This document shows, piece by piece, positions 1 to 64,000 of a DNA stretch of 64,000 nucleotides. Positions within the stretch are counted from its first letter, which is position 1; every line of letters starts with the position of its first letter. Both the position numbers and the translations under genes were made by a program. Below the pieces are notes generated by a model. That model ran no database searches and had not been told where the DNA came from. It saw only the letters and a program-made list of their open reading frames with translations. Source of the stretch: Candidatus Latescibacterota bacterium (lineage in GTDB: Bacteria > Latescibacterota > UBA2968); NCBI GenBank assembly GCA_965204745.1, contig OZ242010.1, positions 2,240,001 through 2,304,000 of the forward strand, in the 5' to 3' direction.

Positions 1-761
1 CCCTGTTGTGCCCGCGGGAATATTTCGACCGCTACTATCCGGATCGCGTCACCTTGCCGCCCACGCGCGCCGAACCCTGGGAAACCCAGCACCCCGCGAT
101 TCGGCAACTCCGCTATTGGCTCCGCAACGAAGAACCTTTGGACGACGCCATCTCGATCACCGCAACCGCCGCGTATTACGGCTTGGTCTCGTTCACGGAT
201 CACCTCGTCGGTCGCCTGCTCGACATTGTCGATAACTCGCCCTTGCGCGACAATACGGTCGTCATCTACGTCAGCGACCACGGCGAAATGGCCGGGCATC
301 ACGGCTTGTGGCAAAAGCAATGTTTTTACGACCACGCCGTGCGCGTGCCCATGATCATTCGCCATCCCCATGCCGCGGGCCACCAGCGCGTCTCCGCAGG
401 CGCCAGTCTCATCGACATCCTGCCCACCCTGCTCGACCTCGCGGATCGCGCACCCGCGCCCTTGCCCGGCGCCAGCCTGTTACCGGCTGTTTTCGGCAAT
501 GAATTTCCAGATCGCCCGATCTTCAGCGAATACCACACCCTCGGTTCCACCACGGGCGGTTTTATGATCAAAAAAGGCGACTGGAAATACATCCACTACG
601 TCGGCCTGCCCGATCAGTTGTTCAATGTGGATCGCGACCCGGACGAGCTCGAAAACTGCGCCGCCGATCCCTCATGCGCCCACATCCTCGCGGACCTCCG
701 CACGGACCTCCACGCTATCGTCACACCCGAAGAAGTTGACCGCCGCGCCAAGGAGAGATAG
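1..761 (+). CDS. Sulfatase (choline-sulfatase-like), 5'-truncated by window edge
   Basis: Sulfatase C-terminal motifs YYGLVSFTDHLVG, VIYVSDHGEMAGHHG, VRVPMII, KYIHY and LFNVDRDPDELEN. Confidence 0.85.
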   Translation, partial: LLCPREYFDRYYPDRVTLPPTRAEPWETQHPAIRQLRYWLRNEEPLDDAISITATAAYYGLVSFTDHLVGRLLDIVDNSPLRDNTVVIYVSDHGEMAGHHGLWQKQCFYDHAVRVPMIIRHPHAAGHQRVSAGASLIDILPTLLDLADRAPAPLPGASLLPAVFGNEFPDRPIFSEYHTLGSTTGGFMIKKGDWKYIHYVGLPDQLFNVDRDPDELENCAADPSCAHILADLRTDLHAIVTPEEVDRRAKER

Positions 762-792
762 GGGGGAGAGGACATTTTAAGTTGAACCGTTC

Positions 793-1210
793 TAGGTCAT
801 GTTGACATTTTATTTTTTTTGACGTTACGCACAGATTAGCAAATGTGTTGCTTGCTCATTTAATGCGTTTGGTCCTACAGCCTCGTTGGTTGCCTTTGAT
901 GCCTTCGGCGACTTACTTTTTTTCAACAGCAAAAAAAAGTAAGCAAAAAATGCCGCTCTCAAACGCCGAGGGGCTTGCACAGCGCAAATCGCTTTTGTAA
1001 CAGAACGACATGCGTTGGCCTGCAAAGTGGGTTGCAAAATGGACATTGGTTGCGAGACGGACTTGCGCGCTGTGCGTTATGGCTTTAGCTGATGGACTTT
1101 TGCGAGGGCACTTATTGTGATGCCTTCTTTGAACTGCGGAACGTCAGGGCTTGATTTTCTCGATAAACCGCTCAAGCCGGTGCATGGCTCGTAAATGTCA
1201 ACACAACCTA
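793..1210. mobile_element. Composite MITE, family A (IS5-like outer ends around an IS701-like core)
   Basis: Outer inverted repeats TAGGTCATGTTGACATTT (793-810) / AAATGTCAACACAACCTA (1193-1210); inner inverted repeats TGACGTTACGCA (820-831) / TGCGGAACGTCA (1135-1146); the core recurs at about 27.4, 38.5 and 48.0 kb. Confidence 0.75.
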
Positions 1211-1255
1211 ATACCAAATTGATAGGAAAAATAAAAATCAAATTGGGATAAAACA

Positions 1256-1283
1256 AAAAGCCAGACAATACGTCTGGCTTTTG
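1256..1283. terminator. Probable bidirectional intrinsic terminator
   Basis: AAAAGCCAGAC-aatac-GTCTGGCTTTT hairpin between convergent genes. Confidence 0.55.
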
Positions 1284-1404
1284 CATTTTCAGGGCGGTTG
1301 CGAATGTGAAAATGCGATTCGAGAATGGGCGCGATGAGCACAGAAGTTCGCCAATCCGAGATGTATAAATTGTCGCATGGGGATGCAACGCGGGGAGCAA
1401 AACT

Positions 1405-1884
1405 TCAATAATCCGTTGAAACCACTTGGCTGGTCGCGACGGTTTCGCAGTCTGGGGCAAAGGTGAACACGGCTTTGACGCGCTGGTTGTTGAGCACGAG
1501 CGGGTACCAATAGGAGGCATCGTCCCACATGGCACTGAAGGGCAAGTGGTCGATGGCGAACCACTCGGGGCGGATTTCGCGGGATTCCGTTGGCCTGCCC
1601 TGATAGTCGCGTCCCCAAAAAACATGGGTGGTGAGATCCCAGTTGGGGCGTGCGGGAAAATAGAACGCCACATGCCCGGCATCTAAGAGGTCGCGGGGCG
1701 ACAGCACAACGCCGGTTTCTTCATGCATTTCGCGCACCGCGGCTTCGCGCACGGGTTCGCCGGGTTCGATTTTGCCGCCAATGCCCGTGTATTTCCCCGC
1801 GCCAAAACCGCGCTTTTTGTACCCGAGCAACACATGGGTTATGGGATCGCCCCTGACGAGCAATATCAGCGTGGTGCGCTTCAC
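1405..1884 (-). CDS. NUDIX hydrolase, MutT/MTH1-like 8-oxo-dGTP diphosphatase
   Basis: Nudix box GGKIEPGEPVREAAVREMHEETG; KKRGFGAGKY and MWDDASYWYP resemble the MTH1/NUDT1 subfamily. Confidence 0.85.
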   Translation of the reverse strand: MKRTTLILLVRGDPITHVLLGYKKRGFGAGKYTGIGGKIEPGEPVREAAVREMHEETGVVLSPRDLLDAGHVAFYFPARPNWDLTTHVFWGRDYQGRPTESREIRPEWFAIDHLPFSAMWDDASYWYPLVLNNQRVKAVFTFAPDCETVATSQVVSTDY

Positions 1885-1927
1885 GATACACCTATAAGAA
1901 AGTAAGAGGGAAGAAGGGAGAGGTGAG

Positions 1928-2000
1928 AGTCAGTAGTCAGTAGTCAGTAGTCAGTAGTCAGTAGTCAGTTGTCAGTTGCCAGTAGTCAGTTGTCAGTTGT
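1928..2000. repeat. Heptamer tandem repeat (A/T)GTCAGT, about 10 copies
   Basis: Read directly from the sequence. Confidence 0.9.
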
Positions 2001-2001
2001 C

Positions 2002-2249
2002 AATGCGAATTAAGAGTAGAAAGCGAGTAAGAAGCAAGCCGCGGTCAATCGCCCAAAGACCTCAACGAGTCATACATTATCGGATCGCACCTTAGAACTT
2101 GTCTTAAAACAAACGATGGATGCCCTCTCCGCCGGCTCCTCCCTGCAACGGAGAGATGTTATTCCCCCTTCCTCGCAGGAAGGGGGGTTAGGGGGGTAGG
2201 TCCCAACAAAAAGACAAGTACGCGATGGATCCAACGCTTAATTCGCATT
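2002..2249. mobile_element. 248-bp MITE with 13-bp perfect terminal inverted repeats and a GTC target duplication
   Basis: AATGCGAATTAAG (2002-2014) ... CTTAATTCGCATT (2237-2249), flanked by GTC on both sides inside a TGTCAGT heptamer. Confidence 0.7.
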
Positions 2250-2710
2250 GTCAGTGGCTTTGTTGAATAAATAGATATTACCTGCTGTTTGGGGGTTGAA
2301 AAAAGACAGGCTCCTCCGTAGATCGGGCATGTTTGTCACTTCCAAAACTCACCCTTTCTCACAAGGGACCTGCCACGCCCAAGATAGCCTCTTCCTCTGC
2401 ATCCGTCAAGACCCCTCGTCGCCGTCGCTGTGAGACTTGTCTATCGGGTGCGGAACTAGGCGGCCTTACGAGGCCGGCCTCAAGCAATGGATTGGATGGC
2501 AGTTGCGCGTGCGGTATAAGGATAACCAAGAGCACGCAAGCGCGGAAAGCCGCCCGCGCAAACCCCATCGTCACCTTAATGATACATTGAACGCGACGCG
2601 TGATGGCTTTTCCGCTGGCTTTTTGTGACGGTACTTTTTATTTGGGAATTATATACTTAACGAAACGAGGCTATGTTATTATATTCCTCCCTTAAGGCAA
2701 TGAATGAGAG

Positions 2711-2914
2711 GACTATTTTTTTGAAGGCGATGGCGCGGTTGGTTTTCCCGATTTTCTGCTGTTCGTCGCGCAGTTTGGATTGAGTCAGAATGATGAGGCG
2801 TATGATGCGCGGTTCGATTTGGATGGCGATGGCGCGATAGGGTTTGGCGATTTCCTGGTCTTTGCCAATCATTTCGGACAGGCCGTATCGCCGCCCGGGT
2901 CTTCTAGCGGTTAG
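2711..2914 (+). pseudogene. Orphan double EF-hand/dockerin-like domain with no in-frame start
   Basis: Manual translation EGDGAVGFPDFLLFVAQFG...FDLDGDGAIGFGDFLVFANHFG; in-frame TGA at 2705; same motif as the N-terminus of 50228-51319. Confidence 0.7.
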
Positions 2915-2956
2915 CCACCGCTCAAATTGTTCGCGGTATTCACGAAAGGAATTGCA

Positions 2957-3730
2957 ATGTATTTGTATGGGATTCGGAACACGAGTTTGAAGATGGATTG
3001 GGGGAAAGATGCCTTTGTCGCGGCCGGAAAGATGGGGTTTGATGGGGTGGAGATCGTGCTGCGAGAGGAAGACCGGTTGGACTGGCTGTTGACCGCGGCT
3101 GGCAAAGCAGAGGTGGCGACGTGGAGCGAGGAATCGGGCGCGCAGGCGTGTTCGATCAGTTTTGCCCTGTTTCGGGAATACAAGGGCAATGAGGCAGACC
3201 CTGCGGTGCGCGACCGCGTGGTGTCGCTCGTGCAAAAGGCGATTCGGGCGTGCAAGGGCATGGGCGGCGTCGGGATTTTGCTCCCGTATTTTGACGCGGA
3301 GAACCTCGACATGCCGCGCCAATATGTGAACTCGCTGATCGAAGACTTGCAGCAGTGCGCGCCCCTCGCCGAAGATTTGGGCATCAAAGTCGCGCTGGAG
3401 ACCAGCTTTTCAACCGGGCTGTTGCGAACGATTTGCGATGGCGTCGGCTCGGAGATGGTCGGGGTGTACCAAGACACGGCCAACGCCTTGATCTACGGAC
3501 ACGGCTCGGTTACAATGCTCACGGCGTTGCCCGAACACACCCAGTTGATCCACCTGAAGGATACGCAACGTTCAGACTTGGGCGAAGGCGACGTGGATTT
3601 CCCCGCGTGCCGCGATGCCATTGCAAAAATCGGGTACGAGGGCTGGTTGATCTTTGAAACCCCCGCGGGAGACGACCCCATCGCATCGGGCGAGAAAAAC
3701 CTGGCGTTCGCAAAAGCGATGTTTGGGTAG
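2957..3730 (+). CDS. Sugar phosphate isomerase/epimerase (xylose-isomerase-like TIM barrel)
   Basis: GFDGVEI, ALET, DTAN, IHLKD, LGEGDVDF and GYEGWLIFE motifs; ATG 2957 after an AAGGA RBS. Confidence 0.85.
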   Translation: MYLYGIRNTSLKMDWGKDAFVAAGKMGFDGVEIVLREEDRLDWLLTAAGKAEVATWSEESGAQACSISFALFREYKGNEADPAVRDRVVSLVQKAIRACKGMGGVGILLPYFDAENLDMPRQYVNSLIEDLQQCAPLAEDLGIKVALETSFSTGLLRTICDGVGSEMVGVYQDTANALIYGHGSVTMLTALPEHTQLIHLKDTQRSDLGEGDVDFPACRDAIAKIGYEGWLIFETPAGDDPIASGEKNLAFAKAMFG

Positions 3731-3812
3731 GGAGGGAAGAGGGAAGAGGGAAGAGGTGAGACGTAAGATGGGAGATGGGAATTTAGCCACAAAGGGCACA
3801 AAAGGCACAAAA

Positions 3813-3869
3813 GGGGTACAACTGGCGACAGCTAGTTCAAAGGCACGAGCAGGGTACTGCTGGCGACAG
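3813..3869. repeat. ~38-bp mini-repeat (GGGGTACAACTGGCGACAGCTAGTTCAAAGGC), one full and one degenerate copy
   Basis: Reverse complement of the tandem pair at 54224-54293; a variant occurs at 38570-38600. Confidence 0.7.
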
Positions 3870-3910
3870 GCAACACTCGTCTGTCGCTTTTTTTATGAGG
3901 AATAGCCCCT

Positions 3911-5221
3911 GTGAGCAAGCGGGTAAAATACGTCCGATGGCTGTTGGTCACACTTCTCTTGCTGTCGGCTGGTCGCGTTGTGGGGTTTGCCGTTCTCTTT
4001 GGGCGAGAGAGCCTGCAACTGGACTTCTCGGCGTTTTACACGGCCGGGCAGGCAACGGCACGCGGCTTGTCCCCCTATCAGAACCACTTGGCACACACCC
4101 CGCCGATCTGGGATGGGTTCGGGCTTTTGCAACACAGCCGATTTCTGTACCCGCCTTTGGCGGCCCGATTGTTTCAGCCCCTCGCGCATTTGCCCTATCG
4201 CGTTGCCAAAGGAGTGTGGACGGGCCTCGCGCTGGTCTGCATCGCATTTGCCATGGGGGTGGCACACAAGTCATTGCGGGCGCGGATGGGCCGCGACGCA
4301 ATGATAGTCGCCGGGATATGCGTCTGCCTGTTCCACCCGGTCTTGGCCCTGTTGGAACGCGGGCAGGTCGATGGCATCACGCTGGCATTGCTCGCCGCAT
4401 TTGTTTATCTCGTGCAACGGGGAAAAAAACAACGCGCCGCGGCGGGCCTCTGCCTCGCGCTGGCGACGCTTTTGAAACTCCACTGCGTTTATTTCGCGCC
4501 GTTTCTGATTTTGCGAAAAAAATGGATCGCGCTGGCGGGATTTACGAGTGGGTGTCTCCTGATCGGGCTGTGTTCTCTCGCGCTGGATGGGTACGCGGCA
4601 AACCGGGACTATGTGCTGACGCACCTGCCCCGGATTTCCCAATACGGCGAAGGGGGAACCCGGGAGATGCTGTTGCCCCGCGCATTGGTGCAACCCCATT
4701 TGTCCGACCATCAGAACGGAATCGCGCAAAAGGAAGGCCATCGCTATCGCCTCGGCGCGTTTGATTTTGTGGGCAGCGCGACTCTGGTCGATGTGATCGC
4801 GCCGCGTTGGGGCAGTCCTTTCGGCGTATCGCTCGTCCTGATGGGGCTGTTTTTGCTGTTGATGATCGCGTGGCACCTGCGCGAGAAGCGATTTTTTGAC
4901 CGCCTCAATCCGACCGCAGAACTGACCTACTGGCAACTCATGGCAACCGCTGTTTTGCTGACCGCGCCCACGACTTGGGCGATGAATACGGTGTGGTTGT
5001 TGCCCGCCCTCCTCATCCTGATTCGATCCCAGCGGGCTCACCCCTTGGCACTTTATTGTGGGGCTATGGGCCTGTTGCTCGCGGGCCTGCCCGACCCGTA
5101 TAGCTTTCCCCTCATCGCCCCGTATCTGAACGACTGGTTCGAGTACAAATACGTGCTTGCCGAAGGCGCGCTCCTGATCAGTTTGGCATTGCTGTTGAGA
5201 AGATGTCTTAAAACGAAATAG
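3911..5221 (+). CDS. Glycosyltransferase family 87 (DUF2029-like) integral membrane protein
   Basis: LDFSAFYTAG, FLYPPLAA, GQVD and ATLLKLH motifs with many hydrophobic segments (GT-C fold). Confidence 0.75.
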   Translation: MSKRVKYVRWLLVTLLLLSAGRVVGFAVLFGRESLQLDFSAFYTAGQATARGLSPYQNHLAHTPPIWDGFGLLQHSRFLYPPLAARLFQPLAHLPYRVAKGVWTGLALVCIAFAMGVAHKSLRARMGRDAMIVAGICVCLFHPVLALLERGQVDGITLALLAAFVYLVQRGKKQRAAAGLCLALATLLKLHCVYFAPFLILRKKWIALAGFTSGCLLIGLCSLALDGYAANRDYVLTHLPRISQYGEGGTREMLLPRALVQPHLSDHQNGIAQKEGHRYRLGAFDFVGSATLVDVIAPRWGSPFGVSLVLMGLFLLLMIAWHLREKRFFDRLNPTAELTYWQLMATAVLLTAPTTWAMNTVWLLPALLILIRSQRAHPLALYCGAMGLLLAGLPDPYSFPLIAPYLNDWFEYKYVLAEGALLISLALLLRRCLKTK

Positions 5222-5267
5222 GCCCCCGCCCCGAGGCGGGCATCGAGATGGAGTAGAAAAAAAAGGA

Positions 5268-7259
5268 ATGGACGCCATGACTTTGACCGCAAATGCAATG
5301 GTCGATCCGAGAGATCGCGCAACCGCCGGCGCGACAGTGCGATCCCTGATATTCGGGCTCGTGCTGGTCGTTGCGATCAGCGCGTTGGCAACGGTCGTGC
5401 GCTATATTTTGCACAGTTCCTTCATGGCGTATAGCCACATGCCCATGGGCAATCTGATGCTGACGTTGCTGAGTGTGATCGCGTGTAGCGCGCTCGCACG
5501 GTGGTTTGGCAAACGATTTGCCTTTTCCCCGGGGGAATGGCTCGTGATTTTTTCGATGGGCTTCGTCAGTTCCCTCGGCCCGACTTATGGGGTCAGCGGG
5601 TATCTGGTCGGGGTCATCGTCACGCCTTACTATTTTGCCACGCCCGAAAACCGATGGGCAGAATTTTTGCATCCCTATTTGCCCGAGTGGATCATCCCAT
5701 CCAATCGCGATGGCGCGATGACGTGGTTTTACGACGGCTTGCCCGCTGGCGCGCCCGTGCCGTGGGCCGTGTGGCTCGGCCCGCTTTTTTGGTGGTTCAC
5801 CTTTGTGTGTGCGGTGGCGCTGGCCTGTTTTTGTGCATCCGTGATTATGCGGAAGCAGTGGGCAGAACACGAAAAACTGGTCTATCCCGCGATGGAGCCC
5901 ATCGTCGAATTGACCACGCAACCCGGCACGGGACAGACGTGGTTGCCCGATTTTATGCGGGGGCGAATGTTCTGGACCGGGTTTGGCGTGGTGGCTTTGG
6001 TCTTTGGGTGGAATATCATCGCTTGGTTTCATCCCGCGTTGCCCAAATTCCCCACTGCCGCGGGCACCTGGGTGCCCATCGGGCGAAATTTTCCGCCGCA
6101 GTGGGTGTTCGTCAGCACGGTGGGAATCTGCTTTTCGTACTTTGCGAGTTTGGAAGTGTTGCTCAGCTTGTGGGTTTTCGATCTGATGTTCACCGTCGAG
6201 TCCGGCATTTTGGATCAATTAGGCGTGCCGGCCTTTCACCGCTACTACGCCACCAAGCGCTATTCATGGCAAACGACGGGCGCGTTTGTCGGCCTCGCCT
6301 TGTGGTGGGTGTGGATTGCGCGGGCGCATCTGAAAGACGCATTCAAAAAAGCCCTGCATCCGAAAAGCGGGCATATCGATGACCGCGGGGAACTGATGTC
6401 CTATCGCGCGGCCTTTTGCTGTCTCGCGGTTTCAATCGCCTACGCGCTGGTGTGGTTGTCAGCGGCGGGCATCGCACCGAAGGTCATCGCCATTTTGTTG
6501 CCGACCATGTTTTTGACCTACGGTGCGGTCTCGAAAATTTTAGCCGATTCTGGCTTGATTTACGTCAATGCGCCGGCGTCGGCCTGGACCCTGACCACGG
6601 CGTTGATGGGCGGCGCACGCGCCATTCCCGCGGGGACACACGCCATGCTGTATCCGGCTTCGGTCGCCATCAACCACTTTCGCGGATTCACGTTTTCCGT
6701 GGGCACGCATCTCAACCGGTTGGCGGATTTCATCCCCGGCAACAAACGCCCCTTGTTCGGCGGCATCTGCATCGCGTTTGTCGTGGGCATCTGCTCATCC
6801 ATGTTGTTCACGATTTGGTTGGGCTATCGCATCGGCGGCTATAATTTTTCCCCCAACTGGCTCATCATCCGCGCTGGCGTGGGCGGGTACCAAAATGCGG
6901 TCAACGCCATTGTTTCGCCGCAACCCATGGAAGTGATCGATTACTGGTTTTTCGCTATCGGGTCTTGTGCGATGTTCGCCCTGTTGTTCTTGCGGTACCA
7001 ATTCACGCGGTGGCCCCTGCATCCCATCGGCCTCGCGTTGTCCGGCACGATGCTCGCCCGGCTCACCAGTTTCACCATTTTTGTCGCGTGGCTGATCAAG
7101 TTCGTTTTGCTGCGAATCGGCGGCGCGCCCTTTTACCGCAGGTCAAAGCCGTTTTTTGTGGGCATGCTGGTGGCGTATGTGTTGTCGACGGCCTTGGGCC
7201 TCGTTGTCGATGCGCTGTGGTTTATGCCCCGCGGGCACACCGTTCACAAATGGTATTGA
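5268..7259 (+). CDS. DUF6785/DUF6784-type polytopic membrane protein (putative transporter), copy 1
   Basis: Many transmembrane segments; PYYFATPENRW, QWAEHEKLVYP and WPLHPIG; paralog of 57971-59965. Confidence 0.7.
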   Translation: MDAMTLTANAMVDPRDRATAGATVRSLIFGLVLVVAISALATVVRYILHSSFMAYSHMPMGNLMLTLLSVIACSALARWFGKRFAFSPGEWLVIFSMGFVSSLGPTYGVSGYLVGVIVTPYYFATPENRWAEFLHPYLPEWIIPSNRDGAMTWFYDGLPAGAPVPWAVWLGPLFWWFTFVCAVALACFCASVIMRKQWAEHEKLVYPAMEPIVELTTQPGTGQTWLPDFMRGRMFWTGFGVVALVFGWNIIAWFHPALPKFPTAAGTWVPIGRNFPPQWVFVSTVGICFSYFASLEVLLSLWVFDLMFTVESGILDQLGVPAFHRYYATKRYSWQTTGAFVGLALWWVWIARAHLKDAFKKALHPKSGHIDDRGELMSYRAAFCCLAVSIAYALVWLSAAGIAPKVIAILLPTMFLTYGAVSKILADSGLIYVNAPASAWTLTTALMGGARAIPAGTHAMLYPASVAINHFRGFTFSVGTHLNRLADFIPGNKRPLFGGICIAFVVGICSSMLFTIWLGYRIGGYNFSPNWLIIRAGVGGYQNAVNAIVSPQPMEVIDYWFFAIGSCAMFALLFLRYQFTRWPLHPIGLALSGTMLARLTSFTIFVAWLIKFVLLRIGGAPFYRRSKPFFVGMLVAYVLSTALGLVVDALWFMPRGHTVHKWY

Positions 7260-7322
7260 TTCGAGCCGCGCATTTCGCTACACTTGTGCAACAGGAAAAC
7301 AAAGCTTTTCGAGGGGAACGCC

Positions 7323-10300
7323 ATGGATCGTCGCCTGGGTCGGTTGGCATTGATCGGGTTTGTGGTGGTCGGGTTTGGGACCGTTATTTTGGGGCCGGAT
7401 ACGGTCGATCCGCTGTTGCGCGCTGCGTTGGGGTTGCAGACGCCCGAACCGGTCGCGCCCGCGCCTGTGCCGGGTGCCGATGTGGTGGCGGATCGGGTGA
7501 AGCGCGAAATCACCGAGGCCGAGGTGCGTGCGTTGATGGGGGCGTTTACGCAAGGCGGATCGCGCGTGCCGGGGTATCCGGGGCACGCTAGGGCCGCGGC
7601 GTTTATCGAAGAGCGGTTTCGATCCCTGGGGTTGGAAGATGTGGAGACCGAGGCTTACGGGGTGACGTCGCCTGTGGATGAAGGCAGCCGCTTGACCCTC
7701 GTCTCGTCTGGCGAGGTGTTCCCGCTGTTTGGGCTGTGGCCGAATCTGGTGAAGACCGCCACCTTGCCGCCGGGGGGCGTTCGCACGCGCTTGATCGACG
7801 GGGGCGATGGCGAGTTCAAGGCGTACGATGGCAAGGCCGTGGAGGGCGCGGTCGTGTTGTTGGATTTTAATACGTGGAACAGATGGCTCAACGCGGCGAT
7901 TTTGGGCGCGGAACAAGTCATTTTTATCGAACCGGATTCCACATCTTACTCGCAGGCCGAGACGAAATTTTTGCAAGTGCCCAACAGCATCGAGCGGTTT
8001 TGGATCGACCGAGAGCACGGGGAAAGGTTGCGCGCGCTGTTGGCAGACCGCGGGGAAATTGAGGTGCAACTCGAATCGCGGATGCCCTGGAAAAAAGGCG
8101 AGGTGGCCAATGTACTGGGCTGGATCGAGGGAACGGATGCGGAATTGTCGAAAAAAATCGTGGTGATCAACGCTTATTACGACGCGATGTCCGTGGTGCC
8201 CGCGCAGGCGCCGGGCGCGGAAATGGCGTGTGGCATCGTGGGGTTGATGCGGTTGGCCGCGTATTTTCGGGCGCATCGCCCCAAGTACACGCTGCTCTTT
8301 TTGGCATCGTCGGCGCATCACCTGGGATTTAGGGGGATCTGCGATTTTTTGAACCGGCATTCGCGCAAGGAAGAGCACTTTGCGGCCCTGATGACCGAAC
8401 CCATCGACATCGCGCTGTTCATCGGGTTGGACCTGTCTAGCCAGACCGCGGAGATGGGCGTGGCGAGTCAGACCGCTGGCTTTTCTGCGAACGCGGCGGT
8501 CAATTATTTTTACACGCGGTTTTTCGCGGTTTTTGGCAAGTCCTTCACGCGCTATGCCACCGCCATCGCCAAGGGCATCGGCGCGCCGTCAAAAGACGCG
8601 ATGGTCGATGGGATCAATCCCAAAGGCGGGATGACGTGGGATATGTACATCCCCGGGGAAAATATCAAGAGCGACAGCGAAGTGGTGTTGTACGCGGGCA
8701 CGCCTGCGCTGTCGTTGACCACGGTGAACGACGCGCGATTTCGGGTGGATACCCCGCTGGATCGGCCCGAGTTCGTGAATTACGACAATTTGACGCAGCA
8801 GATTCGCGTGCTCGCAGGCGTGCTGGATCTGTCGTTGAACAGCGATGACTTTTTGCCCGATTACAAGTTGGACCCCGATGATCGCATGCGCGGGCTGAAG
8901 GGCTTTGTCCGCACATTTCCCCGGCGGAGCATCACGCCGGACAAACCGCGCCCGGGCGCGATAGCCGCCATGCGGATGGGGTTGGAAAAGTCGATCAAGG
9001 GCGTGCGCCGGATTTATTACGACCTCGCAGACGACAACGGCGAGTACTATATCCCCGGCGTGGCAGAGCGCAGGGTACACGTGCGCGCGTACTATCTCGA
9101 CCCGGAAACCGGCGAGATCACGTACGCGCCCAACATGGGGCGGCAGGGCAAAATTTACAGCGGCAATTTCGACATGAACTGGTGGATCACCAAGCAAACC
9201 GTGATTTTGTTTCCGTGCGTGGCAACGGATTTTTACGGCACGGTGGACCCGCGCTACTTGACCACGTTGTCGAATATCAGCGTGTACGGGGCGGGCAATA
9301 CCGCGCCGCAGGAATACGGGTACGCGGTCGGGTTTGGCCCGGATGAACCGGTCGGCGTGGTCTTTACGTCGCCGGGGGAACGGGTGAAAATTGCGATGCG
9401 CGCCGGGGTGATCGGGGTGCGCTTTTTGTTGCTCAATTCCAAAAGCGCGGACGATGAGTGGGAGGCGCGCGGCGAGGGATTTCAAACCCTGTCGTCGGGC
9501 GCGCTGGTCCGCACGCCCTATCGCGCCGCGCGGGATATGTGGATGCTGAACGAGTCGCGCATGCGGAAGTTGCGCCAGTACTCGATAGAGAACCAGCGGC
9601 TAGAGGCCTTGCACGCACAGGCCAAAGAACACTTGGACGAGGCCGAGGTCGCGTTGCGGGAAAAGCAATGGGATGCGTTTGTCAAGCACACGCGCGCGGG
9701 CATGGGCATCGAGTCGCGGGCGTACCCAGATGTGAAATCCACGCAGAACGACGTGATCCGCGGCGTGATTTTCTTCATGCTGCTGGTGATCCCGTGTGCG
9801 TTTTTCCTCGAGCGGCTGATTTTTACCTTTGCCGATATTCGCATGCAAATCACCGGCTTTGGCGCGGTTTTTGTGGTGATCTGGATTTTCCTGTCGCAGG
9901 TGCATCCCGCGTTTGACTTGTCCAACCCCTTTGTGATTTTGCTGGCTTTTGTGATTATGGCACTGGCGATTTTTGTGATTTCGATTTTGGCGGGCCGGTT
10001 CAACGAGAATATCCGCCGCCTACGCAGCGCAGAGGTGTTGTTGCACGAAACCGATGTGGGCCGGGTCAGCGCGTCTGTGGCCGCGTTTCAGTTGGGCATC
10101 GCCAACATGAAAAAGCGCAAGTTGCGGACGTGGTTGACCTTTGCGACGCTGGTGTTGCTGACCTTTACCGTGCTGTCGTTCACGTCCATCAAATCCGCAT
10201 TGGAATTTCACCAACTCCAGCGAGACGCGGAAGGCGCGTATCCGGGGGTGTTGATCAGAAGCAAGTTTTGGGGGCCATTGGAAGATACGGCGTACGATTA

Positions 10301-11849
10301 TGCGCGGATCAATTTCAAAGACGCGGGCACGGTGGCGCCCCGGAGTTGGTACGTCGCGACGCGGGAACAAAAAAAATCGAAGGCCGTGCTGTGGTCGAAC
10401 AAAAAAAGTGCCCGCGCCCAAGGCGTGTTGGGCCTCGCGCCCGAAGAAGCACGGGTCACGCGCATCGACACCTTGTTGCGCGCCGGGCGATGGTTTCAAC
10501 CCGGGGAATCGGCCTGTGTTTTGCCCGACCGCATGGCAGAACTCTTGGGGGTGACAGCGGGGCAAGTGGGCGAAAAGTACATTCGCATTTTCGGCAAACA
10601 ACTGAAAGTGATCGGGGTGATCGATTCCGAGAAGATGCGGGCCTTTGTCGATTTGGATGAGGAAATTTTGACGCCCGCGGATTTTCAAGTGACCGATGAC
10701 GAGTTCATCACCGTCATGTCGCAGACCGAGAGCCGGGAGCGGCAGGGCTTGGAACGGCCCGAGGTCGAGACCGTGCCATTTGAACACCTCGATCCGGACG
10801 AGATCGCCATCGTGCCCTACGCGCTGTTGCGCGACGTGGGCAGCCCCTTGCAGTCCGTGGCCGTGCGCTTTCACGAGGCCGTGGATGTCGAGGCCGAGAT
10901 CAAGTCGTTTTTGTCGCGCCTGTCCGTGGTGCTGTTCGCGGGCATCCCGACCGCAGATGGGGGCATCCGAGTGGCGGTGTACAGTTCGCTGGGCGATACG
11001 TCCCTGCGGGGGTTGTCCAATTTGTTCATCCCCATTTTGGTGGCCGCGCTGATCGTGCTCAACACGATGATGGGGTCCGTGTACGAGCGATTTCGGGAAA
11101 TCGGGATTTATTCTTCGGTGGGCCTGGCGCCGGTTCACATCGCGTTTTTGTTCATCGCCGAGGCGTGTGTGTACGCGGTTTTGGGCACGGTGGCCGGGTA
11201 TTTGTTGGGGCAAAGCGTCGCCAAGTTTTTGTTGTGGCAAGACGCGCTGCAAGGGATGACCGTGAATTATTCCGCGCTTTCCACCGTGACGTCGTCCATG
11301 CTGGTGATGTTGGTGGTGCTGCTGTCCTCGGTCTATCCCGCGCGGCAGGCGTCCCTGATGGCCGTGCCGGATGTGACGCGCCGCTGGAAATTCCCAGAGC
11401 CAGAGGGCGATCACTGGCATTTTGAGTTTCCATTCACCGTCGGCGGCAAGGACGTCTTTGGGCTGTCCGTGTTCTTGGTCGATTATTTTCAAGCACACGC
11501 GGGCGAGAGTTTGGGCACGTTTTACACGGATGGCGCGCGCTTCGGCTCGGTTGAGACCCCGGCCGGACAGGGCTATGCGATAGACACGACCATCTGGTTG
11601 GCGCCTTATGATTTGGGCGTGAGCCAGCAGGTGCATTTTGAAGCCGTGCCCACGGGCGAACACAATATTTTTGCGATGGCACTGACGATAGACAGGCTGT
11701 CGGGCGACGCGTCTTCATGGCGGCGGGTCAATCAGAATTTTATGAATTTGTTGCGGAAGCAGTTCCTGATTTGGCGCACCGTGGCGCCAGAAGACAAGGC
11801 GCGATACACGGAAAAAGGGCGGGGCATGCTGGTCGAGGCGGTGGCTTGA
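7323..11849 (+). CDS. Large membrane protein: M28-peptidase-like ectodomain plus a MacB/FtsX-type permease domain, copy 1
   Basis: N-terminal TM segment; SRVPGYPG, NVLGWIEG, INAYYD and APGAE (M28-like fold); central TM bundle; NTMMGSVYERFREIGIYSSVGLAP...FIAEA and SVYPARQAS (FtsX signature). Confidence 0.75.
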   Translation: MDRRLGRLALIGFVVVGFGTVILGPDTVDPLLRAALGLQTPEPVAPAPVPGADVVADRVKREITEAEVRALMGAFTQGGSRVPGYPGHARAAAFIEERFRSLGLEDVETEAYGVTSPVDEGSRLTLVSSGEVFPLFGLWPNLVKTATLPPGGVRTRLIDGGDGEFKAYDGKAVEGAVVLLDFNTWNRWLNAAILGAEQVIFIEPDSTSYSQAETKFLQVPNSIERFWIDREHGERLRALLADRGEIEVQLESRMPWKKGEVANVLGWIEGTDAELSKKIVVINAYYDAMSVVPAQAPGAEMACGIVGLMRLAAYFRAHRPKYTLLFLASSAHHLGFRGICDFLNRHSRKEEHFAALMTEPIDIALFIGLDLSSQTAEMGVASQTAGFSANAAVNYFYTRFFAVFGKSFTRYATAIAKGIGAPSKDAMVDGINPKGGMTWDMYIPGENIKSDSEVVLYAGTPALSLTTVNDARFRVDTPLDRPEFVNYDNLTQQIRVLAGVLDLSLNSDDFLPDYKLDPDDRMRGLKGFVRTFPRRSITPDKPRPGAIAAMRMGLEKSIKGVRRIYYDLADDNGEYYIPGVAERRVHVRAYYLDPETGEITYAPNMGRQGKIYSGNFDMNWWITKQTVILFPCVATDFYGTVDPRYLTTLSNISVYGAGNTAPQEYGYAVGFGPDEPVGVVFTSPGERVKIAMRAGVIGVRFLLLNSKSADDEWEARGEGFQTLSSGALVRTPYRAARDMWMLNESRMRKLRQYSIENQRLEALHAQAKEHLDEAEVALREKQWDAFVKHTRAGMGIESRAYPDVKSTQNDVIRGVIFFMLLVIPCAFFLERLIFTFADIRMQITGFGAVFVVIWIFLSQVHPAFDLSNPFVILLAFVIMALAIFVISILAGRFNENIRRLRSAEVLLHETDVGRVSASVAAFQLGIANMKKRKLRTWLTFATLVLLTFTVLSFTSIKSALEFHQLQRDAEGAYPGVLIRSKFWGPLEDTAYDYARINFKDAGTVAPRSWYVATREQKKSKAVLWSNKKSARAQGVLGLAPEEARVTRIDTLLRAGRWFQPGESACVLPDRMAELLGVTAGQVGEKYIRIFGKQLKVIGVIDSEKMRAFVDLDEEILTPADFQVTDDEFITVMSQTESRERQGLERPEVETVPFEHLDPDEIAIVPYALLRDVGSPLQSVAVRFHEAVDVEAEIKSFLSRLSVVLFAGIPTADGGIRVAVYSSLGDTSLRGLSNLFIPILVAALIVLNTMMGSVYERFREIGIYSSVGLAPVHIAFLFIAEACVYAVLGTVAGYLLGQSVAKFLLWQDALQGMTVNYSALSTVTSSMLVMLVVLLSSVYPARQASLMAVPDVTRRWKFPEPEGDHWHFEFPFTVGGKDVFGLSVFLVDYFQAHAGESLGTFYTDGARFGSVETPAGQGYAIDTTIWLAPYDLGVSQQVHFEAVPTGEHNIFAMALTIDRLSGDASSWRRVNQNFMNLLRKQFLIWRTVAPEDKARYTEKGRGMLVEAVA

Positions 11850-11894
11850 GCGGAGAATATTGATCGCATTTCGCAGATATTTGGCGAAAAAGCA

Positions 11895-11923
11895 TTGACT
11901 TCTGACAAAAGAACGGGTATCTT
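11895..11923 (+). promoter_or_regulatory. Putative sigma70 promoter of csp
   Basis: TTGACT-17 bp-TATCTT, followed by a long 5' leader typical of csp genes. Confidence 0.45.
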
Positions 11924-12066
11924 GTCCCATGTCTTACGAAGATGTTGTTTTGTTTCCTGTGCAATCGGCCTGAAAAAGACGGTATGGCAAGAATCGAAAC
12001 TTCTGATTCTTGCCTTTTTTTGGTTCTGTTGTGCAATTTTCGCCGTTAGAAAGGTGGTGAAGTACG

Positions 12067-12267
12067 TTGGCAGAAGGAAGAGTTAAGTGGTTTAACGACG
12101 CCAAGGGATTCGGTTTTATCGAACAGGAAGGGGGCGAAGATGTTTTCGTCCATTTTTCCGCGATTCAATCCGAGGGTTTTAAGTCTTTGGCCGAAGGTGA
12201 CTACGTCGAATTTGACATCACTCAGGGGCCGAAGGGACTCCAAGCCTCGAATGTCGTGAAGCAATGA
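12067..12267 (+). CDS. cspA: Cold-shock protein
   Basis: [15 protein letters not shown] and DVFVHFSAI (RNP1/RNP2); TTG start. Confidence 0.93.
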
Positions 12268-12290
12268 TCTGAACTCGATTCAGAATTATC

Positions 12291-12328
12291 AAAAGCACCA
12301 TCTCGTTTTGAGGTGGTGCTTTTTTTTT
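12291..12328 (+). terminator. Intrinsic terminator of csp
   Basis: AAAAGCACCATCTC-gtttt-GAGGTGGTGC followed by a T run. Confidence 0.75.
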
Positions 12329-12329
12329 G

Positions 12330-12487
12330 GTGTGTTGACATTTGGAATATTTTTAGGTTCTGTTGACATTTACGAGCAATGCAACGAGATGGGGATAGGG
12401 CGGTTTATCGGGAAAATCAAGCCCTATCGCAGGATAGGCTCTCGATTTTTCTGTTTTGTTGCATCGCCTAAAAACAAAATGTCAACT
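12330..12487 (+). mobile_element. IS5-derived MITE remnant (family A outer part)
   Basis: TAGGTTCTGTTGACATTT ... AAAATGTCAAC ends; encodes DIYEQCNEMGIGRFIGKIKPYRRIGSRF, a degenerate IS5-family transposase C-terminus. Confidence 0.6.
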
Positions 12488-12488
12488 C

Positions 12489-12679
12489 GGGGGTCAGCGC
12501 GTAAGTCAGCGGGTCAGTGCCACCGGTTGCTTGCGGTAGCGTTAGGGACGCGATCTCTTGCGCGTATAGGCCAGTGCATCCACACTCGCATCGCCAAAGG
12601 ACAGCATCAGATTCGCGCTGATGGTGAGGAAGAAACCCAGGGTGTTCTCATCGCCATCTTCATCTGTGGCGGTCAGGGA
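12489..12679 (-). pseudogene. Frameshifted remnant of a putative Ig-like (He_PIG-type) repeat
   Basis: Manual translation SLTATDEDGDENTLGFFLTISANLMLSFGDASVDALAYT, then (shifted) EIASLTLPQATGGTDPLTYALTP. Confidence 0.55.
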
Positions 12680-12687
12680 ACAGGCTT

Positions 12688-15600
12688 TCATTGGAAGTGG
12701 GAGGCGGGATAGAGGCTTCGGATGTAGGGTTCAATTTCTTGAGCGGTCGTGCGCGTAGCAGTTTGCTCGATGACGTTCCCTCTGACGAGGGCCTCGTTCC
12801 GGAAGAAGAGGACGTATCGAATGATCAGGATTATATCCGAGAACAGCCTCACATCGCCATCGCCATCCACATCGAGAATGTTCTGATTGACCAACGTGTC
12901 GAGGTAGGGTTCAATTTCTTGAGCGGTCTTGCGCGTGGCAGTTGGCTCGATGACGTTCCCTCTGAGGAGGGCCTCGTTCCGGAAGAAGAGGACATATCGA
13001 ATGACCAGGATTATATCCGAGAACAATCTCACCCGGCCATCGCCATCCACATCCAAGTTGGCACTCGGGGTTTCGTCATCGATAATCGTCCCGGTGCCTT
13101 GCGCCGTGCTTATGGTCGCATTGGTCGCACTGCTCAGCGTCACGATCACGGTCTCGTTCGGCTCATCATCCCCGTCGTCGGTCACGGAAACAGGGATGGT
13201 CTGGATGGTATCGCCTACCGCGAAGGTCAGGGTCCCTGCGGTGAGCGCGGTGTAATCGGTCCCCGAAGTCGCGCTGCCCGTGCCCGCGTCTGCATACGCC
13301 ACCGTCACTTGTGCCGTGTGCGCCGGGCTTAGGTACACCCGAAAGGTTAGGGTCGCGCCGGTCGCGCCTTCAATCACGCTGGGCGAACCGATACTCAGCG
13401 CAGGCATGCCATCGTCATCGATAATCGTCCCTGTGCCTTGCGCCGTGCTTATGGTCGCATTGGTCGCACTGCTCAGCGTCACGATCACGGTCTCGTTCGG
13501 CTCATCATCCCCGTCGTCGCTCACAGAAACAGCGATGGTCTGGCTGGTCGTGCCCGCCGCAAAGGTCAGGGTCCCTGCGGTAAGCGCGGTGTAATCGGTC
13601 CCCGAAGTCGCGGTGCCCGTGCCCGCGTCTGCATACGCCACCGTCACCGCCTTGCCGCTCGCCGCATTCAATCTAACGGTGAACGTCAGGGCAGTGCCCT
13701 CAACCGCACTCGGCGAACTAATCGAGAGCCTCGGTTGAGGGTCATCATCGGTGATCGTTATCTCGGTCGGGAGGACCACACTGCCCTGGGCGTTGTCTGA
13801 CACAACGGACATGTCCACGTCGCGATTAAGTTCGTCTCGGGTGTTGTCCACCGCTGTGATGATCACTGTATCCGACGCGTTCGCGGTTTGCCCGGCCGCG
13901 ATGGTGATCGTCGAATCCGTCCCCACCGTGTAAGCACCCGCCACAGGACGCACCGTGATCGTCGTCGCCGCGCTCAACGGGTGTGCCAGCGTCGCGGTCA
14001 CGGTGCTCATCCCACCGCTTTCCGAGATCGACGAGGGCGTCAGTACCAACGTCACGACCGCGGGTTGAAGCTGAAATTGCACGATGGTGTCCAGGCCGGC
14101 ATACTTCAAGGCCGGATACTGATCCATCGTGCCAAAGGTCCACGGATCGTCGTTGCCGGCTTGTCCGTCTATGTTGGCGTTCCAGTTGTAGTAGGTGTCG
14201 TTGCTGGTGGCACCGTAGGTGGTGGGGCTCTGAAGCTCGCTGGTCGTCTTGCCCGCCGCGCCGCTACCGCCGAGGCTGGTTTGGCGTCCGCTGGTTTGGG
14301 TGTCCCAGTAGCTGCCGGTAACCGTGCCCGTGCCGGAAACTGCCTCGCCCAACAGCCCGCCGATAGATGTCATCGACCCGCTGGAGAGGCTGACCGCGCC
14401 GGTGGAGTAGGAGTTTGTTATGGAGCCGGTGGTCGCTTTTGAGCCTACCAGCCCACCGAGGTTCTGAGTCGCGCTGACGGATGCGAGGGAGTAGCTTGTG
14501 GAAATGGAGCCTCCGGTCCAGCCGACCAGACCGCCGACGACATTGTCGCCCGTCATGCGACCGGTGGTGTAGCAGGCGACGATTTCGCCGCGATTGCCGC
14601 CGACCAGAATGGCACTAAAGTCGTCTGCCGTAACATCGGCGTCGGTTACGCCCAGCGACTCGATGCGGGAGTTGGTGCCGGTGCCGCCGAACAGTGCTTG
14701 GTAGCTAACGGTGCTGCGGCTGATGAACAGGTTTTGGACGGTGTAGCCGTTGCCTTTGAAATCGCCTGTGTATCGTAACGCTGGGTTGGCGTCGGAGCCG
14801 ATGGGCATCCAGCCTTGGCCGCTATTCCAGTAGGCGGCGTCTGCTGAGGTGATTGCGCCATCGTTGTTCTCGTCAAAATCCAAATTGTTGAGCAGTTCGT
14901 AGCCAGTGCAACCGCTGGAAGGGCAACCCTTGCTCGCTGACAAGTTCCCGTTGGGAAAGGCGGCGTTGTAGGCGGTCGTATCGGCGGTCGTGGCACTTGA
15001 GTCTATGGCACCATCGCCATTGATATCCCAGCGCATGGCATGCAGTTGGGCCAAGGTCGAGACCTCGAGGAGGCCATCGCTATCCGTGTCGTAATTCACG
15101 GGTTGGGCAGCGTACTGCGCCGTGGTGTCCAGGCCGGCAAACGTCAAGACCGGATACTGCTTTGTCGTGCCAAAGGTCCAGGGATCATCATCGTTGGTCC
15201 CCGAAGCATCTATGGTCAGATCGTCCCAAGCGGCATAGATGCCACTCGCAGCCGTGACCGATTGTAAGTCGGAGGTCAGCTTGCCCTCCGGCGCAACAGT
15301 ATCGCTATCATCGGCAATGTCGCTTGTTTGCGTGTCCCAGTAGCTATCGGTCACTGTACCAGCCGAACTGCCCACCAACCCGCCTTTCGTGCCGGCACCC
15401 GTGACTGCGCCCGTCGCGTAACTGGCGGTCACGCCACCGCCGCTCGCGATTTGACCCACCAACCCGCCGCCCACCGCGTTGCTGTGTCCCGCGAACACAG
15501 AGCCCAGCGCGTAAGACGCCACCACCTCGGTCTGATCGGTCAGCCAACCCACCAAACCGCCAGCCATCCCGTCACTCGTCACAGTCGCAGGAATGCTCAC

Positions 15601-18291
15601 AGAGACGAGCGCGTAGCTGCTCACAATGCGGTTAGTGCCCGAAGTGCGATAAGACCGACCAACCAAACCACCCACACCCCACTTCGACCCCGAAACGCGA
15701 CCCGTCACATAACACGACGAGATGGTGCCCCCACCACCTTGATTACCGGCCAGACCCCCCACGCGGTCAGCACCGGTCACATTCACATTCAACAACCCCA
15801 ACCCCGAAACATCGCCATCAACCGCATGGAACAATCCTGTATCATGCCGAGACCCCCGGTCGATGAACAGGTGGGAGATCGTCTTGTTGTTGCCTTTGAA
15901 CGTGCCGCTGTAAGGCCCCAGAGGGAGCCAACCCGCGCCGCTATTCCAGTAGGTGGCGTCTGCTTGGGTGATCGCGCCGTCGTTGTTCTCGTCAAAATCC
16001 AAGTTGTTGAGCAGTTCGTAGCCAGTGCAACCGGTGGAAGGGCAACCCTTGCTCGCTGACAAGTTCCCGTTGGGAAAGGCGGCGTTGTAGGCGGTCGTAT
16101 CGGCGGTCGTGGCACTGGCGTCTATGAAACCATTGCCATCCAAATCCCAGCGCATGGCATGCAGTTGGGCCAAGGTCGAGACCTCGAGGAGGCCATCGCT
16201 ATCCGTGTCGTAATGCACGGGTTGGGCAGCGTACTGCGCCGTGGTGTCCAGACCGGCAAACGTCAAGGCCGGATACTGCTTTGTCGTGCCAAAGGTCCAG
16301 GGATCATCATCGTTGGTCCCTGAAGCATCTATGGTCAGATCGTCCCAGTTGGCATAGATGCCGCTCGCAGACGTGACCGATTGTAAGTCGGCAGTCAGCT
16401 TGCCCTCCGGCGTAGCAGTATCGCTATCATCGGCAATGTCGCTTGTTTGCGTGTCCCAGTAGCTATCGGTCACTGTACCTGAGTTTTCCGCCAGCCCATG
16501 CTTGTGCAGGCAGGCCCCCGTCACTGATCCCAGCGAGTAGCTCGACGCGATCGTCGCACCCGAACCATTGGCACCTACCAACCCGCCGCCAGTGGCCCAC
16601 GGCCCCGACTGATTGCACACCACAGACGCCGTGGCGTAACTCGCCACGATGTACGACCCCCTCTGAGCGGCGCCCACCAACCCGCCGACATTGGTGTTCG
16701 CCGTGACCGACCCCGTGACGTAACTCGCCGCGATCCGACCCTTGTTCAGACCCACCAGCGCGCCCACCGTGCCCTGACCCGTATTGATCACCGCGTTGAC
16801 CAACCCCAAAGAGCGGATGTGGGCAGTGGTATCCGTGCTTGCGAAAAATCCCGAAAAGTTGACGTAGCGGTTGATGTACAGGTGGGAGATCGTCTTGCCG
16901 TTGCCCTCAAATGTGGCGGTGTACGGGGCGGTGTTGCTACCGATGGGTGCCCAGCCCGCGCCGCCATTCCAGTAGGTGGTGTCTGCTTGGGTGATTGCGC
17001 CATCGTTGTTCTCGTCAAAATCCAAGTTGTTGAGCAGTTCGTAGCCGATGCAGGTACCGGATGGGCAACCCATCCGGCCGGTACTGCTGGTGTTGCGGAG
17101 GGGAAAGGCGGTGCCATAATCGGCGTGGGTAGCGTCGCCATTGCCGTTGAGGTCGTGGCGAATGGCGTTGAGTTGCGCCAAGGTGGTGATGTCAATCAGG
17201 CGGTCGTTGTCCAGGTCGTAGTCGGTGGCCGGTCGGCCCTGGGCAACCAGGGAATGACCGCTGTACTTCAGCACCGGATACTGCGATGACGTTCCGAAGT
17301 CCCAGGGGTCGTCGTTGCCGGAGTTGCTGTCTATGTTGACGTTCCATGCGGAGTAGATGCCGGTGTAGCCGGTGGGGCGCTGGAGGTCGTCGGTAGCATA
17401 GCCCGTGCCGCCGTCGCTTGTGGTCTGTACGCTGGTTGTGGTGTCCCAGTAGCAGGCGGTCAGGTTGCTACCGCCTGCTGTAATAGAGTCGCCCGTTAGC
17501 CCGCCGACGTAGTTACTGCCGCTGACTCGGCCGGTGGAATATGAGTTTGTTATAGCGTACCCGGTATGCAGAAATCCCACCAGGCCGCCGACGTAGCGAG
17601 TGCCGCTGACGGATGCGGTAGAGTAGCTTGTGGAGATAGATCCGCTTAGGTGTCCGATCAATCCGCCGCTAAGATCACCATTAGCGGTGACCGCGCCGGT
17701 GGTGTAACAGGCGACTACTGTGCCTCGATTGGTGCCAATCAGAATGCCGGTATTTTCATTCCCCGTTACATTGGCGTTGGTTACGCCTAGGGTTTCGATG
17801 AGGCTAGTGGAGTGAATAGCACCGAACAGCCCGACGTGGTTGATGGTGGAGCGGCTGATGAACAGGTTGTTGATGGTGTGGCCGTTGCCTTTGAAAGCGG
17901 CTTGGTATCTGGTTGATGCGCTGGCGTCAGTGCCGATGGGGGACCAGCCGTTGCCGCTGTTCCAGTAGGTGGCGTCTGCTGAGGTGATTGAGCCATCGTT
18001 GTTCTCGTCAAAGTCCAAGTTGTTCATCAACTCGTAGCCGGTGCAGGTGGCCTGGCAACCCATGCCCGAGGCGGCGTAGGGAAAGGCGTCGTTGTAGGCC
18101 ACGGTATCACCAGCGGCTACGGAACCATCGCCATTGAGGTCATAGCGAATGGCATTCAGTTGCGCCAAGGAGGTGACATCAATCAGGTTGTCGTTGTCCG
18201 TATCGTAGTCGGTTTGGGCAAAAGCCTGCCCCGATGCCACCAGCATGACCAGCGCGACCAGGGCCAACAAATGAGCGTAGCGGGGCGTCAT
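12688..18291 (-). CDS. Giant secreted/surface protein: 4 GLUG-motif units, 2 Calx-beta domains and a duplicated C-terminal dockerin/EF-hand-like domain
   Basis: Signal peptide MTPRYAHLLALVALVMLVASGQAFA (ATG 18291); repeated DYDxDxDxL, GGLVG and YWDTQTS; GTATSGTDY...LTFAAG...DDEPNETVIVTLS (Calx-beta); 2x LDVDGDG...LFSDIILxIRY. Confidence 0.85.
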   Translation of the reverse strand: MTPRYAHLLALVALVMLVASGQAFAQTDYDTDNDNLIDVTSLAQLNAIRYDLNGDGSVAAGDTVAYNDAFPYAASGMGCQATCTGYELMNNLDFDENNDGSITSADATYWNSGNGWSPIGTDASASTRYQAAFKGNGHTINNLFISRSTINHVGLFGAIHSTSLIETLGVTNANVTGNENTGILIGTNRGTVVACYTTGAVTANGDLSGGLIGHLSGSISTSYSTASVSGTRYVGGLVGFLHTGYAITNSYSTGRVSGSNYVGGLTGDSITAGGSNLTACYWDTTTSVQTTSDGGTGYATDDLQRPTGYTGIYSAWNVNIDSNSGNDDPWDFGTSSQYPVLKYSGHSLVAQGRPATDYDLDNDRLIDITTLAQLNAIRHDLNGNGDATHADYGTAFPLRNTSSTGRMGCPSGTCIGYELLNNLDFDENNDGAITQADTTYWNGGAGWAPIGSNTAPYTATFEGNGKTISHLYINRYVNFSGFFASTDTTAHIRSLGLVNAVINTGQGTVGALVGLNKGRIAASYVTGSVTANTNVGGLVGAAQRGSYIVASYATASVVCNQSGPWATGGGLVGANGSGATIASSYSLGSVTGACLHKHGLAENSGTVTDSYWDTQTSDIADDSDTATPEGKLTADLQSVTSASGIYANWDDLTIDASGTNDDDPWTFGTTKQYPALTFAGLDTTAQYAAQPVHYDTDSDGLLEVSTLAQLHAMRWDLDGNGFIDASATTADTTAYNAAFPNGNLSASKGCPSTGCTGYELLNNLDFDENNDGAITQADATYWNSGAGWLPLGPYSGTFKGNNKTISHLFIDRGSRHDTGLFHAVDGDVSGLGLLNVNVTGADRVGGLAGNQGGGGTISSCYVTGRVSGSKWGVGGLVGRSYRTSGTNRIVSSYALVSVSIPATVTSDGMAGGLVGWLTDQTEVVASYALGSVFAGHSNAVGGGLVGQIASGGGVTASYATGAVTGAGTKGGLVGSSAGTVTDSYWDTQTSDIADDSDTVAPEGKLTSDLQSVTAASGIYAAWDDLTIDASGTNDDDPWTFGTTKQYPVLTFAGLDTTAQYAAQPVNYDTDSDGLLEVSTLAQLHAMRWDINGDGAIDSSATTADTTAYNAAFPNGNLSASKGCPSSGCTGYELLNNLDFDENNDGAITSADAAYWNSGQGWMPIGSDANPALRYTGDFKGNGYTVQNLFISRSTVSYQALFGGTGTNSRIESLGVTDADVTADDFSAILVGGNRGEIVACYTTGRMTGDNVVGGLVGWTGGSISTSYSLASVSATQNLGGLVGSKATTGSITNSYSTGAVSLSSGSMTSIGGLLGEAVSGTGTVTGSYWDTQTSGRQTSLGGSGAAGKTTSELQSPTTYGATSNDTYYNWNANIDGQAGNDDPWTFGTMDQYPALKYAGLDTIVQFQLQPAVVTLVLTPSSISESGGMSTVTATLAHPLSAATTITVRPVAGAYTVGTDSTITIAAGQTANASDTVIITAVDNTRDELNRDVDMSVVSDNAQGSVVLPTEITITDDDPQPRLSISSPSAVEGTALTFTVRLNAASGKAVTVAYADAGTGTATSGTDYTALTAGTLTFAAGTTSQTIAVSVSDDGDDEPNETVIVTLSSATNATISTAQGTGTIIDDDGMPALSIGSPSVIEGATGATLTFRVYLSPAHTAQVTVAYADAGTGSATSGTDYTALTAGTLTFAVGDTIQTIPVSVTDDGDDEPNETVIVTLSSATNATISTAQGTGTIIDDETPSANLDVDGDGRVRLFSDIILVIRYVLFFRNEALLRGNVIEPTATRKTAQEIEPYLDTLVNQNILDVDGDGDVRLFSDIILIIRYVLFFRNEALVRGNVIEQTATRTTAQEIEPYIRSLYPASHFQ

Positions 18292-18611
18292 ATCAGACTC
18301 ATCTCGGGGGACTGTACTGATCATCCTAACGGACTGTTTCGCAATGAAATAGAACCGCACTCCAAGATGGGAATGGGCGATATGAACGCCAGTTTTCACG
18401 GTGGAAACATAGTGCCAAATGAGGTTCAAACAGCGGCTGAAAATGGCGGTAATCATCTGAATCCTCCTTTGCAAAAGCACTGTCGCACAGACCGGGCGCG
18501 GCTTTCCTTCGCACTCAAAATCGCAATGGTGAACGGAAAAAAATAAAAAATCGCGCTATTATTTTTCAAACGAAAAAATGACGATAGGATCGGTGGTCAG
18601 TCAAGCGAGAA

Positions 18612-18636
18612 GGACAGGCACGGGGCCTGTCTCTAC
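18612..18636 (-). repeat. GTAG-type REP-like palindrome
   Basis: Minus strand GTAGAGACAGGCCCCGTGCCTGTCC: a GTAG tetranucleotide followed by a hairpin. Confidence 0.35.
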
Positions 18637-18754
18637 GGATGATGACGACAGGCCCCAAGCGGTCAGCGAGATGCTGTGACGCGCTGTGACTTGACATGGA
18701 ACCATTTTGGAGTAAATTCCAAAATAGTCTAACCAATTTGGAAAGGAGTTCAAA

Positions 18755-19921
18755 ATGGTACATTATGATCGGCGGTTAAAAATTGCGTTGCCCAGCAGAC
18801 AATCGGCCTTTTTGTGGGGGCCGCGCAAAACCGGCAAATCCACCTATCTCAAAGCAACATTTCCCAACAGCTTGGTCTATGACTTTCTGAAGACGGATCT
18901 GATGTTGGATTTTAACCGGCGGCCGGCCCTGTTGCGCGAGCAACTTCTCGCACAGCCCGATGCGGTGCTGGCGCGTCCGATTATCTTGGACGAGGTGCAG
19001 CGCGTGCCGCTCGTGTTGGACGAAGTGCATTGGCTCATCGAAAACAAGGGGTTGCGTTTTATCCTGTGCGGCTCCAGTGCGCGAAAGCTCAAGCGGGGCC
19101 GGGCGAATTTGCTCGGTGGTCGCGCGTGGCGATACGAGATGTTTCCGCTGGTGACAGATGAGTTGCCCGATAGCGATGTGGATCTGTTGACCATTTTGAA
19201 TCGCGGGCTGATACCCGATCATTTTGCCACCGCGCAATACCGCCGTTCCCTGAATGCCTATTTGCAAGATTACCTAAAGGAGGAAGTTTTTGCCGAGGGG
19301 TTGACGCGCAATATCCCGGCGTTTTCCAGATTTTTTGACGCGCTTGGATACACACACGGCGAGTTGACCAATTTTTCCAATATCGCACGCGAGTGCGGCG
19401 TGAGTTCCAAAACCGTGAAGGAGTATTATCAGATTCTCGTGGATACGCTTTTGGGGCGCGTGGTCGAACCGTTCAAAAGACGCCAAAGTCGCCAAGTGAT
19501 TTCCAAAGCATCCAAGTTCTATTTGTTCGATGTGGGCGTGGCCGGCGCGCTTGCAAAACGGCATTTGCCAGACGCGCACGGCGAGGTTTTTGGCAAGGCG
19601 TTTGAGCACTTTATTTTTGTCGAACTGGCCGCGCATGCTTCTTATGGCGCGTTGAATTACGACATTCACTTTTGGCGCACCAAGTCCGGGTTGGAGGTCG
19701 ATTTTGTGCTGGGCAATGGCGAGGTGGCCCTCGAGGTCAAAGGCGCGAGGCGAATAGATAACAAAACTCTCCGGCCCCTGCACGCATTTATCGAGGAATA
19801 CGCGCCCAAAAAAGCACTCCTCGTTTGCAATGAAACCGCAGAACGCGCGGTTGGCCCCATTCGCATTGTCCCGTGGAAAATATTTTTGCAATCGCTATGG
19901 GCAGGTGAGGTGATTTCGTGA
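18755..19921 (+). CDS. AAA-family ATPase with DUF4143 and a C-terminal PD-(D/E)XK-like domain
   Basis: Walker A GPRKTGKS; Walker B LDEVQ; CGSS; LLGGRA; KFYLFDVG; FWRTKSGLEVDFV...LEVK. Confidence 0.85.
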   Translation: MVHYDRRLKIALPSRQSAFLWGPRKTGKSTYLKATFPNSLVYDFLKTDLMLDFNRRPALLREQLLAQPDAVLARPIILDEVQRVPLVLDEVHWLIENKGLRFILCGSSARKLKRGRANLLGGRAWRYEMFPLVTDELPDSDVDLLTILNRGLIPDHFATAQYRRSLNAYLQDYLKEEVFAEGLTRNIPAFSRFFDALGYTHGELTNFSNIARECGVSSKTVKEYYQILVDTLLGRVVEPFKRRQSRQVISKASKFYLFDVGVAGALAKRHLPDAHGEVFGKAFEHFIFVELAAHASYGALNYDIHFWRTKSGLEVDFVLGNGEVALEVKGARRIDNKTLRPLHAFIEEYAPKKALLVCNETAERAVGPIRIVPWKIFLQSLWAGEVIS

Positions 19922-19960
19922 TGGGCATAACGGGGACTGGGGGGATAGGGCTTGCGAGGT

Positions 19961-20185
19961 GGGACCTACCCCCTGGCCCCGTTACTCGCTACGCTTCGTT
20001 GTAGGCTACGCCTGTGCCTGCGAGGAAGGGGGAATGGCGAAAGGTTTTGCGAGGGATTTGCGCGAGATTGGGTTTCTATGGCATTATCCATTCGCCCAAA
20101 GCCATCAAAACAGCCCTGGATGCAACCCTTTAAGAAAGCCATGCGCTCCCCCTTTCCTCGTAGGAAAGGGGGCCGGGGGGATAGG
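19961..20185. repeat. Family B palindromic repeat (CCCCTTCCTxxxAGGAAGGGG), composite
   Basis: Shares blocks with 2163-2204, 32750-32981 and 41051-41656, including an insert GTTACTCGCTACGCTTCGTTGTAGGCTACGCCTGTGCC also found near 41071. Confidence 0.75.
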
Positions 20186-20287
20186 TTTTGCGGTAGGGTG
20201 GTGTGGGGTAATCCGCGCAATCCCCTAATCCGTTTAATCCGCGATTCAGACACGGCAGGGCGGAAAGGACGGGCATGCCTTGCCTTC

Positions 20288-21121
20288 TTATGTGGTTGCG
20301 TCTAGTTGCTTTCGTCCGCCCAGTGTCGCGCCGCCGTCGATAGTCAGGGCTTGGCCCGTGATGTTTTTTCCCTTGTCGCTACACAAAAAGACGACCATGT
20401 GCCCCACGTCATCCGGGGTTTGTTCCCTGCCCAGGGGCACGCTGTTGCGGATCACATCGTCGAAAATTTGCCGGGCCGTGAACTTCTCGTACGCCGGGTT
20501 GGCGCCTTGGATTTGAGACGCGATCATCTGCCACGCGCGCGTCCACAGATAGCCCGGGCAGATCGCGTTCACCCTGATGCCGCGACCGGCGAGTTGGCGG
20601 GCCAAGGTGCGGGTCAAGTGAATCACCCCGGCCTTGGCCGCGCCATAGGCCGGCATGGAAACGCTGGGCATCAGCGCGGCAATCGACGCGATGTTCACGA
20701 TGCTGGAGCCGCGACCGAGATGCGGAATGGCTGCGCGGGAAGACACAAAGACCGTGCGGAGATTGGTCCGCAACTGCGCGTCCCAGCCCTCGGCGGACAA
20801 TTCGGTCAGCGGGATTTCCAATGACGCCTGGGCCGCATGGGTATCCGGCCCCCCGATGCCCGCGTTGTTGACCAAAATATCCAGCGCGCCGAATTTTGCC
20901 ACGACCCGCTCGAGTGCCGAGCGCATCGCGGCTTCATCAGACGCATCCGCGCACACGCCTATCGCCTGCGTCGCCAGCGTCCCCGCGGTCTCCTCTGCGC
21001 CCTCGGCATCCAAATCCACAATCGCAACCCGCGCGCCCGCACCTGACATAAGTTTTGCTATTGCCGCGCCAATCCCCCGCGCCGCGCCGGTGATGAGTGC
21101 GACTCGACCGTCTAAATCCAT
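20288..21121 (-). CDS. Short-chain dehydrogenase/reductase (SDR)
   Basis: TGAARGIG, NNAG, YGAAK, RVNAICPG and ITGQALTIDGG. Confidence 0.92.
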   Translation of the reverse strand: MDLDGRVALITGAARGIGAAIAKLMSGAGARVAIVDLDAEGAEETAGTLATQAIGVCADASDEAAMRSALERVVAKFGALDILVNNAGIGGPDTHAAQASLEIPLTELSAEGWDAQLRTNLRTVFVSSRAAIPHLGRGSSIVNIASIAALMPSVSMPAYGAAKAGVIHLTRTLARQLAGRGIRVNAICPGYLWTRAWQMIASQIQGANPAYEKFTARQIFDDVIRNSVPLGREQTPDDVGHMVVFLCSDKGKNITGQALTIDGGATLGGRKQLDATT

Positions 21122-21170
21122 GTGGCTATACCTCGCGTTTTGCGCTGTGAAGGCGACCGCGCCCCCACAG

Positions 21171-24077
21171 TCATCTGCGTTCATCTGCGGATGGTTTTTC
21201 GCGGTTCTCCATCAACTCCAACCCCAGTGTCTTCCCCTTTTCCACCGCGGGAATGCCCTCGGCCATCCACGCGGGTGCGGGTGCGTCTTTGAGGTGGTGG
21301 TCGAAAAACTGTTGCAAGCGGATGCTCCAATCCCTGCGGTTGTGGTGTTTGCGAATGCCGTGCGCCTCGCCATTGTAATTGACCAGATACGCGGGTTTGC
21401 CCAAGCGGCGCAGGGCCACAAAGAGTTCAATTCCCTGGTACCACGGCACCGCGCCGTCCTCGTCATTGTGCAAAATGAGCAGCGGCGTTTGAATTTTATC
21501 TGCCCAGAAAATCGGCGAATTTTCGATAAACCGCATCGGGGCCTCCCACAATGACCCGCCAATGCGGCTTTGGGTTCTTTCGTACTGCATCATGCGGCTC
21601 AGGCCCGAACCCCAGCGGATGCCGCCGTACGCGCTGACCATGTTCGACACGGGCGCGCCGGCCTCGGCTGCGCGGAAGATATTGGTGCGCGTGATCATAT
21701 ACGCGATCTGGTACCCGCCCCAACTGTGGCCTTGCACGCCGATGCGGTCCGGATGTACAAAGCCCTGGTTGACGAGATGCGTCACCCCAGAAACGACCGC
21801 GTTGACCGCGCTCTCCCCCGGAAAACCGACTTTGTAGGGAATGTCCGGGATGAACACGAGGTACCCCCGGCTCACGTAAAAGGGAAAATTGATCGACCCG
21901 CCAGAAGTTCGGGGCGTGCGGTGGGCGTGGAGCTGATGCGACATCCGCTCGTAAAAATAAACCAGCATGGGGTATTTTTTTGCTGGGTCAAACCCCTCGG
22001 GCTTGTACAAAATGCCCTGCAACACCTCGCCGTCGAGCGAGATCCAGTCCACGAGTTCGGCAGTGCCCCACAAATAATCCTTTTGCTGCGGGTTGACCTC
22101 GCTGATCTTCCGCGCATTTTGAAACCCGAGATCAGCCATCCACAGATCCGGATACTCTGCAAAATCCGATTGCCTGAACAGCAACACCTCCGCGTCCTCG
22201 GCCTTTTTCACATCGAGAAACCGCTTGTCGCGCCTGATGAGTTCGACCGGCGCGTCCCCGCCCGCGATCCGATCTCGGTAATAGCCCATCGCCTTGGTCT
22301 CGCGGTGAACCCCGGAAAACAACAACTCGGCTTTGGGATCGCGCGCGCGCTCCTCCGGGTCGAGACGCACGTACCGAAAGCGCGTCTCGGTCTCTCGACC
22401 AACCCCTTCGGTGATGGCGATAGGCGCGTTGCGCCCATTGGGATCCACGAGCCAAATATCGTAGCGGTCATAAATGAGAAATCCCTTGTCGCCGGTTGTC
22501 CACCCGGCATTGCCGTGAGCATCTGGCGGATAGGGGTGGTCGTGCAACTCATCGTGCAGCGGATGGGGAATATGCTTCCCCGCGTTGATGCGAATCGCGT
22601 TTTTGACCTGTTGCACGTACCAGGTCTTTTGCACCCGATCCCACCAATAAATATACTTGGACTCGGGCGAAAAATTGGGCCGCGCCTGCTGCTTGGTCAA
22701 CACGCGCCGAGACGCGCCGGTCTTGACGTCGATCAAATAACTGTCGTAATAGGCCGGCGTATCCCAAGAAATGAGTTGGCGATAGGGCAGAATCGAATAG
22801 CCTATCGCAACATCCGCCTCGCCCTCGCTTCCCAAGCGAATGTCGGGAATGGTCTCGGTGGCGAGTTGCACCACTTTGCCATTGTTCAGGTGAACCACTG
22901 CGCGATAGGCGCGCTCGCGCTCGTCTTTGGCGTCTTTGAGTTGCATGGGCTGGAGGTACGGGTCTTGCCAGTTCCAGATATCGACCACCACCTTTTCGTC
23001 GTCGGGCGTGTCGTCATCCGCTTCCGGTTCTGGCCGGGGCGCCGTGCCAAAAAACAGGCGTTTGCCATCTTTGGAAAACGAGAGGTTGCCGCGTTCGCTG
23101 ACCCACCAGTTGGCCGGGATGCCCGGCGTATTTGATCGGGCGCGCACTTTTGCCCGATCTTTTGACCCCACGCGCCAGGAATAGAGGGCGTACTCTTGTT
23201 GCTCTGTGTCAAAGCTGTCGCGGTTGGCGACAAATGCGAGCTGGGTACTGGACTCGTCGCAAGTGATCTTTTTGTAATCCCCCGCGCCGCGCAGAACAAC
23301 CGTGGAATCGCCCGTGCTCGTGCGGATGGCATAGATCCCATCGGCGGTGCTGTCTTTGCTCGCAGCGGCAAAAATGAGATGCGCGCCGTTTTCCGTGAAC
23401 GCATAAGAAACCACATGGGCGTATCGCGTTTCCGCGCCCGTTTGCAGGTTGCGAAGCACGAGCGTCGTGCCCTCGGCTTTTTTGCGTTTCTTCTTTTTGT
23501 CGTCCTTTTCTCCTTCCTTTTTCGCTTTCTTCCCTTCTGTCTTCTCGGGTTCCGGTTCTTCTTTGCCCGCGGATGTCTTCTCCTTTTTCGCTTTTGTGCT
23601 GTCCTTTTTCGCCACTTCCTTCTCCAGCAAATACGCGACCCAATCGCTGTTTTCTTTGGGCAATTTGAAAAATTTGACCCGCGCTGCCTTAAAGAGATCG
23701 CCCGTTTCGAGCGCGAGGACCCCGAGCGAATCCTTGGGCGATTCCTCCGGCTTCTTCTCGTCGCGCTTTGCCTGCTTCACCGAATCCTCAAACGCCTTGA
23801 TGAGCGCGATCACATAGCGCGAATCCCTCGTAAATCGCACGGATGCCCCCCGCGGGATCGCGTACGTGCGGTCGTCCCCAAGGCTCACGATGCGGAGTTC
23901 CAAGTCCTTTTCCTCTGGCCCAACAGACAGAAAAGCCCATTGCCCATTGCTGGAAATCGCATGGGCGCGCATGCGATTCCACACGTCATACGCATCGTGA
24001 TCCAACGGCTTCTTCTCGCCAAAAACAGCCGCCGCCAAAACCATCAAAACCGACAACACACCGAAACCCAAACGCAT
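21171..24077 (-). CDS. Secreted S9 prolyl oligopeptidase family peptidase
   Basis: Signal peptide (ATG 24077); GHSWGGY nucleophile, HNDEDGAVP and GEAH catalytic triad motifs; beta-propeller N-terminal region. Confidence 0.9.
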   Translation of the reverse strand: MRLGFGVLSVLMVLAAAVFGEKKPLDHDAYDVWNRMRAHAISSNGQWAFLSVGPEEKDLELRIVSLGDDRTYAIPRGASVRFTRDSRYVIALIKAFEDSVKQAKRDEKKPEESPKDSLGVLALETGDLFKAARVKFFKLPKENSDWVAYLLEKEVAKKDSTKAKKEKTSAGKEEPEPEKTEGKKAKKEGEKDDKKKKRKKAEGTTLVLRNLQTGAETRYAHVVSYAFTENGAHLIFAAASKDSTADGIYAIRTSTGDSTVVLRGAGDYKKITCDESSTQLAFVANRDSFDTEQQEYALYSWRVGSKDRAKVRARSNTPGIPANWWVSERGNLSFSKDGKRLFFGTAPRPEPEADDDTPDDEKVVVDIWNWQDPYLQPMQLKDAKDERERAYRAVVHLNNGKVVQLATETIPDIRLGSEGEADVAIGYSILPYRQLISWDTPAYYDSYLIDVKTGASRRVLTKQQARPNFSPESKYIYWWDRVQKTWYVQQVKNAIRINAGKHIPHPLHDELHDHPYPPDAHGNAGWTTGDKGFLIYDRYDIWLVDPNGRNAPIAITEGVGRETETRFRYVRLDPEERARDPKAELLFSGVHRETKAMGYYRDRIAGGDAPVELIRRDKRFLDVKKAEDAEVLLFRQSDFAEYPDLWMADLGFQNARKISEVNPQQKDYLWGTAELVDWISLDGEVLQGILYKPEGFDPAKKYPMLVYFYERMSHQLHAHRTPRTSGGSINFPFYVSRGYLVFIPDIPYKVGFPGESAVNAVVSGVTHLVNQGFVHPDRIGVQGHSWGGYQIAYMITRTNIFRAAEAGAPVSNMVSAYGGIRWGSGLSRMMQYERTQSRIGGSLWEAPMRFIENSPIFWADKIQTPLLILHNDEDGAVPWYQGIELFVALRRLGKPAYLVNYNGEAHGIRKHHNRRDWSIRLQQFFDHHLKDAPAPAWMAEGIPAVEKGKTLGLELMENREKPSADERR

Positions 24078-24248
24078 GGCAAACCCCTCGATAACAGGTG
24101 ACGAAAATCGAACGCTACCCAATATAACAGATACCCGCGCCGTGGAAAAACAAAAGCGGATTCGCCACAAAGACGCTTGCAACACTGTCACTTTTACCCT
24201 ACATTTTAAGATATGAACGAACCATCGCGATTCTAATGGAGGCGAAAG

Positions 24249-24674
24249 ATGACTGTTTCGACACTCGCCATCCCCAAATGGCACGGGCAAAGCATTATGG
24301 ACGAGCCTGCATTGCTGGAAGGCCGTCTGATGGCCGTGAATTGGGCCTGCGGCACAGCGGAGTTACACCGTAGGCATGGGGCGGTTGTGCCCTTGTGTTT
24401 TGGCCCCGCGCTCAACGACGCCGTGCGCGGCCTAACAACGCAACACGTCGAGATCAGAGGCCGCGGCCGCTTCAACGCCGAGGATCGGTGGGAGGTGGTT
24501 TGCGTGGAGCAAATCACCGGCACGCGGTCATTGTCAGAGCCGTTCGACCTCGAGGCATTTCGCAACAACCCCAATCCGAAGATATTCGACCCGGATAAAG
24601 TCATCGCGCTCGACCTAACGCAAGAAGAGTGGGAATCTTTCAACCGTGCGATACGCGAAGGAAGGGATGCCTGA
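24249..24674 (+). CDS. Hypothetical protein, probable antitoxin
   Basis: TGATG overlap with the downstream PIN gene; C-terminus LTQEEWESFNRAIREGR; the start could be ATG 24297. Confidence 0.5.
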   Translation: MTVSTLAIPKWHGQSIMDEPALLEGRLMAVNWACGTAELHRRHGAVVPLCFGPALNDAVRGLTTQHVEIRGRGRFNAEDRWEVVCVEQITGTRSLSEPFDLEAFRNNPNPKIFDPDKVIALDLTQEEWESFNRAIREGRDA

Positions 24675-25084
24675 TGCTTGCGAGTTTGCCCATCGTGCTC
24701 GATACCAGTGTCGTCTCAATACTCATGCGCCGAGAAGAATCGGCTACCTACTACTTGGATCGGACAGAGGGACGGCGTGCGGTCATTTCGTTCCAAACGC
24801 TGGAAGAGTTGTGGTTTGGTGCCTACAAAAGAGGCTGGGGCGACAGACAGATGAATGCCCTAAGGCAAAGCCTTGACCTATATGAAGTTCTGTGGCCGAA
24901 CATCGACATGGTGTATATCTCCGCGCATCTCCGTAGCCAACGGGAGTACGCGGGCCGCAGGCTAAACACAGCAGATTCATGGATCGCCGCAACCGCGATT
25001 GTGTTGGGTTGTCCCCTTGCGTCCCATGATCGAGACTTCTCCGGCATTCCCGGTTTGGAACTCATCCGAGCACCGTCACCATAA
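24674..25084 (+). CDS. vapC: PIN-domain (VapC-like) toxin
   Basis: VLDTSVV, TLEEL, ADSWIAATA and LASHDRDF. Confidence 0.85.
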   Translation: MLASLPIVLDTSVVSILMRREESATYYLDRTEGRRAVISFQTLEELWFGAYKRGWGDRQMNALRQSLDLYEVLWPNIDMVYISAHLRSQREYAGRRLNTADSWIAATAIVLGCPLASHDRDFSGIPGLELIRAPSP

Positions 25085-25110
25085 CCCGCCAAGCCCTGTG
25101 CAGAAAATAG

Positions 25111-25142
25111 AAAAGCCGACGCTATGCAAACGTCGGCTTTTT
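25111..25142. terminator. Bidirectional terminator between convergent genes
   Basis: AAAAGCCGACG-ctatgcaaa-CGTCGGCTTTT. Confidence 0.6.
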
Positions 25143-25170
25143 CGTTGAAGTCCTTTTTTGACCAGATCAA

Positions 25171-26367
25171 TCACGTTTCCCGAAAGATCGTGTTCTCGCG
25201 CTCAAACCACTTGGCGCATCCGTATAGGCTAAGGCCCGCGAGGGCGATGAGCGAGGCATAGACCTCGAGCAACAAGGGAAAGGTGATGGTGCCGGACAAA
25301 ATATCTTTGGTCGCGAGGGAGATATTCAAAACCGGGATGAATGCCGTCACCGCATCGAGTTCAACGCCGGGCAAAAGCCCGAGCGCCGCGGGAACGATGA
25401 TCACGATATTGAGCGGCGTCATAATGCTCTGCGCCTCTTTGAAAGACCTGGCAAAAATGGACAGAGACATCAGCGCAGCCGCAAAAAAGATGATCAGGGG
25501 CAAAAACAGGGAAATGACCAAGAGAACCGAGGCAATGTCGAACGTCCCTTGCAGGGCTTGGAGAATTTTTGCGACGAGTTCCCGGCTAAGAAAAAACACA
25601 GAAAAAAGACCGATAAAACTGACGGTCACGGAAACGAATCCCGATAGCACGATCACACCACATTTGCCCAGCAAGATATGAAACCTGCTGACCGGTGCCA
25701 CGAGCAACGTCTCCAGCGTGCCGCGTTCTTTCTCTCCCGCGCCCAAGTCGATGGCCGGATACATACACCCCATAAACCCCATCAACACAAAAATATAAGG
25801 CAAAAACCCTCCGATGCTCTTTCCCACTTTCTCCCGCACAGACGCGATGTCGTGGCGTTGGACCTGCACGGGATCCACGATCTTTCGGTCGAGCGAAAGC
25901 CGCTGGAATCGGTCATCCACGAGTTGATTTTCGTAGTGCCGAATCAAACTGGTCAGGCGCGTGCGCGACTCGTTTAAGTTCTTGGACGAATTGAAATAGA
26001 GGTGAATCCGACCCGATTGCAAATCCGCGACTCGCGCGTCGAATTGCGCGTCAAAGCGAATCGCCGCATCCAAGCTGTCGGATTGAATCAAAGCGCGGAT
26101 CTCGTCCTCGCGCACATCTTCCCGAATCTTCAAATCCCCGCGCTTGAGCAAGGTATCGCGGAACGCAACCGCATTGCCGTGCGCGATCAACGCCACCGCG
26201 AGCGTTTTCGTCTTCGCCTTCTTCGCTTGCCGCATCGTCACCGCGCCCACGAGCGTGATCAACACCGGAAACAACAGCATCGGCAGGACGATCATCATCA
26301 CCATCGACCGCCTGTCGCGGGTAATGTCCTTGAACTCTTTTTTGAAAATCGTCAAAATGGGTTTCAC
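25171..26367 (-). CDS. natB: ABC-2 exporter permease, NatB-like
   Basis: IFKKEFKDITRDRR, AIDLGAGEKERGTLETLL and ARSFKEAQ; GTG start after AGGAG. Confidence 0.8.
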   Translation of the reverse strand: MKPILTIFKKEFKDITRDRRSMVMMIVLPMLLFPVLITLVGAVTMRQAKKAKTKTLAVALIAHGNAVAFRDTLLKRGDLKIREDVREDEIRALIQSDSLDAAIRFDAQFDARVADLQSGRIHLYFNSSKNLNESRTRLTSLIRHYENQLVDDRFQRLSLDRKIVDPVQVQRHDIASVREKVGKSIGGFLPYIFVLMGFMGCMYPAIDLGAGEKERGTLETLLVAPVSRFHILLGKCGVIVLSGFVSVTVSFIGLFSVFFLSRELVAKILQALQGTFDIASVLLVISLFLPLIIFFAAALMSLSIFARSFKEAQSIMTPLNIVIIVPAALGLLPGVELDAVTAFIPVLNISLATKDILSGTITFPLLLEVYASLIALAGLSLYGCAKWFERENTIFRET

Positions 26368-26420
26368 AACGACCTCTCCTGAAAATTGGAATTGTCCCAA
26401 TAGATGAAAACCTTTTTCAT
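26364..26420 (-). other. 18-codon mini-ORF MKKVFIYWDNSNFQERSL, resembling an NYN-domain N-terminus
   Basis: Strong RBS AGGAGA upstream; its TGA overlaps the natB GTG (GTGA). Confidence 0.45.
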
Positions 26421-26518
26421 GGTTCTATTCTCCTAACAAAACGAAAGGGGCTCTCGCCTCTGCGTTTGAAAATCAGCAAGTTGTTTTGCCGACCGCTGAC
26501 TCGCCCTTCAGCCATCTC

Positions 26519-27286
26519 TCATGCCTCTTCAACAATGCGAATAAACTCATCTTCGAGCGTAGGCGTTTGCATCTGATCCTGAAACTCCGCAAACGTCCCG
26601 TCGAACCGCAACTGGCCCTTGTGAATAATGGCGAGGTCGTCACTGAGCAGGCTGACTTCCCCCATGCGGTGCGTGGAAAACAGCACGGTCTTTCCCGCAT
26701 CTCGGCAGTTGCGGATGAGGCGCACAATATTGCGCGACGTGACGACGTCGAGACCGGCGGTGGGTTCGTCGAACACGATGACATCGGGATCGTGAATGAT
26801 CGTGCGTACTATCGACACCTTTTGCTTCATGCCCGTGGAGAGCTTGCCAATGCGCCGGTCTGCAAATCCCTCCATGTCCAGCAACCCAAAGAGATGATCG
26901 CGCCGCCCTTGGTAATCCGCGCGGTTCAAGCCGTGCAAGTCCGCGAAATACTGCACCATTTCATCGGGCGTCAAGCGGTCGTACAAACCCGTGTTGCCCG
27001 TGAGAAAGCCGAGGTTTTGGCGCGCGGCATGGCTTTGTTCGACCGTGTCGTATCCCGCCACGCTGATGCGACCCGAGGTGGGTTTGAGCATGGTGGCGAT
27101 CATCCGCAGCGCAGTGGTCTTGCCCGCGCCATTGGGTCCCAACAGCGCGAACACGCGCCCGGGCCGGCACGTAAAACTGATATGCTGCACCGCGTCAATG
27201 GTATTCCCCTGAAACCCATCCTCCATCTCCCGCTTCTGCTGCCGCGACAGGGTGAAGGTTTTGACAATATTCTCTACGACAACCAT
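26519..27286 (-). CDS. natA: ABC exporter ATP-binding protein, NatA-like
   Basis: GPNGAGKTT, LSTGMKQK, FDEPTAGLD and STH. Confidence 0.85.
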   Translation of the reverse strand: MVVVENIVKTFTLSRQQKREMEDGFQGNTIDAVQHISFTCRPGRVFALLGPNGAGKTTALRMIATMLKPTSGRISVAGYDTVEQSHAARQNLGFLTGNTGLYDRLTPDEMVQYFADLHGLNRADYQGRRDHLFGLLDMEGFADRRIGKLSTGMKQKVSIVRTIIHDPDVIVFDEPTAGLDVVTSRNIVRLIRNCRDAGKTVLFSTHRMGEVSLLSDDLAIIHKGQLRFDGTFAEFQDQMQTPTLEDEFIRIVEEA

Positions 27287-27347
27287 ACGCGCTCCGAGAT
27301 TGCGGTCCTAAAAGTGAGAAATCCAACTGCACTCCAACACTATATCA

Positions 27348-27790
27348 TACCAAATTGAATTGCTGTTGTCCTGATGCGATATGCAGACAGCAAGCGATCC
27401 CTTTGACGTTCCGCAATCATTCAGAGAAGCCCTTGCAACCATGCCATCGCAAAAGCCCATCAGCTAAAGCCATCACGCACAGCGCGCAAGTCCGTCTCGC
27501 AACCAACATCCATGTAGCAACCCACTTTGCAGGCTGGCGCATGTCGTCCTGCTACAAAAGCGCTTTGCGCTGTGCAAGCCCCTCGGCGTTTGAGAGCGGC
27601 ATTTTTTGCCTACTTTTTTTTGCTGTTGAAAAAAAGTAGGTCGCCGAAGGCATCGGAGGCAACCAACGAGGCTGTAGGACCAAACGCCTTAAATGAGCAA
27701 GCAACACATTTGCTACTCTGTGCATAACGTCAGGAAAAAAATAAAATGTCAACACAACCTACGCATTTCGATTCGTAGATGACCTAAACG
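27348..27790. mobile_element. Family A MITE copy (inverted), with an ATACCAAATTGA end
   Basis: Core 27404-27732 is the reverse complement of the 820-1146 core; AAATGTCAACACAACCTA end at about 27760. Confidence 0.75.
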
Positions 27791-27810
27791 GTCAGTTGTA
27801 CCCCATCCGT

Positions 27811-27845
27811 AGATTCGCCGATTCGCCGATTCGCCGATTCGCCGA
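27811..27845. repeat. Octamer tandem repeat GATTCGCC x4
   Basis: Read directly from the sequence. Confidence 0.85.
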
Positions 27846-27917
27846 AACGAACATTTGACTTTGCCCGTTAGACATTGCAACTTGCACGCCCACCTGATGC
27901 GACTCAAAGGAGAAACC

Positions 27918-29159
27918 ATGGACAAACTCAACCTCGCGCTGATCGGTTGCGGCGGCATGGGAACGCGCCATTTGTATGGGCTGCGCGAACTGGCACGGAC
28001 GCCGTTTAACAACATCGCATTGCGCGCCCTGTGCGACCTCAACCGCGACAACGCCGAACTCGCCGCACGCGAAGCCGAACACTTGCTCGGCTCAAAACCG
28101 CCCGTCTTTACCTCGCTGGAAGCGATGGTGCAAGCCATCCCGGATTTGATGGCGGTCGATGTCGTCACCGATCCCTCTGTACATCACACAGTAGCGTGTC
28201 AGGCATTGGATATGGGATTGCACGTACTGGTGGAAAAGCCCATGGCCATTTCCGTGAAAGCCTGCCATGCCATGATCGCCGCCGCCGAGCGCAACCGGTG
28301 CAAATTGTCAGTCGCGGAAAATTACCGCCGCGATCCCTCTGCCCGCTTGACCCGGCACTTGCTGGACACCGGGCGCATTGGCACGCCGTATATGGCGACG
28401 CTACACGCCTTGCGCGGGGGCGATGAAATTTTTATCACGCCTTGGCGACATTTGAAAGACCGCGGCGGGCCATTGATCGACATGGGCGTGCATTATGCGG
28501 ACCTGATCCGCTACCAACTCGGGGATGTGGCAGAGGTCTATGGCGATGCGCGCTTGGTGGCGCCCATCCGCAAAAAACAGCGGGCCATCCGCGACAGGTA
28601 CGCATTTTACCAGCAACGATTTCGCGCCATGCCCAGCGAAGTACCGGCCACAGCAGAAGACACGGCCATGGCGATGTTGAAGATGGAAAGCGGCGTAACC
28701 GTGAGTTTTATCATGGGCATTGCCGGGCACGGCGCGTGCCGCAGCCAGTTGATCTTGGGCGACAAGGGGTGCTTGCAGAGCTTTGGCAACCGCGGCGGTC
28801 AAGCGATCTGGCGATCCGCAGATGGCGCGGTGCGGGATCAGAATGCGATTTTAGACGCCATTGATGACTTTGAATTGCATCCGCTCTTAGACCACTTTTT
28901 CCCCACCGTGAACAGCGCGGGCGACCAGGCCGTGGATTGGAAATTGATCGCGTATGAACAATACGAACTCGCCTGCGCGGTCTTAAACGACGATCCCATC
29001 GAGGTGGATGGCACAGAAGGCATGAAAGACGTCGCCGCCATCTACGCGATCTGCGAATCCGCCCGCGCAGGCCGCACAGTGACAGCAACAGAGGTCGAGC
29101 GCGGAGATGTGTACGCCTACCAAGCAGAGATCGACGATGCGCTGGGGATAGATATTTGA
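27918..29159 (+). CDS. Gfo/Idh/MocA family oxidoreductase
   Basis: IGCGGMG, HVLVEKP, AENYR and DMGVHYAD; ATG 27918 after AAGGAG. Confidence 0.9.
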   Translation: MDKLNLALIGCGGMGTRHLYGLRELARTPFNNIALRALCDLNRDNAELAAREAEHLLGSKPPVFTSLEAMVQAIPDLMAVDVVTDPSVHHTVACQALDMGLHVLVEKPMAISVKACHAMIAAAERNRCKLSVAENYRRDPSARLTRHLLDTGRIGTPYMATLHALRGGDEIFITPWRHLKDRGGPLIDMGVHYADLIRYQLGDVAEVYGDARLVAPIRKKQRAIRDRYAFYQQRFRAMPSEVPATAEDTAMAMLKMESGVTVSFIMGIAGHGACRSQLILGDKGCLQSFGNRGGQAIWRSADGAVRDQNAILDAIDDFELHPLLDHFFPTVNSAGDQAVDWKLIAYEQYELACAVLNDDPIEVDGTEGMKDVAAIYAICESARAGRTVTATEVERGDVYAYQAEIDDALGIDI

Positions 29160-29162
29160 AAC

Positions 29163-29768
29163 TCAGGCGAGGTACAAATTGCGGATGCGATCCAATGTCC
29201 GTTTCAAACTGACAGATGCAGAAGCAGCGCGTTCCAAATTCCAATGATCGCGCACGAACTCGGCAAAACGCGCGTTAAATCCCGTGCCGACTTTCGCGGT
29301 AGTCGCGCTCGGGGCGGGAACCAATTCGCGCTTTAATTTTGTTTTTCTACTCCTTCGCGCAAGCGAAACGAGAAACTCTTTGGGATTTTCTATGCGGTCA
29401 GTGCTTTGCGGAATCCGATTGAGAGGTATCGACAGAAATTCCGCGATGCCCCTGCGATCTGCCATAATCCAAGATTCGATTTCCACGACCGCAACGCGAA
29501 AAATGAACCCAGAGTTTAGAGGCACGCCAACCCAAGATTGAATGAGTTTTGACGGACAATTTTGGAGAGAATCCAAATCCGTCAACAGAAAGACATTGTA
29601 AAACCCCCTGGCTACTTGGTTGAGTCCGGGGGCTTTTTGTTGGAGATAAGAATTTCCCTTATATCCAATTCTCTGTGCGATTTCGAGACCGAAGTATTCG
29701 AGAATTTTAGTCGAAACCGCATCGCTGAGTCTATCCTCAACAGCGAGGATGAAGGGTTCTGATCTCAT
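29163..29768 (-). CDS. DUF4276-like TOPRIM-fold protein
   Basis: AVED, LTDLD, EIESWIMAD and NPKE motifs; ATGA overlap with the upstream ATPase. Confidence 0.65.
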   Translation of the reverse strand: MRSEPFILAVEDRLSDAVSTKILEYFGLEIAQRIGYKGNSYLQQKAPGLNQVARGFYNVFLLTDLDSLQNCPSKLIQSWVGVPLNSGFIFRVAVVEIESWIMADRRGIAEFLSIPLNRIPQSTDRIENPKEFLVSLARRSRKTKLKRELVPAPSATTAKVGTGFNARFAEFVRDHWNLERAASASVSLKRTLDRIRNLYLA

Positions 29769-30925
29769 TCCAATAAACTCAACTGTTCGGCCCGCTCGGG
29801 TCGGGTTCTCGGCAACACGGCTTCACCCACTGTAAAACCCGCCTCGAGAAGTGTTCGCACGGCATCGATGTCAGAGGCGATTTGTACTTCTGTGCCCTCT
29901 CGCGCCGCTGTGAGCAACAGCACTTCCCCGCCATCAATGCCCTGTTCCGTAAGCAGGGCATCGCTATGCGTGCTCACAAAGACCTGTGGCCGCCTGTTTC
30001 TTTGCATTCGGGAAATAAAAGGCGCGATTTGAGAAACGATTCCCGCATTCAATGACAACTCTGGCTCTTCTAATAAGAGCACGGAGTCGCTGTCGAGGAG
30101 AGACCACAACAAGCCCATAAGCCGGAGCGTCCCGTCGGAGAATTGGTCTTCGCGTTGCAACCCCGCATTGGGCCGCCAGTGGGAATAAAGGGCTTGCAAA
30201 TGAGGCCGCCCCGTGATTTCATCGCGGATAAATTCCAACTGATCGAGTTGGGGCACGGCAATTTTGAGGGCGCGTTCAATTTTTTGCAGGCGGGAACGGC
30301 GCGTCCTTTCCGTGACTCTGGCAAGCCTTTCCAAAAACCCTTGCCCAAAGGGATCTTCTTCGACAACCCTGCCCTGAATCGAATCGGCAAATCGCAAGAG
30401 TTGAGGCACCAGATGCAAATAGGTCATGGCTTGAAAAAACCGCACGAGTTCCCGAAAATCCGCATTGACATTGATTTGCTCGAGAAAAGTCTGCGTGAGG
30501 CGATCCCTGTCCGATTCGTCGCCCGCATCTGGCCTATCGAGAATTTGTTGACCCTCTTTCCACAGGCGTTCATAAGTGAGAAAGGGCTGGCGATACCCAC
30601 GGGGTTCTTGGCGAATCCCGATTGCATATCGCCAGGCGTCAGGCGCGTCTGCGTTGTCCGCGAGGTGAATTTCAATGGCGATTTCCGGATCTTGCCGCGC
30701 CGCCAAATTTCGGATTTTAGATACGCCCCCGCGGTCTTTGACCGCTTTTTGCAAGCCGCCCCCTTCGGCCTTGACGACATCTCGAAGAAAGCGAAAAATG
30801 TCGAGGAGATTGGATTTCCCCGACGCATTCGCGCCTACGATGAACTGGCGTTCGCGCAAGCGCGCATCGATGTGCCGAAAATTGCGCCAGTTTTTTGCGA
30901 TGAGACGCTTGATCATCATAGCCAC
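29765..30925 (-). CDS. ABC-type ATPase (AAA_21/AAA_15-like)
   Basis: KNWRNF, GANASGKSN, FSDGT, LLLEEPE and STHS; no membrane partner. Confidence 0.85.
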   Translation of the reverse strand: MAMMIKRLIAKNWRNFRHIDARLRERQFIVGANASGKSNLLDIFRFLRDVVKAEGGGLQKAVKDRGGVSKIRNLAARQDPEIAIEIHLADNADAPDAWRYAIGIRQEPRGYRQPFLTYERLWKEGQQILDRPDAGDESDRDRLTQTFLEQINVNADFRELVRFFQAMTYLHLVPQLLRFADSIQGRVVEEDPFGQGFLERLARVTERTRRSRLQKIERALKIAVPQLDQLEFIRDEITGRPHLQALYSHWRPNAGLQREDQFSDGTLRLMGLLWSLLDSDSVLLLEEPELSLNAGIVSQIAPFISRMQRNRRPQVFVSTHSDALLTEQGIDGGEVLLLTAAREGTEVQIASDIDAVRTLLEAGFTVGEAVLPRTRPERAEQLSLLE

Positions 30926-30955
30926 GACCTCCCGATTGGAGTTGGATTTTCTTTT

Positions 30956-32674
30956 TTATTGTGTCACGCTCATGTACCCGATCAGCATTTCGTCAAAACT
31001 CTGCTCGCCCCAGCGGACCGTTGCAGAGGGATCGGGGTTCAATTTGTTTTTCGCCGAGTTATCAAAGACCGCATGGCTGACCACGCGCGTGCCGGCCGGG
31101 AGGGATTTGGGGGTTGCAAGCGTGTAAAATCGTTGCCAGTTGAACGTGTAATTCGGCACGGAAAGGAGGGTCTCGTGGCTACCATCCGGGTAGTGGGCCA
31201 CATAGCGGAAGCCCGCGCCGCGAAAGTGCATGTGGGGAAAGAGGCTGTAAAGCGTGACGTCCGTTTTGAAAATTTTGACAGACGAATCCCGGTGCGCGCT
31301 GGCATGGGGCGGGATTTTGATTTTCGGATTGGCCGGGCCGACCACGATGTTTTCCCGCAAATTTTGGGCGTCTGTAAAATACAGGCCCAACGCGCTCTCA
31401 TCCACTTCCGGCCGCCCCGTGGTCGTGTAGTGGAGTTGAAACTGAATTTTACTCCCCGCGGGTAACAACCGCGCCGTGCCCTCGGGCAACATCACCCCGT
31501 CCATGCCCGGTACATACGAGGCAAAAATACCGTCTAACCAGCGGTTCTCCGCGGGCTTCATCTCGTGGTTTTTGGGATAGATCACCCGCGCCAAGGCGTG
31601 GTGCATCGCCGTGGGATTGCCCGGCAAAAACTCCGTGCCGCGCACCCACACATCGCGGTCGATAGGCACGGTCATTTTGAGATACCGGTAATCCACAATG
31701 CCGGTTGCCGGGACTTCTTGGCGGGCCAACGCCATGACCAAATCCGGTTGCCCATACGCCCAAGTCGTGGCGTGCGTGGGATTGTCAGCCAAGGGATCAC
31801 CCCCCTCCCCACGCGGCGCGCCGGCTTCTATCCAATGGATGAGGGTTTGTTCTTCGGGAATGCCGAGCGACATGTCATTGCTAAACGTGCCGAAGTGCGG
31901 GTCCGCGTGCCACGGGGGCATGCGCCGGGTTCGCACCACCTCGCGCATCATCGGCGCCCAGCCCGCGATGTCTTTGTACTCGGTCATATCAAACGGGGCA
32001 ATGCCGCCGGATCGGTGACAGGGCACGCATTTTTGTTGCAAAATGGGCGCGACCTCTCGGGCGTAGGAAATCCGCTCGTGTCTCGCCTTGTCTTTGCCCG
32101 GCAAGGCGATGAGGCAACCGGGCGATGCGATGGCTTTGCGGACGATTTCCCCGCCTGCGAGATGGGCGCGCAGGGCATCGGCGAGATAATGCGCGGACGC
32201 GCTCGGCTTTTGCGCTTCGTAATGCAGGCGATCATCGATCGGCCCTCGGTACGCGACTCGCCACGTCTTGGGATCGATCAGGATGGCCTCAGCCGTGCGG
32301 CGCAATTCGAGCGATTCCGCGACGAGTTGCGCTTCGTCAACGAGGATAGGATAGTCGAGCGAGAACGCCTCGGCTTCTCGGCGGATGCGTTCGCGGTCGT
32401 CCTGCAAATTGGCATTGAGCATGAAAAACCGCACGCCCTTGGGCGCGTACTCATCGCGCAGCGCGTTGAGGCTATGCACGGCATTGCGAACGATGGGACA
32501 CCCATTGCCCTGCACGAACAAGACAATCGCAGCAGCATCCGCATGCGCGTAAAGCGTGTGAAACTCGCCCCGCTGGTCATACAAGCCAAAATCGTCGACG
32601 ACGATATCCGCGGATTGCGGCGGTTCGAGGGTCGCGCACCCGAAAAGAAAAAGAATGAAAAACAGGTATTTCAT
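30956..32674 (-). CDS. Lipoprotein: redoxin domain + c-type heme motif + copper type II monooxygenase-like domain
   Basis: Lipobox LFGC; GCP and YRGPIDD (redoxin); CVPCH and MPPW; MHH, QLHY, PHMH and DEM. Confidence 0.75.
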   Translation of the reverse strand: MKYLFFILFLFGCATLEPPQSADIVVDDFGLYDQRGEFHTLYAHADAAAIVLFVQGNGCPIVRNAVHSLNALRDEYAPKGVRFFMLNANLQDDRERIRREAEAFSLDYPILVDEAQLVAESLELRRTAEAILIDPKTWRVAYRGPIDDRLHYEAQKPSASAHYLADALRAHLAGGEIVRKAIASPGCLIALPGKDKARHERISYAREVAPILQQKCVPCHRSGGIAPFDMTEYKDIAGWAPMMREVVRTRRMPPWHADPHFGTFSNDMSLGIPEEQTLIHWIEAGAPRGEGGDPLADNPTHATTWAYGQPDLVMALARQEVPATGIVDYRYLKMTVPIDRDVWVRGTEFLPGNPTAMHHALARVIYPKNHEMKPAENRWLDGIFASYVPGMDGVMLPEGTARLLPAGSKIQFQLHYTTTGRPEVDESALGLYFTDAQNLRENIVVGPANPKIKIPPHASAHRDSSVKIFKTDVTLYSLFPHMHFRGAGFRYVAHYPDGSHETLLSVPNYTFNWQRFYTLATPKSLPAGTRVVSHAVFDNSAKNKLNPDPSATVRWGEQSFDEMLIGYMSVTQ

Positions 32675-32698
32675 AAAAAAACTCCTTATGCCCATTTT

Positions 32699-33100
32699 GA
32701 CGTTACGCGCAGATTAAAATGTGTTGCTTGCTGATTTAATGCGTTTGGTCCTTTGATGGCTTAGGTTGCTCTGATGGCGTTTTGCGAGGGGACCTATCCC
32801 CCGGCCCCTTTCCTACGAGGAAAGGGGAGTAAAGCTCCTTTGATGGCTTATATCAATGGCTGTTTTTAAGAGCGTTGCGCGAGGGCATAAAGCGATTGAA
32901 AATCCCTCATCAATCCCCTCGCAAAACCGCTCACAGTTCCCCCCCTTCCTCGCAGGAAGGGGGGTTAGGGGGGTAGGTCCCGATAAGGAGCGACTATTCC
33001 AGTTTCTCAAACCGAGAGCATATTCTGCGATAGAGCTTGATTTTCTCGATAAACCGCTCAAGCCAGTTGCTTTGCTCGTAAATGTCCTTTCTGTCAATAC
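32699..33100. mobile_element. Composite repeat: family A left part + family B palindromes + IS5 transposase 3' remnant
   Basis: TGACGTTACGC end; two B units; the minus strand encodes KDIYEQSNWLERFIEKIKLYRRICSRFEKL. Confidence 0.7.
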
Positions 33101-33984
33101 CCCTCATTACGCAACAACTCCAGCACCCGGTCGAGGTCGTCGTTGCTGTAAAATTCGATTTCAATTTTTCCCTTGGACCCCCTGCGGTTGATGTTGACGG
33201 ACGTGCCAAAATAACGTTGGAGGTCTTCTTCCAGCGACAGCAGGTTGGGGTCTTTGTTCGGCGTGGGCTTCTTTTTGTTCGCCTTTTCTTTTAAGGCTTT
33301 GACGATAGTCTCTGTGCGCCGAACCGACAGCCCCTGCGCCATGATCTGCTCGCACAGCGCGATTTGCTGATCCGCATTGTCGAGTCCGAGCAAGGTGCGG
33401 GCGTGACCCGCGGATATTTGCCCGGCTTGCAGGGCATCGAGAACCTCGGCTGCCAATGCGAGGAGGCGCAAGGTATTGGCAATGGTGGAGCGGTCCTTGC
33501 CCACGCGCTGTGCGACCTCGTCCTGCGTGAGAAAACACTCGTCGATGAGCATGCGATAGGCTTTGGCTTCTTCGATGGGGTTGAGATTTTCCCGCTGGAT
33601 ATTTTCGATCAGCGAGAGCTCCATCATTTCTTGATCCGTCCCCACATCCATCACAATCGCGGGCACGACCGCGCACTCGGCCTGACGCGCAGCGCGAAAC
33701 CGCCGCTCGCCCGCGATCAACTGATAGCCCGATCCATACCGCCGCACGGCAATGGGCTGGAGAATGCCCTTCTCCCGAATCGATTGTGCCAGTTCGCTCA
33801 CGGCTTTGGGATCGAAATCCGTGCGCGGTTGATGCGGATTCGGTTCGATCTCATCGATGGGGATTTCCAAAATTTGCCGATGGCCCTGCGCCGCGTGAGA
33901 CGGATGGCTCTCCGCGATAGCGGTGTCCGCGGCGCCGGGAATGAGCGCACCCAAACCCTTGCCTAGGGCAGTGCGTTTAGCCAT
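33094..33984 (-). CDS. parB: Chromosome partitioning protein ParB
   Basis: [30 protein letters not shown] and ENIQRENL; HTH. Confidence 0.95.
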
Positions 33985-34738
33985 TGATGACCTCCCCGGC
34001 CAAGTTCATGTAATTTTGCGCGCCGGCCGACAGAATATCGTAGAGGATGATGGGTTTGCCAAAGCTAGGGGCTTCGCCGAGTTTGACGTTGCGCGTGATC
34101 ACCGTGTTGTACACGCGGTCTCCAAAGTGCGATTTGGTCTCTGCGGCCACTTGGCGCGACAAGTTGAGGCGACCGTCGTACATGGTGAGCAAAACGCCTT
34201 CGATAGTGAGGTGATGGTTGAGGTGCTGCTGTACGAGGCGCAAGGTGTTGAGCAACTTGCTCAATCCCTCGAGCGCGTAGTACTCGCATTGGATGGGGAT
34301 GAGCACGGAATCGGCGGCGGTCAGCGCGTTGAGCGTGAGCAACCCGAGCGAGGGCGGGCAGTCGATGATGATGAAATCATACGTGTTGCACGCAGGTGCG
34401 AGGGCGGTTTTGAGGCGTTGTTCCCGCGAAATCACAGACACCATCTCCACTTCCGCACCCGTCAGGCGAATGTGCGAGGGCGCGATGCCGAGAAAGGGCA
34501 ACTCGCTCTGGCTGATCACCTCCGACAAGGGCACGTCATCGAGGAGCACCTCGTACACGCAGGGCGTCTGGTCATCCACCACAATGCCGCACCCGCTAGA
34601 CGCATTGGCTTGCGGGTCCAAGTCGAGCAACAGGGTTTTCTTTTCCGCAGCGGCCAAACACGCCGCCAAGTTGACGGCCGTCGTGGTCTTGCCCACGCCG
34701 CCTTTCTGATTGGCTATGGCTATGATGCGAGCAGGCAT
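33977..34738 (-). CDS. parA: Chromosome partitioning ATPase ParA/Soj
   Basis: [35 protein letters not shown] and EAPSFG; ATG 34738. Confidence 0.95.
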
Positions 34739-34910
34739 AATGAAATCCCGTAAATTCACAACGACGTTCAAAGTCGAAAAAATATAGGTTAAGCACGGGG
34801 AAAAATCAAGCGCGGGCATAACGCCCCAACTTGACACACACACCCCAAAATCGGGGATATTGAGATGAGATTGACAACTTGACAAAAACGCGGAGAAAGG
34901 AGCGTTTGTC

Positions 34911-35557
34911 GTGACCGATTTGAGCAGAGAGACCGCCGCTTACAAATACAACCCAATGGCAACATGGGATGATGACGTAACTGTGCCCAAGTTCAAAGAG
35001 CGCAAGACCACTCAGGTCGCGGCATTGCTCGCGCAGAATTGCAGCGGGGAAATCGATCTTTACAAGTTGGTTAAGCTCATCTATCTCATCGACCGAGAAA
35101 CCCTGAAGTGTTGGGGCCGACCAGTGACTTTTGATCGCCCGTTCAACCTTCCTTTGGGGCCAACGCCGAGCGCGACTTATGATATGGTTCGTCATCCAGC
35201 GAAAGGGCGGTATTGGTCTTCGTCATCATCTCTCTGTCCAGAGATCCCGAGCGCCATGTCTTCGCAGCTCCTCAGCACAACGTCATTAGATTGATCTCGC
35301 CCGATACGGGTGTTGATGAACTCTCTCAAGCCGAGATCGACTTGGTGCAAGAGGTCTTTCGAGAATTTGGACACAAAAGTTTTGGGGAATTGAAAAGTTA
35401 CGTACACGCTTTGCCCGAATTTAGGGATCCGGGCGAATCGTCTGAACCTATAGGATGGGATACATTACTCCGCGCAGTGGGCTGGAAAGGCGAGGATTTA
35501 GAAGAGATCAAACGAGAACTTGAAGCGAGTGCTAAATTTGAAAGCGCGATTGGATAA
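34911..35557 (+). pseudogene. Panacea (DUF4065/SocA-like) protein split by a frameshift
   Basis: KLVKLIYLIDR...GPTPS in one frame and ELSQAEIDLVQEVFREFG...HALPEF in another; switch at about 35215-35240. Confidence 0.65.
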
Positions 35558-35655
35558 ACATGGATTTGGCAGGCACATGCGTCATTCATCACAACAAACG
35601 CCCGCTCTCTCATGCGAAAGCGGGCACTGTTGTTTTTTTGGAATGAGAGATGAAC

Positions 35656-38289
35656 TTACTCTGCCAGCGCGGCGTGGGCCGCGGCGAGGCGGGCGATAGG
35701 CACGCGGAAGGGCGAGCAGGAGACGTAGTCCATGCCGATATTGTGGCAGAAATGCACAGAGGCAGGGTCCCCGCCGTGTTCGCCGCAGATGCCCACCTTG
35801 AGGTCTGCGCGGGCATGGCGACCGGTTTGCGTGCCGAGTTTGACGAGTTGCCCCACGCCGGTTTGGTCGAGGGTTTGGAAGGGATCGTTTTCCAAAATGC
35901 CCTTCTCCACGTATTCGCCCAGGAATTTGCCCGCGTCGTCGCGCGAGTACCCATAGGTCATCTGCGTGAGGTCGTTGGTGCCAAAGGAAAAAAAGTGTGC
36001 GTGTTCCGCAATCTCCGCAGCGGTGAGGGCCGCGCGGGGAATCTCGATCATCGTGCCCACCAAATACGAGACGCATGTGCCCGTCTCTCTCGCCACGTCG
36101 CGGGCCACGCGATCCGTCATCTCCTTGAGTTCGGTGAACTCCTTGACCGCGCCAACCAGGGGAATCATGATCTCGGGAACGGCTTTGTCCCCCACATTCG
36201 CGGCGGCTTCCAAAATGGCGCGCACCTGCATCTCGTAAATTTCCGGATAGGTAATGCCCAACCGACACCCGCGATGCCCGAGCATGGGGTTAAATTCATC
36301 GAGGGACTCGACCTTGTCTTGAATGACGCGCAAAGACGTATCCAGGCGCCGCGCCATTTCGCGTTGCTGATCGCTCTCGTGCGGCAAAAACTCGTGCAGG
36401 GGCGGGTCGAGCAGGCGAACGGTCACGGGCAACCCGGCCATCGCATTGAAAATCCCCTCAAAATCGCCGCGCTGAATGGGCAACAATTTTTCCAAAGCGC
36501 GGCGGCGCCCCGCTTCGTCATCCGCCAAAATCATCTCGCGCACGATATTGATGCGGTCGCCTTCAAAAAACATGTGCTCGGTGCGGCACAGGCCAATGCC
36601 CTCGGCGCCAAACTCGCGGGCAACCGCTGAATCGCGTGGCGTGTCCGCATTGGTACGCACCTCGAGGTTGCGAATCTCGTCTGCCCAGGCCATCAACGTG
36701 GCAAAATCGCCCGAAAGCTCCGGCTCTTGCGTGGGCACGCGACCGAGCATCACTTCGCCCGTCGAACCGTCTATCGAGACCCAGTCCCCGGCTTTGACGA
36801 CCACATCGCGGACCGCAAACTGATTCGCGTTGTAATCAATCGCCAAATCGCCGCAGCCGGCCACGCAACACTTGCCCATGCCGCGCGCCACCACAGCGGC
36901 GTGAGAGGTCATGCCCCCGCGCGCCGTGAGAATGCCCTGCGCGGCGTTCATGCCCCCAATGTCTTCGGGCGACGTTTCGAGGCGCACCAACAAAACCCGT
37001 TCGCCCTGTGCCGCGGCTTCTTCGGCTTCTTCGGCGAGAAAAACGACTTTGCCCGAGGCCGCGCCCGGGGACGCGGGCAAGCCCACGGCCAGCACCTGTC
37101 GTTCGGCGTTGGGGTCGAAGGTGGGATGCAGGAGTTGGTCGAGTTGCCCCGGTTCGACGCGCTGCACGGCTTCCCGTTGCGTAATCAATCCCTCCCCGAC
37201 CATGTCGACGGCAATTTTCACCGCGGCGGCGGCGGTGCGCTTGCCATTGCGGGTTTGCAACATCCACAACTTGCTCTGTTGCACAGTAAATTCGATATCC
37301 TGCATATCGCGGTAGTGCTTTTCCAGCGTTTGATAAATGCCCTCAAGGGTCTGATACGCGCCGGGCAACTCGCGCGCCATTTTCGCCACCGGCTCGGGCG
37401 TCCGCACGCCTGCGACCACGTCCTCGCCCTGGGCATTGGTGAGAAACTCGCCGTAAAATGCGTTTTCACCCGTGGAGGGATCGCGGGTAAATGCAACCCC
37501 GGTGGCGCAGTCGTCGCCCATGTTGCCATAGACCATCGCCTGCACATTGACCGCCGTGCCCCAGTCTGCGGGAATATCGTTCAGCCTGCGATAGGTAATC
37601 GCGCGATCCGCCTGCCACGAGCCGAACACCGCGCCAATCCCGCCCCAGAGTTGCTCCACCGGGTCCGTGGGAAAATCTCGCCCCGTGCGGTTTCGGACGA
37701 TGGCTTTGAACATGTCAACCAGCGTCTTGAGATCATCCACTGTCATGTCGAGGTCGTCTTCAATGCCGCGCTTTTTCTTGACTTCATCAATGGCGACTTC
37801 AAAGGGGTCCAACTCCCTGCCTTCTGCGGCCACGCCCATCACCACATCGCCATACGTCTGAATAAACCGGCGATAGGAGTCCCATCCAAAGCGCGGGTTG
37901 TCGGTGCGGGCGATGAGACCTTCGGTGATCGCGTCATTGAGGCCCAGGTTGAGCACGGTCTCCATCATGCCGGGCATGGAAACGCGCGCGCCCGACCGCA
38001 CGGACAAGAGCAACGGGTTTGCCGCATCCCCGAATTTGCCGCCCATCACCTGCTCGATTTTGGACACATTGTCCAACACCTGTGCTTTGAGCGCGGGGGG
38101 ATAGGTTTCGCCGTGGTCGTAGTAATACGTACACACTTCGGTGGTGATGGTGAACCCGGCCGGCACCGGAATGCCCAAACCCGACATCTCTGCCAGATTC
38201 GCGCCCTTGCCACCGAGCAAGTTCCGCATGTCCGCCGCGCCTTCGGCCTTGCCATCGCCAAAAAAATAAACGTACTTTTCGTTCGCCAT
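35656..38289 (-). CDS. ppdK: Pyruvate, phosphate dikinase
   Basis: [43 protein letters not shown] and GICGEHGG. Confidence 0.97.
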
Positions 38290-38411
38290 TGCATCCTCCA
38301 AAAGGGTTCATATCGAGGCACAATCATGTGCCGAGGTCAGGTCAAAACATATAACAGCACAAAAAAACGAGCAAGGATTTTGTGAAAAAGAAAAGGCAAA
38401 GCAACCACATA

Positions 38412-38861
38412 ATACCAATTTGATTTGATTTTATATCCGCATCCTGCCTCATATCAGGGATGAATGAGGAACAGACATTGCTTGTCTAAAGCGTTTAGCC
38501 CTAAAGCCTCGTTGGTTGCCTTTGATGCCTTCGGCGACTTACTTTTTTTCAACAGCAAAAAAAGTAAGCGAGCGGGGTACAACTGCCCCAGCAGTTCAAA
38601 AATGCCGCTCTCAAACGCCGAGAGGCTTGCACAGCGCAAATCGCTTTTGTAACAGGACGATATGCGCCGGCCTGCAAAGTGGGTTGCATAATGGATGTTG
38701 GTTGCGAGACGGCCTTGCGCGCTGTGCGTGATGGCTTTAGCTGATGGTCTTTTGCGATGGCATGGTTGCGATGGCTTCTCTAAATGACTGCGGAACGCAA
38801 GGGTATCACGGACTAGTAGCATACCGCATCACATTAGGACAATAACAATTCAATTTGGTAT
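38412..38861. mobile_element. Family A MITE copy bounded by ATACCAA(T/A)TTGA inverted repeats
   Basis: ATACCAATTTGA (38412) / TCAATTTGGTAT (38850-38861) around the shared core; contains a ~28-bp insertion near 38570. Confidence 0.75.
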
Positions 38862-38869
38862 AAGAACGC

Positions 38870-40972
38870 TCACAGGTTGATTTCAAACGCGCAGTAGAGG
38901 CCGAAGGGGGCCGCGGGGATGATGGAGGGGGCCGGACCGCCAAAGCCTTGGGTGTCGTATTTTTGATCGGTCAGGTTTTTGGCGTTGATGCGGAAGGTCA
39001 CGCGCTTGTAAGTGTGCGATGCCGAGGCGTCCCACGTCCACACAGCCGCGATTTGGTACTCATTGTCCGGGGCGATGAACTGGCGGGTGACGTAGCGCGT
39101 GCCGAGGCCAAATTCCAAGCCATTATCCCAACCGATGGCGGTCCACACGTTGAGAATGTGGCGCGGGGAAAAGGCGGGCGCGTTTCCGGATCGGTCGGTG
39201 GGCTGATAGACGACGCCGGTTTGCGTGAACACGGGAACGATTTCCGCGAACCGGGTGAGCGTGGCATCGGAAAATGCGTAGGACAAAAAGGTGTGCCAGT
39301 TTCGCACCGGGCGCAGCATCACTTCGAGTTCGATGCCGCGAGATCGCTGGTCGCCCTCTTGTTGGGTGATGCCCGTGGCGTCGGGAATGGCGATGTTGTT
39401 TTTGGTCAAATTGTAAAACGCGACAGAGGCGTGCAAGCGGTTGTCCATGAGGTATTTTTTCGCGCCCACTTCAATTTGCGCGCTCTCTTCGGTTTGCCGA
39501 GGGCCGGCGACTCGGGTGGAGGGCGGGGCAAAGGCCCTGCCCGCATTGGCGTAAAACGAGAGGTCCGCAGTCGGCGAGAACACCAGCCCGGCCATGGGAC
39601 TCAGTTTATTGTACTCTCGCGCCGTGTTTGTGAGGGGGTCGTCGTAATCGATGCGGTCGTAGCGCGCGCCGAGGAAGGCTTGAGCGCGGTCCGAAAAGGC
39701 CATGCGGTTCACGATGTAGGGCGCGATGACCAGACTTCTGGCATCCGCGAATTGGTACGGGGAGCTTTCGGGCAACTGGCTCGCGGTTTCCGTGGGCGAG
39801 GCCAGGTCAATGGGGAGCAGATTGGCTGTGTCTAAGGTGAATTTGTCTTTCCACTGCATCAGTTCTAGCCCTGCCAACAAGGTGTGTTCAACGCGGCCGG
39901 TTGAGAATGTGAACAGCAATTCGGCCTGATTGCCCAAGACTTTTTGGCGGTCGTCCAAGAGCAACAAGGTGCGGTAGATGTCCAACCCCTGCTGGGCATT
40001 GGGGAAAATGGCACTGAACAAGGTGCCGTCCGATACCCACGAGAAATCCGTGTAATAGAGTTTGTCGCGCAAGGTGACGCGCTTGGACAGGCGAGATTGC
40101 ACATCGAATCGGGCGCGGTAAATTTTTTGGTCGGACGTGTCAAAGGGCGATTGGTACGACTGCGTGCGCGGCACTTCGGCCACGCTTCCGTTGACGATGG
40201 GCAGGCCCGAGTCCGGTTTGTATTTGCTCGTGACGTATTCAAAATTGACGGTCGCGGTGGTGTTGTCATCGACCCGCCAGGTCGCGGCCGGGTTGATGGC
40301 CCACAAGCCGCTGTTTTTGTCGTCTCGGTACCCGTTGGAAACTTGGCGCAGGGCATTGACGCGCAGGGCCGTGCCGCGTTCCAAATTCGCCCAGTTGCCG
40401 TCTATGGTGCCGCGCCCCGTGTTGTACGGGCCGTAAGAACCCGTCACTTGGAGGGCGTTTGAGAAAATGGGTTGTTTGCGGCTCAAGTTGACCGATCCAG
40501 ACAGGGGGTTGCCCCCGTATAAAAACGCGCCCGGGCCTTTGAGCACTTCCACGCGCTCCAAGTTGTAGAGGTGGTAAAATGTGGCTTCTGGCTCAGACGC
40601 GCCATCGGTGAGCACCAAGCCGCTGGTGAGCGAATCGAACCCGCGAATGACGAAGAAATCCGTGACTCCAGAGATGGTTTGGATGTTGACGCCGCTGATG
40701 TTTCGCAGCGCGTCTCCCAAAACCACGCCGCTTTGATGCTCGAACAAGCCGTGATTGACCACGCCGATGCTGGCCGGGGTCAATCGGATGGGCACTGGGA
40801 TTTTGGTCGCCACCGTGCTGACCGTGGGGACTTTTTCCTTGCTCTCCGTCACCACGATCTCCTCGCCCGCATAAACGGGCAGTTCGCTTTCTTCTTCCGC
40901 GTCCTCTGCAAAGATGAGGTTTGTCGAGAGGCAGAGGATACAGGTCAGTGTGAAGAAGTGGCGGAGGTGCAT
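38870..40972 (-). CDS. TonB-dependent receptor (siderophore-receptor-like)
   Basis: Signal peptide; EEIVVT TonB box; IRGF and ERVEVLKGP plug motifs; RSRGIE and NLTD barrel motifs. Confidence 0.9.
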   Translation of the reverse strand: MHLRHFFTLTCILCLSTNLIFAEDAEEESELPVYAGEEIVVTESKEKVPTVSTVATKIPVPIRLTPASIGVVNHGLFEHQSGVVLGDALRNISGVNIQTISGVTDFFVIRGFDSLTSGLVLTDGASEPEATFYHLYNLERVEVLKGPGAFLYGGNPLSGSVNLSRKQPIFSNALQVTGSYGPYNTGRGTIDGNWANLERGTALRVNALRQVSNGYRDDKNSGLWAINPAATWRVDDNTTATVNFEYVTSKYKPDSGLPIVNGSVAEVPRTQSYQSPFDTSDQKIYRARFDVQSRLSKRVTLRDKLYYTDFSWVSDGTLFSAIFPNAQQGLDIYRTLLLLDDRQKVLGNQAELLFTFSTGRVEHTLLAGLELMQWKDKFTLDTANLLPIDLASPTETASQLPESSPYQFADARSLVIAPYIVNRMAFSDRAQAFLGARYDRIDYDDPLTNTAREYNKLSPMAGLVFSPTADLSFYANAGRAFAPPSTRVAGPRQTEESAQIEVGAKKYLMDNRLHASVAFYNLTKNNIAIPDATGITQQEGDQRSRGIELEVMLRPVRNWHTFLSYAFSDATLTRFAEIVPVFTQTGVVYQPTDRSGNAPAFSPRHILNVWTAIGWDNGLEFGLGTRYVTRQFIAPDNEYQIAAVWTWDASASHTYKRVTFRINAKNLTDQKYDTQGFGGPAPSIIPAAPFGLYCAFEINL

Positions 40973-40997
40973 GGAAATCTCCTTGGCGTAGTGGTTA

Positions 40998-41286
40998 GAC
41001 GGCTTAAACGGTTTATCGAGAAAATCAAGTCCTGACGTTCCGCAGTATCGGGGCCTACCCCCCTAGCCCCCGTTACTCGCTACGCTTCGTTGTAGGCTAC
41101 GCCTGTGCCTGCGAGGAAGGGGGGAACGGTGAGCGGTTTTGCGAAGGTATTGATGGGGTTTTTTAATCGCTTTATGCCCTATCGGGACCTACCCCCCTAG
41201 CCCCCCTTCCTGCGAGGAAGGGGGGAACAGTGAGCGGTTTTGCGAGGGCATTGATGAGGGTTTTTAATCGCCTTATCCCCTCGGTC
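40998..41286. repeat. IS5-remnant/family A end followed by family B units
   Basis: CGGTTTATCGAGAAAATCAAG + CCTGACGTTCCGCAG, then two CCTGCGAGGAAGGGGGG units. Confidence 0.65.
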
Positions 41287-41656
41287 AACGCCATCGGAGC
41301 AACCAGAGCGAGAAGCCATCAAAGGGACTTTACTCCCCTTTCCTCGTAGGAAAGGGGCCGGGGGATAGGTCCCCTCGCAAAACGCCATCAGAGCAACCAG
41401 AGCGAGAAGCCATCAAAGGCACTTTACTCTCCTTTCCTCATAGGAAAGGGGCCGGGGGATAGGTCCCCTCGCAAAACGCCATCAGAGCAACCAGACCGAG
41501 AAGCCATCAAAGGGATTTTACTCCCCTTTCCTCGTAGGAAAGGGGCCGGGGGATAGGTCCCCTCGCAAAACGCCATCAGAGCAACCAGACCGAGAAGCCA
41601 TCAAAGGGACTTTACTCCCCTTTCCTCGTAGGAAAGGGGCCGGGGGATAGGTCCCC
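41287..41656. repeat. Tandem array of four near-identical 94-bp units, each with a CCCCTTTCCTCGTAGGAAAGGGG palindrome
   Basis: AACGCCATC recurs at 41287, 41381, 41475 and 41569. Confidence 0.9.
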
Positions 41657-42868
41657 ATCCGATATATTCAAACACGCGATTTTGTGCATGTCGCGGATGA
41701 ACAATTTGCCGTTGGCGAGTGTGGGGGCGGTCCAGCAAGTGCCTGACAGGACTTGCGCGTTGGCTTTTTCGCGGAAGGCTTCGGGCGATGCCTCGGCCAG
41801 TGCGAGTTTGCCCTTGTCGCTCAAGATGATCAAATGCCCATCCGCGTAGATGAGCGATCCTTTGCCATACCCGCGCTGCCGCCACTGCTGTTCGCCCGTG
41901 CTGGCGTGGATACATTTTAGGTTCGAGTTGTCAAACCCGTAGAGGTAGTCGCCGAGCAAGATGGAGGTGCTGAAATGATTTTTCATGACGCGGCTTTCCC
42001 ACACTTTTGTGACGTTCAAGCCCTCGCCGCGTTGTTCGATTTGCAAGAGGGCCGCGCCGTGGTCGTAGCCCGAAGAAATGAAGATGCGATTTGGGGGCAC
42101 GACAATGGGCGTGGCGATGTTCAGGTCGTACTGGGTCTCCCAGGGAAATCGCCAGTAGAGCGCGCCATCGGCGGGCGAGAGGCCAACGGCTGCTTCGCCA
42201 GAGACAAAGACCACTTGGCGAGTGCCCGCGAGGGTCGTGGCGATGGGCGAGGAGTAGGATACGATGTCGTTTTGAGACGCCCATTTGATCTCCCCGGTTG
42301 TTTTGTCCAATGCGAGAAAGGTGCCGCGGCGCGCGCCGGTTTCCAAGAGCAGGAGGCCGTTTTCGACCAGCGGCGAAGTTGAAAACCCGAATCTCGGGAT
42401 GCGACTGCCCAATTCGTCGCGCAGGTTGACCTGCCACAATTTTTTGCCATCCCTGGCGTCGAGGGCGTACAACACGCCCGTCGCGCCGAGCACGAAGACC
42501 CGATTCTCATCCACAGTGGGTTGGGCCCGAGGGCCGTTCCCGCCCTGGCGTTCATGGAATTTGGCACCGGTTTTGAATCGCCAGATTTCCGCGCCGGTCG
42601 CTTCGTCGAGGCAGATGGCAAATTCGCTTTCGCGGTCAGAGAACATGGTATAGACCCGTCTATCGGCGACCGAGATCCCGGAAAAGCCCTCGCCGAGTTC
42701 TGTTTCCCAAACGACGGGCGGCCCGTCTGCGGGCCAAGTCGTCAACAGCCCGGTTTCAGATGAATGCCCAGTCCTATCAGGCCCAAGCCACTGCGGCCAG
42801 TCGGCATGCGCGAGATGAAACGAAAAACAAATTGCTATGGCGATGAACGAGTAATGCCGGTATGACAT
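41612..42868 (-). CDS. Exported PQQ-type (BamB-like) beta-propeller protein
   Basis: Signal peptide; DWPQWLGP; repeated LDxxTGxxxW; YSSP. Confidence 0.85.
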   Translation of the reverse strand: MSYRHYSFIAIAICFSFHLAHADWPQWLGPDRTGHSSETGLLTTWPADGPPVVWETELGEGFSGISVADRRVYTMFSDRESEFAICLDEATGAEIWRFKTGAKFHERQGGNGPRAQPTVDENRVFVLGATGVLYALDARDGKKLWQVNLRDELGSRIPRFGFSTSPLVENGLLLLETGARRGTFLALDKTTGEIKWASQNDIVSYSSPIATTLAGTRQVVFVSGEAAVGLSPADGALYWRFPWETQYDLNIATPIVVPPNRIFISSGYDHGAALLQIEQRGEGLNVTKVWESRVMKNHFSTSILLGDYLYGFDNSNLKCIHASTGEQQWRQRGYGKGSLIYADGHLIILSDKGKLALAEASPEAFREKANAQVLSGTCWTAPTLANGKLFIRDMHKIACLNISDGDLSPGPFPTRKGE

Positions 42869-42916
42869 GATATTCTCCTGTAAAAAAAAATGAACAAGTG
42901 ACGCCTAAAATGCAAT

Positions 42917-44263
42917 TTAGGTGTAGCGGGCGTTGCGGTATTTGGGGTGGTAAAATTCGGGGAGGAGTTGGTCCACGCGCAGGAGCCCCTGGCGGCTTAG
43001 GGTGATGCTGTGGGAATCGAAAGACAACATCGCGGCATCGCGGAGTTCGCGGTAGATCGGCCCGAATCGCTGCAGGATATCCACGCCGAATTTGTCTTGA
43101 AAATACGCGGTTTCGATGCGCCCGAGTTTGAGTTGCAGGATCATTTCCCTGATCAGACGCTCTTCTTCTGTGGGCACAAAAGATCGGTTGATCGGGAGTT
43201 GCCCGCGGCCCGCGGCGTCGATGTACGGGTCCCAGTGCGTCTGGTTTTGGAAGTGCATGCCGCCTGCGTGGGAAAATGAGGCCACGCCCGTGCCGATGAG
43301 GTCCGCGCTGCGCCACAGGGCGTCCCGATAGATGAATTTGTTTGGGCGACCTTTTTTTGTCAAGGTGTACGCGCTAGAGGGTTCATAGCCCGCGGTGGCG
43401 AATTGTTCGATAGCGTAATCGTGCCATTCCCGCTTGGTTTGCCAGTCTGCGACCGGCACCCCATTGCCGCTGCGGATGGCCTGCGAGTACGTGGTGTTGA
43501 AGGGCAGTTCCATCTGGTAAATGGTCACGCTGTCCGCATCGAGGTCGATGGTGCGCTGCACTGTGTCTCGCCACGTCTCGAATACCTCCCCCACCATGCC
43601 CGCGATGAGATCCACGTTGACCTGTGCGAATCGTTGCGCTTTGACCCATGGCATGACCGCGTAAATTTCCTTGCTGACGTGGGCGCGGCCATTTTCGCGC
43701 AAGATGTCGTCGTTCAAATTTTCCAACCCCAAGCTCAAGCGCGTGACCCCGATATCGCGGATGGCCTCAACTTTGGATTGCGACAAAGTGCCCGGCTCGC
43801 ATTCAAATGCCACTTCTTCGGCAGCGTCCCACGGCATCGCGGCTTTGACCCGATCCACCAAAGCGCGTAGGTGTTTGACGCTGATGTAGGACGGGGTTCC
43901 GCCCCCAAAATAGATGAAGTGCAATGCGCGGCCCGCAATGCGCGGCAGGGTGCTGTACGTTTCGACTTCGCGGGCCAGGGCGTCCAGGTACGTTTGGATT
44001 TCAGAACTGTTGCGCCCGGTATAAACCCTGAAATAACAGAATTTGCACCGCTTGCGGCAAAAGGGGATGTGCATGTACAAGCCCAAGGGGATGGCTTTGT
44101 CCGCGGGGTCAGCGGCGTGCAACATGGCTTTGATGCGTGCCGTGTTTTCGTCTCGCCAAAAGGAATAGGGCGGGTAATTGGACACAAAGACGCTGCCCAC
44201 GTCTGTTTCCTTCCAAGCCTTGCGGGTGGTAGCCGGCTCTGGAATCAGGATTTGTTCGCTCAT
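42917..44263 (-). CDS. HemN-like (coproporphyrinogen III oxidase family) radical SAM enzyme
   Basis: YMHIPFCRKRCKFCYF, YFGGGTPS, TRLSLG and VDLIAG; ATG 44263 overlaps the upstream stop (ATGA). Confidence 0.85.
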   Translation of the reverse strand: MSEQILIPEPATTRKAWKETDVGSVFVSNYPPYSFWRDENTARIKAMLHAADPADKAIPLGLYMHIPFCRKRCKFCYFRVYTGRNSSEIQTYLDALAREVETYSTLPRIAGRALHFIYFGGGTPSYISVKHLRALVDRVKAAMPWDAAEEVAFECEPGTLSQSKVEAIRDIGVTRLSLGLENLNDDILRENGRAHVSKEIYAVMPWVKAQRFAQVNVDLIAGMVGEVFETWRDTVQRTIDLDADSVTIYQMELPFNTTYSQAIRSGNGVPVADWQTKREWHDYAIEQFATAGYEPSSAYTLTKKGRPNKFIYRDALWRSADLIGTGVASFSHAGGMHFQNQTHWDPYIDAAGRGQLPINRSFVPTEEERLIREMILQLKLGRIETAYFQDKFGVDILQRFGPIYRELRDAAMLSFDSHSITLSRQGLLRVDQLLPEFYHPKYRNARYT

Positions 44264-45378
44264 TTTTGTTCTCCAAAACAATACAAGGTGCCGTCGGTCG
44301 TGCCGATAATCAGCCGGTTGCGCGCCACGCTCGGAGAGGCCACAAAGCCGGAGCCCGCGACAAATTCCCATTCGGGTTCGCCCGTCTGCCGGTTCAAAGC
44401 CACGAGTTTGCCGCCGGTGGTGGCCGCATAGATGCGGTTGCCAGCGATGACCGGAGAGGCTTCAAACCGGGATCGAGAGGCGTAGGTCCACAGGGTTTCG
44501 CCGGTGTCTAGGTGCAAGGCGTGAACCATCTTGTCGCGGCCCGCAACGACGAGCAGATCAGCGGTGAGAGCAGGCGACGCGTAGTAGGGAAATTTGCGTT
44601 GTGGGTGTTCGTAGTGCCACGCGATTTTTTTGTCCTCGAGGTCGATGCACAACACTTGGTTGCCGTACGTGCCCACGTACGCGCGGGTGTTGCGAACCGC
44701 CGCGCTCGCGCCCACGTACGCATCGAGTGCGATTTCCCCGCGTTCTTCGCCGCTATCGATGTCGATCACGCGCAAGAACCCGTCGCATCCCGCGATGAGG
44801 GCCTGCGCTTGCGCGATAGCCGGCATGCCGTGGACGTAGCTATCGGTTTCGACCTGCCACAAGACGGCGCCGTCTTTGGGCGCGAGGCAATAGAGGGTGT
44901 GATCATAAGAGCCGATCAAGATGCGGTCAGGCGTCGCATTGGCCGATGAGAGGATTTCCCCATCTGTTTGAAAGGTCCATAAAACCTTCCCGGTTTGGGC
45001 ATCGACCGCGTGAAAGACGCCATTGCCGTCGCCGACGAAGACGCCGTTGCCCAGGGCCAATGGCGAGGCTTTGATCTCGCCGGTTGCGCGATAGGTCCAC
45101 AGCAACGCGCCGCTGTCCAAATCAAAGGCGTAGAGTTTTTCGTCCAACCCGCCCACATAGACCGCGTTTTGCCAGATCGCGGCTGTGGATTCAATGCCGA
45201 TTTCGATTTGCGCGGTCCACAAAACCGCCATGTCCTGTGGCAGGGCCGTGGCGACGCCTGTGGATTGTGCATCCCCGCGAAACCGCGTCCAGTCTTCTGC
45301 GCGGAGGGGCAGGACAAACAAAAAGCAACCGCTGATGAACGCGGATAACCACAGATGAAGGCGGGAGATGTCGTTCAT
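44260..45378 (-). CDS. Exported PQQ-type beta-propeller protein
   Basis: DWTRFRG; about 8 repeats of (A)SP...G...D...GxxxW. Confidence 0.85.
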   Translation of the reverse strand: MNDISRLHLWLSAFISGCFLFVLPLRAEDWTRFRGDAQSTGVATALPQDMAVLWTAQIEIGIESTAAIWQNAVYVGGLDEKLYAFDLDSGALLWTYRATGEIKASPLALGNGVFVGDGNGVFHAVDAQTGKVLWTFQTDGEILSSANATPDRILIGSYDHTLYCLAPKDGAVLWQVETDSYVHGMPAIAQAQALIAGCDGFLRVIDIDSGEERGEIALDAYVGASAAVRNTRAYVGTYGNQVLCIDLEDKKIAWHYEHPQRKFPYYASPALTADLLVVAGRDKMVHALHLDTGETLWTYASRSRFEASPVIAGNRIYAATTGGKLVALNRQTGEPEWEFVAGSGFVASPSVARNRLIIGTTDGTLYCFGEQK

Positions 45379-46502
45379 GAGTACACCGATGAATAAAGGG
45401 ACAGATAGGCTTGCTCGTCAACGGGTCTTGGGTTAAACGCCCCCGTCCATTGTTCTGTTGCATTTTTTGCCAGCGATGGGAGGTGGTCGCGGGCGACGCC
45501 GAGGTCGCGCAGGCGCGCAGGGAGGTGCGCGCGTTCTTTTAGGGCGATGATTTGCCGGGCGAGGGCGTCGGTATTTTCGCACAGGCCGCGATAGCGCGCG
45601 CTTTGGGTTTCCCCGTTGAATCGGATGACCGCGGGCAACATGAGGCCCACGGCGACGCCATGCGCGATGCCGAAATGCGCGGTTAAGGGATTGGCGCATG
45701 CGTGGGCCGCGCCCAACATGGCGTTTTCAATGGCTGCGCCGGCAAAGTGCGCCCCCAATAGCATGTGGCTTCGCGCCTCTTTGTCAGACGGATGGTCGAG
45801 CACGCGCTCGAAGCCGCGCGAGAGCAAGTGCCACGCCTTTTGCGCGAACAGTTGCGAGATCGGGGTCGCCCGCGTGCAGACGTAGCTTTCGATGGCGTGG
45901 GCCATAGCGTCGATGCCGGTTGCCGCAACCACGGGTCGCGGCGCGCTTTCGATGAGGGACGGATCGAGAATGGCGGTCTTGAATCGCGCTTTGAGGTCCC
46001 CACACGCCATTTTTTCGTGGGTCTTTGCATCGGAGATCAGGGCGTAGGATTGCGCTTCGCTTCCCGTGCCCGCGGTGGTGGGGATGCCGATAGACGGCAA
46101 CATGGGTTTGGTCGCGTGTCCCATGCCCCGGTAATCCGCCATCTGCCCGCCGTTGGTGAGGATGAAGTTGATGCCTTTGGCGCAGTCCATCGCGCTACCC
46201 CCGCCCAGGCCGATGATGCAGTCGATGGGGCCCCGCGCTTTTGCAAATGCCACGCCCGCCGAGACGTGTTGCGTGGTCGGATTTTCACCCGCGCCGTCGA
46301 ACACGCAACACGCGAGGGACGCGCTTTGCAGAGACGCGATGGCCCTGTCCGCAAGCCCGGCGCGCACGATGCCCGGGTCCGTGACGAGCAAGACGCGGTT
46401 GACGCCGAGTTCTGCGGCGCGTTGCCCGAGTTGCGCGAGTGTTCCCTCGCCGAATATCACGCGCGTTGAGGGGTGAAAGTCAAAGGGTGTGTGCGTGTAC
46501 AA
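45375..46502 (-). CDS. Iron-containing alcohol dehydrogenase
   Basis: GLGGGSAMD, PTTAGTGSE, DAMAHAIES and H...AHG metal ligands; TTG start after AAGGAGG. Confidence 0.9.
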   Translation of the reverse strand: MYTHTPFDFHPSTRVIFGEGTLAQLGQRAAELGVNRVLLVTDPGIVRAGLADRAIASLQSASLACCVFDGAGENPTTQHVSAGVAFAKARGPIDCIIGLGGGSAMDCAKGINFILTNGGQMADYRGMGHATKPMLPSIGIPTTAGTGSEAQSYALISDAKTHEKMACGDLKARFKTAILDPSLIESAPRPVVAATGIDAMAHAIESYVCTRATPISQLFAQKAWHLLSRGFERVLDHPSDKEARSHMLLGAHFAGAAIENAMLGAAHACANPLTAHFGIAHGVAVGLMLPAVIRFNGETQSARYRGLCENTDALARQIIALKERAHLPARLRDLGVARDHLPSLAKNATEQWTGAFNPRPVDEQAYLSLYSSVYS

Positions 46503-46519
46503 GGTGGTACCCTCCTTCT

Positions 46520-47947
46520 CTAGCCGGCCCGCCTGGCCCATTGCAGGGCGCGCTGGCGGTACAGGTGTTCAAACAAATTGCCTTCATGGGGCTGATCCCA
46601 CGAGAGTTGATGCGTGGGGATGGCGCCCACATTGAGGCGTTCGACATGGGGGGACGCGAGCAAGTCGTCGATCAACGCGCCGTCTTCGGTCAACGCGGTC
46701 ACCACGAGGCTCGGCCCAATGGCGTTCAACATTTCCGCTTGCGGGACTTCCACTACGCTCGCAAAGGGGAACAGGTACTCGGTATTCGCCAAGGGGTGCG
46801 CCGCATCCTCGCACCAGATAACCGTGGGGGTTAAGAATTTCAAGCCGTGGATTTCCACGAGCCGATCCCCGCGCAATTTTTGTGTGAGGTCTGCCGCGCC
46901 CGGGGTTTTGAGGTGGATATCTATGGCGCCCGATAGTTGCTCTGCGAACGCGGGATTGGTGAACGCGGCGAGTTGCGCGTTGGGGTCGCGCAAGGGCCGC
47001 GCGTGGATCGTCGCCAGTCGCTCGGCGAGTGCTTCGGCGATTTCCCGGCCGCGTGCGGGGACCCACACGCCGGACGCATTGATGCAGGAACGCCCGCCGT
47101 TTGCTGCGATAGAGGACGCGATGAGGTCGAGGTGGTCTTCCCAGCGGTCTATCTCGTCTTCGCCGATGATGATTTTGCTCTGCCCCGGCCCGTGGATTTC
47201 CACGCGGGGGTCGTTTTCCCACGCCGCGACGGTTGCCCCGCCGCCAAAGAGCATGGTGCGCCCGCAGCGCAAGAGGATTTCGGTCGCGCCGCCGTGGTCC
47301 GTGGGGTAAAACCCAAAGGCTTCGGCCGGGCAACCGGCTTTGATAAATGCCTGTGCAATGCGAAAGGGGGTCCACGGTTCTTCGCGCCCAGGTTTCAACG
47401 CCAAGGGCACTTTGAGCGGAATGGCGGGCAGCCACAGCGCGTGGACCCCAGGCGAGTTGCTCGGCAAGATCGCGCCCAGCGCGTCGGTTTGACAAATATA
47501 GCTGAGGGAACGGCCATCTTGATCGCACCAGCCCCCGTCGAGCACCGAGAGGTTTAACCCGCGCGTCAGGCCGCCCAAGATGGGTTCGATCTCATCGCAG
47601 GTGCGCTGAATTTTTGCCATGTTTGCGCGGCAGAGAACTTCGGGCATGCCGGTCGTGCCAGACACTTGCCGTATGTAGTCTTCGGGCGATTGGACGTGAT
47701 CGCCGAGGGGCAAGTCCGCGCTTGCAAACAAGTCCGCGGCGCGACGGGTGATGGCGATGAGTTCAGAGACGCTCATAGCGTCCAGCGCACGTTTGTTCGC
47801 GGCGGCGGTATTTAAGTCTTTTGCGATCAGCCCCCGGTTTGCCTGACTGACCCGGACGAATGGCTCGCGCGTTTGAATGTGCGCGACTTCCTGAACGCTC
47901 AGGCTCGCATAGGGTTTTCCCGCACGCAAAATGGGGATGTGAATCAT
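46520..47947 (-). CDS. Aldehyde dehydrogenase-superfamily protein of reductase type (GriD/EhpG/LuxC-like)
   Basis: LPSNSPG, LKPG, FGG, HGPGQSK (no ELGG), catalytic GRSCINAS, EYLFP and PHEG. Confidence 0.75.
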   Translation of the reverse strand: MIHIPILRAGKPYASLSVQEVAHIQTREPFVRVSQANRGLIAKDLNTAAANKRALDAMSVSELIAITRRAADLFASADLPLGDHVQSPEDYIRQVSGTTGMPEVLCRANMAKIQRTCDEIEPILGGLTRGLNLSVLDGGWCDQDGRSLSYICQTDALGAILPSNSPGVHALWLPAIPLKVPLALKPGREEPWTPFRIAQAFIKAGCPAEAFGFYPTDHGGATEILLRCGRTMLFGGGATVAAWENDPRVEIHGPGQSKIIIGEDEIDRWEDHLDLIASSIAANGGRSCINASGVWVPARGREIAEALAERLATIHARPLRDPNAQLAAFTNPAFAEQLSGAIDIHLKTPGAADLTQKLRGDRLVEIHGLKFLTPTVIWCEDAAHPLANTEYLFPFASVVEVPQAEMLNAIGPSLVVTALTEDGALIDDLLASPHVERLNVGAIPTHQLSWDQPHEGNLFEHLYRQRALQWARRAG

Positions 47948-47986
47948 GGGGTATCCTTATTTAAGTTGTCTGTATCCCGCTTCACA

Positions 47987-48322
47987 TCAGGGATGAATGA
48001 GAAACAGACATTCAGTAGGGATCATGCGGTGCTGGTCTAAAACGTTTGGTCCTACAACCTCGTTGGTTGCATCCGATGCCTTCGGCGACTTCTTTTTTGC
48101 TTGCCCAAAAAAGAAGCAAAAAAGGGCACTCTCAAACGCCGAGAGGCTTGCACAGCGCAATGCGCTTTTGTAACAGAACGATACGCGCCAGCCTGCAAGG
48201 TGGGTTGCATAATGGATGTTGGTTGCGAGACGGACTTGCGCGCTGTGCGTGATGACCTTATCTGATGGTCTGTTGTGATGGCATGGTTGCAAGGGCTTCT
48301 CTGAATGACTGCGGAAGTCAAG
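47987..48322. mobile_element. Family A MITE copy
   Basis: Shares TCAGGGATGAATGAG with 38455 and the core with 820-1146; ends TGCGGAAGTCAAG. Confidence 0.75.
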
Positions 48323-48345
48323 GATCACCTGCTCTTATTTTTTTT

Positions 48346-49420
48346 GGACTTACGCCAGGGTCATTGGTATCGCCGGTGTTTTGAGTTGTTGTCTCAAATA
48401 GTCCTCCCATAAGCCATGTTTGACTTGATAGATGGTTTGTCCGGTCTGATGAGCGACTTGGGTCAGTCGTCCCCAAACGAGAAAGGCACACGCAATGTGG
48501 TTTCGCACAATGCGTGCCAATCGGCATTGACACTTTTCAAGCCCCGTTACCTGTTTTGCTTCCCGGTGAACTTGCTCAATCTTCCAACGCAAGTGGCACA
48601 CCGCTTGTGCCACCGACGGGTCGGTTTGAGTCAAGTCGTTCGTCACGATATACGCCGTGCGTCCCGTAGGAGATGCAACCCGGAATACGTTCACCTTATG
48701 GTTTTTGGGGAACCCTCTGAGTTTCATGCGTTTTCCTGTGGCCTGTTCGCGTTTGGTCCAAGTTAAGGCATCAACCCGTTGATAGGGGTTTTCACCTGCC
48801 GAATCGTCCACGAGGCGATTCTTTTTAATAGGACAGTAATAGGTCTTTTGCAAGTGCTCAATGTGAAGCATGACCGCTTTGGTGGCATACCAAGTATCCA
48901 TCACGACCCGATCAAAAGGCAGCTTTTTGTGAGAGACCAAGAGTGACAACATCTCTTTGACGGGGTCTAACTTGGTTTTTCCGTCCCCTTCTGGGTCATA
49001 AATGCGATAGTCAATCAACCAAAACTGATCGGTAACCGGATTGACATACACACACGTCACCACACCGATCCCATTGATGACCCCCTTCGCATTGCCACTG
49101 TATTGCCGACGCACGAGGGCCATCTTTTTCGCATAGCGCTTGTCTTGGACCGTATCATCAAAGAGAACCACGCCCTTTGCGGTCAACGTGAGGTGGGGGG
49201 TGACGTTTTTCCAGATCTCACGCGGCGAGACGCGATCCCCACCCAGCGTGCGGTTGAGCATATCATGCGTGAACCGATCGCTGTGATCTGCGAAATGAGT
49301 CAGGGTATAGTTGTGCGGACTACTAAGCAAATACTGGCAGTCATCCAGGCGCGTTGGTTTCGCCATACAGACCTCCAATGTGAGGATGGGGGGCGATCTC
49401 GTTCTTTTTTGCGTAAGTCC
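48346..49420 (-). mobile_element. IS701-family insertion sequence
   Basis: Perfect 10-bp terminal inverted repeats GGACTTACGC / GCGTAAGTCC enclosing one transposase ORF. Confidence 0.85.
48350..49366 (-). CDS. IS701-family DDE transposase
   Basis: FDDTVQDK, RQYSGN, MDTWYA and RWKIEQVHREAKQ; stop codon inside the terminal repeat. Confidence 0.85.
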   Translation of the reverse strand: MAKPTRLDDCQYLLSSPHNYTLTHFADHSDRFTHDMLNRTLGGDRVSPREIWKNVTPHLTLTAKGVVLFDDTVQDKRYAKKMALVRRQYSGNAKGVINGIGVVTCVYVNPVTDQFWLIDYRIYDPEGDGKTKLDPVKEMLSLLVSHKKLPFDRVVMDTWYATKAVMLHIEHLQKTYYCPIKKNRLVDDSAGENPYQRVDALTWTKREQATGKRMKLRGFPKNHKVNVFRVASPTGRTAYIVTNDLTQTDPSVAQAVCHLRWKIEQVHREAKQVTGLEKCQCRLARIVRNHIACAFLVWGRLTQVAHQTGQTIYQVKHGLWEDYLRQQLKTPAIPMTLA

Positions 49421-49885
49421 TATTTTTGATAAAAACATAAGGGGTTTGATCGGTTTTCACAATTTTTTTCATAAAAGCCACATAGTTCTCGTACTGCGAC
49501 AGCGGTATTTGTTTTTTCATCAACTCGAATGTTCGGGTGTGGTGCAACGCGCCATCTGAAAAGCGATAGGTGGTTTTGAAAGAACCGAAGGGCGTTGTGA
49601 TTTCTTTTGTCTCGGGCGCGGTTTCCAAGGCGTATCCCTCGGGAATATCGATGGATAGGGAGTCGATATGCGTATAGGGATAGGAGTGGTACACGGAGAA
49701 TTGGCGTTCCCGTTCTCTCGGCACGTCCCTAGGCGTGGCGCGGTTCACGATGTTGGGATTGACAAAGAGTCTCTTCGCGCTTCGAGTGCCGAATTTGCCG
49801 GACGTGCCGCGGATGCACACCTCGAGGGGTTGATCGAAGTCCTCGTGCAGATGATCGATCTCATAAGTCGCCAAGTCCAGCACGG
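49421..49885 (-). pseudogene. C-terminal fragment of a DUF3857/DUF3858-type (transglutaminase-associated) protein
   Basis: IDIPEGYALETAP...TPFGSF...TRTF...QYENYVAF; bounded by the tnpB right end and IS701. Confidence 0.55.
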
Positions 49886-50181
49886 GTGAAGAACCCCTCG
49901 CTGAAGCATCGGGGCTTCAGCCCCACTTCAGCGTAGGTTGTGCGATCAACAGACAAAGCAGGTCAAGCCGCGACCTGTCTTACTTGTCCTTCTGCAAAGG
50001 TTGTCTTCCCAACCTCATGGATATTATACGCGGCGTTCAAGTCTCGGTCGCACGTCCAACCGCAGTAGCAACGGAACACACGGTCGCGCAAGTTCAAGTC
50101 TTCTTTGACCGTCCCACAAGCATTGCATGTCTTGCTGGACGGATAGAACTTGTCAATGAACACAATGTCTTTGCCGTGCTT
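49886..50181 (-). mobile_element. tnpB: tnpB 3' remnant with an intact-looking right end
   Basis: PSSKTCNACG...CYCG...DRDLNAAYNI zinc ribbon/RuvC-III; right-end hairpin GAAGCCCCGATGCTTCAGCGAGGGGTTCTTCAC. Confidence 0.8.
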
Positions 50182-50227
50182 CTCTCCACTCTCCCTCGCC
50201 TTCAACCGCGCCTTTGTGGTGATGGCA

Positions 50228-51319
50228 CTACCGGCCCCTCAAATCCAGCGCGATGCCAGTTGGCGACCTCAATCCTGTGGTGATGAGGTCTTCAACCTGG
50301 GAGCCATCCAAGTTGGCACGCTGAATCTTACCCGTCCAGGCCGTCCAGTACATCTTTCCGCGTCCCACATCCAGCGCGATGCCTTCTGGATTCCTCAATC
50401 CTGTGGTGATGAGGTCTTCGACATTGGAGCCATCCAAGTTGGCACGCTGAATCTTACCCGTGCCAAAGAACGGACTGTCCGTCCAGTACATCTTTCCGCG
50501 TCCCACATCCAGCGCGATGCCCCGTGGCCACCCCAATCCTGTGGTAATGAGGTCTTCGACATTGGAGCCATCCAAGTTGGCACGCTGAATCTTATCCGTG
50601 GTAACGTCCACCCAGTACATCTTTCCGCGTCCCACATCCAGCGCGATGCCCCGTGGCCCCCTCAATCCTGTGGTAATGAGGTCTTCGACATTGGAGCCAT
50701 CCAAGTTGGCACGCTGAATCTTATCCGTCCAAGTGTCCGTCCAGTACATCTTTCCGCGTCCCACATCCAGCGCGAAGCTCTCTGGCCACCTCAATCCTAT
50801 GGTGATGAGGTCTTCGACATCGGAGCCATCCAAGTTGGCACGCTGAATCTTACCCGTGCCAGAGAATGGCGAGGCCGTCCAGTACATCTTTCCGCGTCCC
50901 ACATCCAGCGCGATGCCAACTAGCGCACTCAATCCTGTGGTAATGAGGTCTTCGACATTGGAGCCATCCAAGTTGGCACGCTGAATCTTATCCGTGCGAA
51001 CGTCCGTCCAGTACATCTTGGGCGTCCCTCCCCCACTGCCACCAGGAGGTGGAGGCTGTGGGGGAGGGACCGGACACGATGTGCCATAACTGCTGGCAAA
51101 ACTAAGAAAATCCTGAAAGTCTATCGCGCCATCGCTATTCAAATCGTACTTGGCTTGGTATCTGCCATCCCCTTGCCGCGTGCCAAATTGCCCTGCAAAC
51201 GCAAGAAAGTCGGAAAAGCCTACCGTGCCATCGCCATCAAAATCTGCTTCGCACTGTGCTCCAGCCGGGGCGTGCATCACCAACACACAACTCATAACAC
51301 ACAGATACCACAGCCGCAT
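50228..51319 (-). CDS. Secreted protein: dockerin/EF-hand pair + Pro/Gly linker + six YWTD (LDL-receptor class B) repeats
   Basis: Signal peptide; DFDGDGTVGFSDF...DLNSDGAIDFQDF; 6x KMYW...KIQRANLDGSxVEDLIT. Confidence 0.9.
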   Translation of the reverse strand: MRLWYLCVMSCVLVMHAPAGAQCEADFDGDGTVGFSDFLAFAGQFGTRQGDGRYQAKYDLNSDGAIDFQDFLSFASSYGTSCPVPPPQPPPPGGSGGGTPKMYWTDVRTDKIQRANLDGSNVEDLITTGLSALVGIALDVGRGKMYWTASPFSGTGKIQRANLDGSDVEDLITIGLRWPESFALDVGRGKMYWTDTWTDKIQRANLDGSNVEDLITTGLRGPRGIALDVGRGKMYWVDVTTDKIQRANLDGSNVEDLITTGLGWPRGIALDVGRGKMYWTDSPFFGTGKIQRANLDGSNVEDLITTGLRNPEGIALDVGRGKMYWTAWTGKIQRANLDGSQVEDLITTGLRSPTGIALDLRGR

Positions 51320-51394
51320 AACCGCCTCCTAAAAAAAATTTTGGGCGACTTTAGAATAGGCGTCGCCCAGAGCCTTATCGTACAAACAAACGCC

Positions 51395-51481
51395 TCAATA
51401 GGCGTCACCGGCGCATCTGCGTAACGTGCTCGGATGAACGCCAAGCAAAGCAACCGCTTTGCGCGTATTTACATAAGCCAT
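51395..51481 (-). pseudogene. IS607-family tnpA 5' remnant (MerR-like HTH)
   Basis: Manual translation MAYVNTRKAVALLGVHPSTLRRCAGDAY*, similar to the LGVxxxTLRRW start of IS607 TnpA; AT-rich upstream segment. Confidence 0.55.
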
Positions 51482-51541
51482 AACCGATAACTTACCACAA
51501 TAAACAACAAAAGTCAGCAATCTATTTACAAGACGTTAGCA

Positions 51542-52630
51542 CTAATAAACCCCGACGACCACGGATTCTTGCAATTCGGAGAACAAGCCGAGGTTTCGCA
51601 CGCCGTCCCATGGATAGGCTTCGATGGGTTTGGCGCGCTCGGCTTCGTCGCGTTCGAGGAACCGGGGCATGAAAAATTCCTCGGTGAGGGTCGTGAGCAT
51701 GACGCGACCGACCGCGTCGTAATCGACTGTTTCGTCCGGATCGTTTGGATCGACCAATTCGATGAACGCACGGGGCACGGGAGGGTAGTAGGTGATGGCG
51801 TAGTTGTCTTCCGGCGCGAAGGGTTTGGAATAGGCCAGGCCCATGAGGGTGTTGCCGTACGTGGGGACGAAGTCGATGCCGGGAATCAGTTCTTCCCGAG
51901 CAAAGCGATTGAATTGCGCGTCCATCTCTGTGCCGCCGCAAAAGATGCCGGTGATGCCGGCTTTTTGCAGGGATATTTTTTCGCACAATTCCTCGAGGAG
52001 CTTGGGGGTTGTGAACATGCATTTCACGTTGTCATTGGCGCGCAAAATCGTGAGGGCCTGGTCGATGACGTGGGCTTTGTACAGTTCCAATTCGTGGAAC
52101 GCGCCGCGCTTGATCAGCTTGTTGACCCATCGGGGATCGAGATCGACGAGAAAGCAGATCCCCCCGCGAATCTGGCACAGGTATTCCACGGCCAAGCGCA
52201 AGCGGCGAGGCCCTGTCGGCCCCAGCATCAACCAATCCGCACCCTGGGGAAAGGTCTCGTCAGAGAGGTGGTCGCTGAACATTTTGTAGTCGATCTGAAA
52301 ATCGTTTTGGCTGATCCGGTATTTGGGCACGCCGGTCGAGCCGCCCGTTTCAAAGACGTACGTGCGTTCTCCCTCGTTGCCCTTGGGAATCCAGCGGCGC
52401 ACGGGCCCACCGCGCAACCATTCGTCTTGGAAATGCCCGAGGAGCTTCAAATCGCCGTACCCGCCGATTTCCCGGCGCGGATCAAAGTCCAATCCCCGCG
52501 CAAAATCCAGCCAGAACGGACAACCCGTATTTGAATCGAAATGCCATGCGACCATCTCGCGCACCTGGGCATCGAGGCCCTCACGCGCTGCTTTGACCCT
52601 GTCGGCGATGGGGGTGGTTAAAATTTCCAT
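51542..52630 (-). CDS. EhpF/GriC-like AMP-forming acyl-activating protein (LuxE/PaaK-related)
   Basis: GCPFWL, FETGGSTGVPK (adenylate P-loop), GPTGP, DLDPRWV, TTPKLL, GGT, YGNTL, GRVMLTTL and ERD. Confidence 0.7.
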   Translation of the reverse strand: MEILTTPIADRVKAAREGLDAQVREMVAWHFDSNTGCPFWLDFARGLDFDPRREIGGYGDLKLLGHFQDEWLRGGPVRRWIPKGNEGERTYVFETGGSTGVPKYRISQNDFQIDYKMFSDHLSDETFPQGADWLMLGPTGPRRLRLAVEYLCQIRGGICFLVDLDPRWVNKLIKRGAFHELELYKAHVIDQALTILRANDNVKCMFTTPKLLEELCEKISLQKAGITGIFCGGTEMDAQFNRFAREELIPGIDFVPTYGNTLMGLAYSKPFAPEDNYAITYYPPVPRAFIELVDPNDPDETVDYDAVGRVMLTTLTEEFFMPRFLERDEAERAKPIEAYPWDGVRNLGLFSELQESVVVGVY

Positions 52631-52719
52631 GTGATGATCTTTCCGTGAATCGGGTTGAAAAACAGCGTTCAGGGCGGGGCGGAGGGACTGACCACTGACT
52701 ACTGACCACTGACCACTTT

Positions 52720-54144
52720 CTACTGCCCCCCTTTAATCGCAAACAACGTATTTCGCGTGCCGATGTAGAGCATGCCATCTTTGGCGATAGGCGTGGTATA
52801 GACCGCGCTGCCCATGTTGATGTCGGCGATGAGTTCCAATTCGGTGCCGGCTTTCAAAATCGCCACATCGCCATCTTCGTCTCCGATATAGACTTTGCCA
52901 TCGGCGACAAAGGGCGACCCCCAGATCGCGGCGTAAGTGTCGTATTTCCAGTGCTGCGCGCCGGTCATGACGTCGAGGCAATAGACAAAGCCGCTCAGGT
53001 CCGCGGCGTAGAGCAGGCCGTCTTGGATGGCGACGGTTGAAATGGTTCGGTTGAATTTTTCGTCGCCAAAGTGCCACATCGCGTGCGTGCCGGTGACGTC
53101 GCCCGTGCCGGTGGCGTCGATGGCCCACAAGTGCCCGATGCCTTCGCCGTGTTCCGGATCTTGTCCGACGCCGATGAAGACCTTGTCGTCATAGATGACG
53201 GGCGTGGCGATAATGGCATTGCGCGTGCCGCGGCCGCCCAGTTCCCACACGGATTCTTTGGGGTTGCTATCGAATTTCCAGATCAGGTCGCCGGTTTCGG
53301 GCTCCATCGCATACACCCAGCCGTCGCCGCCCGGGCAGATCACTTGGGGCTTGCCCGCGATGACGCCGTACGCGGGATTGGACCATTGCCCGTGCAAGAT
53401 GTGTTCCCCCGGATAGTCTTTTTCCCAAACCAAGTCCCCGCTGTCCAGGGTGAGGGCGATAAAGCTAGGCGCCAGGGGCGAGGGGATGGCGATATGGCCT
53501 TCATCCACGCCATTGGCGGTGATGACGAACAACAGATTGCCCGCGGCCACGGGCGAACACACCGCCAAGTTGTGCGGGAAAACGTCCAACTCCTCCATCA
53601 TGTCGTATTCCCAAATAATGTCCACGCCAATCGCGCTCGTGTCGTCTTCTGCGGTGAATGGGCCGTCGTTTTCGCCGTCTAAAAACCCCTCGGTGTCCGC
53701 ACAGACCACGCGGCATTGGTTGGAGATGTAATACATTCGGTCGCCGCGGATATACGGCGTGGAGCAAACGCCCTGTTGCGGCCAGTCGTTCACCCGGCCC
53801 GCGGGCAATTTGGGATGGGCCGCTTGCCAGAGGAATTTGCCATCGGCTTCCCGAAAGGCCATGATCACGCCCTTGTCCCCCTTGATTTTGGGATTGCGCG
53901 CGATTTGGTTGTTCGTGCCCATGAAAATTTTGCCCCCGATTTTGATGGGGCCTGCGTAGGATTGGGCACCCAGGGCCGCTTTCCAAACGATGTTTTCACC
54001 GGTTTCCACATTCCAAGAGGTGGGCAGATTTTTTGCTTCTGACACCAAGTTCCGCTGTGGGGTGAACCCCCACATAGCCTCTTCGGCAATGGCTGACGAG
54101 GCGATCATGCTGACGCATCCGATTACAAGTGCTTTCAGTTTCAT
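52720..54144 (-). CDS. Exported PQQ-type beta-propeller protein
   Basis: Signal peptide (ATG 54144); NIVWKA, GVCSTP, WSNP, IATP and WGSP repeats. Confidence 0.85.
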   Translation of the reverse strand: MKLKALVIGCVSMIASSAIAEEAMWGFTPQRNLVSEAKNLPTSWNVETGENIVWKAALGAQSYAGPIKIGGKIFMGTNNQIARNPKIKGDKGVIMAFREADGKFLWQAAHPKLPAGRVNDWPQQGVCSTPYIRGDRMYYISNQCRVVCADTEGFLDGENDGPFTAEDDTSAIGVDIIWEYDMMEELDVFPHNLAVCSPVAAGNLLFVITANGVDEGHIAIPSPLAPSFIALTLDSGDLVWEKDYPGEHILHGQWSNPAYGVIAGKPQVICPGGDGWVYAMEPETGDLIWKFDSNPKESVWELGGRGTRNAIIATPVIYDDKVFIGVGQDPEHGEGIGHLWAIDATGTGDVTGTHAMWHFGDEKFNRTISTVAIQDGLLYAADLSGFVYCLDVMTGAQHWKYDTYAAIWGSPFVADGKVYIGDEDGDVAILKAGTELELIADINMGSAVYTTPIAKDGMLYIGTRNTLFAIKGGQ

Positions 54145-54223
54145 TTTGTTCCTTTGTTTGTTAAGAGGTGAGAGGCAAGAGGCAAGAGGCAAGAGGCAAG
54201 GCAATCGCCCCTACACACGGCTC

Positions 54224-54293
54224 GCCTTTGAACTAGCTGTCGCCAGTTGTACCCCGCTCGTGCCTTTGAACTGGCTGTCGCCAGTTGTACCCC
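54224..54293. repeat. Two tandem copies of a 38-bp-period mini-repeat
   Basis: GCCTTTGAACT(A/G)GCTGTCGCCAGTTGTACCCC x2. Confidence 0.85.
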
Positions 54294-54339
54294 ACTCGTG
54301 GCTAAACTTCCATCTTCCCGTCAGGAGGATAGGGTGGTT

Positions 54340-56484
54340 TTACCACACTTTCACATTGTCGTAATAAATCATCGCAGGGGAATACCCGTAAAGGCCGGGG
54401 CTGCCTTCGCGGATGGGCAAGGGATCTTCGGCTTCGATGGTCCACGCATTCGGTTCGGGATCGCCCGTTTTCCACACCTTGCCGCGCACGATAGCCTTAT
54501 CGCCTTGGATATCGACCTTCATTTTTGCGGTGTACCAAGTGCCCATCTCCCACGGGAAGTCGATGCGTTTTGCCATTCGCAAATCCGATGACCACGACCG
54601 AATTTCGAGGCGTTGGTGAATGCCCTGAAGGTCGAGGATGTAGCGGTGCGCGATGAGGCCCATGTCTGGGCGTCGCCGCTTGTTTTGCGTGCCCATCAGG
54701 TCGGCTTGGATGGTGTATGCCGAGAGCGTGTGCCGCGCCATGTAGAGGTTTGAGCGGTCGAGGCCACGCGCTGCCGGCGGTTTGGTCAGCACTTTGTTGC
54801 CGTCTTGTTCCTCCACCCGAAACCCGCTGCCGGCCCAGACCCAGTGCAAGGGGTTTTTGCCGACTTCCACATTTTCAAAATCCTCTGTCCACGGCACCGC
54901 GGGCAAGACGCGCACCCAGGTTTGGCGGGTCAAATCGCCCACTTTGGCGGTGATCCAACCGCCGCCCGGTTTGGATGGGGTGAACGCGCTGGTTGCGATT
55001 TTGCCTTCCAAGCCATCCAACGACCACTCGGCGTCCAGGTCGCCGATGGCGCGGCCCTTGTCGTCGTAGGCGACAGCGCGCAGGGGCAGGGATTCGCCGG
55101 CTTGCACGGTGGCTTCGGCGGGGATGGATAGGATGGACGCGGGTTGGGCACCTGCGGGCGCGGGTTGGTGCTCTGCGAAAGCCGAGGAGGTGACTTCAAA
55201 CGGCGCGGTTTTGTCGCCCAAGCAGAACAGCCCGGCCTCGGTTGCAAAATAGATGCGGCGATAAGCGATGGCGACCGACCCGTAGATTTCAGCGTGCCCG
55301 CCTTCGGGCATGGCGATTTTCTTTTTGTCGAGCACGGTGGCGCCCGCGTCCTCTACTTTGAGGATTTGCACGCCGCCATTGACTTCTGTGACATAGACTT
55401 TGCCATCGGCCCAGGTGGGCGATCCCCTGCCCACGGTGCCGATGTTGTGTTCCCAGTACTGTTTGCCGGTCTCGGCGTCCAAGCAGTGTAGATTGGCCGA
55501 GTTGTCGATCACATAGACGCGGCCCGCGTGGACCGCGGGGGACGCATAGCCCGCGGTCATGCCGTCTTGCCGCCAGAGTTCCTCGCCCGTGCGAGCGTCC
55601 AAACAGGCGACGCGGCCGAGGGAGGTGTTATCGACATTTTCCTCGCTGTGCGCGACATAGACGCGACCATCAGCCACCGCGGGCGAGGTGTTGATGCCCC
55701 GCAGGCTAAAGGGAAATCCCCATACTTTTTCTCCGGTTGCGGCTTTGAAGGCGAAAATGCCGCCGTTGCCATTGCCCGCGATGAGCACGCGTTGCCCGTC
55801 GATGGTCGTGACAACCGGGGTCGAGTAAATGGTCAAGTCCTTCTGCCCGCCGCCGCCCGGACGCGCCATCCATACGGTTTGCCCGGTGCGCTTGTTCAGG
55901 GCGAGATACCGATGCGAAGGGGGTTTGCCGGCCCACCCGCGGTTGCCCAGGCTGATGATGACGAGGTCGCCTTCGACCACCGGCGTGTGCAATCGCCCGC
56001 CATACCCGGAGAATCGGTTAAATTCCTCGGTGAGGGAGCGCGTCCAGATTTCGTTGCCATCCGGGTCAAAGCAGATCAACAACCCGCTGACGAGGTGCGC
56101 GTAGATGTTGCCCGTTTCCGGGTCTGCGCCCAGGTTTGCCCAGCCGAGGCGGTTGAAGGAAATGGTCGAGTGCCAGACATTGAACTTCTTTTCCCACAAG
56201 AGTTCGCCGGTTTCCGCGTCAAAACAAGCGATGTGTTCTCGCTGCGTGATGTCTTTGCCCGTGCGCCCGACGACATAGACCCGGCCATTGACGATGGCCG
56301 GGGTCGATCTGCCGATGAACGGGCGACGCCAGATCAGGTTTTCGCCGTCGAGGGACCAGGTGGCGATGAGGCCCGTCTCCGGCGAAGCACCCGTTTGCAT
56401 GGGGCCGCGCCAATGCGTCCAATCAGACGCGTCGGCAATTCCCAGCGAAGAGATGCAGAACAACGCAACCAAAATAATCTTCAT
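54340..56484 (-). CDS. Exported PQQ-type beta-propeller with C-terminal Ig-like and beta-sandwich domains
   Basis: Signal peptide (ATG 56484); DWTHWRGP; repeated CxDAxTGxxxW; C-terminal WTEDFE...GTWYTAKM...YYDNVKV. Confidence 0.8.
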   Translation of the reverse strand: MKIILVALFCISSLGIADASDWTHWRGPMQTGASPETGLIATWSLDGENLIWRRPFIGRSTPAIVNGRVYVVGRTGKDITQREHIACFDAETGELLWEKKFNVWHSTISFNRLGWANLGADPETGNIYAHLVSGLLICFDPDGNEIWTRSLTEEFNRFSGYGGRLHTPVVEGDLVIISLGNRGWAGKPPSHRYLALNKRTGQTVWMARPGGGGQKDLTIYSTPVVTTIDGQRVLIAGNGNGGIFAFKAATGEKVWGFPFSLRGINTSPAVADGRVYVAHSEENVDNTSLGRVACLDARTGEELWRQDGMTAGYASPAVHAGRVYVIDNSANLHCLDAETGKQYWEHNIGTVGRGSPTWADGKVYVTEVNGGVQILKVEDAGATVLDKKKIAMPEGGHAEIYGSVAIAYRRIYFATEAGLFCLGDKTAPFEVTSSAFAEHQPAPAGAQPASILSIPAEATVQAGESLPLRAVAYDDKGRAIGDLDAEWSLDGLEGKIATSAFTPSKPGGGWITAKVGDLTRQTWVRVLPAVPWTEDFENVEVGKNPLHWVWAGSGFRVEEQDGNKVLTKPPAARGLDRSNLYMARHTLSAYTIQADLMGTQNKRRRPDMGLIAHRYILDLQGIHQRLEIRSWSSDLRMAKRIDFPWEMGTWYTAKMKVDIQGDKAIVRGKVWKTGDPEPNAWTIEAEDPLPIREGSPGLYGYSPAMIYYDNVKVW

Positions 56485-56689
56485 ATACGCTCCTCGTGTT
56501 TGTGCCCAACAGGGCGGTGAAAAAGGGATGCGCGAAATCCGCATATATGATAACACCGCATCGCACCAGAGTCAAGCAACGCGGTTGACAGGCTCAATTT
56601 AGAATATACGCCATTATTCGGTTCGCGTTCCCTCTTTCTCGTGAATTGCGCGGATCGAGAATTGATTTTGCGAGAGCGGGTTAGAGTTT

Positions 56690-56840
56690 GTAAATTGCGT
56701 ATGGGCATTCAGCCATCAACAGAGGTGAGAGGCAAGAGGCAAGAGGCAAGAGGCAAGGTAAATTGCGTATGAGCGTTCAGCCATCAACAGAGGCGAGAGG
56801 CGAGAGGCAAGGTAAATTGCGTATGGGCATTCAGCCATCA
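56690..56840. repeat. Three 29-bp direct repeats separated by heptamer runs
   Basis: GTAAATTGCGTATG(G/A)GC(A/G)TTCAGCCATCA at 56690, 56758 and 56812; spacers are GAGGC(A/G)A arrays. Confidence 0.85.
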
Positions 56841-57060
56841 GCCCCACCACTCTACCGCTGACCTCTAGGTATGAGGACAAGTGACCACTTGGGGTGGCGG
56901 GGTTGTCTCACCTCTTACGTCTTGCGTCTCACCGAAGGGGGTTGGACGGTGGCGGGGTTGTCTCACCTCTCCCGTCTCCCGTCTTACCGCTTACCGAAGG
57001 GAGTTGGGCGGGGTAGGGACTGACAACTGACAACTGACAACTGCTTCAAGGAGCATTGAC

Positions 57061-57804
57061 ATGGGACTGACAGCCGCGGAACGCGCATTTTACGATGAAA
57101 ACGGGTACGTATTAAAGCGGGGATTGATCGCGCCCGCCGCGATTTCGCAAATCGAGCGGGAGATCGCGGGTTTGCACGAGCGCATGGCCGCGAAGATGCC
57201 CGAGGGCGTGGGGATTTCATGGGAGGAGTTTGAAGACGGGCGCGTGCCCAAGCGCATTCGGCAGTTGATGCACAGCGAGGTGGTCAGCGAGGGGTTGAAC
57301 CGCGCATTGCGTTGCGACGCGATGTTGGATAGTATCGAAACCCTGATCGGGCCGGATATTTCCCTGTATCACAGCAAGTTGTTGATGAAGGCCGCCCGCG
57401 ATGGCACGGCGATTCCGTGGCATCAGGATTATGCGTATTGGAAACGCGAGGACAACGCGCCGTTGATGGTGAATTGCCAACTCGCCATCGACCGCGCAGA
57501 CGATGAGAATGGGTGCATTCAGTTCATCCCCGGCAGCCACGAGTGGGGCCTGCAAGAACACGAGCGGGCGCAGACGAGTTTCGGCGTGTTCTTGCCGGGG
57601 CACTACCGCCAGCGCGATGACGCCGTGCCCGTGCCCATGGCACCGGGCGATGGCGTGTTTTTCAGCGCGCTGACCATTCACGGGTCCGGGCCAAATTCAT
57701 CGCCCCGCGACCGCCGCATGAATACGTTTGCGTACAATGTGACGGGCAACAGCGAAGGACAATGCCGCGAATGGCTACGCGGTCGCGTACTTCCCCAACG
57801 TTGA
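57061..57804 (+). CDS. Phytanoyl-CoA dioxygenase (PhyH) family Fe(II)/2OG enzyme
   Basis: WHQD, ENGCIQFIPGSH and HGSGPN...R. Confidence 0.9.
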   Translation: MGLTAAERAFYDENGYVLKRGLIAPAAISQIEREIAGLHERMAAKMPEGVGISWEEFEDGRVPKRIRQLMHSEVVSEGLNRALRCDAMLDSIETLIGPDISLYHSKLLMKAARDGTAIPWHQDYAYWKREDNAPLMVNCQLAIDRADDENGCIQFIPGSHEWGLQEHERAQTSFGVFLPGHYRQRDDAVPVPMAPGDGVFFSALTIHGSGPNSSPRDRRMNTFAYNVTGNSEGQCREWLRGRVLPQR

Positions 57805-57844
57805 CGCACCTGCCATTCGCCTTTCCCAGTGCCCGATAAATCGT

Positions 57845-57873
57845 TTGACAAATCCATGTGGCAAGGGTATAAT
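57845..57873 (+). promoter_or_regulatory. Consensus sigma70 promoter
   Basis: TTGACA-17 bp-TATAAT about 100 bp upstream of ATG 57971. Confidence 0.75.
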
Positions 57874-57970
57874 TTTCCCTCGATTCTTTGGCGCGTCCCG
57901 TGTCGCCATCCCCTCCAATGTCTTTCCCACCTCTGCGGGATCATCCCCGTTCACCTGTGATTCATCGCCC

Positions 57971-59965
57971 ATGGCCCTCGATGCTCAACACCCTCAGCAA
58001 GATGTTTTAGACGAACAGTCGCAACCCGCTGTCACTGCGCGGTCCGTGGGGTTGGGGCTGTTTTTGGTCATTGCGCTCGACCTCTTGGCGATTTACGTGC
58101 GCTATGTGTTTCACGGCGCGCTCATGACCTATAGCCACATTCCAATGGCGATGCTGATCGCGTTGATGCTCATGATGTTTGGCCTCGCCATCATCGCCAA
58201 GATGACCGGGTGGGTGCTCTCAAAAGGCGAGTGGCACGCGATTTTGGCCATGGGCATCGTGGGCGCCGCGCTGCCGGGCTTTGGCCTGACCGGGTATTTG
58301 CTCGGGTACATCACGGCGCCGTATTATTTCGCCACGGAAGAAAACGAATGGGCCGAGCACTTGCACCCGCATTTGCCCAACTGGCTGTTGCCGAGCAACG
58401 AAGGCAATGCGGTCGCGTGGTATTACGAGGGCTTGCCCAGCGGCGCGGAAATCCCTTGGGGCGTGTGGTTGTTGCCCCTGTTTTGGTGGACCACAGTCGT
58501 GGCCGCGGCCTTTGTGATGCTGGCGTGCGTGGCAGTCGTATTTCGCAAACAATGGGTGCAAAACGAACGCTTGGTCTTTCCGGCCATGGCGCCGCTGATC
58601 GACATGGCCTCCGCGCCTGGGGATGGCAAGCGGTGGTTGCCCGAGTTCACGCGCAGCCGGTTGTTCTGGATCGGATTCGCCATTGCGTTTGGGGTGCTGG
58701 CATGGAATTGCATCAACTACTTTTTGCCGGGGTTCCCGCGCTTTCCCATCTACCGATCTCGGTGGTACTGGATCGACCGGCAACTGCCGCCGATTCGGGG
58801 CTACTTTGGGATTTTCACCGTGTTTTTCTCGTACTTTGCCAGCTTGGACGTGCTGTTCTCGATCTGGTTTTTCGATCTGGTCTTCATCTTTGAAGGCGGG
58901 CAACTCAGCAAGTGGGGGTACAAAGCCATCACCCCGTACTATCGCACGGGCGTGTATTACTGGCAAACCTTCGGGGCCTTTGTGGTCTTTGTGGCATCCG
59001 CATTTTGGGTCGCGCGAAAACATTTGCGCGACGTGCTGATGAAAGCCCTAGGGCGCGATCCCACTGTGGATGACGCGCACGAGTTGATGTCGTATCGCGC
59101 CGCGTGCATCGGCTTGATCGGCGGCATGGCGTATTTGTTCATCTGGTTGGTGCAGATGAATTTCGATCCGCTGAAAGGGTTTTTGTTTTTGTTGGCCTTG
59201 ATCTTTGTCTATACGGGGGTGGCGAAAATCCTCGCGGATACGGGCATGCCATTTACGAGCAAGCCCATCGGTACGTGGAGCATGGTCGCGTCGTTTGTCG
59301 GGCGGCGCAATATCTCGCTGCCCACATTGGTCGCGTTCCGGTTTTCGTGTTTGATCACCGAGAATTTCAAGGGCTTGTTCTTGCCCGCGCTCTCCCATGC
59401 CGGGCGCGTAGCAGAAGGCGTTCCCGGCAATCAGCGGCGGCGGTTGATGGGCGCGCTCGGCTTGGTGTTCATCGTCAGTTTGCTGTTCAACCTGCTGTTC
59501 ACGGTTTGGCTCGGGTACGACCAAGGGGCGTACAATTTCAACAGTTGGGAAATCACGCGCGCCGCAGAACGCCATTTTCAGCGCACGGTTGACGCCCTCA
59601 AAAAACCCGACGAACCGCCGTTTTACGAAAAGAATCCCGAAGAGGCGGTCTTCTTGGGCATCGGCGGCCTGCTGATGGCCGGGTTGATCTACATGCGCTA
59701 TCGCTTCGTGTGGTGGCCCCTGCATCCGGTTGGGCTGGCGATTTCGGGCCATTACTTGGCGCGGCGCACGAGTTTTACCACGTTTTTGGCGTGGCTCATC
59801 AAGTTCGTGATGATGAAGGTCGGCGGGCCAACCGTGTATCGCAAATCCCGGCCCTTGTTCATCGGGTTGCTGGTCGGGTACATTCTCGGCGTGGCCCTGT
59901 CAACTGGCATCGACATGATTTGGTTCCCAGAACGCGGCCACGGGGGGGTACATCGCTATGGATAA
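57971..59965 (+). CDS. DUF6785/DUF6784-type polytopic membrane protein, copy 2
   Basis: PYYFATEENEW, QWVQNERLVFP and WPLHPVG; clear paralog of 5268-7259. Confidence 0.7.
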   Translation: MALDAQHPQQDVLDEQSQPAVTARSVGLGLFLVIALDLLAIYVRYVFHGALMTYSHIPMAMLIALMLMMFGLAIIAKMTGWVLSKGEWHAILAMGIVGAALPGFGLTGYLLGYITAPYYFATEENEWAEHLHPHLPNWLLPSNEGNAVAWYYEGLPSGAEIPWGVWLLPLFWWTTVVAAAFVMLACVAVVFRKQWVQNERLVFPAMAPLIDMASAPGDGKRWLPEFTRSRLFWIGFAIAFGVLAWNCINYFLPGFPRFPIYRSRWYWIDRQLPPIRGYFGIFTVFFSYFASLDVLFSIWFFDLVFIFEGGQLSKWGYKAITPYYRTGVYYWQTFGAFVVFVASAFWVARKHLRDVLMKALGRDPTVDDAHELMSYRAACIGLIGGMAYLFIWLVQMNFDPLKGFLFLLALIFVYTGVAKILADTGMPFTSKPIGTWSMVASFVGRRNISLPTLVAFRFSCLITENFKGLFLPALSHAGRVAEGVPGNQRRRLMGALGLVFIVSLLFNLLFTVWLGYDQGAYNFNSWEITRAAERHFQRTVDALKKPDEPPFYEKNPEEAVFLGIGGLLMAGLIYMRYRFVWWPLHPVGLAISGHYLARRTSFTTFLAWLIKFVMMKVGGPTVYRKSRPLFIGLLVGYILGVALSTGIDMIWFPERGHGGVHRYG

Positions 59966-62900
59966 CCACCTCACGCACATCGCGCGCCTACTCGCGGCAT
60001 TGGGCATTGCGGTCGGCGCGCTCTTGCTCGCGGGCCCGGACCGCGTGAACATCTACTTGAGCGCGTTGTTGGGCTTGGAAGCCCCGACCGAGGTGCCGCC
60101 CGAGCCGGTTCCGCGCGCCGAAGAGGTCAGCGCGAGGGTTTTCGACGCGGTGCGAGAAAGCCGCATCCGCGAGTTGATGCATGAGTTTGCGCGCCACGAC
60201 TCGCGCGTGGTGGGCTATCCGGGCCATGAAAAAGCCGCGGATTTCATCGCGTCCGAGTTTCGGCGGTTGGGCATGGAAGACGTGGAAGCCGAGACCTACG
60301 GCGTTGCCGTGCCCATGGACCACGGGGGCACGTTGACCGTGGAAGGCACCGGCGAATCCTTTCCCATCCACGGGTTGTGGCCGAATTTGATCAAGACCAC
60401 CACCTTGCCCGCAGACGGGGTGCGCGGGCCCCTCTTGTGGGGCGGTTCTGGCGAGGTGTCGGCCTTCAACGGGCATGTAGTCGAAGGCGCGGTGGTGTTG
60501 ATGGACTTTAATTCCTGGAACAACTGGCTCAACGCCGCCATGCTCGGCGCGCAACAAGTCGTGTTTATCGAACCGGACTCCACCTTCACCGCAGAGGCCG
60601 AGACCAAGTTCTTGCAAGTGCCCAACAGCGTCGAGCGGTTTTGGATCGACAAGGCGAGTGGGGAAAAACTCAGGGCATTGACCGCGCAAAAAGACGCGGT
60701 CTATGTCACCCTCGAGGCGCGCATGGATTGGGAAAAGCCCGAGACCCGCAACATCCTGGGCTGGATTCGCGGCACGGACCCGGCGTTGCGCGACAAAATC
60801 GTGGTGATCAACGCCTATTACGACGCGATGTCCGTCGTGCCCGCACGGGCGCCTGGCGCGGAAATGGCGAGTGGCATCGTGGGCCTGATGCAGTTGGCCG
60901 AATACTTCAGCAGGTACCCGCCCAAACACACGCTTTTGTTTTTGGCGTCTTCGGGCCACCACCTCGGCTTTCGGGGAATCTGCGATTTTTTGAGCCGGCA
61001 CTCGCGCAAGGAAAAACATTTTGCCGCGTTGATGACCGAACCCCTCGACCTCCCGCTGTTGATCTCGCTGGATTTGACGAGCCAGACCGACGAAGTGGGG
61101 GTTTGGAACAGCACGCGCAACTATTATTACAAGCGGTTCTTCACGCCCTTTGGCAAGTCCTTCGTGCATTACTCAAAGGCCATCGCCGAGCATTTCGACC
61201 TCGACCCCGCAGACGCGCTCATCGACGGGATCAACCCCAAGGGCGGCATGAACTGGGACATGTACATTCCCGGAAAAATCCTCAAAACCGATGGCGAAGT
61301 CGTGCTCGAAGCGGGCACCCCCGCGCTGTCGCTCATCACGGTCAACGACGCGCGCTTCCGGGTGGATACGCCCTTGGACAAAGCCGAGTACGTGAATTTC
61401 AAAAACCTCACCGGGCAGATTCGCACCCTCGCAGGCGTGCTCGATTTGGGCCTCAATTCCGACGATTTTCTGCCGGATTACAAGTTGGATCCCGACGACC
61501 GCATGCGCGGCCTCAAGGGCTTTGTCCGCACGTTTCCCCGGCGGAGCATCACGCCGGATCGCCCCCGGCCAGGCGCGGTCGCCTCGCTGCGAATGGGCAT
61601 CGACAAATCGGTCAAAGGCGTGCGCCGCATCTATTACGACATCGCGGATGAAAACGGCGAGTTTTACATGCCGGGCATCGCCGAGCGTCGCGTGGATGTG
61701 AAGGCGTTTTACATGGATCCGCAAACCGGCGAGATCACGTACGCGCCCAATCGCGGTCGTCAAGCGCGCATCTATCGGGGCGAGTTCGACATGGACTGGT
61801 GGATTTCCAAGCGCACGCAAATTTTATTTCCGTGCATTACCACCGATTTTTACGATACGGTCGACCCGCGCTACCTCACCAAGTTGTCGAGCATCAGCGT
61901 GCTCGGCCTGGGCAATACCGCGCCGCAGGAATACGGCTATGCCATCGGCTTTGGCCCGGAAGAACCGGTCGGCACGATTTTCACCACCCCGGGCGAGCGG
62001 GTCAAAATCGTGATGCGCGAGCGCGAGATCGGGGTGCGCTATTTGTTGCTCAACGCGAAAAGCGCGGAGAGCGTGGAAGTCGCGCGCGGCGATGGCTTCC
62101 AAATCCTCACGCACGGGTCCTTTACGCGCTCCTCGTTCCAAGCGGCAAAAGACATGTGGACGTTGAACGAGGCGCGCATGCGCGAATTGAAAAAGTACTC
62201 TATCGAAAACCAGCGCATGACCCAGTTGCACGCGCAGGCCAAAGAGCATCTCGACCTGGCCGAAGCGGCGTTGCACACCCAGCAATGGGATACATTTATC
62301 AAACACACGCGCGCGGGCATGGGCCTGGAGTCGAAAGCCTATCCGGACGTGAAATCGACTCAGAACGACGTGATCCGCGGCGTGATTTTCTTCATGTTGC
62401 TGGTGGTCCCGTGTGCGTTTTTCGTCGAGCGATTGGTCTTCACGTTTTCCGATATCCGCATGCAAATCGCCGGCTTTGGCGCGGCATTTGTGGTGATCTG
62501 GATTTTTCTGTCGCAAGTGCATCCCGCGTTTGACCTGTCCAACCCCTTTGTGATTTTGCTGGCCTTTGTGATTTTGGCCTTGGCGATTTTCGTCATTTCT
62601 ATCGTGTCGAGCAGGTTTAGCGACAATATCCGCCAGTTACGCGCCGAAGAGGTCTTGCTCCACGACACGGATGTGGGGCGAATCAGCGCGTCTGTGGCCG
62701 CGTTTCAGTTGGGCATTGCCAACCTCAAAAAGCGCAAAATGCGTACCGGCCTCACGTTCGTCACGCTGGTCTTGCTGACCTTTACCGTATTGTCCTTCAT
62801 GTCCATCAAAACCACGCTGAACTTTTCGCAACTCCCGCTGGACGTGGAAGGCAAGTACCCGGGCCTATTGATCCGCAGCCAGTTCTGGGGGCCGCTAGAA

Positions 62901-64000
62901 GACGCGGCCTACGACTACGCCAAGATCAACTTTTTCGACCGAGGCGAAATCGCGCCGCGCAGTTGGTACATCACCCACGACAAGAAAAAGACGCCGATAG
63001 AAACCCCGGACAAATCGACCAAAGTGCTGGGCATTTTGGGCTTGGCGGCCAACGAACCCGCGGTCACGAAAATCGACACCTTGCTCAGCCATGGGCGTTG
63101 GTTTGAGCAGGGCGAATCCGCGTGCATCTTGCCCGGCAAAATGGCCGACCTGCTCGACGTGGCGCCCGAAGATGTGGGGGAAAAACACGTCCGCTTGTTC
63201 GGCAAACAACTAAAAGTGGTGGGCCTCATCGACGCGGAAAAAATGCGCCAGCACCTCGACTTGGATGGCGAAATGCTCAGCCCTGCGGATTTCAAACTCA
63301 CGGATGAGGAAATCGTCGCCCGAATCACGCAACAAGAGACCCGGGAAAAACAGGGCTTGGAACAACCCCAACTCGAGAACATGTCCTTTGAACACCTCGA
63401 TCCCGACGACATCGCCATCACCCCCTACAAGATGTTGCGCGAAGTGGGCAGCCCCTTGCAATCCGTGGCGATTCGCCTCCGCGATGAGGGGGAGGTCGAA
63501 GCGCAGATCAAGGAATACGTGTCGCGCTTGTCCGTGGTGTTATACGCGGGCATTCCGCAGGCCGATGGCAGCATCCGCGTGGCGATTTACAGTTCCCTCG
63601 GTTGGGGCCCCTTGCCCGGCTTGGCGAATTTGTTCGTCCCCATTTTGGTCGCCGCGCTGATCGTACTCAACACGATGATGGGGTCCGTGTACGAGCGATT
63701 TCGGGAAATCGGGATTTATTCTTCGGTGGGCCTGGCGCCGGTTCACATCGCGTTTTTGTTCATCGCCGAGGCGTGCGTGTACGCGGTTTTGGGCACGGTG
63801 GCCGGGTATCTCTTGGGCCAAGGCGTCGCCAAATTCTTGCTGTGGCAAGGGTTATTGCAAGGGCTTTCCATCAATTATTCCGCATTGTCAACTGTGATCT
63901 CGTCCGCGCTGGTGATGCTGGTGGTGTTGCTGTCTTCCCTCTATCCGGCGCGGCAGGCATCTCTTATGGCCGTGCCGGACGTGACGCGCCGCTGGAAATT
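59958..64000 (+). CDS. M28-like/FtsX fusion membrane protein, copy 2 (runs off the window; absent from the ORF track)
   Basis: ATG 59958 (MDNHLTHIARLL...) overlaps the upstream stop; collinear with 7323-11849 (INAYYD, GAEMASG, GHHLGFRG, NTMMGSVYERFREIG). Confidence 0.8.
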   Translation, partial: MDNHLTHIARLLAALGIAVGALLLAGPDRVNIYLSALLGLEAPTEVPPEPVPRAEEVSARVFDAVRESRIRELMHEFARHDSRVVGYPGHEKAADFIASEFRRLGMEDVEAETYGVAVPMDHGGTLTVEGTGESFPIHGLWPNLIKTTTLPADGVRGPLLWGGSGEVSAFNGHVVEGAVVLMDFNSWNNWLNAAMLGAQQVVFIEPDSTFTAEAETKFLQVPNSVERFWIDKASGEKLRALTAQKDAVYVTLEARMDWEKPETRNILGWIRGTDPALRDKIVVINAYYDAMSVVPARAPGAEMASGIVGLMQLAEYFSRYPPKHTLLFLASSGHHLGFRGICDFLSRHSRKEKHFAALMTEPLDLPLLISLDLTSQTDEVGVWNSTRNYYYKRFFTPFGKSFVHYSKAIAEHFDLDPADALIDGINPKGGMNWDMYIPGKILKTDGEVVLEAGTPALSLITVNDARFRVDTPLDKAEYVNFKNLTGQIRTLAGVLDLGLNSDDFLPDYKLDPDDRMRGLKGFVRTFPRRSITPDRPRPGAVASLRMGIDKSVKGVRRIYYDIADENGEFYMPGIAERRVDVKAFYMDPQTGEITYAPNRGRQARIYRGEFDMDWWISKRTQILFPCITTDFYDTVDPRYLTKLSSISVLGLGNTAPQEYGYAIGFGPEEPVGTIFTTPGERVKIVMREREIGVRYLLLNAKSAESVEVARGDGFQILTHGSFTRSSFQAAKDMWTLNEARMRELKKYSIENQRMTQLHAQAKEHLDLAEAALHTQQWDTFIKHTRAGMGLESKAYPDVKSTQNDVIRGVIFFMLLVVPCAFFVERLVFTFSDIRMQIAGFGAAFVVIWIFLSQVHPAFDLSNPFVILLAFVILALAIFVISIVSSRFSDNIRQLRAEEVLLHDTDVGRISASVAAFQLGIANLKKRKMRTGLTFVTLVLLTFTVLSFMSIKTTLNFSQLPLDVEGKYPGLLIRSQFWGPLEDAAYDYAKINFFDRGEIAPRSWYITHDKKKTPIETPDKSTKVLGILGLAANEPAVTKIDTLLSHGRWFEQGESACILPGKMADLLDVAPEDVGEKHVRLFGKQLKVVGLIDAEKMRQHLDLDGEMLSPADFKLTDEEIVARITQQETREKQGLEQPQLENMSFEHLDPDDIAITPYKMLREVGSPLQSVAIRLRDEGEVEAQIKEYVSRLSVVLYAGIPQADGSIRVAIYSSLGWGPLPGLANLFVPILVAALIVLNTMMGSVYERFREIGIYSSVGLAPVHIAFLFIAEACVYAVLGTVAGYLLGQGVAKFLLWQGLLQGLSINYSALSTVISSALVMLVVLLSSLYPARQASLMAVPDVTRRWK

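Follow-up and report, generated by a model that had tools for sequence, protein, structure and literature searches.

Sequence and structural modelling of a recurrent Latescibacterota membrane module: a possible link between an FtsX-type fusion protein and OPT-fold importers

Two adjoining genes, here A and B, that occur twice in a 64,000-nt stretch of DNA from a Candidatus Latescibacterota bacterium (the window) belong to a conserved module in which A is predicted to have an importer fold and B joins an M28-derived ectodomain to a MacB/FtsX-type permease lacking an ATPase of its own. The reading that we tentatively favour, as possible rather than probable, is of an engine that captures substrate, is coupled to OPT-fold importers and draws its power from an ATPase whose gene lies elsewhere. 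The preliminary description knew of no described function for the module, and this stands: literature searches yielded no paper on DUF6785 or DUF6784, none relevant on FtsX-M28 permeases and nothing for Latescibacter together with FtsX.

Two copies in the window

The coordinates of both copies are in Table 1. That the same pair is present twice is borne out, A1 and A2 being 43% identical over 657 aa and B1 and B2 70% identical (949/1,358), and the pair is a conserved module duplicated long ago. A1 qualifies as the DUF6785-type transporter it had been called, with Pfam matches to DUF6785 (4e-95) and DUF6784 (3e-18) and an OPT-like fold in its model. The longest open reading frame for B1, 7284-11849(+), opens at TTG 7284; the true start is likely the ATG listed, which is preceded by a GAGGGG ribosome-binding site and gives a product equal in length to the database orthologues. 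Downstream of copy 1 lie the csp gene previously noted (12068-12267) and, beyond it, a giant gene on the minus strand.

Copy 2 does have the perfect sigma70 promoter and the overlapping genes ascribed to it, the A2 stop codon (TAA, 59963-59965) and the B2 ATG giving an overlap of 8 nt. In locus L013, whose orthologues are 96.7% identical to A2 and 94% to B2, a third gene, C, begins 9 nt past the B2 orthologue, and the window end cuts copy 2 exactly at the corresponding point. Since C follows B in 12/12 copy-2 orthologues, copy 2 probably extends past the window end.

Table 1. Features of the two copies in the window
Feature	Position	Strand	Remarks
A1	5268-7259	+	663-aa polytopic membrane protein; DUF6785+DUF6784, predicted OPT/Yellow-Stripe-like fold
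B1, giant fusion protein	7323-11849	+	1,508 aa from ATG 7323
B1, M28/PA-derived ectodomain part	7455-8843	+	ORF aa about 58-520; non-canonical active-site residues
B1, strand-rich ectodomain part and helical hairpin	8844-9728	+	ORF aa about 521-815
B1, three-helix transmembrane bundle before FtsX module	9732-10022	+	ORF aa about 817-913; hydropathy scan
B1, type VII ABC (MacB/FtsX) permease module	10065-11369	+	Pfam, PDB profile, Foldseek
B1, C-terminal cytoplasmic domain	11376-11846	+	157 aa, alpha/beta; family hallmark
Sigma-70-type consensus promoter before A2	57846-57874	+	TTGACA, 17-nt spacer, TATAAT; read from sequence
A2, second DUF6785+DUF6784 gene	57971-59965	+	start ATG 57971
B2, second giant fusion gene	59958-64000	+	3' end open at window end

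Coupling of A and B, and the third gene

The preliminary description had allowed that the two genes might rarely occur together elsewhere. This is not so: of the 80 B genes surveyed (79 related loci), 71 have 2.5 kb or more of sequence upstream, and 63 of these are preceded on the same strand by A, which directly adjoins B in 55 of the 63; the other 8 have no A nearby. A and B are also translationally coupled, as the overlap in copy 2 shows, and they codiverge, the pairwise identities of 64 pairs being correlated with r=0.907, a value reached in 0 of 999 Mantel permutations, with A diverging 1.37 times faster than B. One lineage has a natural B-A fusion (P0533; 1,680 aa, encoded on a 259-kb contig) that contains FtsX, DUF6785 and DUF6784; its first part aligns to B1 aa 526-1500, the remainder to A1 aa 3-650. 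Relatives have several paralogous modules in each genome, and the module belongs to a large family in uncultured bacteria.

Gene C encodes a third polytopic membrane protein and follows B in 50 of 76 cases. A-B-C is the ancestral module and the two-gene form, which had been taken for the whole machine, a derived state. As leads only, a relative 74% identical to C is named 'OPT/YSL family transporter' in one source, and the C cluster is labelled 'Peptide transporter family' in Atlas. Comparison of A with C by hhalign detects no kinship (probability 2%).

Fold of protein A

The AlphaFold model of A1 (pLDDT 87.5, pTM 0.89), when compared to the PDB with Foldseek, has barley YS1 as its only meaningful match (7wsr and 7wst; E 2e-8, prob 1.00), superposing on it across about 690 columns at a TM of 0.55-0.67, with later hits dropping to a TM of about 0.1. 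The model thus predicts an OPT/Yellow-Stripe importer fold for A. Sequence identity to HvYS1 is, however, just 14-15%, and at a threshold as loose as E<=10 none of 31 A-family members, and none of 17 C-family members, matches the OPT family of Pfam (PF03169). A differs from the OPT family in belonging to DUF6785/DUF6784 and in its genetic tie to an FtsX-type protein, and we know of no report of such a tie for OPT proteins. YS1 is described, in the accessible part of PMC9691689, as an importer of Fe(III)-phytosiderophore. The importer-like fold modelled for A therefore points to uptake and not to envelope biogenesis, though the direction of transport is inferred solely from this likeness.

Architecture of protein B

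Judged by family profile, the ectodomain of B goes back to an M28 aminopeptidase carrying a PA insert, its canonical zinc and catalytic residues having been replaced family-wide. The profile matches the M28 aminopeptidases 2ek8 (2.9e-12) and 6hc6 (1.2e-9), and Nicalin (7tm3, 1e-4), in the PDB over B aa 58-350; otherwise the kinship is visible only via relatives with PF04389, neither B1 nor B2 itself having a Peptidase_M28 Pfam match at E<=0.1. Where canonical M28 motifs would be, B1 has YYD, PGAE, AHH, LDLSS and NDAR, and the replacement residues are strictly conserved in the family (Y/F-Y/F-D, PGA-E/D, H, LDLS, D-x-R). The M28-like ectodomain of the preliminary description is upheld as to ancestry. 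Nicalin, a catalytically inactive M28 relative, likewise combines an M28-type fold and a PA-like insert, in an ectodomain that is membrane-anchored and lacks the canonical di-zinc site, and the transferrin receptor is another M28-type relative, receptor-like and without that site. B differs from both in being bacterial, in the strict conservation of the replaced residues and in the fusion of the domain to an ABC-type permease. The strand-rich part that follows has no Pfam or PDB sequence match; its modelled helices, at aa 743-807 (pLDDT 75-88), account for the 'coiled' segment proposed earlier.

The rest of the proposed fusion also holds, the transmembrane bundle being present in the model (its helices at low confidence, the segment highly conserved) as well as in the hydropathy scan, and Pfam matching FtsX (2.4e-15, aa 1248-1357) and MacB_PCD (2.2e-7, aa 994-1144). 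The permease module runs from an amphipathic helix through TM1 and a periplasmic MacB-like domain to TM2-4. In the C-terminal half the profile matches MacB (5lil, 1.3e-10), and also YtrF and LolC, and a model of that half finds MacB, LolCDE, HrtBA, YtrEF and YbbAP (E 1e-12 to 1e-6), with BceAB also among the Foldseek matches. MacB, of MacAB-TolC, is the best match by sequence and fold, and shares with B the four-helix FtsX transmembrane domain, the placing of a periplasmic domain between TM1 and TM2, and the coupling-helix motif: SVYERFREIGIYSSVGLAPVHIAFLFIAE in B is almost wholly invariant or near-invariant among 25 sequences and aligns to the coupling-helix region of MacB, an alignment by which B keeps the cytoplasmic MacB-type motif. 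MacB, however, has a fused N-terminal ATPase and MacA and TolC as partners, whereas B has no ATPase domain and an OPT-fold transporter, as modelled, for its conserved partner. N-terminal to the FtsX module B has about 930 residues more, made up of an anchor helix, about 780 aa of ectodomain and three extra transmembrane helices, and at its other end a cytoplasmic domain is added.

This C-terminal domain (model pLDDT about 70-89) has no Pfam or PDB sequence match and no nucleotide-binding motif seen in its sequence. It was matched in 1,442 representatives at E<=1e-3, and in nearly all of the best 150 of these, mostly proteins of 1,450-1,900 aa, it comes last. It stands directly after the last transmembrane helix, near where a nucleotide-binding domain would dock, a position that counts against the reading favoured here.

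ADOP (TIGR03434) comprises 'orphan' duplicated FtsX permeases of Acidobacteria, a large paralogous family without adjacent ATPase genes. B is not a member, because its TIGR03434 score of 25 bits is far under the cut-off of 622; ADOP has two FtsX domains and B one.

The ATPase

No LolD-type ATPase is encoded in the window, and the absence of an adjacent ATPase is confirmed, the sole ABC ATPase there (26519-27286, minus strand) being of DrrA/ABC-2 type and beside its own ABC-2 permease. Nor is an ATPase gene within the module's own transcription unit in the window or any of the 79 loci. In relatives an orphan ATPase gene with best matches to LolD, FtsE, DarD, DevA and MacB (2.8e-68 to 2.8e-62) recurs outside the operon: 12 of 65 loci have it no more than 5 kb upstream of B, and in 3 others it is more distant. 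No other FtsX-type gene was found in the sequence stretches covered. Given the lack of a joint transcription unit and an opposite-strand tRNA-Phe (in some loci also a small opposite-strand ORF) between this gene and A in the loci scanned, the proximity could be inherited synteny.

Operation without an ATPase has accordingly to be considered, with the orphan FtsX module as membrane scaffold or passive conformational switch, B gating A in the role of a receptor or pseudo-peptidase anchored in the membrane, and the C-terminal domain in place of a nucleotide-binding domain. The missing operon ATPase, the conservation of the 157-aa domain, the existence of orphan families such as ADOP and the receptor-like state of the M28 site, as in Nicalin and the transferrin receptor, are all in keeping with this. 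We regard it as distinctly unlikely, however, with the coupling-helix motif almost wholly conserved and MacB-like, a LolD-type gene recurring nearby and the supposed replacement domain lacking both a visible nucleotide-binding motif and any Pfam or PDB match.

Proposed function

With capture and import as the tentatively preferred reading, A and B, plus C where present, would form one inner-membrane machine importing a peptide-like or chelate-like nutrient. B would presumably dimerise as other type VII permeases do, and take its energy from a LolD/FtsE-type ATPase whose gene lies at another place in the genome; several paralogous modules may share one such ATPase. Driven by ATP, the FtsX module would pass its movements on to the ectodomain, which would capture, and perhaps trim, a periplasmic substrate (trimming is doubtful since the M28 site is non-canonical). 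From there the substrate would go to A, the OPT-fold permease (and to C), for transport into the cell. That a genome holds many paralogous modules, and that A diverges faster than B, would then make for differing substrate specificities. To our knowledge, type VII ABC systems characterised so far export, extract or regulate, and none serves an importer, which counts against this reading.

Coupling of an FtsX-type module to an extracytoplasmic hydrolase or hydrolase-type domain has parallels, going by the available portions of the sources, in FtsEX with EnvC, PcsB, RipC or CwlO and in YbbAP-TesA (PMC7668044, PMC12646458). In those systems a separate protein serves as hydrolase or activator, with the ATPase gene next door; B, by contrast, has its hydrolase-like domain built in, with non-canonical catalytic residues, and no ATPase gene lies in the operon. 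By analogy, this coupling lends support to the idea that B works by mechanotransmission and that the permease is not itself the route of transport. FtsEX systems switch on periplasmic peptidoglycan hydrolases (PMC7668044, for example, in the part available), a precedent for cell-wall remodelling or recycling in which the FtsX module would control action of the peptidase-like ectodomain on peptidoglycan peptides and A/C would import those released. An importer-fold partner would suit peptide recycling, and LysM domains are present in one wider-family cluster (P0396, P0519). Yet LysM is in just 1 of 23 sampled wider-family proteins, conserved division or cell-wall genes are absent near the module in the window and surveyed loci, and several paralogous modules with a fast-diverging A suit diverse substrates above one housekeeping role, making this very unlikely.

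Export or extraction, with B acting in the manner of MacB, LolCDE or YbbAP to push or draw from the inner membrane or periplasm a peptide, lipopeptide or envelope component that A and C supply or flip outward, is unlikely. The nearest solved relatives of B (MacB, LolCDE, HrtBA, YbbAP) are all exporters or extractors. Its further support comes from neighbours: a PqqD-like peptide chaperone gene and a gene for a 330-aa protein downstream of C in the deepest clade (18-19 loci), a gene for a short HlyD-like adaptor, located 1.3-2 kb ahead of A in 8 loci of the copy-2 class, and the GT87 gene before A1, found elsewhere only in the two closest genomes. Each of the three, however, is limited to one clade, an opposite-strand tRNA parts HlyD from A in one locus (L014), no conserved outer-membrane duct gene adjoins the module in surveyed loci, and the one structure that A matches is that of an importer. 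The hint of envelope or polymer handling that had been drawn from GT87, epimerase and PhyH neighbours does not survive comparison across loci: no surveyed locus has a relative of the xylose-isomerase-like gene in the window, and PhyH is represented in relatives only by weak paralogues 4-7 kb off. The PqqD-like partner that had been suggested does exist downstream, though confined to the deepest clade, and this chaperone gene would fit peptide export or maturation no less than uptake.

The paired module and its two copies

The A/B module counts among type VII ABC systems as a variant, and its conserved partner is without precedent. Gene A encodes a polytopic membrane protein with DUF6785 and DUF6784 domains, and gene B a giant FtsX/MacB permease with an ectodomain derived from M28 peptidases. 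The preliminary description had the pair occurring twice, and ORF tables together with translations place both copies exactly where it had put them (see the table). Identity is 43% over 657 residues between A1 and A2, and 70% (949/1,358) between B1 and B2. The reported overlap of the copy 2 genes is real, the A2 stop codon and the B2 start sharing 8 nt, as is the perfect sigma70 promoter ahead of them (TTGACA, 17 nt, TATAAT), while a scan for promoter sites around copy 1 gave 4 against the 4.3 expected from shuffling, i.e. no excess. Rfam at gathering thresholds had no match in the whole window, and thus neither a riboswitch nor any other known RNA. As first described, a csp gene lies directly downstream of B1; a giant minus-strand Calx-beta protein is next. 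Judged from the sequence, the true B1 start is most likely the ATG at 7323, with GAGGGG ahead of it, and the 1,508 aa counted from there are the length of the database orthologues; residue numbers below are those of the B1 ORF.

For A, the proposed domains are far above HMM cut-offs (DUF6785 and DUF6784 at 319.6 and 66.2 bits in A1, and 332.6 and 75.5 bits in A2). For B, taken at the outset to be an M28-like/FtsX fusion, the same type of search recovered the FtsX part in both B1 (2.4e-15) and B2 (6.9e-16) and failed to recover the other, PF04389 (Peptidase_M28) being found in neither at E<=0.1.

Positions of the module genes, of other features of the window and of examples from related loci
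Feature	Sequence	Position	Strand	Remarks
A1	Window	5268-7259		
B1	Window	7284-11849		
Giant ORF, 1,930 aa	Window	12688-18480	-	Calx-beta and GLUG motifs; convergent with copy 1
AAA_14 + DUF4143 ATPase	Window	18755-19921	+	PADLOC candidate PDC-S01, 9.3e-47
PIN-domain gene	Window	24249-25084	+	Overlaps small upstream ORF
ABC ATPase	Window	26519-27286	-	DrrA/ABC-2 type
HEC-01 candidate defence pair	Window	29163-30925	-	HEC-01A 3.9e-153 (AAA_21 ATPase), HEC-01B 1.1e-52 (DUF4276)
ParB + ParA partition pair	Window	33094-34885	-	Adjoins pyruvate phosphate dikinase and TonB-dependent receptor
Four PQQ-like beta-propeller proteins	Window	41612-56556	-	BamB-type repeats
DDE transposase	Window	48350-49438		Among the PQQ-like run
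Sigma70 promoter of copy 2	Window	57846-57874		
A2	Window	57971-59965		Longest ORF from 57845
B2	Window	59958 to window end		Open
C	L013	14518-16956		
LolD-type ATPase gene	L031	6324-7112		
tRNA-Phe	L031	7555-7630	-	
330-aa protein and PqqD-like chaperone	L057	16976-18326		
HlyD-like and FGE-sulfatase genes	L014	5736-7525		
DDE transposase and dockerin/EF-hand gene	L022	5834-9947		At expected A site
Tandem A-B-A-B	L049	1027-14497		
A-A-B	L025	4080-12703		

B: a type VII permease half and an altered M28 ectodomain

The FtsX domain of B1 and B2 is the four-helix transmembrane domain of PF02687. The MacB-type periplasmic domain between TM1 and TM2 (PF12704, MacB_PCD) is above cut-off in B1 (2.2e-7); in B2 the search at E<=0.1 did not list it. 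When compared with PDB sequences, a profile of 25 B family members matched MacB, YtrF, LolC and LolF over aa 1154-1344. A model of aa 735-1521 of B1 has a mean pLDDT of 66, with the periplasmic and C-terminal domains confident and the membrane helices not; Foldseek matched it to MacB, LolCDE, HrtBA, YtrEF, YbbAP and BceAB, the E values for MacB and LolCDE spanning 1e-12 to 1e-8. MacB periplasmic domains on their own were matched as well (3ftj, TMt 0.57). A cytoplasmic loop, ERFREIG...G, aligns to the MacB coupling-helix region between TM2 and TM3, and the 25 sequences show no variation at E1268, R1269, E1272 or G1280 and almost none in the remainder of the motif. The duplicated orphan permeases termed ADOP (TIGR03434) are ruled out as the identity of B, which has a single FtsX domain and reaches 25 bits where the cut-off is 622.

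B begins with an anchor helix and the ectodomain; a helical hairpin and three more membrane helices lead up to the permease module, which is followed by a 157-aa alpha/beta cytoplasmic C-terminal domain. This last domain has no Pfam or PDB sequence match, and the Foldseek list for the C-terminal-half model holds MacB-type chains only, with none for the domain itself.

Over aa 58-350 the B profile matched M28 aminopeptidases with a PA insert in PDB (2ek8 at 2.9e-12 and YwaD, 6hc6, at 1.2e-9). Nicalin was matched at 1e-4 and the M28 aminopeptidase 1amp at 2.5e-4, and PF04389 is found in many B relatives. The canonical M28 set of His, Asp, Glu-Glu, Asp and His, i.e. the zinc ligands and catalytic Glu, is not present in B. 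In alignments with 2ek8 and YwaD, HHD/HYD has become YYD, GAnDD has become GA-E and EE has become HH. The final Asp of the M28 site presumably persists, in LDLSS, and its final His is presumably gone, with NDAR there instead. The YYD, GA-E and HH residues are invariant in the 25 family members, and a [YF][YF]D, PGA[ED], H, LDLS, DxR pattern recurs in those rows of the wider family that aligned. Being invariant in its altered form, the site is read as repurposed rather than decayed. A role for the module in processing and recycling of peptidoglycan peptides is considered very unlikely.

A: likeness to Yellow Stripe importers

A model of A1 from a 31-sequence alignment (pLDDT 87.5, pTM 0.89) matched barley Yellow Stripe 1 (YS1, of the OPT/YSL family; 7wsr and 7wst) at E 2e-8, probability 1.00 and TM 0.55-0.67, with the remaining PDB matches having TM near 0.1. 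It is the first structural lead for DUF6785/DUF6784, and leads toward OPT/Yellow-Stripe importers. YS1 is described (PMC9691689) as a homodimer that imports Fe(III)-phytosiderophore and is built of a core domain and a scaffold domain. In sequence searches at E<=10, PF03169 (OPT) was found in none of 31 members of the A family and none of 17 members of the family of C (the third polytopic membrane gene, behind B in relatives), and neither the A nor the C profile matched YS1 or had a PDB sequence match. As a lead only, 11% of the archaeal DUF6785 proteins grouped in one Atlas cluster carry OPT. An export or extraction machine is a possible reading of the matches of B to MacB and LolCDE; set beside the resemblance of A to an importer, it is held to be unlikely.

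Coupling of A and B across relatives

With the B alignment as query, species-representative genomes gave 598 stretches, 560 of them confirmed, and the best 80 yielded 79 loci, each taken with flanks of up to 10 kb and all from MAGs labelled Latescibacterota, Gemmatimonadota/Gemmatimonadetes or 'uncultured bacterium'. For the 71 of 80 B genes with at least 2.5 kb of upstream sequence, A is directly upstream in 55 and on the same strand at 0.7-8.5 kb in 8, all of the latter being copy-1 orthologues with insertions; it is absent in the other 8, in one locus with an IS element at the site. Local rearrangements include a tandem A-B-A-B and an A-A-B arrangement, and L022 has transposase and dockerin/EF-hand genes where A would be expected.

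The pairwise identities of A and of B in 64 pairs correlate with r=0.907, a value reached by 0 of 999 Mantel permutations, with A diverging 1.37 times faster than B. Orthologues of copy 1 (L001, B 95% identical) and of copy 2 (L013, B 94% and A 96.7%) come from one genome, and among the kept loci both copy classes are present in six genomes or bins. It follows that the duplication is an old one and that it involved whole pairs.

A different type of evidence is a natural fusion. P0533, a representative of a wider-family protein cluster that also contains P0486, is a protein of 1,680 aa encoded on a 259-kb contig, in which a counterpart of B1 aa 526-1500 (41% identity) is followed by one of A1 aa 3-650 (26% identity). 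It has FtsX, DUF6785 and DUF6784 domains, the B part being the C-terminal two-thirds and the A part complete, and the topology fits since the cytoplasmic end of B runs into the N-terminus of A. One cluster among the 150 matches listed, of 1,442, is a fusion of this kind. The fusion is the strongest single argument for A and B acting as one complex, and suggests that they do so. Should the coupling of B to A be what the fusion makes it look like, secondary transporters can be served by a MacB-type engine, and the roles of type VII ABC systems would be wider than supposed.

The missing ATPase

That no ATPase is adjacent, as had been pointed out from the sequence, holds: B has no ATPase domain, and the sole ABC ATPase of the window, 14 kb from B1, was rejected as its partner, being of DrrA/ABC-2 type and paired with an ABC-2 permease of its own. 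An ATPase inside the module operon was found in 0 of the 79 loci. A LolD-type ATPase gene is nevertheless recurrent: of the 65 loci with enough sequence, 12 have it on the strand of B and no more than 5 kb upstream, and 3 more have it farther away, the 15 loci falling in two B clades. Its best NCBIfam matches are LolD, FtsE, DarD, DevA, MacB and YbbA, families known as partners of FtsX-type permeases, and no other FtsX-type gene is near it in the locus stretches (up to 10 kb each side). In 11 loci, e.g. L031, the gene is 0.6-1.0 kb upstream of A. It is usually divergent to a gene for a xylose-isomerase-like TIM-barrel protein.

Membership of the operon is ruled out for this ATPase in the scanned loci. 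In six of these (L011, L014, L024, L031, L036 and L040) it is separated from A by a tRNA-Phe on the opposite strand, so that the two are not co-transcribed there; in L022, which is without A, tRNA-Phe is between the ATPase and B. Of 9 loci scanned, 8 bear the ATPase, and tRNA-Phe intervenes in 7 of these, L026 showing no tRNA; a small opposite-strand ORF is between ATPase and A in 10 loci. Supply of the ATPase to B in trans has moderate support, short of proof, and the presence of an orphan LolD-type ATPase near the module in relatives makes the powering of orphan FtsX permeases testable. The alternative, that B is a receptor or scaffold working without an ATPase and having its C-terminal domain in that place, is in line with the empty operons; given the recurrent LolD-type gene, it is rated as distinctly improbable.

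Gene C and other neighbours

Directly behind B in 50 of the 76 cases with enough downstream sequence, 6.4 kb away in 1 and lacking in 25, is C, which encodes a polytopic protein of ~805-846 aa (L013 is the example tabulated; also L011, L014, L022, L024, L031, L057 and others). When 76 full-length B sequences are arranged in a midpoint-rooted tree, C is present in most clades and missing from the copy-1 clade (0/10) and one other. The copy-2 clade has it in each of its 12 loci, and copy 2 therefore very probably continues with C past base 64000. C belongs to a family with 2,640 matches at E<=1e-3 among 7,999 scored, and a relative with 74% identity is named 'OPT/YSL family transporter' by NCBI. 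Neither C nor the further neighbour D has a Pfam or NCBIfam family. Paralogy of A and C is not supported (hhalign probability 2%, E 0.023).

In the deepest B clade, C is followed by a 330-aa protein without a family and a PqqD-like peptide chaperone in 18-19 loci (L057; also L050 and L060-L079). NusG_II and Hpre_diP_synt_I genes are ahead of the module in this clade, and about half of its loci lack A. Upstream of A in 8 loci of the copy-2 class (L014, L016-L019, L021, L023 and L033) are genes for a short HlyD-like adaptor and an FGE-sulfatase, with tRNA-Phe between these and A in L014. The GT87, sugar epimerase (xylose-isomerase-like) and PhyH genes, from which envelope or polymer handling had been surmised, were discarded as functional hints because they are not conserved across loci, GT87 ahead of A being confined to the window and two close genomes.

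A possible uptake role

The reading given most weight, tentatively, is that A and B, with C where present, constitute an uptake machine. B would dimerise and be driven by a LolD/FtsE-type ATPase encoded elsewhere; its ectodomain would capture a periplasmic substrate and pass it to A and C, as OPT-fold permeases, for import, and the paralogous modules may differ in substrate. If so, a major nutrient-uptake route would be named in phyla known mostly from metagenomes. The more specific proposal, of a hybrid class in which an ATP-driven type VII ABC mechanotransducer with an M28 'pseudo-peptidase' receptor docks to one or two OPT-fold secondary permeases and feeds or gates their substrate, with a single ATPase encoded elsewhere serving several paralogous modules, is doubtful. 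Were it correct, it would provide the first link between a mechanotransmission ABC system and a secondary importer, and the first function for DUF6785/DUF6784.

The wider family

Searches with the C-terminal domain of B1 gave 1,442 representatives of clusters at 50% identity with E<=1e-3, and 1,047 with E<=1e-10, so that the family comprises at least 1,047 clusters of giant proteins. In nearly all of the 150 matches listed, the domain is last, and lengths are mostly 1,450-1,900 aa and up to 3,053 aa. From these 150, 23 were picked for long and varied lengths: in these, Pfam detected FtsX in all 23, Peptidase_M28 in 16, MacB_PCD in 5, Big_5 in 3, and LysM, Rubredoxin and Baseplate_J in 1 each. 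Named members are from Latescibacterota, Planctomycetota, Candidatus Poribacteria and Armatimonadota (including Capsulimonadaceae), annotated as 'FtsX-like permease family protein' or 'M28 family peptidase', and related genomes carry several B copies each. The initial view that no function has been described for the module stands, the literature search having found no study of any family member: there was no paper on DUF6785, DUF6784 or Latescibacter FtsX, and for FtsX+M28 permeases or Latescibacter oligopeptide transporters the papers retrieved were unrelated.

Other features of the window

The remaining tabulated features include candidate defence and partition genes. The giant Calx-beta/GLUG ORF is probably a surface or adhesin-like protein, and the PIN-domain gene with its upstream ORF looks like a VapBC-type toxin-antitoxin pair. 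Interspersed with the PQQ-like proteins are genes for a HemN-like radical SAM enzyme, an iron alcohol dehydrogenase, an aldehyde dehydrogenase, an LDL-receptor-repeat/dockerin protein and a DDE transposase.

Follow-up and report, generated by a model that had tools for sequence, protein, structure and literature searches.

The closest described systems are the enzyme pairs EhpF/EhpG and GriC/GriD, which work in antibiotic or pigment pathways. According to an excerpt of PMC10179220 (citing Suzuki 2007), GriC adenylates 3,4-AHBA and the aldehyde is then made by GriD. Among HemN-like radical SAM enzymes, those of class C place C1 units onto sp2 carbons and those with peptide substrates belong to thiopeptide pathways, as described in an excerpt of PMC10114718. 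A 2026 preprint, also in excerpt, reports clusters from the phyla considered here that combine a halogenase with an AMP-ligase and also contain PQQ-like, radical SAM, TonB and toxin-antitoxin genes; the excerpt treats the clusters as candidate producers of brominated alkaloids and carries no product assignment for them. The first-pass annotation had called the pathway of the present locus undescribed. This holds within the literature searched, with the qualification that the clusters flagged in the preprint excerpt possibly overlap with the present operon.

When the ORF list and the Pfam and NCBIfam matches were compared for the window (the whole 64,000-nt stretch analysed, from a Candidatus Latescibacterota bacterium), nine co-oriented genes were observed at 38870-56484, all on the minus strand and all where the first-pass annotation had placed them. 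The cluster is split by a low-GC insert (0.505-0.56 for the insert pieces vs 0.577-0.631 for the nine genes). Both proposed ATGA overlaps are present in the sequence, one between the iron-dependent alcohol dehydrogenase (Fe-ADH) and propeller 3 genes (45375-45378) and one between the propeller 3 and radical SAM genes (44260-44263). The absence of phz, gri and pqq core genes from the window was also borne out, no such family being found in the Pfam matches of the 41 window ORFs scanned, all of at least 100 aa and so longer than a pqqA-sized gene. Rfam gave no match within 35000-60000. A 94-nt tandem repeat (41276-41656; 4.1 copies, TRF score 692, 95% matches) lies between the propeller 4 and receptor genes, and one further copy of its core was found at 32790.

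The truncated AMP-ligase (51542-52630, minus strand; 362 aa) matched EhpF in the PDB (3l2k/3hgu; E-value 2.4e-42, residues 21-348). Nine positions of its P-loop (ETGGSTGVPK) are invariant and Ser98 is kept in at least 90% of the rows. The whole of the ALDH-like partner (46520-47947, minus strand; 475 aa; Pfam Aldedh, 51.6 bits) could be aligned with a homologue of EhpG (26% identity in 434 aa, E-value 4e-37). This homologue is encoded in an ehp-like phenazine cluster by the ALDH-family gene lying 3' of the homologue of ehpF; the ehpG naming of that gene rests on gene order and gene lengths matching a published Proteus table. Catalytic Cys288 is invariant in 14/14 orthologues, and Asn164, Lys185 and HGPG.SK are invariant as well. 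When the protein was aligned to a solved ALDH using HMMER, HGPGQSK (residues 252-258) fell on LEAGGKSP, with His252 at the position of the general-base Glu. The proposed kinship with EhpF/EhpG, and a catalytic Cys combined with HGPGQSK in place of the ELGG base, as would suit a reductase, were both supported. By sequence, the ligase is the carboxylate-activating half of a putative reductase. Because of the EhpF match, the EhpG alignment, the retained Cys and the His in place of the general-base Glu, the data support an EhpF/EhpG-GriC/GriD-type carboxylate reductase. The pair also resembles Streptomyces proteins annotated as arylcarboxylate reductase, and 29 records of plasmid-borne ligase relatives (31-36% identical) are annotated as arylcarboxylate reductase, phenazine biosynthesis protein or AMP-binding protein.

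The neighbourhood of the ligase gene was compared in 80 related loci, whose five phylum names come from record titles, and strong synteny was observed across phyla. The proposal thereby withstood one of the grounds for refutation named in the first-pass annotation, a lack of synteny in other genomes. The ALDH-like gene follows the ligase gene in 70 of the 80 loci. Fe-ADH was found in 52 loci, propeller 3 in 47, the radical SAM enzyme in 41, propeller 2 in 61 (always immediately upstream of the ligase), propeller 1 in 59, and propeller 4 and the TonB receptor in 18 each. Propeller 3 follows Fe-ADH in 47/52 loci and precedes the radical SAM gene in 41/47; the misses are all loci whose sequence ends within 1.2 kb, and the three genes are contiguous wherever the sequence suffices. 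The 4-nt overlaps were found in loci of other phyla too. The gene arrangement is far beyond chance; the order recurs in 80 loci from five titled phyla. The invariant core consists of the ligase, the reductase, Fe-ADH, exported propeller 3 and the HemN-like radical SAM enzyme. Thus, of the membership originally proposed, the five-gene core stands and propellers 1 and 2 are common, but propeller 4 and the receptor are lineage-specific accessories.

Some loci lack members of the cluster. No ALDH-like gene was found in the 10 kb after the ligase in 4/80 loci, and no Fe-ADH in the 5.6-8.5 kb after the ALDH-like gene in 13. Three Calditrichia-titled loci contain only the ligase and reductase enzymes within 10 kb, with propellers kept in two of them (L067 and L070). 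Thus, within the DNA fetched, the alcohol and radical SAM steps are not universal. A large clade (L015-L026) and L051 have neither propeller 1 nor propeller 2 upstream. Conservation of the sequences is extreme. Ligases share 72-96% identity across loci titled with the five phylum names, and the mean identity of the window proteins to L027-L080 (mostly other phyla) is 74.7% for the ligase and 70.0% for propeller 2. A library clustered at 50% identity held a single full-length representative above that level, at 64%, and after it come full-length ones at 31-44%. When a tree was drawn for 71 ligase-plus-ALDH rows, 33 of the 34 Poribacteria formed one clade, and the Latescibacterota-titled rows, the five Gemmatimonadota-titled rows and the window formed another.

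The segment between the ligase and ALDH-like genes (47948-51541) had been described as a mobile insert. Its foreign nature was upheld by the IS701 transposase, the lower GC and the absence from related loci, but its composition is more complex than described. It contains one copy of a dispersed repeat (47974-48333, no strand assigned; unit about 300-390 nt), an IS701-family transposase (48350-49438, minus strand; NCBIfam NF049921, 378 bits vs cut-off 250; GC 0.505) found in 0/80 related loci, what remains of a transglutaminase-like gene at its 3' end (49431-49886, minus strand) and a secreted propeller of the YWTD/LDL-receptor-B type, whose N-terminus is dockerin/EF-hand (50228-51319, minus strand; Pfam Ldl_recept_b, 180.9 bits). 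Other copies of the repeat were found using BLASTn at 38441-38809, 27389-27699 and 853-1149 (77-86% identity). The transglutaminase-like remnant matched locus L001 (14514-14969; BLASTn, 91%) and loci L003, L009 and L012 (77-81%). The L001 gene bears DUF3857/Transglut_core/DUF3858, and some relatives carry a transglutaminase-like gene between ligase and ALDH. None of the 80 loci has a counterpart of the YWTD propeller at the same position, and its sole match is in another part of L049; this gene is an insert specific to the window and does not belong to the conserved operon.

Fe-ADH (45375-46541, minus strand) belongs to group III and scored well over the cut-off (Pfam Fe-ADH, 165.5 bits; ADH_Fe_C, 137.1 bits). 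Its likelier start is a TTG near 46502, with a Shine-Dalgarno sequence (AAGGAGG) ahead. The top PDB match was an NAD-dependent methanol dehydrogenase (E-value 3e-65), with the GGGS, D...H and His motifs for metal and NAD aligned. The radical SAM enzyme (42917-44263, minus strand; 448 aa from ATG 44263) matched Pfam Radical_SAM (65 bits) and HemN_C (27.3 bits) and has a C-x3-C-x2-C cluster motif followed by Tyr-Phe. Its best PDB match was HemN (1olt, E-value 2e-30) and the second NocN (9p2u, E-value 2e-26).

Four exported propellers accompany these enzymes. Propeller 1 (54340-56484, minus strand; PQQ_2, 130.8 bits) is first in transcription order; its ORF extends to 56556, and the likely start is ATG 56484, ahead of the signal peptide. 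Its orthologues have a hydrophobic N-terminus followed by a conserved DW..WRGP motif. The AF2 model (pLDDT 84, pTM 0.85) predicts eight blades followed by two further domains, first an Ig-like sandwich and then, at the C-terminus, a beta-sandwich, with BamB and tetrathionate hydrolase as top PDB matches; the C-terminal 306 aa gave no Pfam match. Propeller 2 (52720-54204, minus strand; PQQ_2, 78.8 bits; probable start ATG 54144) is second and the best conserved, with a mean column identity of 75% and many invariant Asp, Glu, His and Cys in its loops in a 12-sequence alignment. Its model (pLDDT 76.6, pTM 0.81) is also 8-bladed and closest to BamB. Propeller 3 (44260-45378, minus strand; Beta-prop_ACSF4, 201 bits vs cut-off 133; PQQ_2, 151.8 bits) has signal-like N-termini in 10/10 orthologues examined and, although exported, shows translational coupling to the cytoplasmic enzyme on either side. 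Propeller 4 (41612-42868, minus strand; PQQ_2, 170.4 bits) enters the tandem repeat with its last ~15 codons, unlike the ends of its orthologues. On the NCBIfam PQQ-dehydrogenase model the propellers scored 33-84 bits against a cut-off of 480. Thus, the earlier label "PQQ-type" is apt for the fold (8-bladed BamB/PQQ_2) and not for quinoproteins; judged by sequences and models, the propellers are BamB/PQQ_2-like and not recognisable quinoproteins. That they resemble BamB rather than cofactor-binding quinoproteins counts against the explanation preferred below.

We tentatively favour an old, vertically inherited operon whose enzymes make a small molecule that acts with the exported propellers. 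The ligase would use ATP to adenylate a free, probably aromatic, carboxylic acid. The acyl group would then move to Cys288 of the ALDH-like partner, where the thioester would escape hydrolysis because this protein lacks the water-activating Glu, and NAD(P)H would reduce it to the aldehyde, which Fe-ADH would convert to the alcohol. The HemN-like enzyme may attach a one-carbon unit to the same scaffold at an sp2 carbon or alter that carbon by other radical chemistry, though a decarboxylase-type or heme-handling role is also conceivable for it. The product would work in the periplasm as ligand, cofactor or substrate of the co-translated propellers, and in Latescibacterota the siderophore-class TonB receptor may re-import it or its precursor. 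Against this reading, the conserved core includes neither an exporter nor an inner-membrane importer, the ALDH-like, Fe-ADH or radical SAM gene or propellers 1 and 2 are missing from some loci, and the window is without the PaaK-like and halogenase genes seen in some relatives.

A secondary-metabolite cluster, whose small aromatic product (halogenated in some relatives) would be released as a bioactive compound, with the receptor and propellers serving uptake, resistance or processing, is unlikely but deserves weight. A PaaK-like ligase is found 3' of the cluster in 15/80 loci and a flavin-dependent-halogenase-like protein in four of the 80 (L027, L028, L029 and L062), all four of which also have the PaaK-like ligase 3'. 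The W.W.IP motif was found in the three halogenase-like proteins checked (L027, L029 and L062). These two genes also bear on the preferred reading, in that they point to an electron-rich aromatic substrate in the halogenase-bearing relatives. The possibly overlapping brominated-alkaloid candidates of the preprint excerpt and the pathways of EhpF/EhpG and GriC/GriD are in line with such a product. However, such identity and kept order across phyla, with mostly vertical descent, are rare for biosynthetic clusters, the halogenase is missing from most loci, neither it nor the PaaK-like gene is in the window, and the core lacks a scaffold builder (NRPS, PKS, phz or gri core).

Somewhat less probable is uptake and conversion of an external compound, which the propellers would bind or process, the receptor import and the enzymes reduce at its carboxylate for assimilation or detoxification. 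The receptor (38870-40972, minus strand; Pfam Plug and TonB_dep_Rec_b-barrel) passes the cut-off of the siderophore-receptor subfamily (TIGR01783, 260.8 bits vs 223.5), and the extra domains predicted for propeller 1 are typical of binding modules. Next to the cluster, L051 and L067 carry a sodium:solute symporter, and in L030 an intradiol-dioxygenase-like gene is found ahead of propeller 1. However, few loci have the receptor, the conserved core lacks an inner-membrane importer, and an outlay of ATP plus two NAD(P)H to turn an acid into an alcohol is unusual in catabolism. Nor does this reading explain why a propeller bound for export is so tightly coupled in translation to the cytoplasmic enzymes flanking it.

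We give little credence to protein maturation, in which propeller 3 or others would acquire a protein-derived cofactor before Sec export through modification by the radical SAM enzyme, possibly aided by the reductase. Sulfatase maturases and quinohemoprotein amine dehydrogenase offer parallels. The propeller 3 gene invariably has Fe-ADH and the radical SAM gene as its immediate neighbours, often with 4-nt overlaps, the invariant Cys, His, Asp and Glu fall in poorly modelled propeller loops, and no twin-arginine motif was seen by eye in the propellers, which suggests export in an unfolded state. Against this, the only known substrates of EhpF/GriC-type ligases are small free acids, the peptide-acting HemN-like enzymes in the PMC10114718 excerpt are those of thiopeptide pathways, and neither a precursor peptide nor a SPASM-type maturase is present. 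In addition, the three Calditrichia-titled loci have ligase and reductase without the radical SAM enzyme.

Still more improbable is tetrapyrrole or heme handling, in which the receptor and the radical SAM enzyme would take in heme and either open or modify it, with a propionate side chain as the target of the reductase. ChuW/HutW is the top NCBIfam match of the radical SAM enzyme, HemN its top solved structure, and the receptor gene is within the same operon. However, all heme-related models fall far under their cut-offs (ChuW/HutW, 184 bits vs 400; HemN, 169.5 vs 325; HemW, 158.6 vs 205.4), the receptor reached 64.6 vs 316.85 on the heme-receptor model yet passes the siderophore model, most loci lack it, and the core has no further heme gene. 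That the propeller and enzyme genes are mere neighbours is scarcely credible and already disfavoured: clades differ in whether they have the receptor and propellers 1, 2 and 4, and unrelated genes are often inserted between members (the gaps hold varied selfish or defence genes), but the interleaved order is kept across five titled phyla while the flanks vary between clades, Fe-ADH, propeller 3 and the radical SAM gene stay contiguous, and the ATGA overlaps are real.

The operon is real and joins, in several little-studied bacterial phyla and with very strong conservation, a putative acid-to-aldehyde reductase, an alcohol dehydrogenase, a radical SAM enzyme and secreted propellers. When it is set against known systems, the nearest characterised relatives of the ligase/reductase pair are ~26-36% identical, so that an aryl specificity is an extrapolation from them, and the second-best solved relative of the radical SAM enzyme, NocN, is a class C methylase.

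What is new here is an EhpF/EhpG-type reductase within a new, very conserved operon. The ORF list and the Pfam and NCBIfam scans bore out the nine co-oriented genes, and their order, that the first-pass annotation had read from the sequence alone. All lie on the minus strand: propeller 1 (54340-56484), propeller 2 (52720-54204), a 362-aa AMP-ligase-like protein (51542-52630; ligase), an aldehyde dehydrogenase (ALDH)-like protein (46520-47947), an iron alcohol dehydrogenase (Fe-ADH; 45375-46541, with its likely start at a TTG near 46502, behind AAGGAGG), propeller 3 (44260-45378), a HemN-like radical SAM enzyme (42917-44263), propeller 4 (41612-42868) and a TonB-dependent receptor (38870-40972). 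As reported, Fe-ADH overlaps propeller 3 by an ATGA, and so does propeller 3 the radical SAM gene. The radical SAM frame is also open for 36 codons 5' of its ATGA start (44264-44371), overlapping the end of propeller 3, and tblastn alignments from close relatives reach into this stretch, likely because the propeller 3 frame constrains the DNA. In Poribacteria, propeller 3 and the radical SAM gene do not overlap in the way seen in the window.

In the window, only a foreign insert separates the ligase from the ALDH-like gene. It consists of a gene (50228-51319) for a secreted propeller of the YWTD/LDL-receptor-B type whose N-terminus is dockerin/EF-hand, what is left of the 3' end of a transglutaminase-like gene (49431-49886; 91 % identity to an intact gene at the same site in the related locus L001), an IS701-family transposase (48350-49438; NCBIfam 378 bits, cut-off 250) and one copy of a repeat of about 350 nt (47974-48333) that occurs four times in the window. 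The GC content of the insert pieces is 0.505-0.56 compared with 0.577-0.631 in the cluster genes, and none of the 80 relatives' loci described below carries the YWTD gene or the transposase at the ligase/ALDH site. The mobile insert proposed at this position was thus confirmed. The YWTD protein was considered as a conserved operon member and ruled out, as it has no counterpart at the site in the 80 loci; it also showed no similarity to a 233-aa propeller-like gene product encoded at the same site in Poribacteria.

Two kinds of repeats were observed around the cluster. The copies of the dispersed repeat (about 300-390 nt, 77-86 % identity) lie at 47974-48333, 38441-38809, 27389-27699 and 853-1149; one is beside the IS701 transposase, and another, just downstream of the TonB receptor gene, overlaps a 122-aa ORF that lacks a Pfam match. 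A 94-nt tandem repeat (41276-41656; 4.1 copies, 95 % matches), with a G+C-rich hairpin in each unit, takes up the space separating propeller 4 from the TonB receptor gene, and an extra copy of its core is found 8.5 kb away (32790-32815). Because this repeat overlaps the last 15 or so codons of propeller 4, the tail of that protein is unlike those of its orthologues. No Rfam match (E-value up to 1, region 35000-60000) pointed to a known RNA or riboswitch that would name a ligand. Promoter-like sites occurred at chance level (9 observed, 7.4 expected); one good -35/-10 pair just 5' of propeller 1 (56575-56547) is consistent with an operon promoter and is not taken as evidence for it.

When genomes were scanned at one per species, at least 578 ligase relatives were confirmed, of which the best 80 loci (L001-L080) were taken with 10-kb flanks. 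Cluster genes were scored by tblastn (E-value ≤ 1e-10, at least 50 % coverage, same strand, gene-specific identity floors of 35-50 %). The ALDH-like gene was found in 70 of the 80 loci, propeller 2 in 61, propeller 1 in 59, Fe-ADH in 52, propeller 3 in 47, the radical SAM gene in 41, and propeller 4 and the TonB receptor in 18 each; these counts are lower bounds, as many loci end early or hold long inserts. The ALDH-like gene lies downstream of the ligase in all 70 of its loci, and six of the ten misses have less than 4.5 kb after the ligase. Fe-ADH is followed by propeller 3 in 47 of 52 loci and propeller 3 by the radical SAM gene in 41 of 47, every miss being a locus with at most 1.2 kb left. 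The gaps are shorter than 300 nt in 45/47 and 41/41 of these pairs, respectively. The first-pass proposal thus withstands its own check, namely whether homologues in other genomes are syntenic. There are exceptions: four loci with the full 10 kb after the ligase do not have the ALDH-like gene, 13 loci with 5.6-8.5 kb after the ALDH-like gene do not have Fe-ADH, and propellers 1 and 2 are absent upstream in the L015-L026 clade and in L051. Of the enzymes, the three Calditrichia-titled loci have ligase and reductase only, and two of the three, L067 and L070, also have propellers. Since the genes outside the cluster differ between clades, it is the cluster and not the chromosome that is conserved.

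A phylogenetic tree was drawn from the concatenated ligase and ALDH-like proteins (71 rows; ten loci with less than 90 % coverage of both proteins were omitted). Thirty-three of the 34 Poribacteria-titled rows fall in one clade, and the window shares another clade with the Latescibacterota-titled rows and all five Gemmatimonadota-titled ones, as would be expected if descent has been mostly vertical. When the window proteins were compared with loci L027-L080, which mostly carry the titles of other phyla and include three Latescibacterota-titled ones, mean identities were 74.7 % for the ligase, 70.0 % for propeller 2, 65.2 % for the radical SAM enzyme, 64.9 % for the ALDH-like protein, 59.8 % for Fe-ADH, 53.9 % for propeller 1 and 51.8 % for propeller 3. 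A word-index protein search with the ligase returned at least 8000 candidates, all with E-values ≤ 0.001, and identity is 72 % or more for the best 120 listed. Clustering of a library at 50 % identity left 1429 representatives of the ligase superfamily with E-values ≤ 1e-3 and 246 with E-values ≤ 1e-30. Only one full-length representative exceeds 50 % identity (64 %) and the next full-length ones share 31-44 %; because of this gap, the ligase subfamily is considered a tight island, well apart from EhpF and GriC.

The ligase aligns with the protein of the EhpF crystal structure over nearly its whole length (phmmer E-value 2.4e-42; ligase residues 21-348, EhpF 22-351). Truncated ANL enzymes of the EhpF/GriC type have about 360 aa and lack the C-terminal ANL subdomain. 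The ligase is of this size and truncation (362 aa; EhpF 366-369 aa), and its Pfam AMP-binding match (22.1 bits) spans profile positions 255-360 only. In the ANL phosphate-binding loop, (T/S)GG(S/T)TG.PK, residues E94, T95, G96, G97, T99, G100, P102 and K103 do not vary among the 16 sequences, and at least 90 % of these keep S98. A tblastn search of plasmids with the ligase gave 29 records at 31-36 % identity, annotated as arylcarboxylate reductase, phenazine biosynthesis protein or AMP-binding protein. One of them, L082, carries an ehp-like phenazine cluster in which an ALDH-family gene of 1371 nt (9026-10396) comes after the ligase homologue. In a published Proteus table, genes of the same order and lengths are named ehpF and ehpG.

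The ALDH-like protein shares 26 % identity over 434 aa with the product of this EhpG-homologous gene (E-value 4e-37) and matches solved ALDHs weakly (E-value 3e-8). In the latter, weak alignment, His252 of the HGPGQSK motif stands opposite the general-base Glu of LEAGGKSP in PDB 5iuu; the EhpG homologue has Gln at this position. All 14 orthologues compared have Cys288, Asn164 and Lys185. These residues agree with the earlier reading that the protein keeps the catalytic Cys and has HGPGQSK in place of the general base. According to PMC10179220 (citing Suzuki et al. 2007), GriC activates 3-amino-4-hydroxybenzoate as its acyl-AMP, from which GriD produces the aldehyde by reduction. The assignment of the two window proteins to an EhpF/EhpG-GriC/GriD-type pair, first proposed in the initial annotation, is supported by their homology to EhpF and the EhpG homologue and by their active-site residues. 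We therefore regard the reductase module as well supported, with ATP-dependent carboxylate adenylation and NAD(P)H-dependent acyl reduction as its predicted activities. We also considered fused forms as Rosetta-stone evidence (16 longer proteins, including ligase+ALDH, ligase+ALDH+Fe-ADH and propeller+ligase) and rejected them. All but one of them, which has three members, are singletons, and the alignments made for seven came out broken or partial. They are likely assembly or frameshift artefacts, because a fusion of an exported propeller with a cytoplasmic ligase makes no topological sense.

Fe-ADH matched the Pfam Fe-ADH (165.5 bits against 31.3) and ADH_Fe_C (137.1 against 27) models. In the alignment to PDB 8zrl, its GGGS, D...H and two His motifs fall at what we take to be the metal and NAD sites. 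By these intact motifs it is an ordinary group III iron-dependent alcohol dehydrogenase, and as a co-encoded enzyme it probably converts the aldehyde further to the alcohol.

The HemN-like radical SAM call held at the level of the broad superfamily, as the enzyme matched Radical_SAM (65.0 bits against 29.5) and HemN_C (27.3 against 24) and contains C-x3-C-x2-C. Among proteins of solved structure, HemN and NocN, a class C methylase, match it best. However, it falls below the NCBIfam equivalog cut-offs for HemN (TIGR00538; 169.5 bits, cut-off 324.95), ChuW/HutW (TIGR04107; 184.1 bits, cut-off 400) and HemW (TIGR00539; 158.6 bits, cut-off 205.4). The cluster motif is followed by Tyr-Phe with no fourth Cys, which we assume to be the feature significant for HemN. 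Because the enzyme scores below the curated cut-off of every named subfamily, we place it in a separate subfamily. The HemN-like group spans methylases, cyclopropanases, heme chaperones and other proteins, and its class C members attach C1 units at sp2 carbons (PMC10114718). For the enzyme of the window, C1 transfer to an aromatic carbon is our preferred candidate.

Read by eye, all four propellers have a hydrophobic, signal-like N-terminus followed by a conserved aromatic motif, as do their orthologues from other phyla. They had been called PQQ-type beta-propellers, a name that stands for the domain and not for the function: all four match Pfam PQQ_2, but they score 53, 33.3, 83.8 and 41 bits with the PQQ-dehydrogenase model TIGR03075 (cut-off 480), and none of them has a CxxCH motif. 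With the BamB equivalog TIGR03300 they score 118.9, 64.4, 189.7 and 64.7 bits (cut-off 285.2). In AlphaFold models, propeller 1 (pLDDT 84.1) and propeller 2 (pLDDT 76.6) are 8-bladed and closest to BamB, with tetrathionate hydrolase and PQQ/lanthanide dehydrogenases ranking below. The propellers are thus BamB-like in fold and are not BamB orthologues. Propeller 2 has a mean column identity of 75 % in 12 sequences, with many invariant acidic, His and Cys residues in low-confidence loops of the model, and its ESM Atlas matches are PQQ_2-named clusters only. The model of propeller 1 has two extra beta-sandwich domains at the C-terminus, for which there was no Pfam match.

The neighbourhood of the operon varies between lineages. 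In Poribacteria, genes for a 233-aa propeller-like protein (23 loci), a TPP enzyme (13), a creatininase-family protein (11) and a PhyH dioxygenase (12) lie between the core genes; such lineage-specific genes could be extra pathway steps. The 233-aa protein (L031 11211-11912 and 22 other loci) has a weak Vgb-lyase-like propeller match, and further lineage-specific genes lie at 11226-12977 and 15270-16058 of L038. Upstream of the operon and divergent from it, the window has a PhyH gene and a gene for a DUF6785/DUF6784 membrane protein, and so do other Latescibacterota loci (PhyH in 11, DUF6785 in 10). The DUF6785/DUF6784 gene is followed by one for a giant (>1300 aa) FtsX/MacB-like protein twice in the window (5268-11849 and 57845-63998); the second pair, with PhyH, is the one divergent from the operon, as in 10 other Latescibacterota loci, and four Poribacteria loci have a distant DUF6785 homologue (25 % identity) upstream. 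A 1930-aa ORF on the minus strand (12688-18480), with Calx-beta as its sole Pfam match, is probably a giant surface or adhesion protein.

In relatives, many intergenic sites of the operon are occupied by selfish or candidate defence genes with no relation to it, namely PDC-M38 A and B, HEC-01A, PDC-S01, 23S-IVS proteins, a DNA methylase and transposase fragments. These sites appear as insertion hot spots, with the core genes intact throughout, and their cargo also includes a DUF4276 protein with HEC-01A, a nucleotidyltransferase and TnpB fragments (L001 8157-9925; L038 5625-7588; L004 11110-12294; L002 11330-12496; L030 9491-9970 and 11076-11483). The window itself has a HEC-01 A+B pair (508 and 177 bits; 29163-30925) and a PDC-S01-type AAA_14/DUF4143 ATPase (18755-19921). 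HEC-01 and PDC-S01 are candidate anti-phage systems in PADLOC.

The link between the product and the propellers rests on the interleaved gene order, the translational coupling and the joint conservation across phyla. Together these are strong evidence for a functional association and are silent on its nature. The readings are taken here in the order in which we rank them. The leading one, still short of an even chance, is a small metabolite derived from an aromatic acid that would act in the periplasm alongside the propellers. Second, and rather unlikely, is a natural product that is secreted and in some cases halogenated. A PaaK-like ligase gene follows the cluster in 15 of the 80 loci, in 11 of them alone; in the other four (L027, L028, L029 and L062) the PaaK-like ligase is followed by a protein with a Trp-halogenase Pfam match. 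The W.W.IP motif, which presumably marks halogenases, was checked and is present in L027, L029 and L062, where the ligase and the flavin-dependent-halogenase-like protein lie at 16227-18783, 16074-18770 and 12941-15467, respectively; L028 was identified by similarity only. Neither the PaaK-like ligase nor the halogenase-like gene is in the window.

Uptake and conversion of an external compound is somewhat less likely again. The claim of a TonB receptor was sustained, as the protein exceeds the siderophore-receptor cut-off (TIGR01783; 260.8 bits, cut-off 223.5) and has the Plug (60.7 bits) and barrel (153 bits) domains; its gene is among the two least often found in the related loci. Maturation of the propeller proteins is improbable. 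Heme handling, suggested by the HemN-type relatives of the radical SAM enzyme and set against its scores below the heme-related models, is more improbable still. Mere neighbourhood with no shared function is the least likely in view of the conserved gene order.

Within the leading reading of a metabolite that works with the propellers, one specific form is a long shot that would matter greatly if true: the operon may make an aromatic compound, hydroxymethyl or methylated, that serves in the periplasm as a cofactor or as a ligand held tightly and activates a widespread class of 'orphan' PQQ_2/BamB-like exported propellers. The compound would be formed by carboxylate reduction and radical SAM chemistry, an arrangement that would parallel PQQ and the quinoproteins. 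In that case, a cofactor of fixed structure would explain why the ligase and propeller 2 vary so little between phyla. To our knowledge, such orphan propellers are abundant in the phyla that carry the operon and have no known function. The gene observations of the first-pass annotation stand, and its interpretation holds in part, namely for the EhpF/EhpG-type pair and the synteny.

So far as we know, the two-protein carboxylate reductase has come from only a few antibiotic and pigment pathways. The ligase is the most conserved gene of the operon and is common to Latescibacterota, Poribacteria, Calditrichia, Gemmatimonadota-titled and Acidobacteria genomes. The operon ties cytoplasmic small-molecule chemistry to secreted propellers of a very common, functionally blank family. 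If the link between enzymes and propellers is true, it gives a testable handle on propeller function and points to a new metabolite, possibly a cofactor. Read conservatively, the results define a five-gene module (ligase, ALDH-like reductase, Fe-ADH, propeller 3 and radical SAM enzyme) that is now annotated 'hypothetical' or 'phenylacetate-CoA ligase'.

The operon was compared with known systems. Like the HemN/class C enzymes (HemN, HemW, ChuW, NosN/NocN, MenK and TbtI), the radical SAM enzyme has a radical SAM core and HemN_C, but unlike the named subfamilies it stays below each curated cut-off. PQQ dehydrogenases are periplasmic quinoproteins encoded beside the pqq cofactor genes. By analogy, the window may be said to encode Sec-exported 8-bladed propellers alongside cytoplasmic enzymes that act on small molecules and include a radical SAM enzyme; unlike the quinoprotein systems, it has no pqq genes or precursor peptide in the operon, and its radical SAM enzyme is HemN-like and not PqqE-like. 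In LuxC/LuxE, a small ANL-type acyl-activating protein passes the acyl group to the Cys of an ALDH-superfamily reductase. Membership of the window proteins in this family was rejected, since there was no Pfam LuxE or LuxC match at E-values up to 10; the EhpG homologue alone has a weak Pfam LuxC match (19.9 bits). Unlike the LuxC/LuxE fatty-acid reductase, the window operon has no LuxD-type transferase.

No description of the operon was found in the literature search, and the only possibly overlapping work is a preprint (Loureiro et al., bioRxiv 2026, 10.64898/2026.08.03.742642), considered here in its accessible text, in which sponge metagenomes were mined for clusters with a halogenase and an AMP-ligase ('Halo_AMP'). 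From that text only, these clusters resemble the operon in their phyla and in having an AMP-ligase, a PQQ-like domain, a radical SAM enzyme, a TonB transporter and toxin-antitoxin/defence genes, but unlike the window they are defined by the halogenase. The same text assigns no products to the clusters, names no EhpF/EhpG-type reductase and has no occurrence of 'aldehyde dehydrogenase'.

GriC/GriD of the grixazone pathway of Streptomyces griseus is, like the window pair, an AMP-binding protein with an ALDH-like partner (PMC10179220). Streptomyces relatives of the window ligase are annotated as arylcarboxylate reductase, and the relation to GriC/GriD runs through such annotated homologues at 31-36 % identity and not through the GriC/GriD sequences themselves. 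Unlike in GriC/GriD, the aldehyde in the window is probably taken to the alcohol by the co-encoded Fe-ADH. EhpF/EhpG reduce one carboxylate of phenazine-1,6-dicarboxylate. In this Pantoea-type phenazine (D-alanylgriseoluteic acid) system, as in the window, an adenylating enzyme of about 360 aa directly precedes an ALDH-like protein of about 460 aa, the homology to EhpF and the EhpG homologue is full-length, and the general-base position is not Glu in either (His in the window, Gln in the EhpG homologue). Identity between the pairs is about 26-36 % and phz genes are absent from the window. The hosts are Enterobacterales for EhpF/EhpG and Latescibacterota, Poribacteria and others for the operon, in which the pair, unlike in Ehp, belongs to a far more conserved set of genes with Fe-ADH, a HemN-like radical SAM enzyme and exported propellers.
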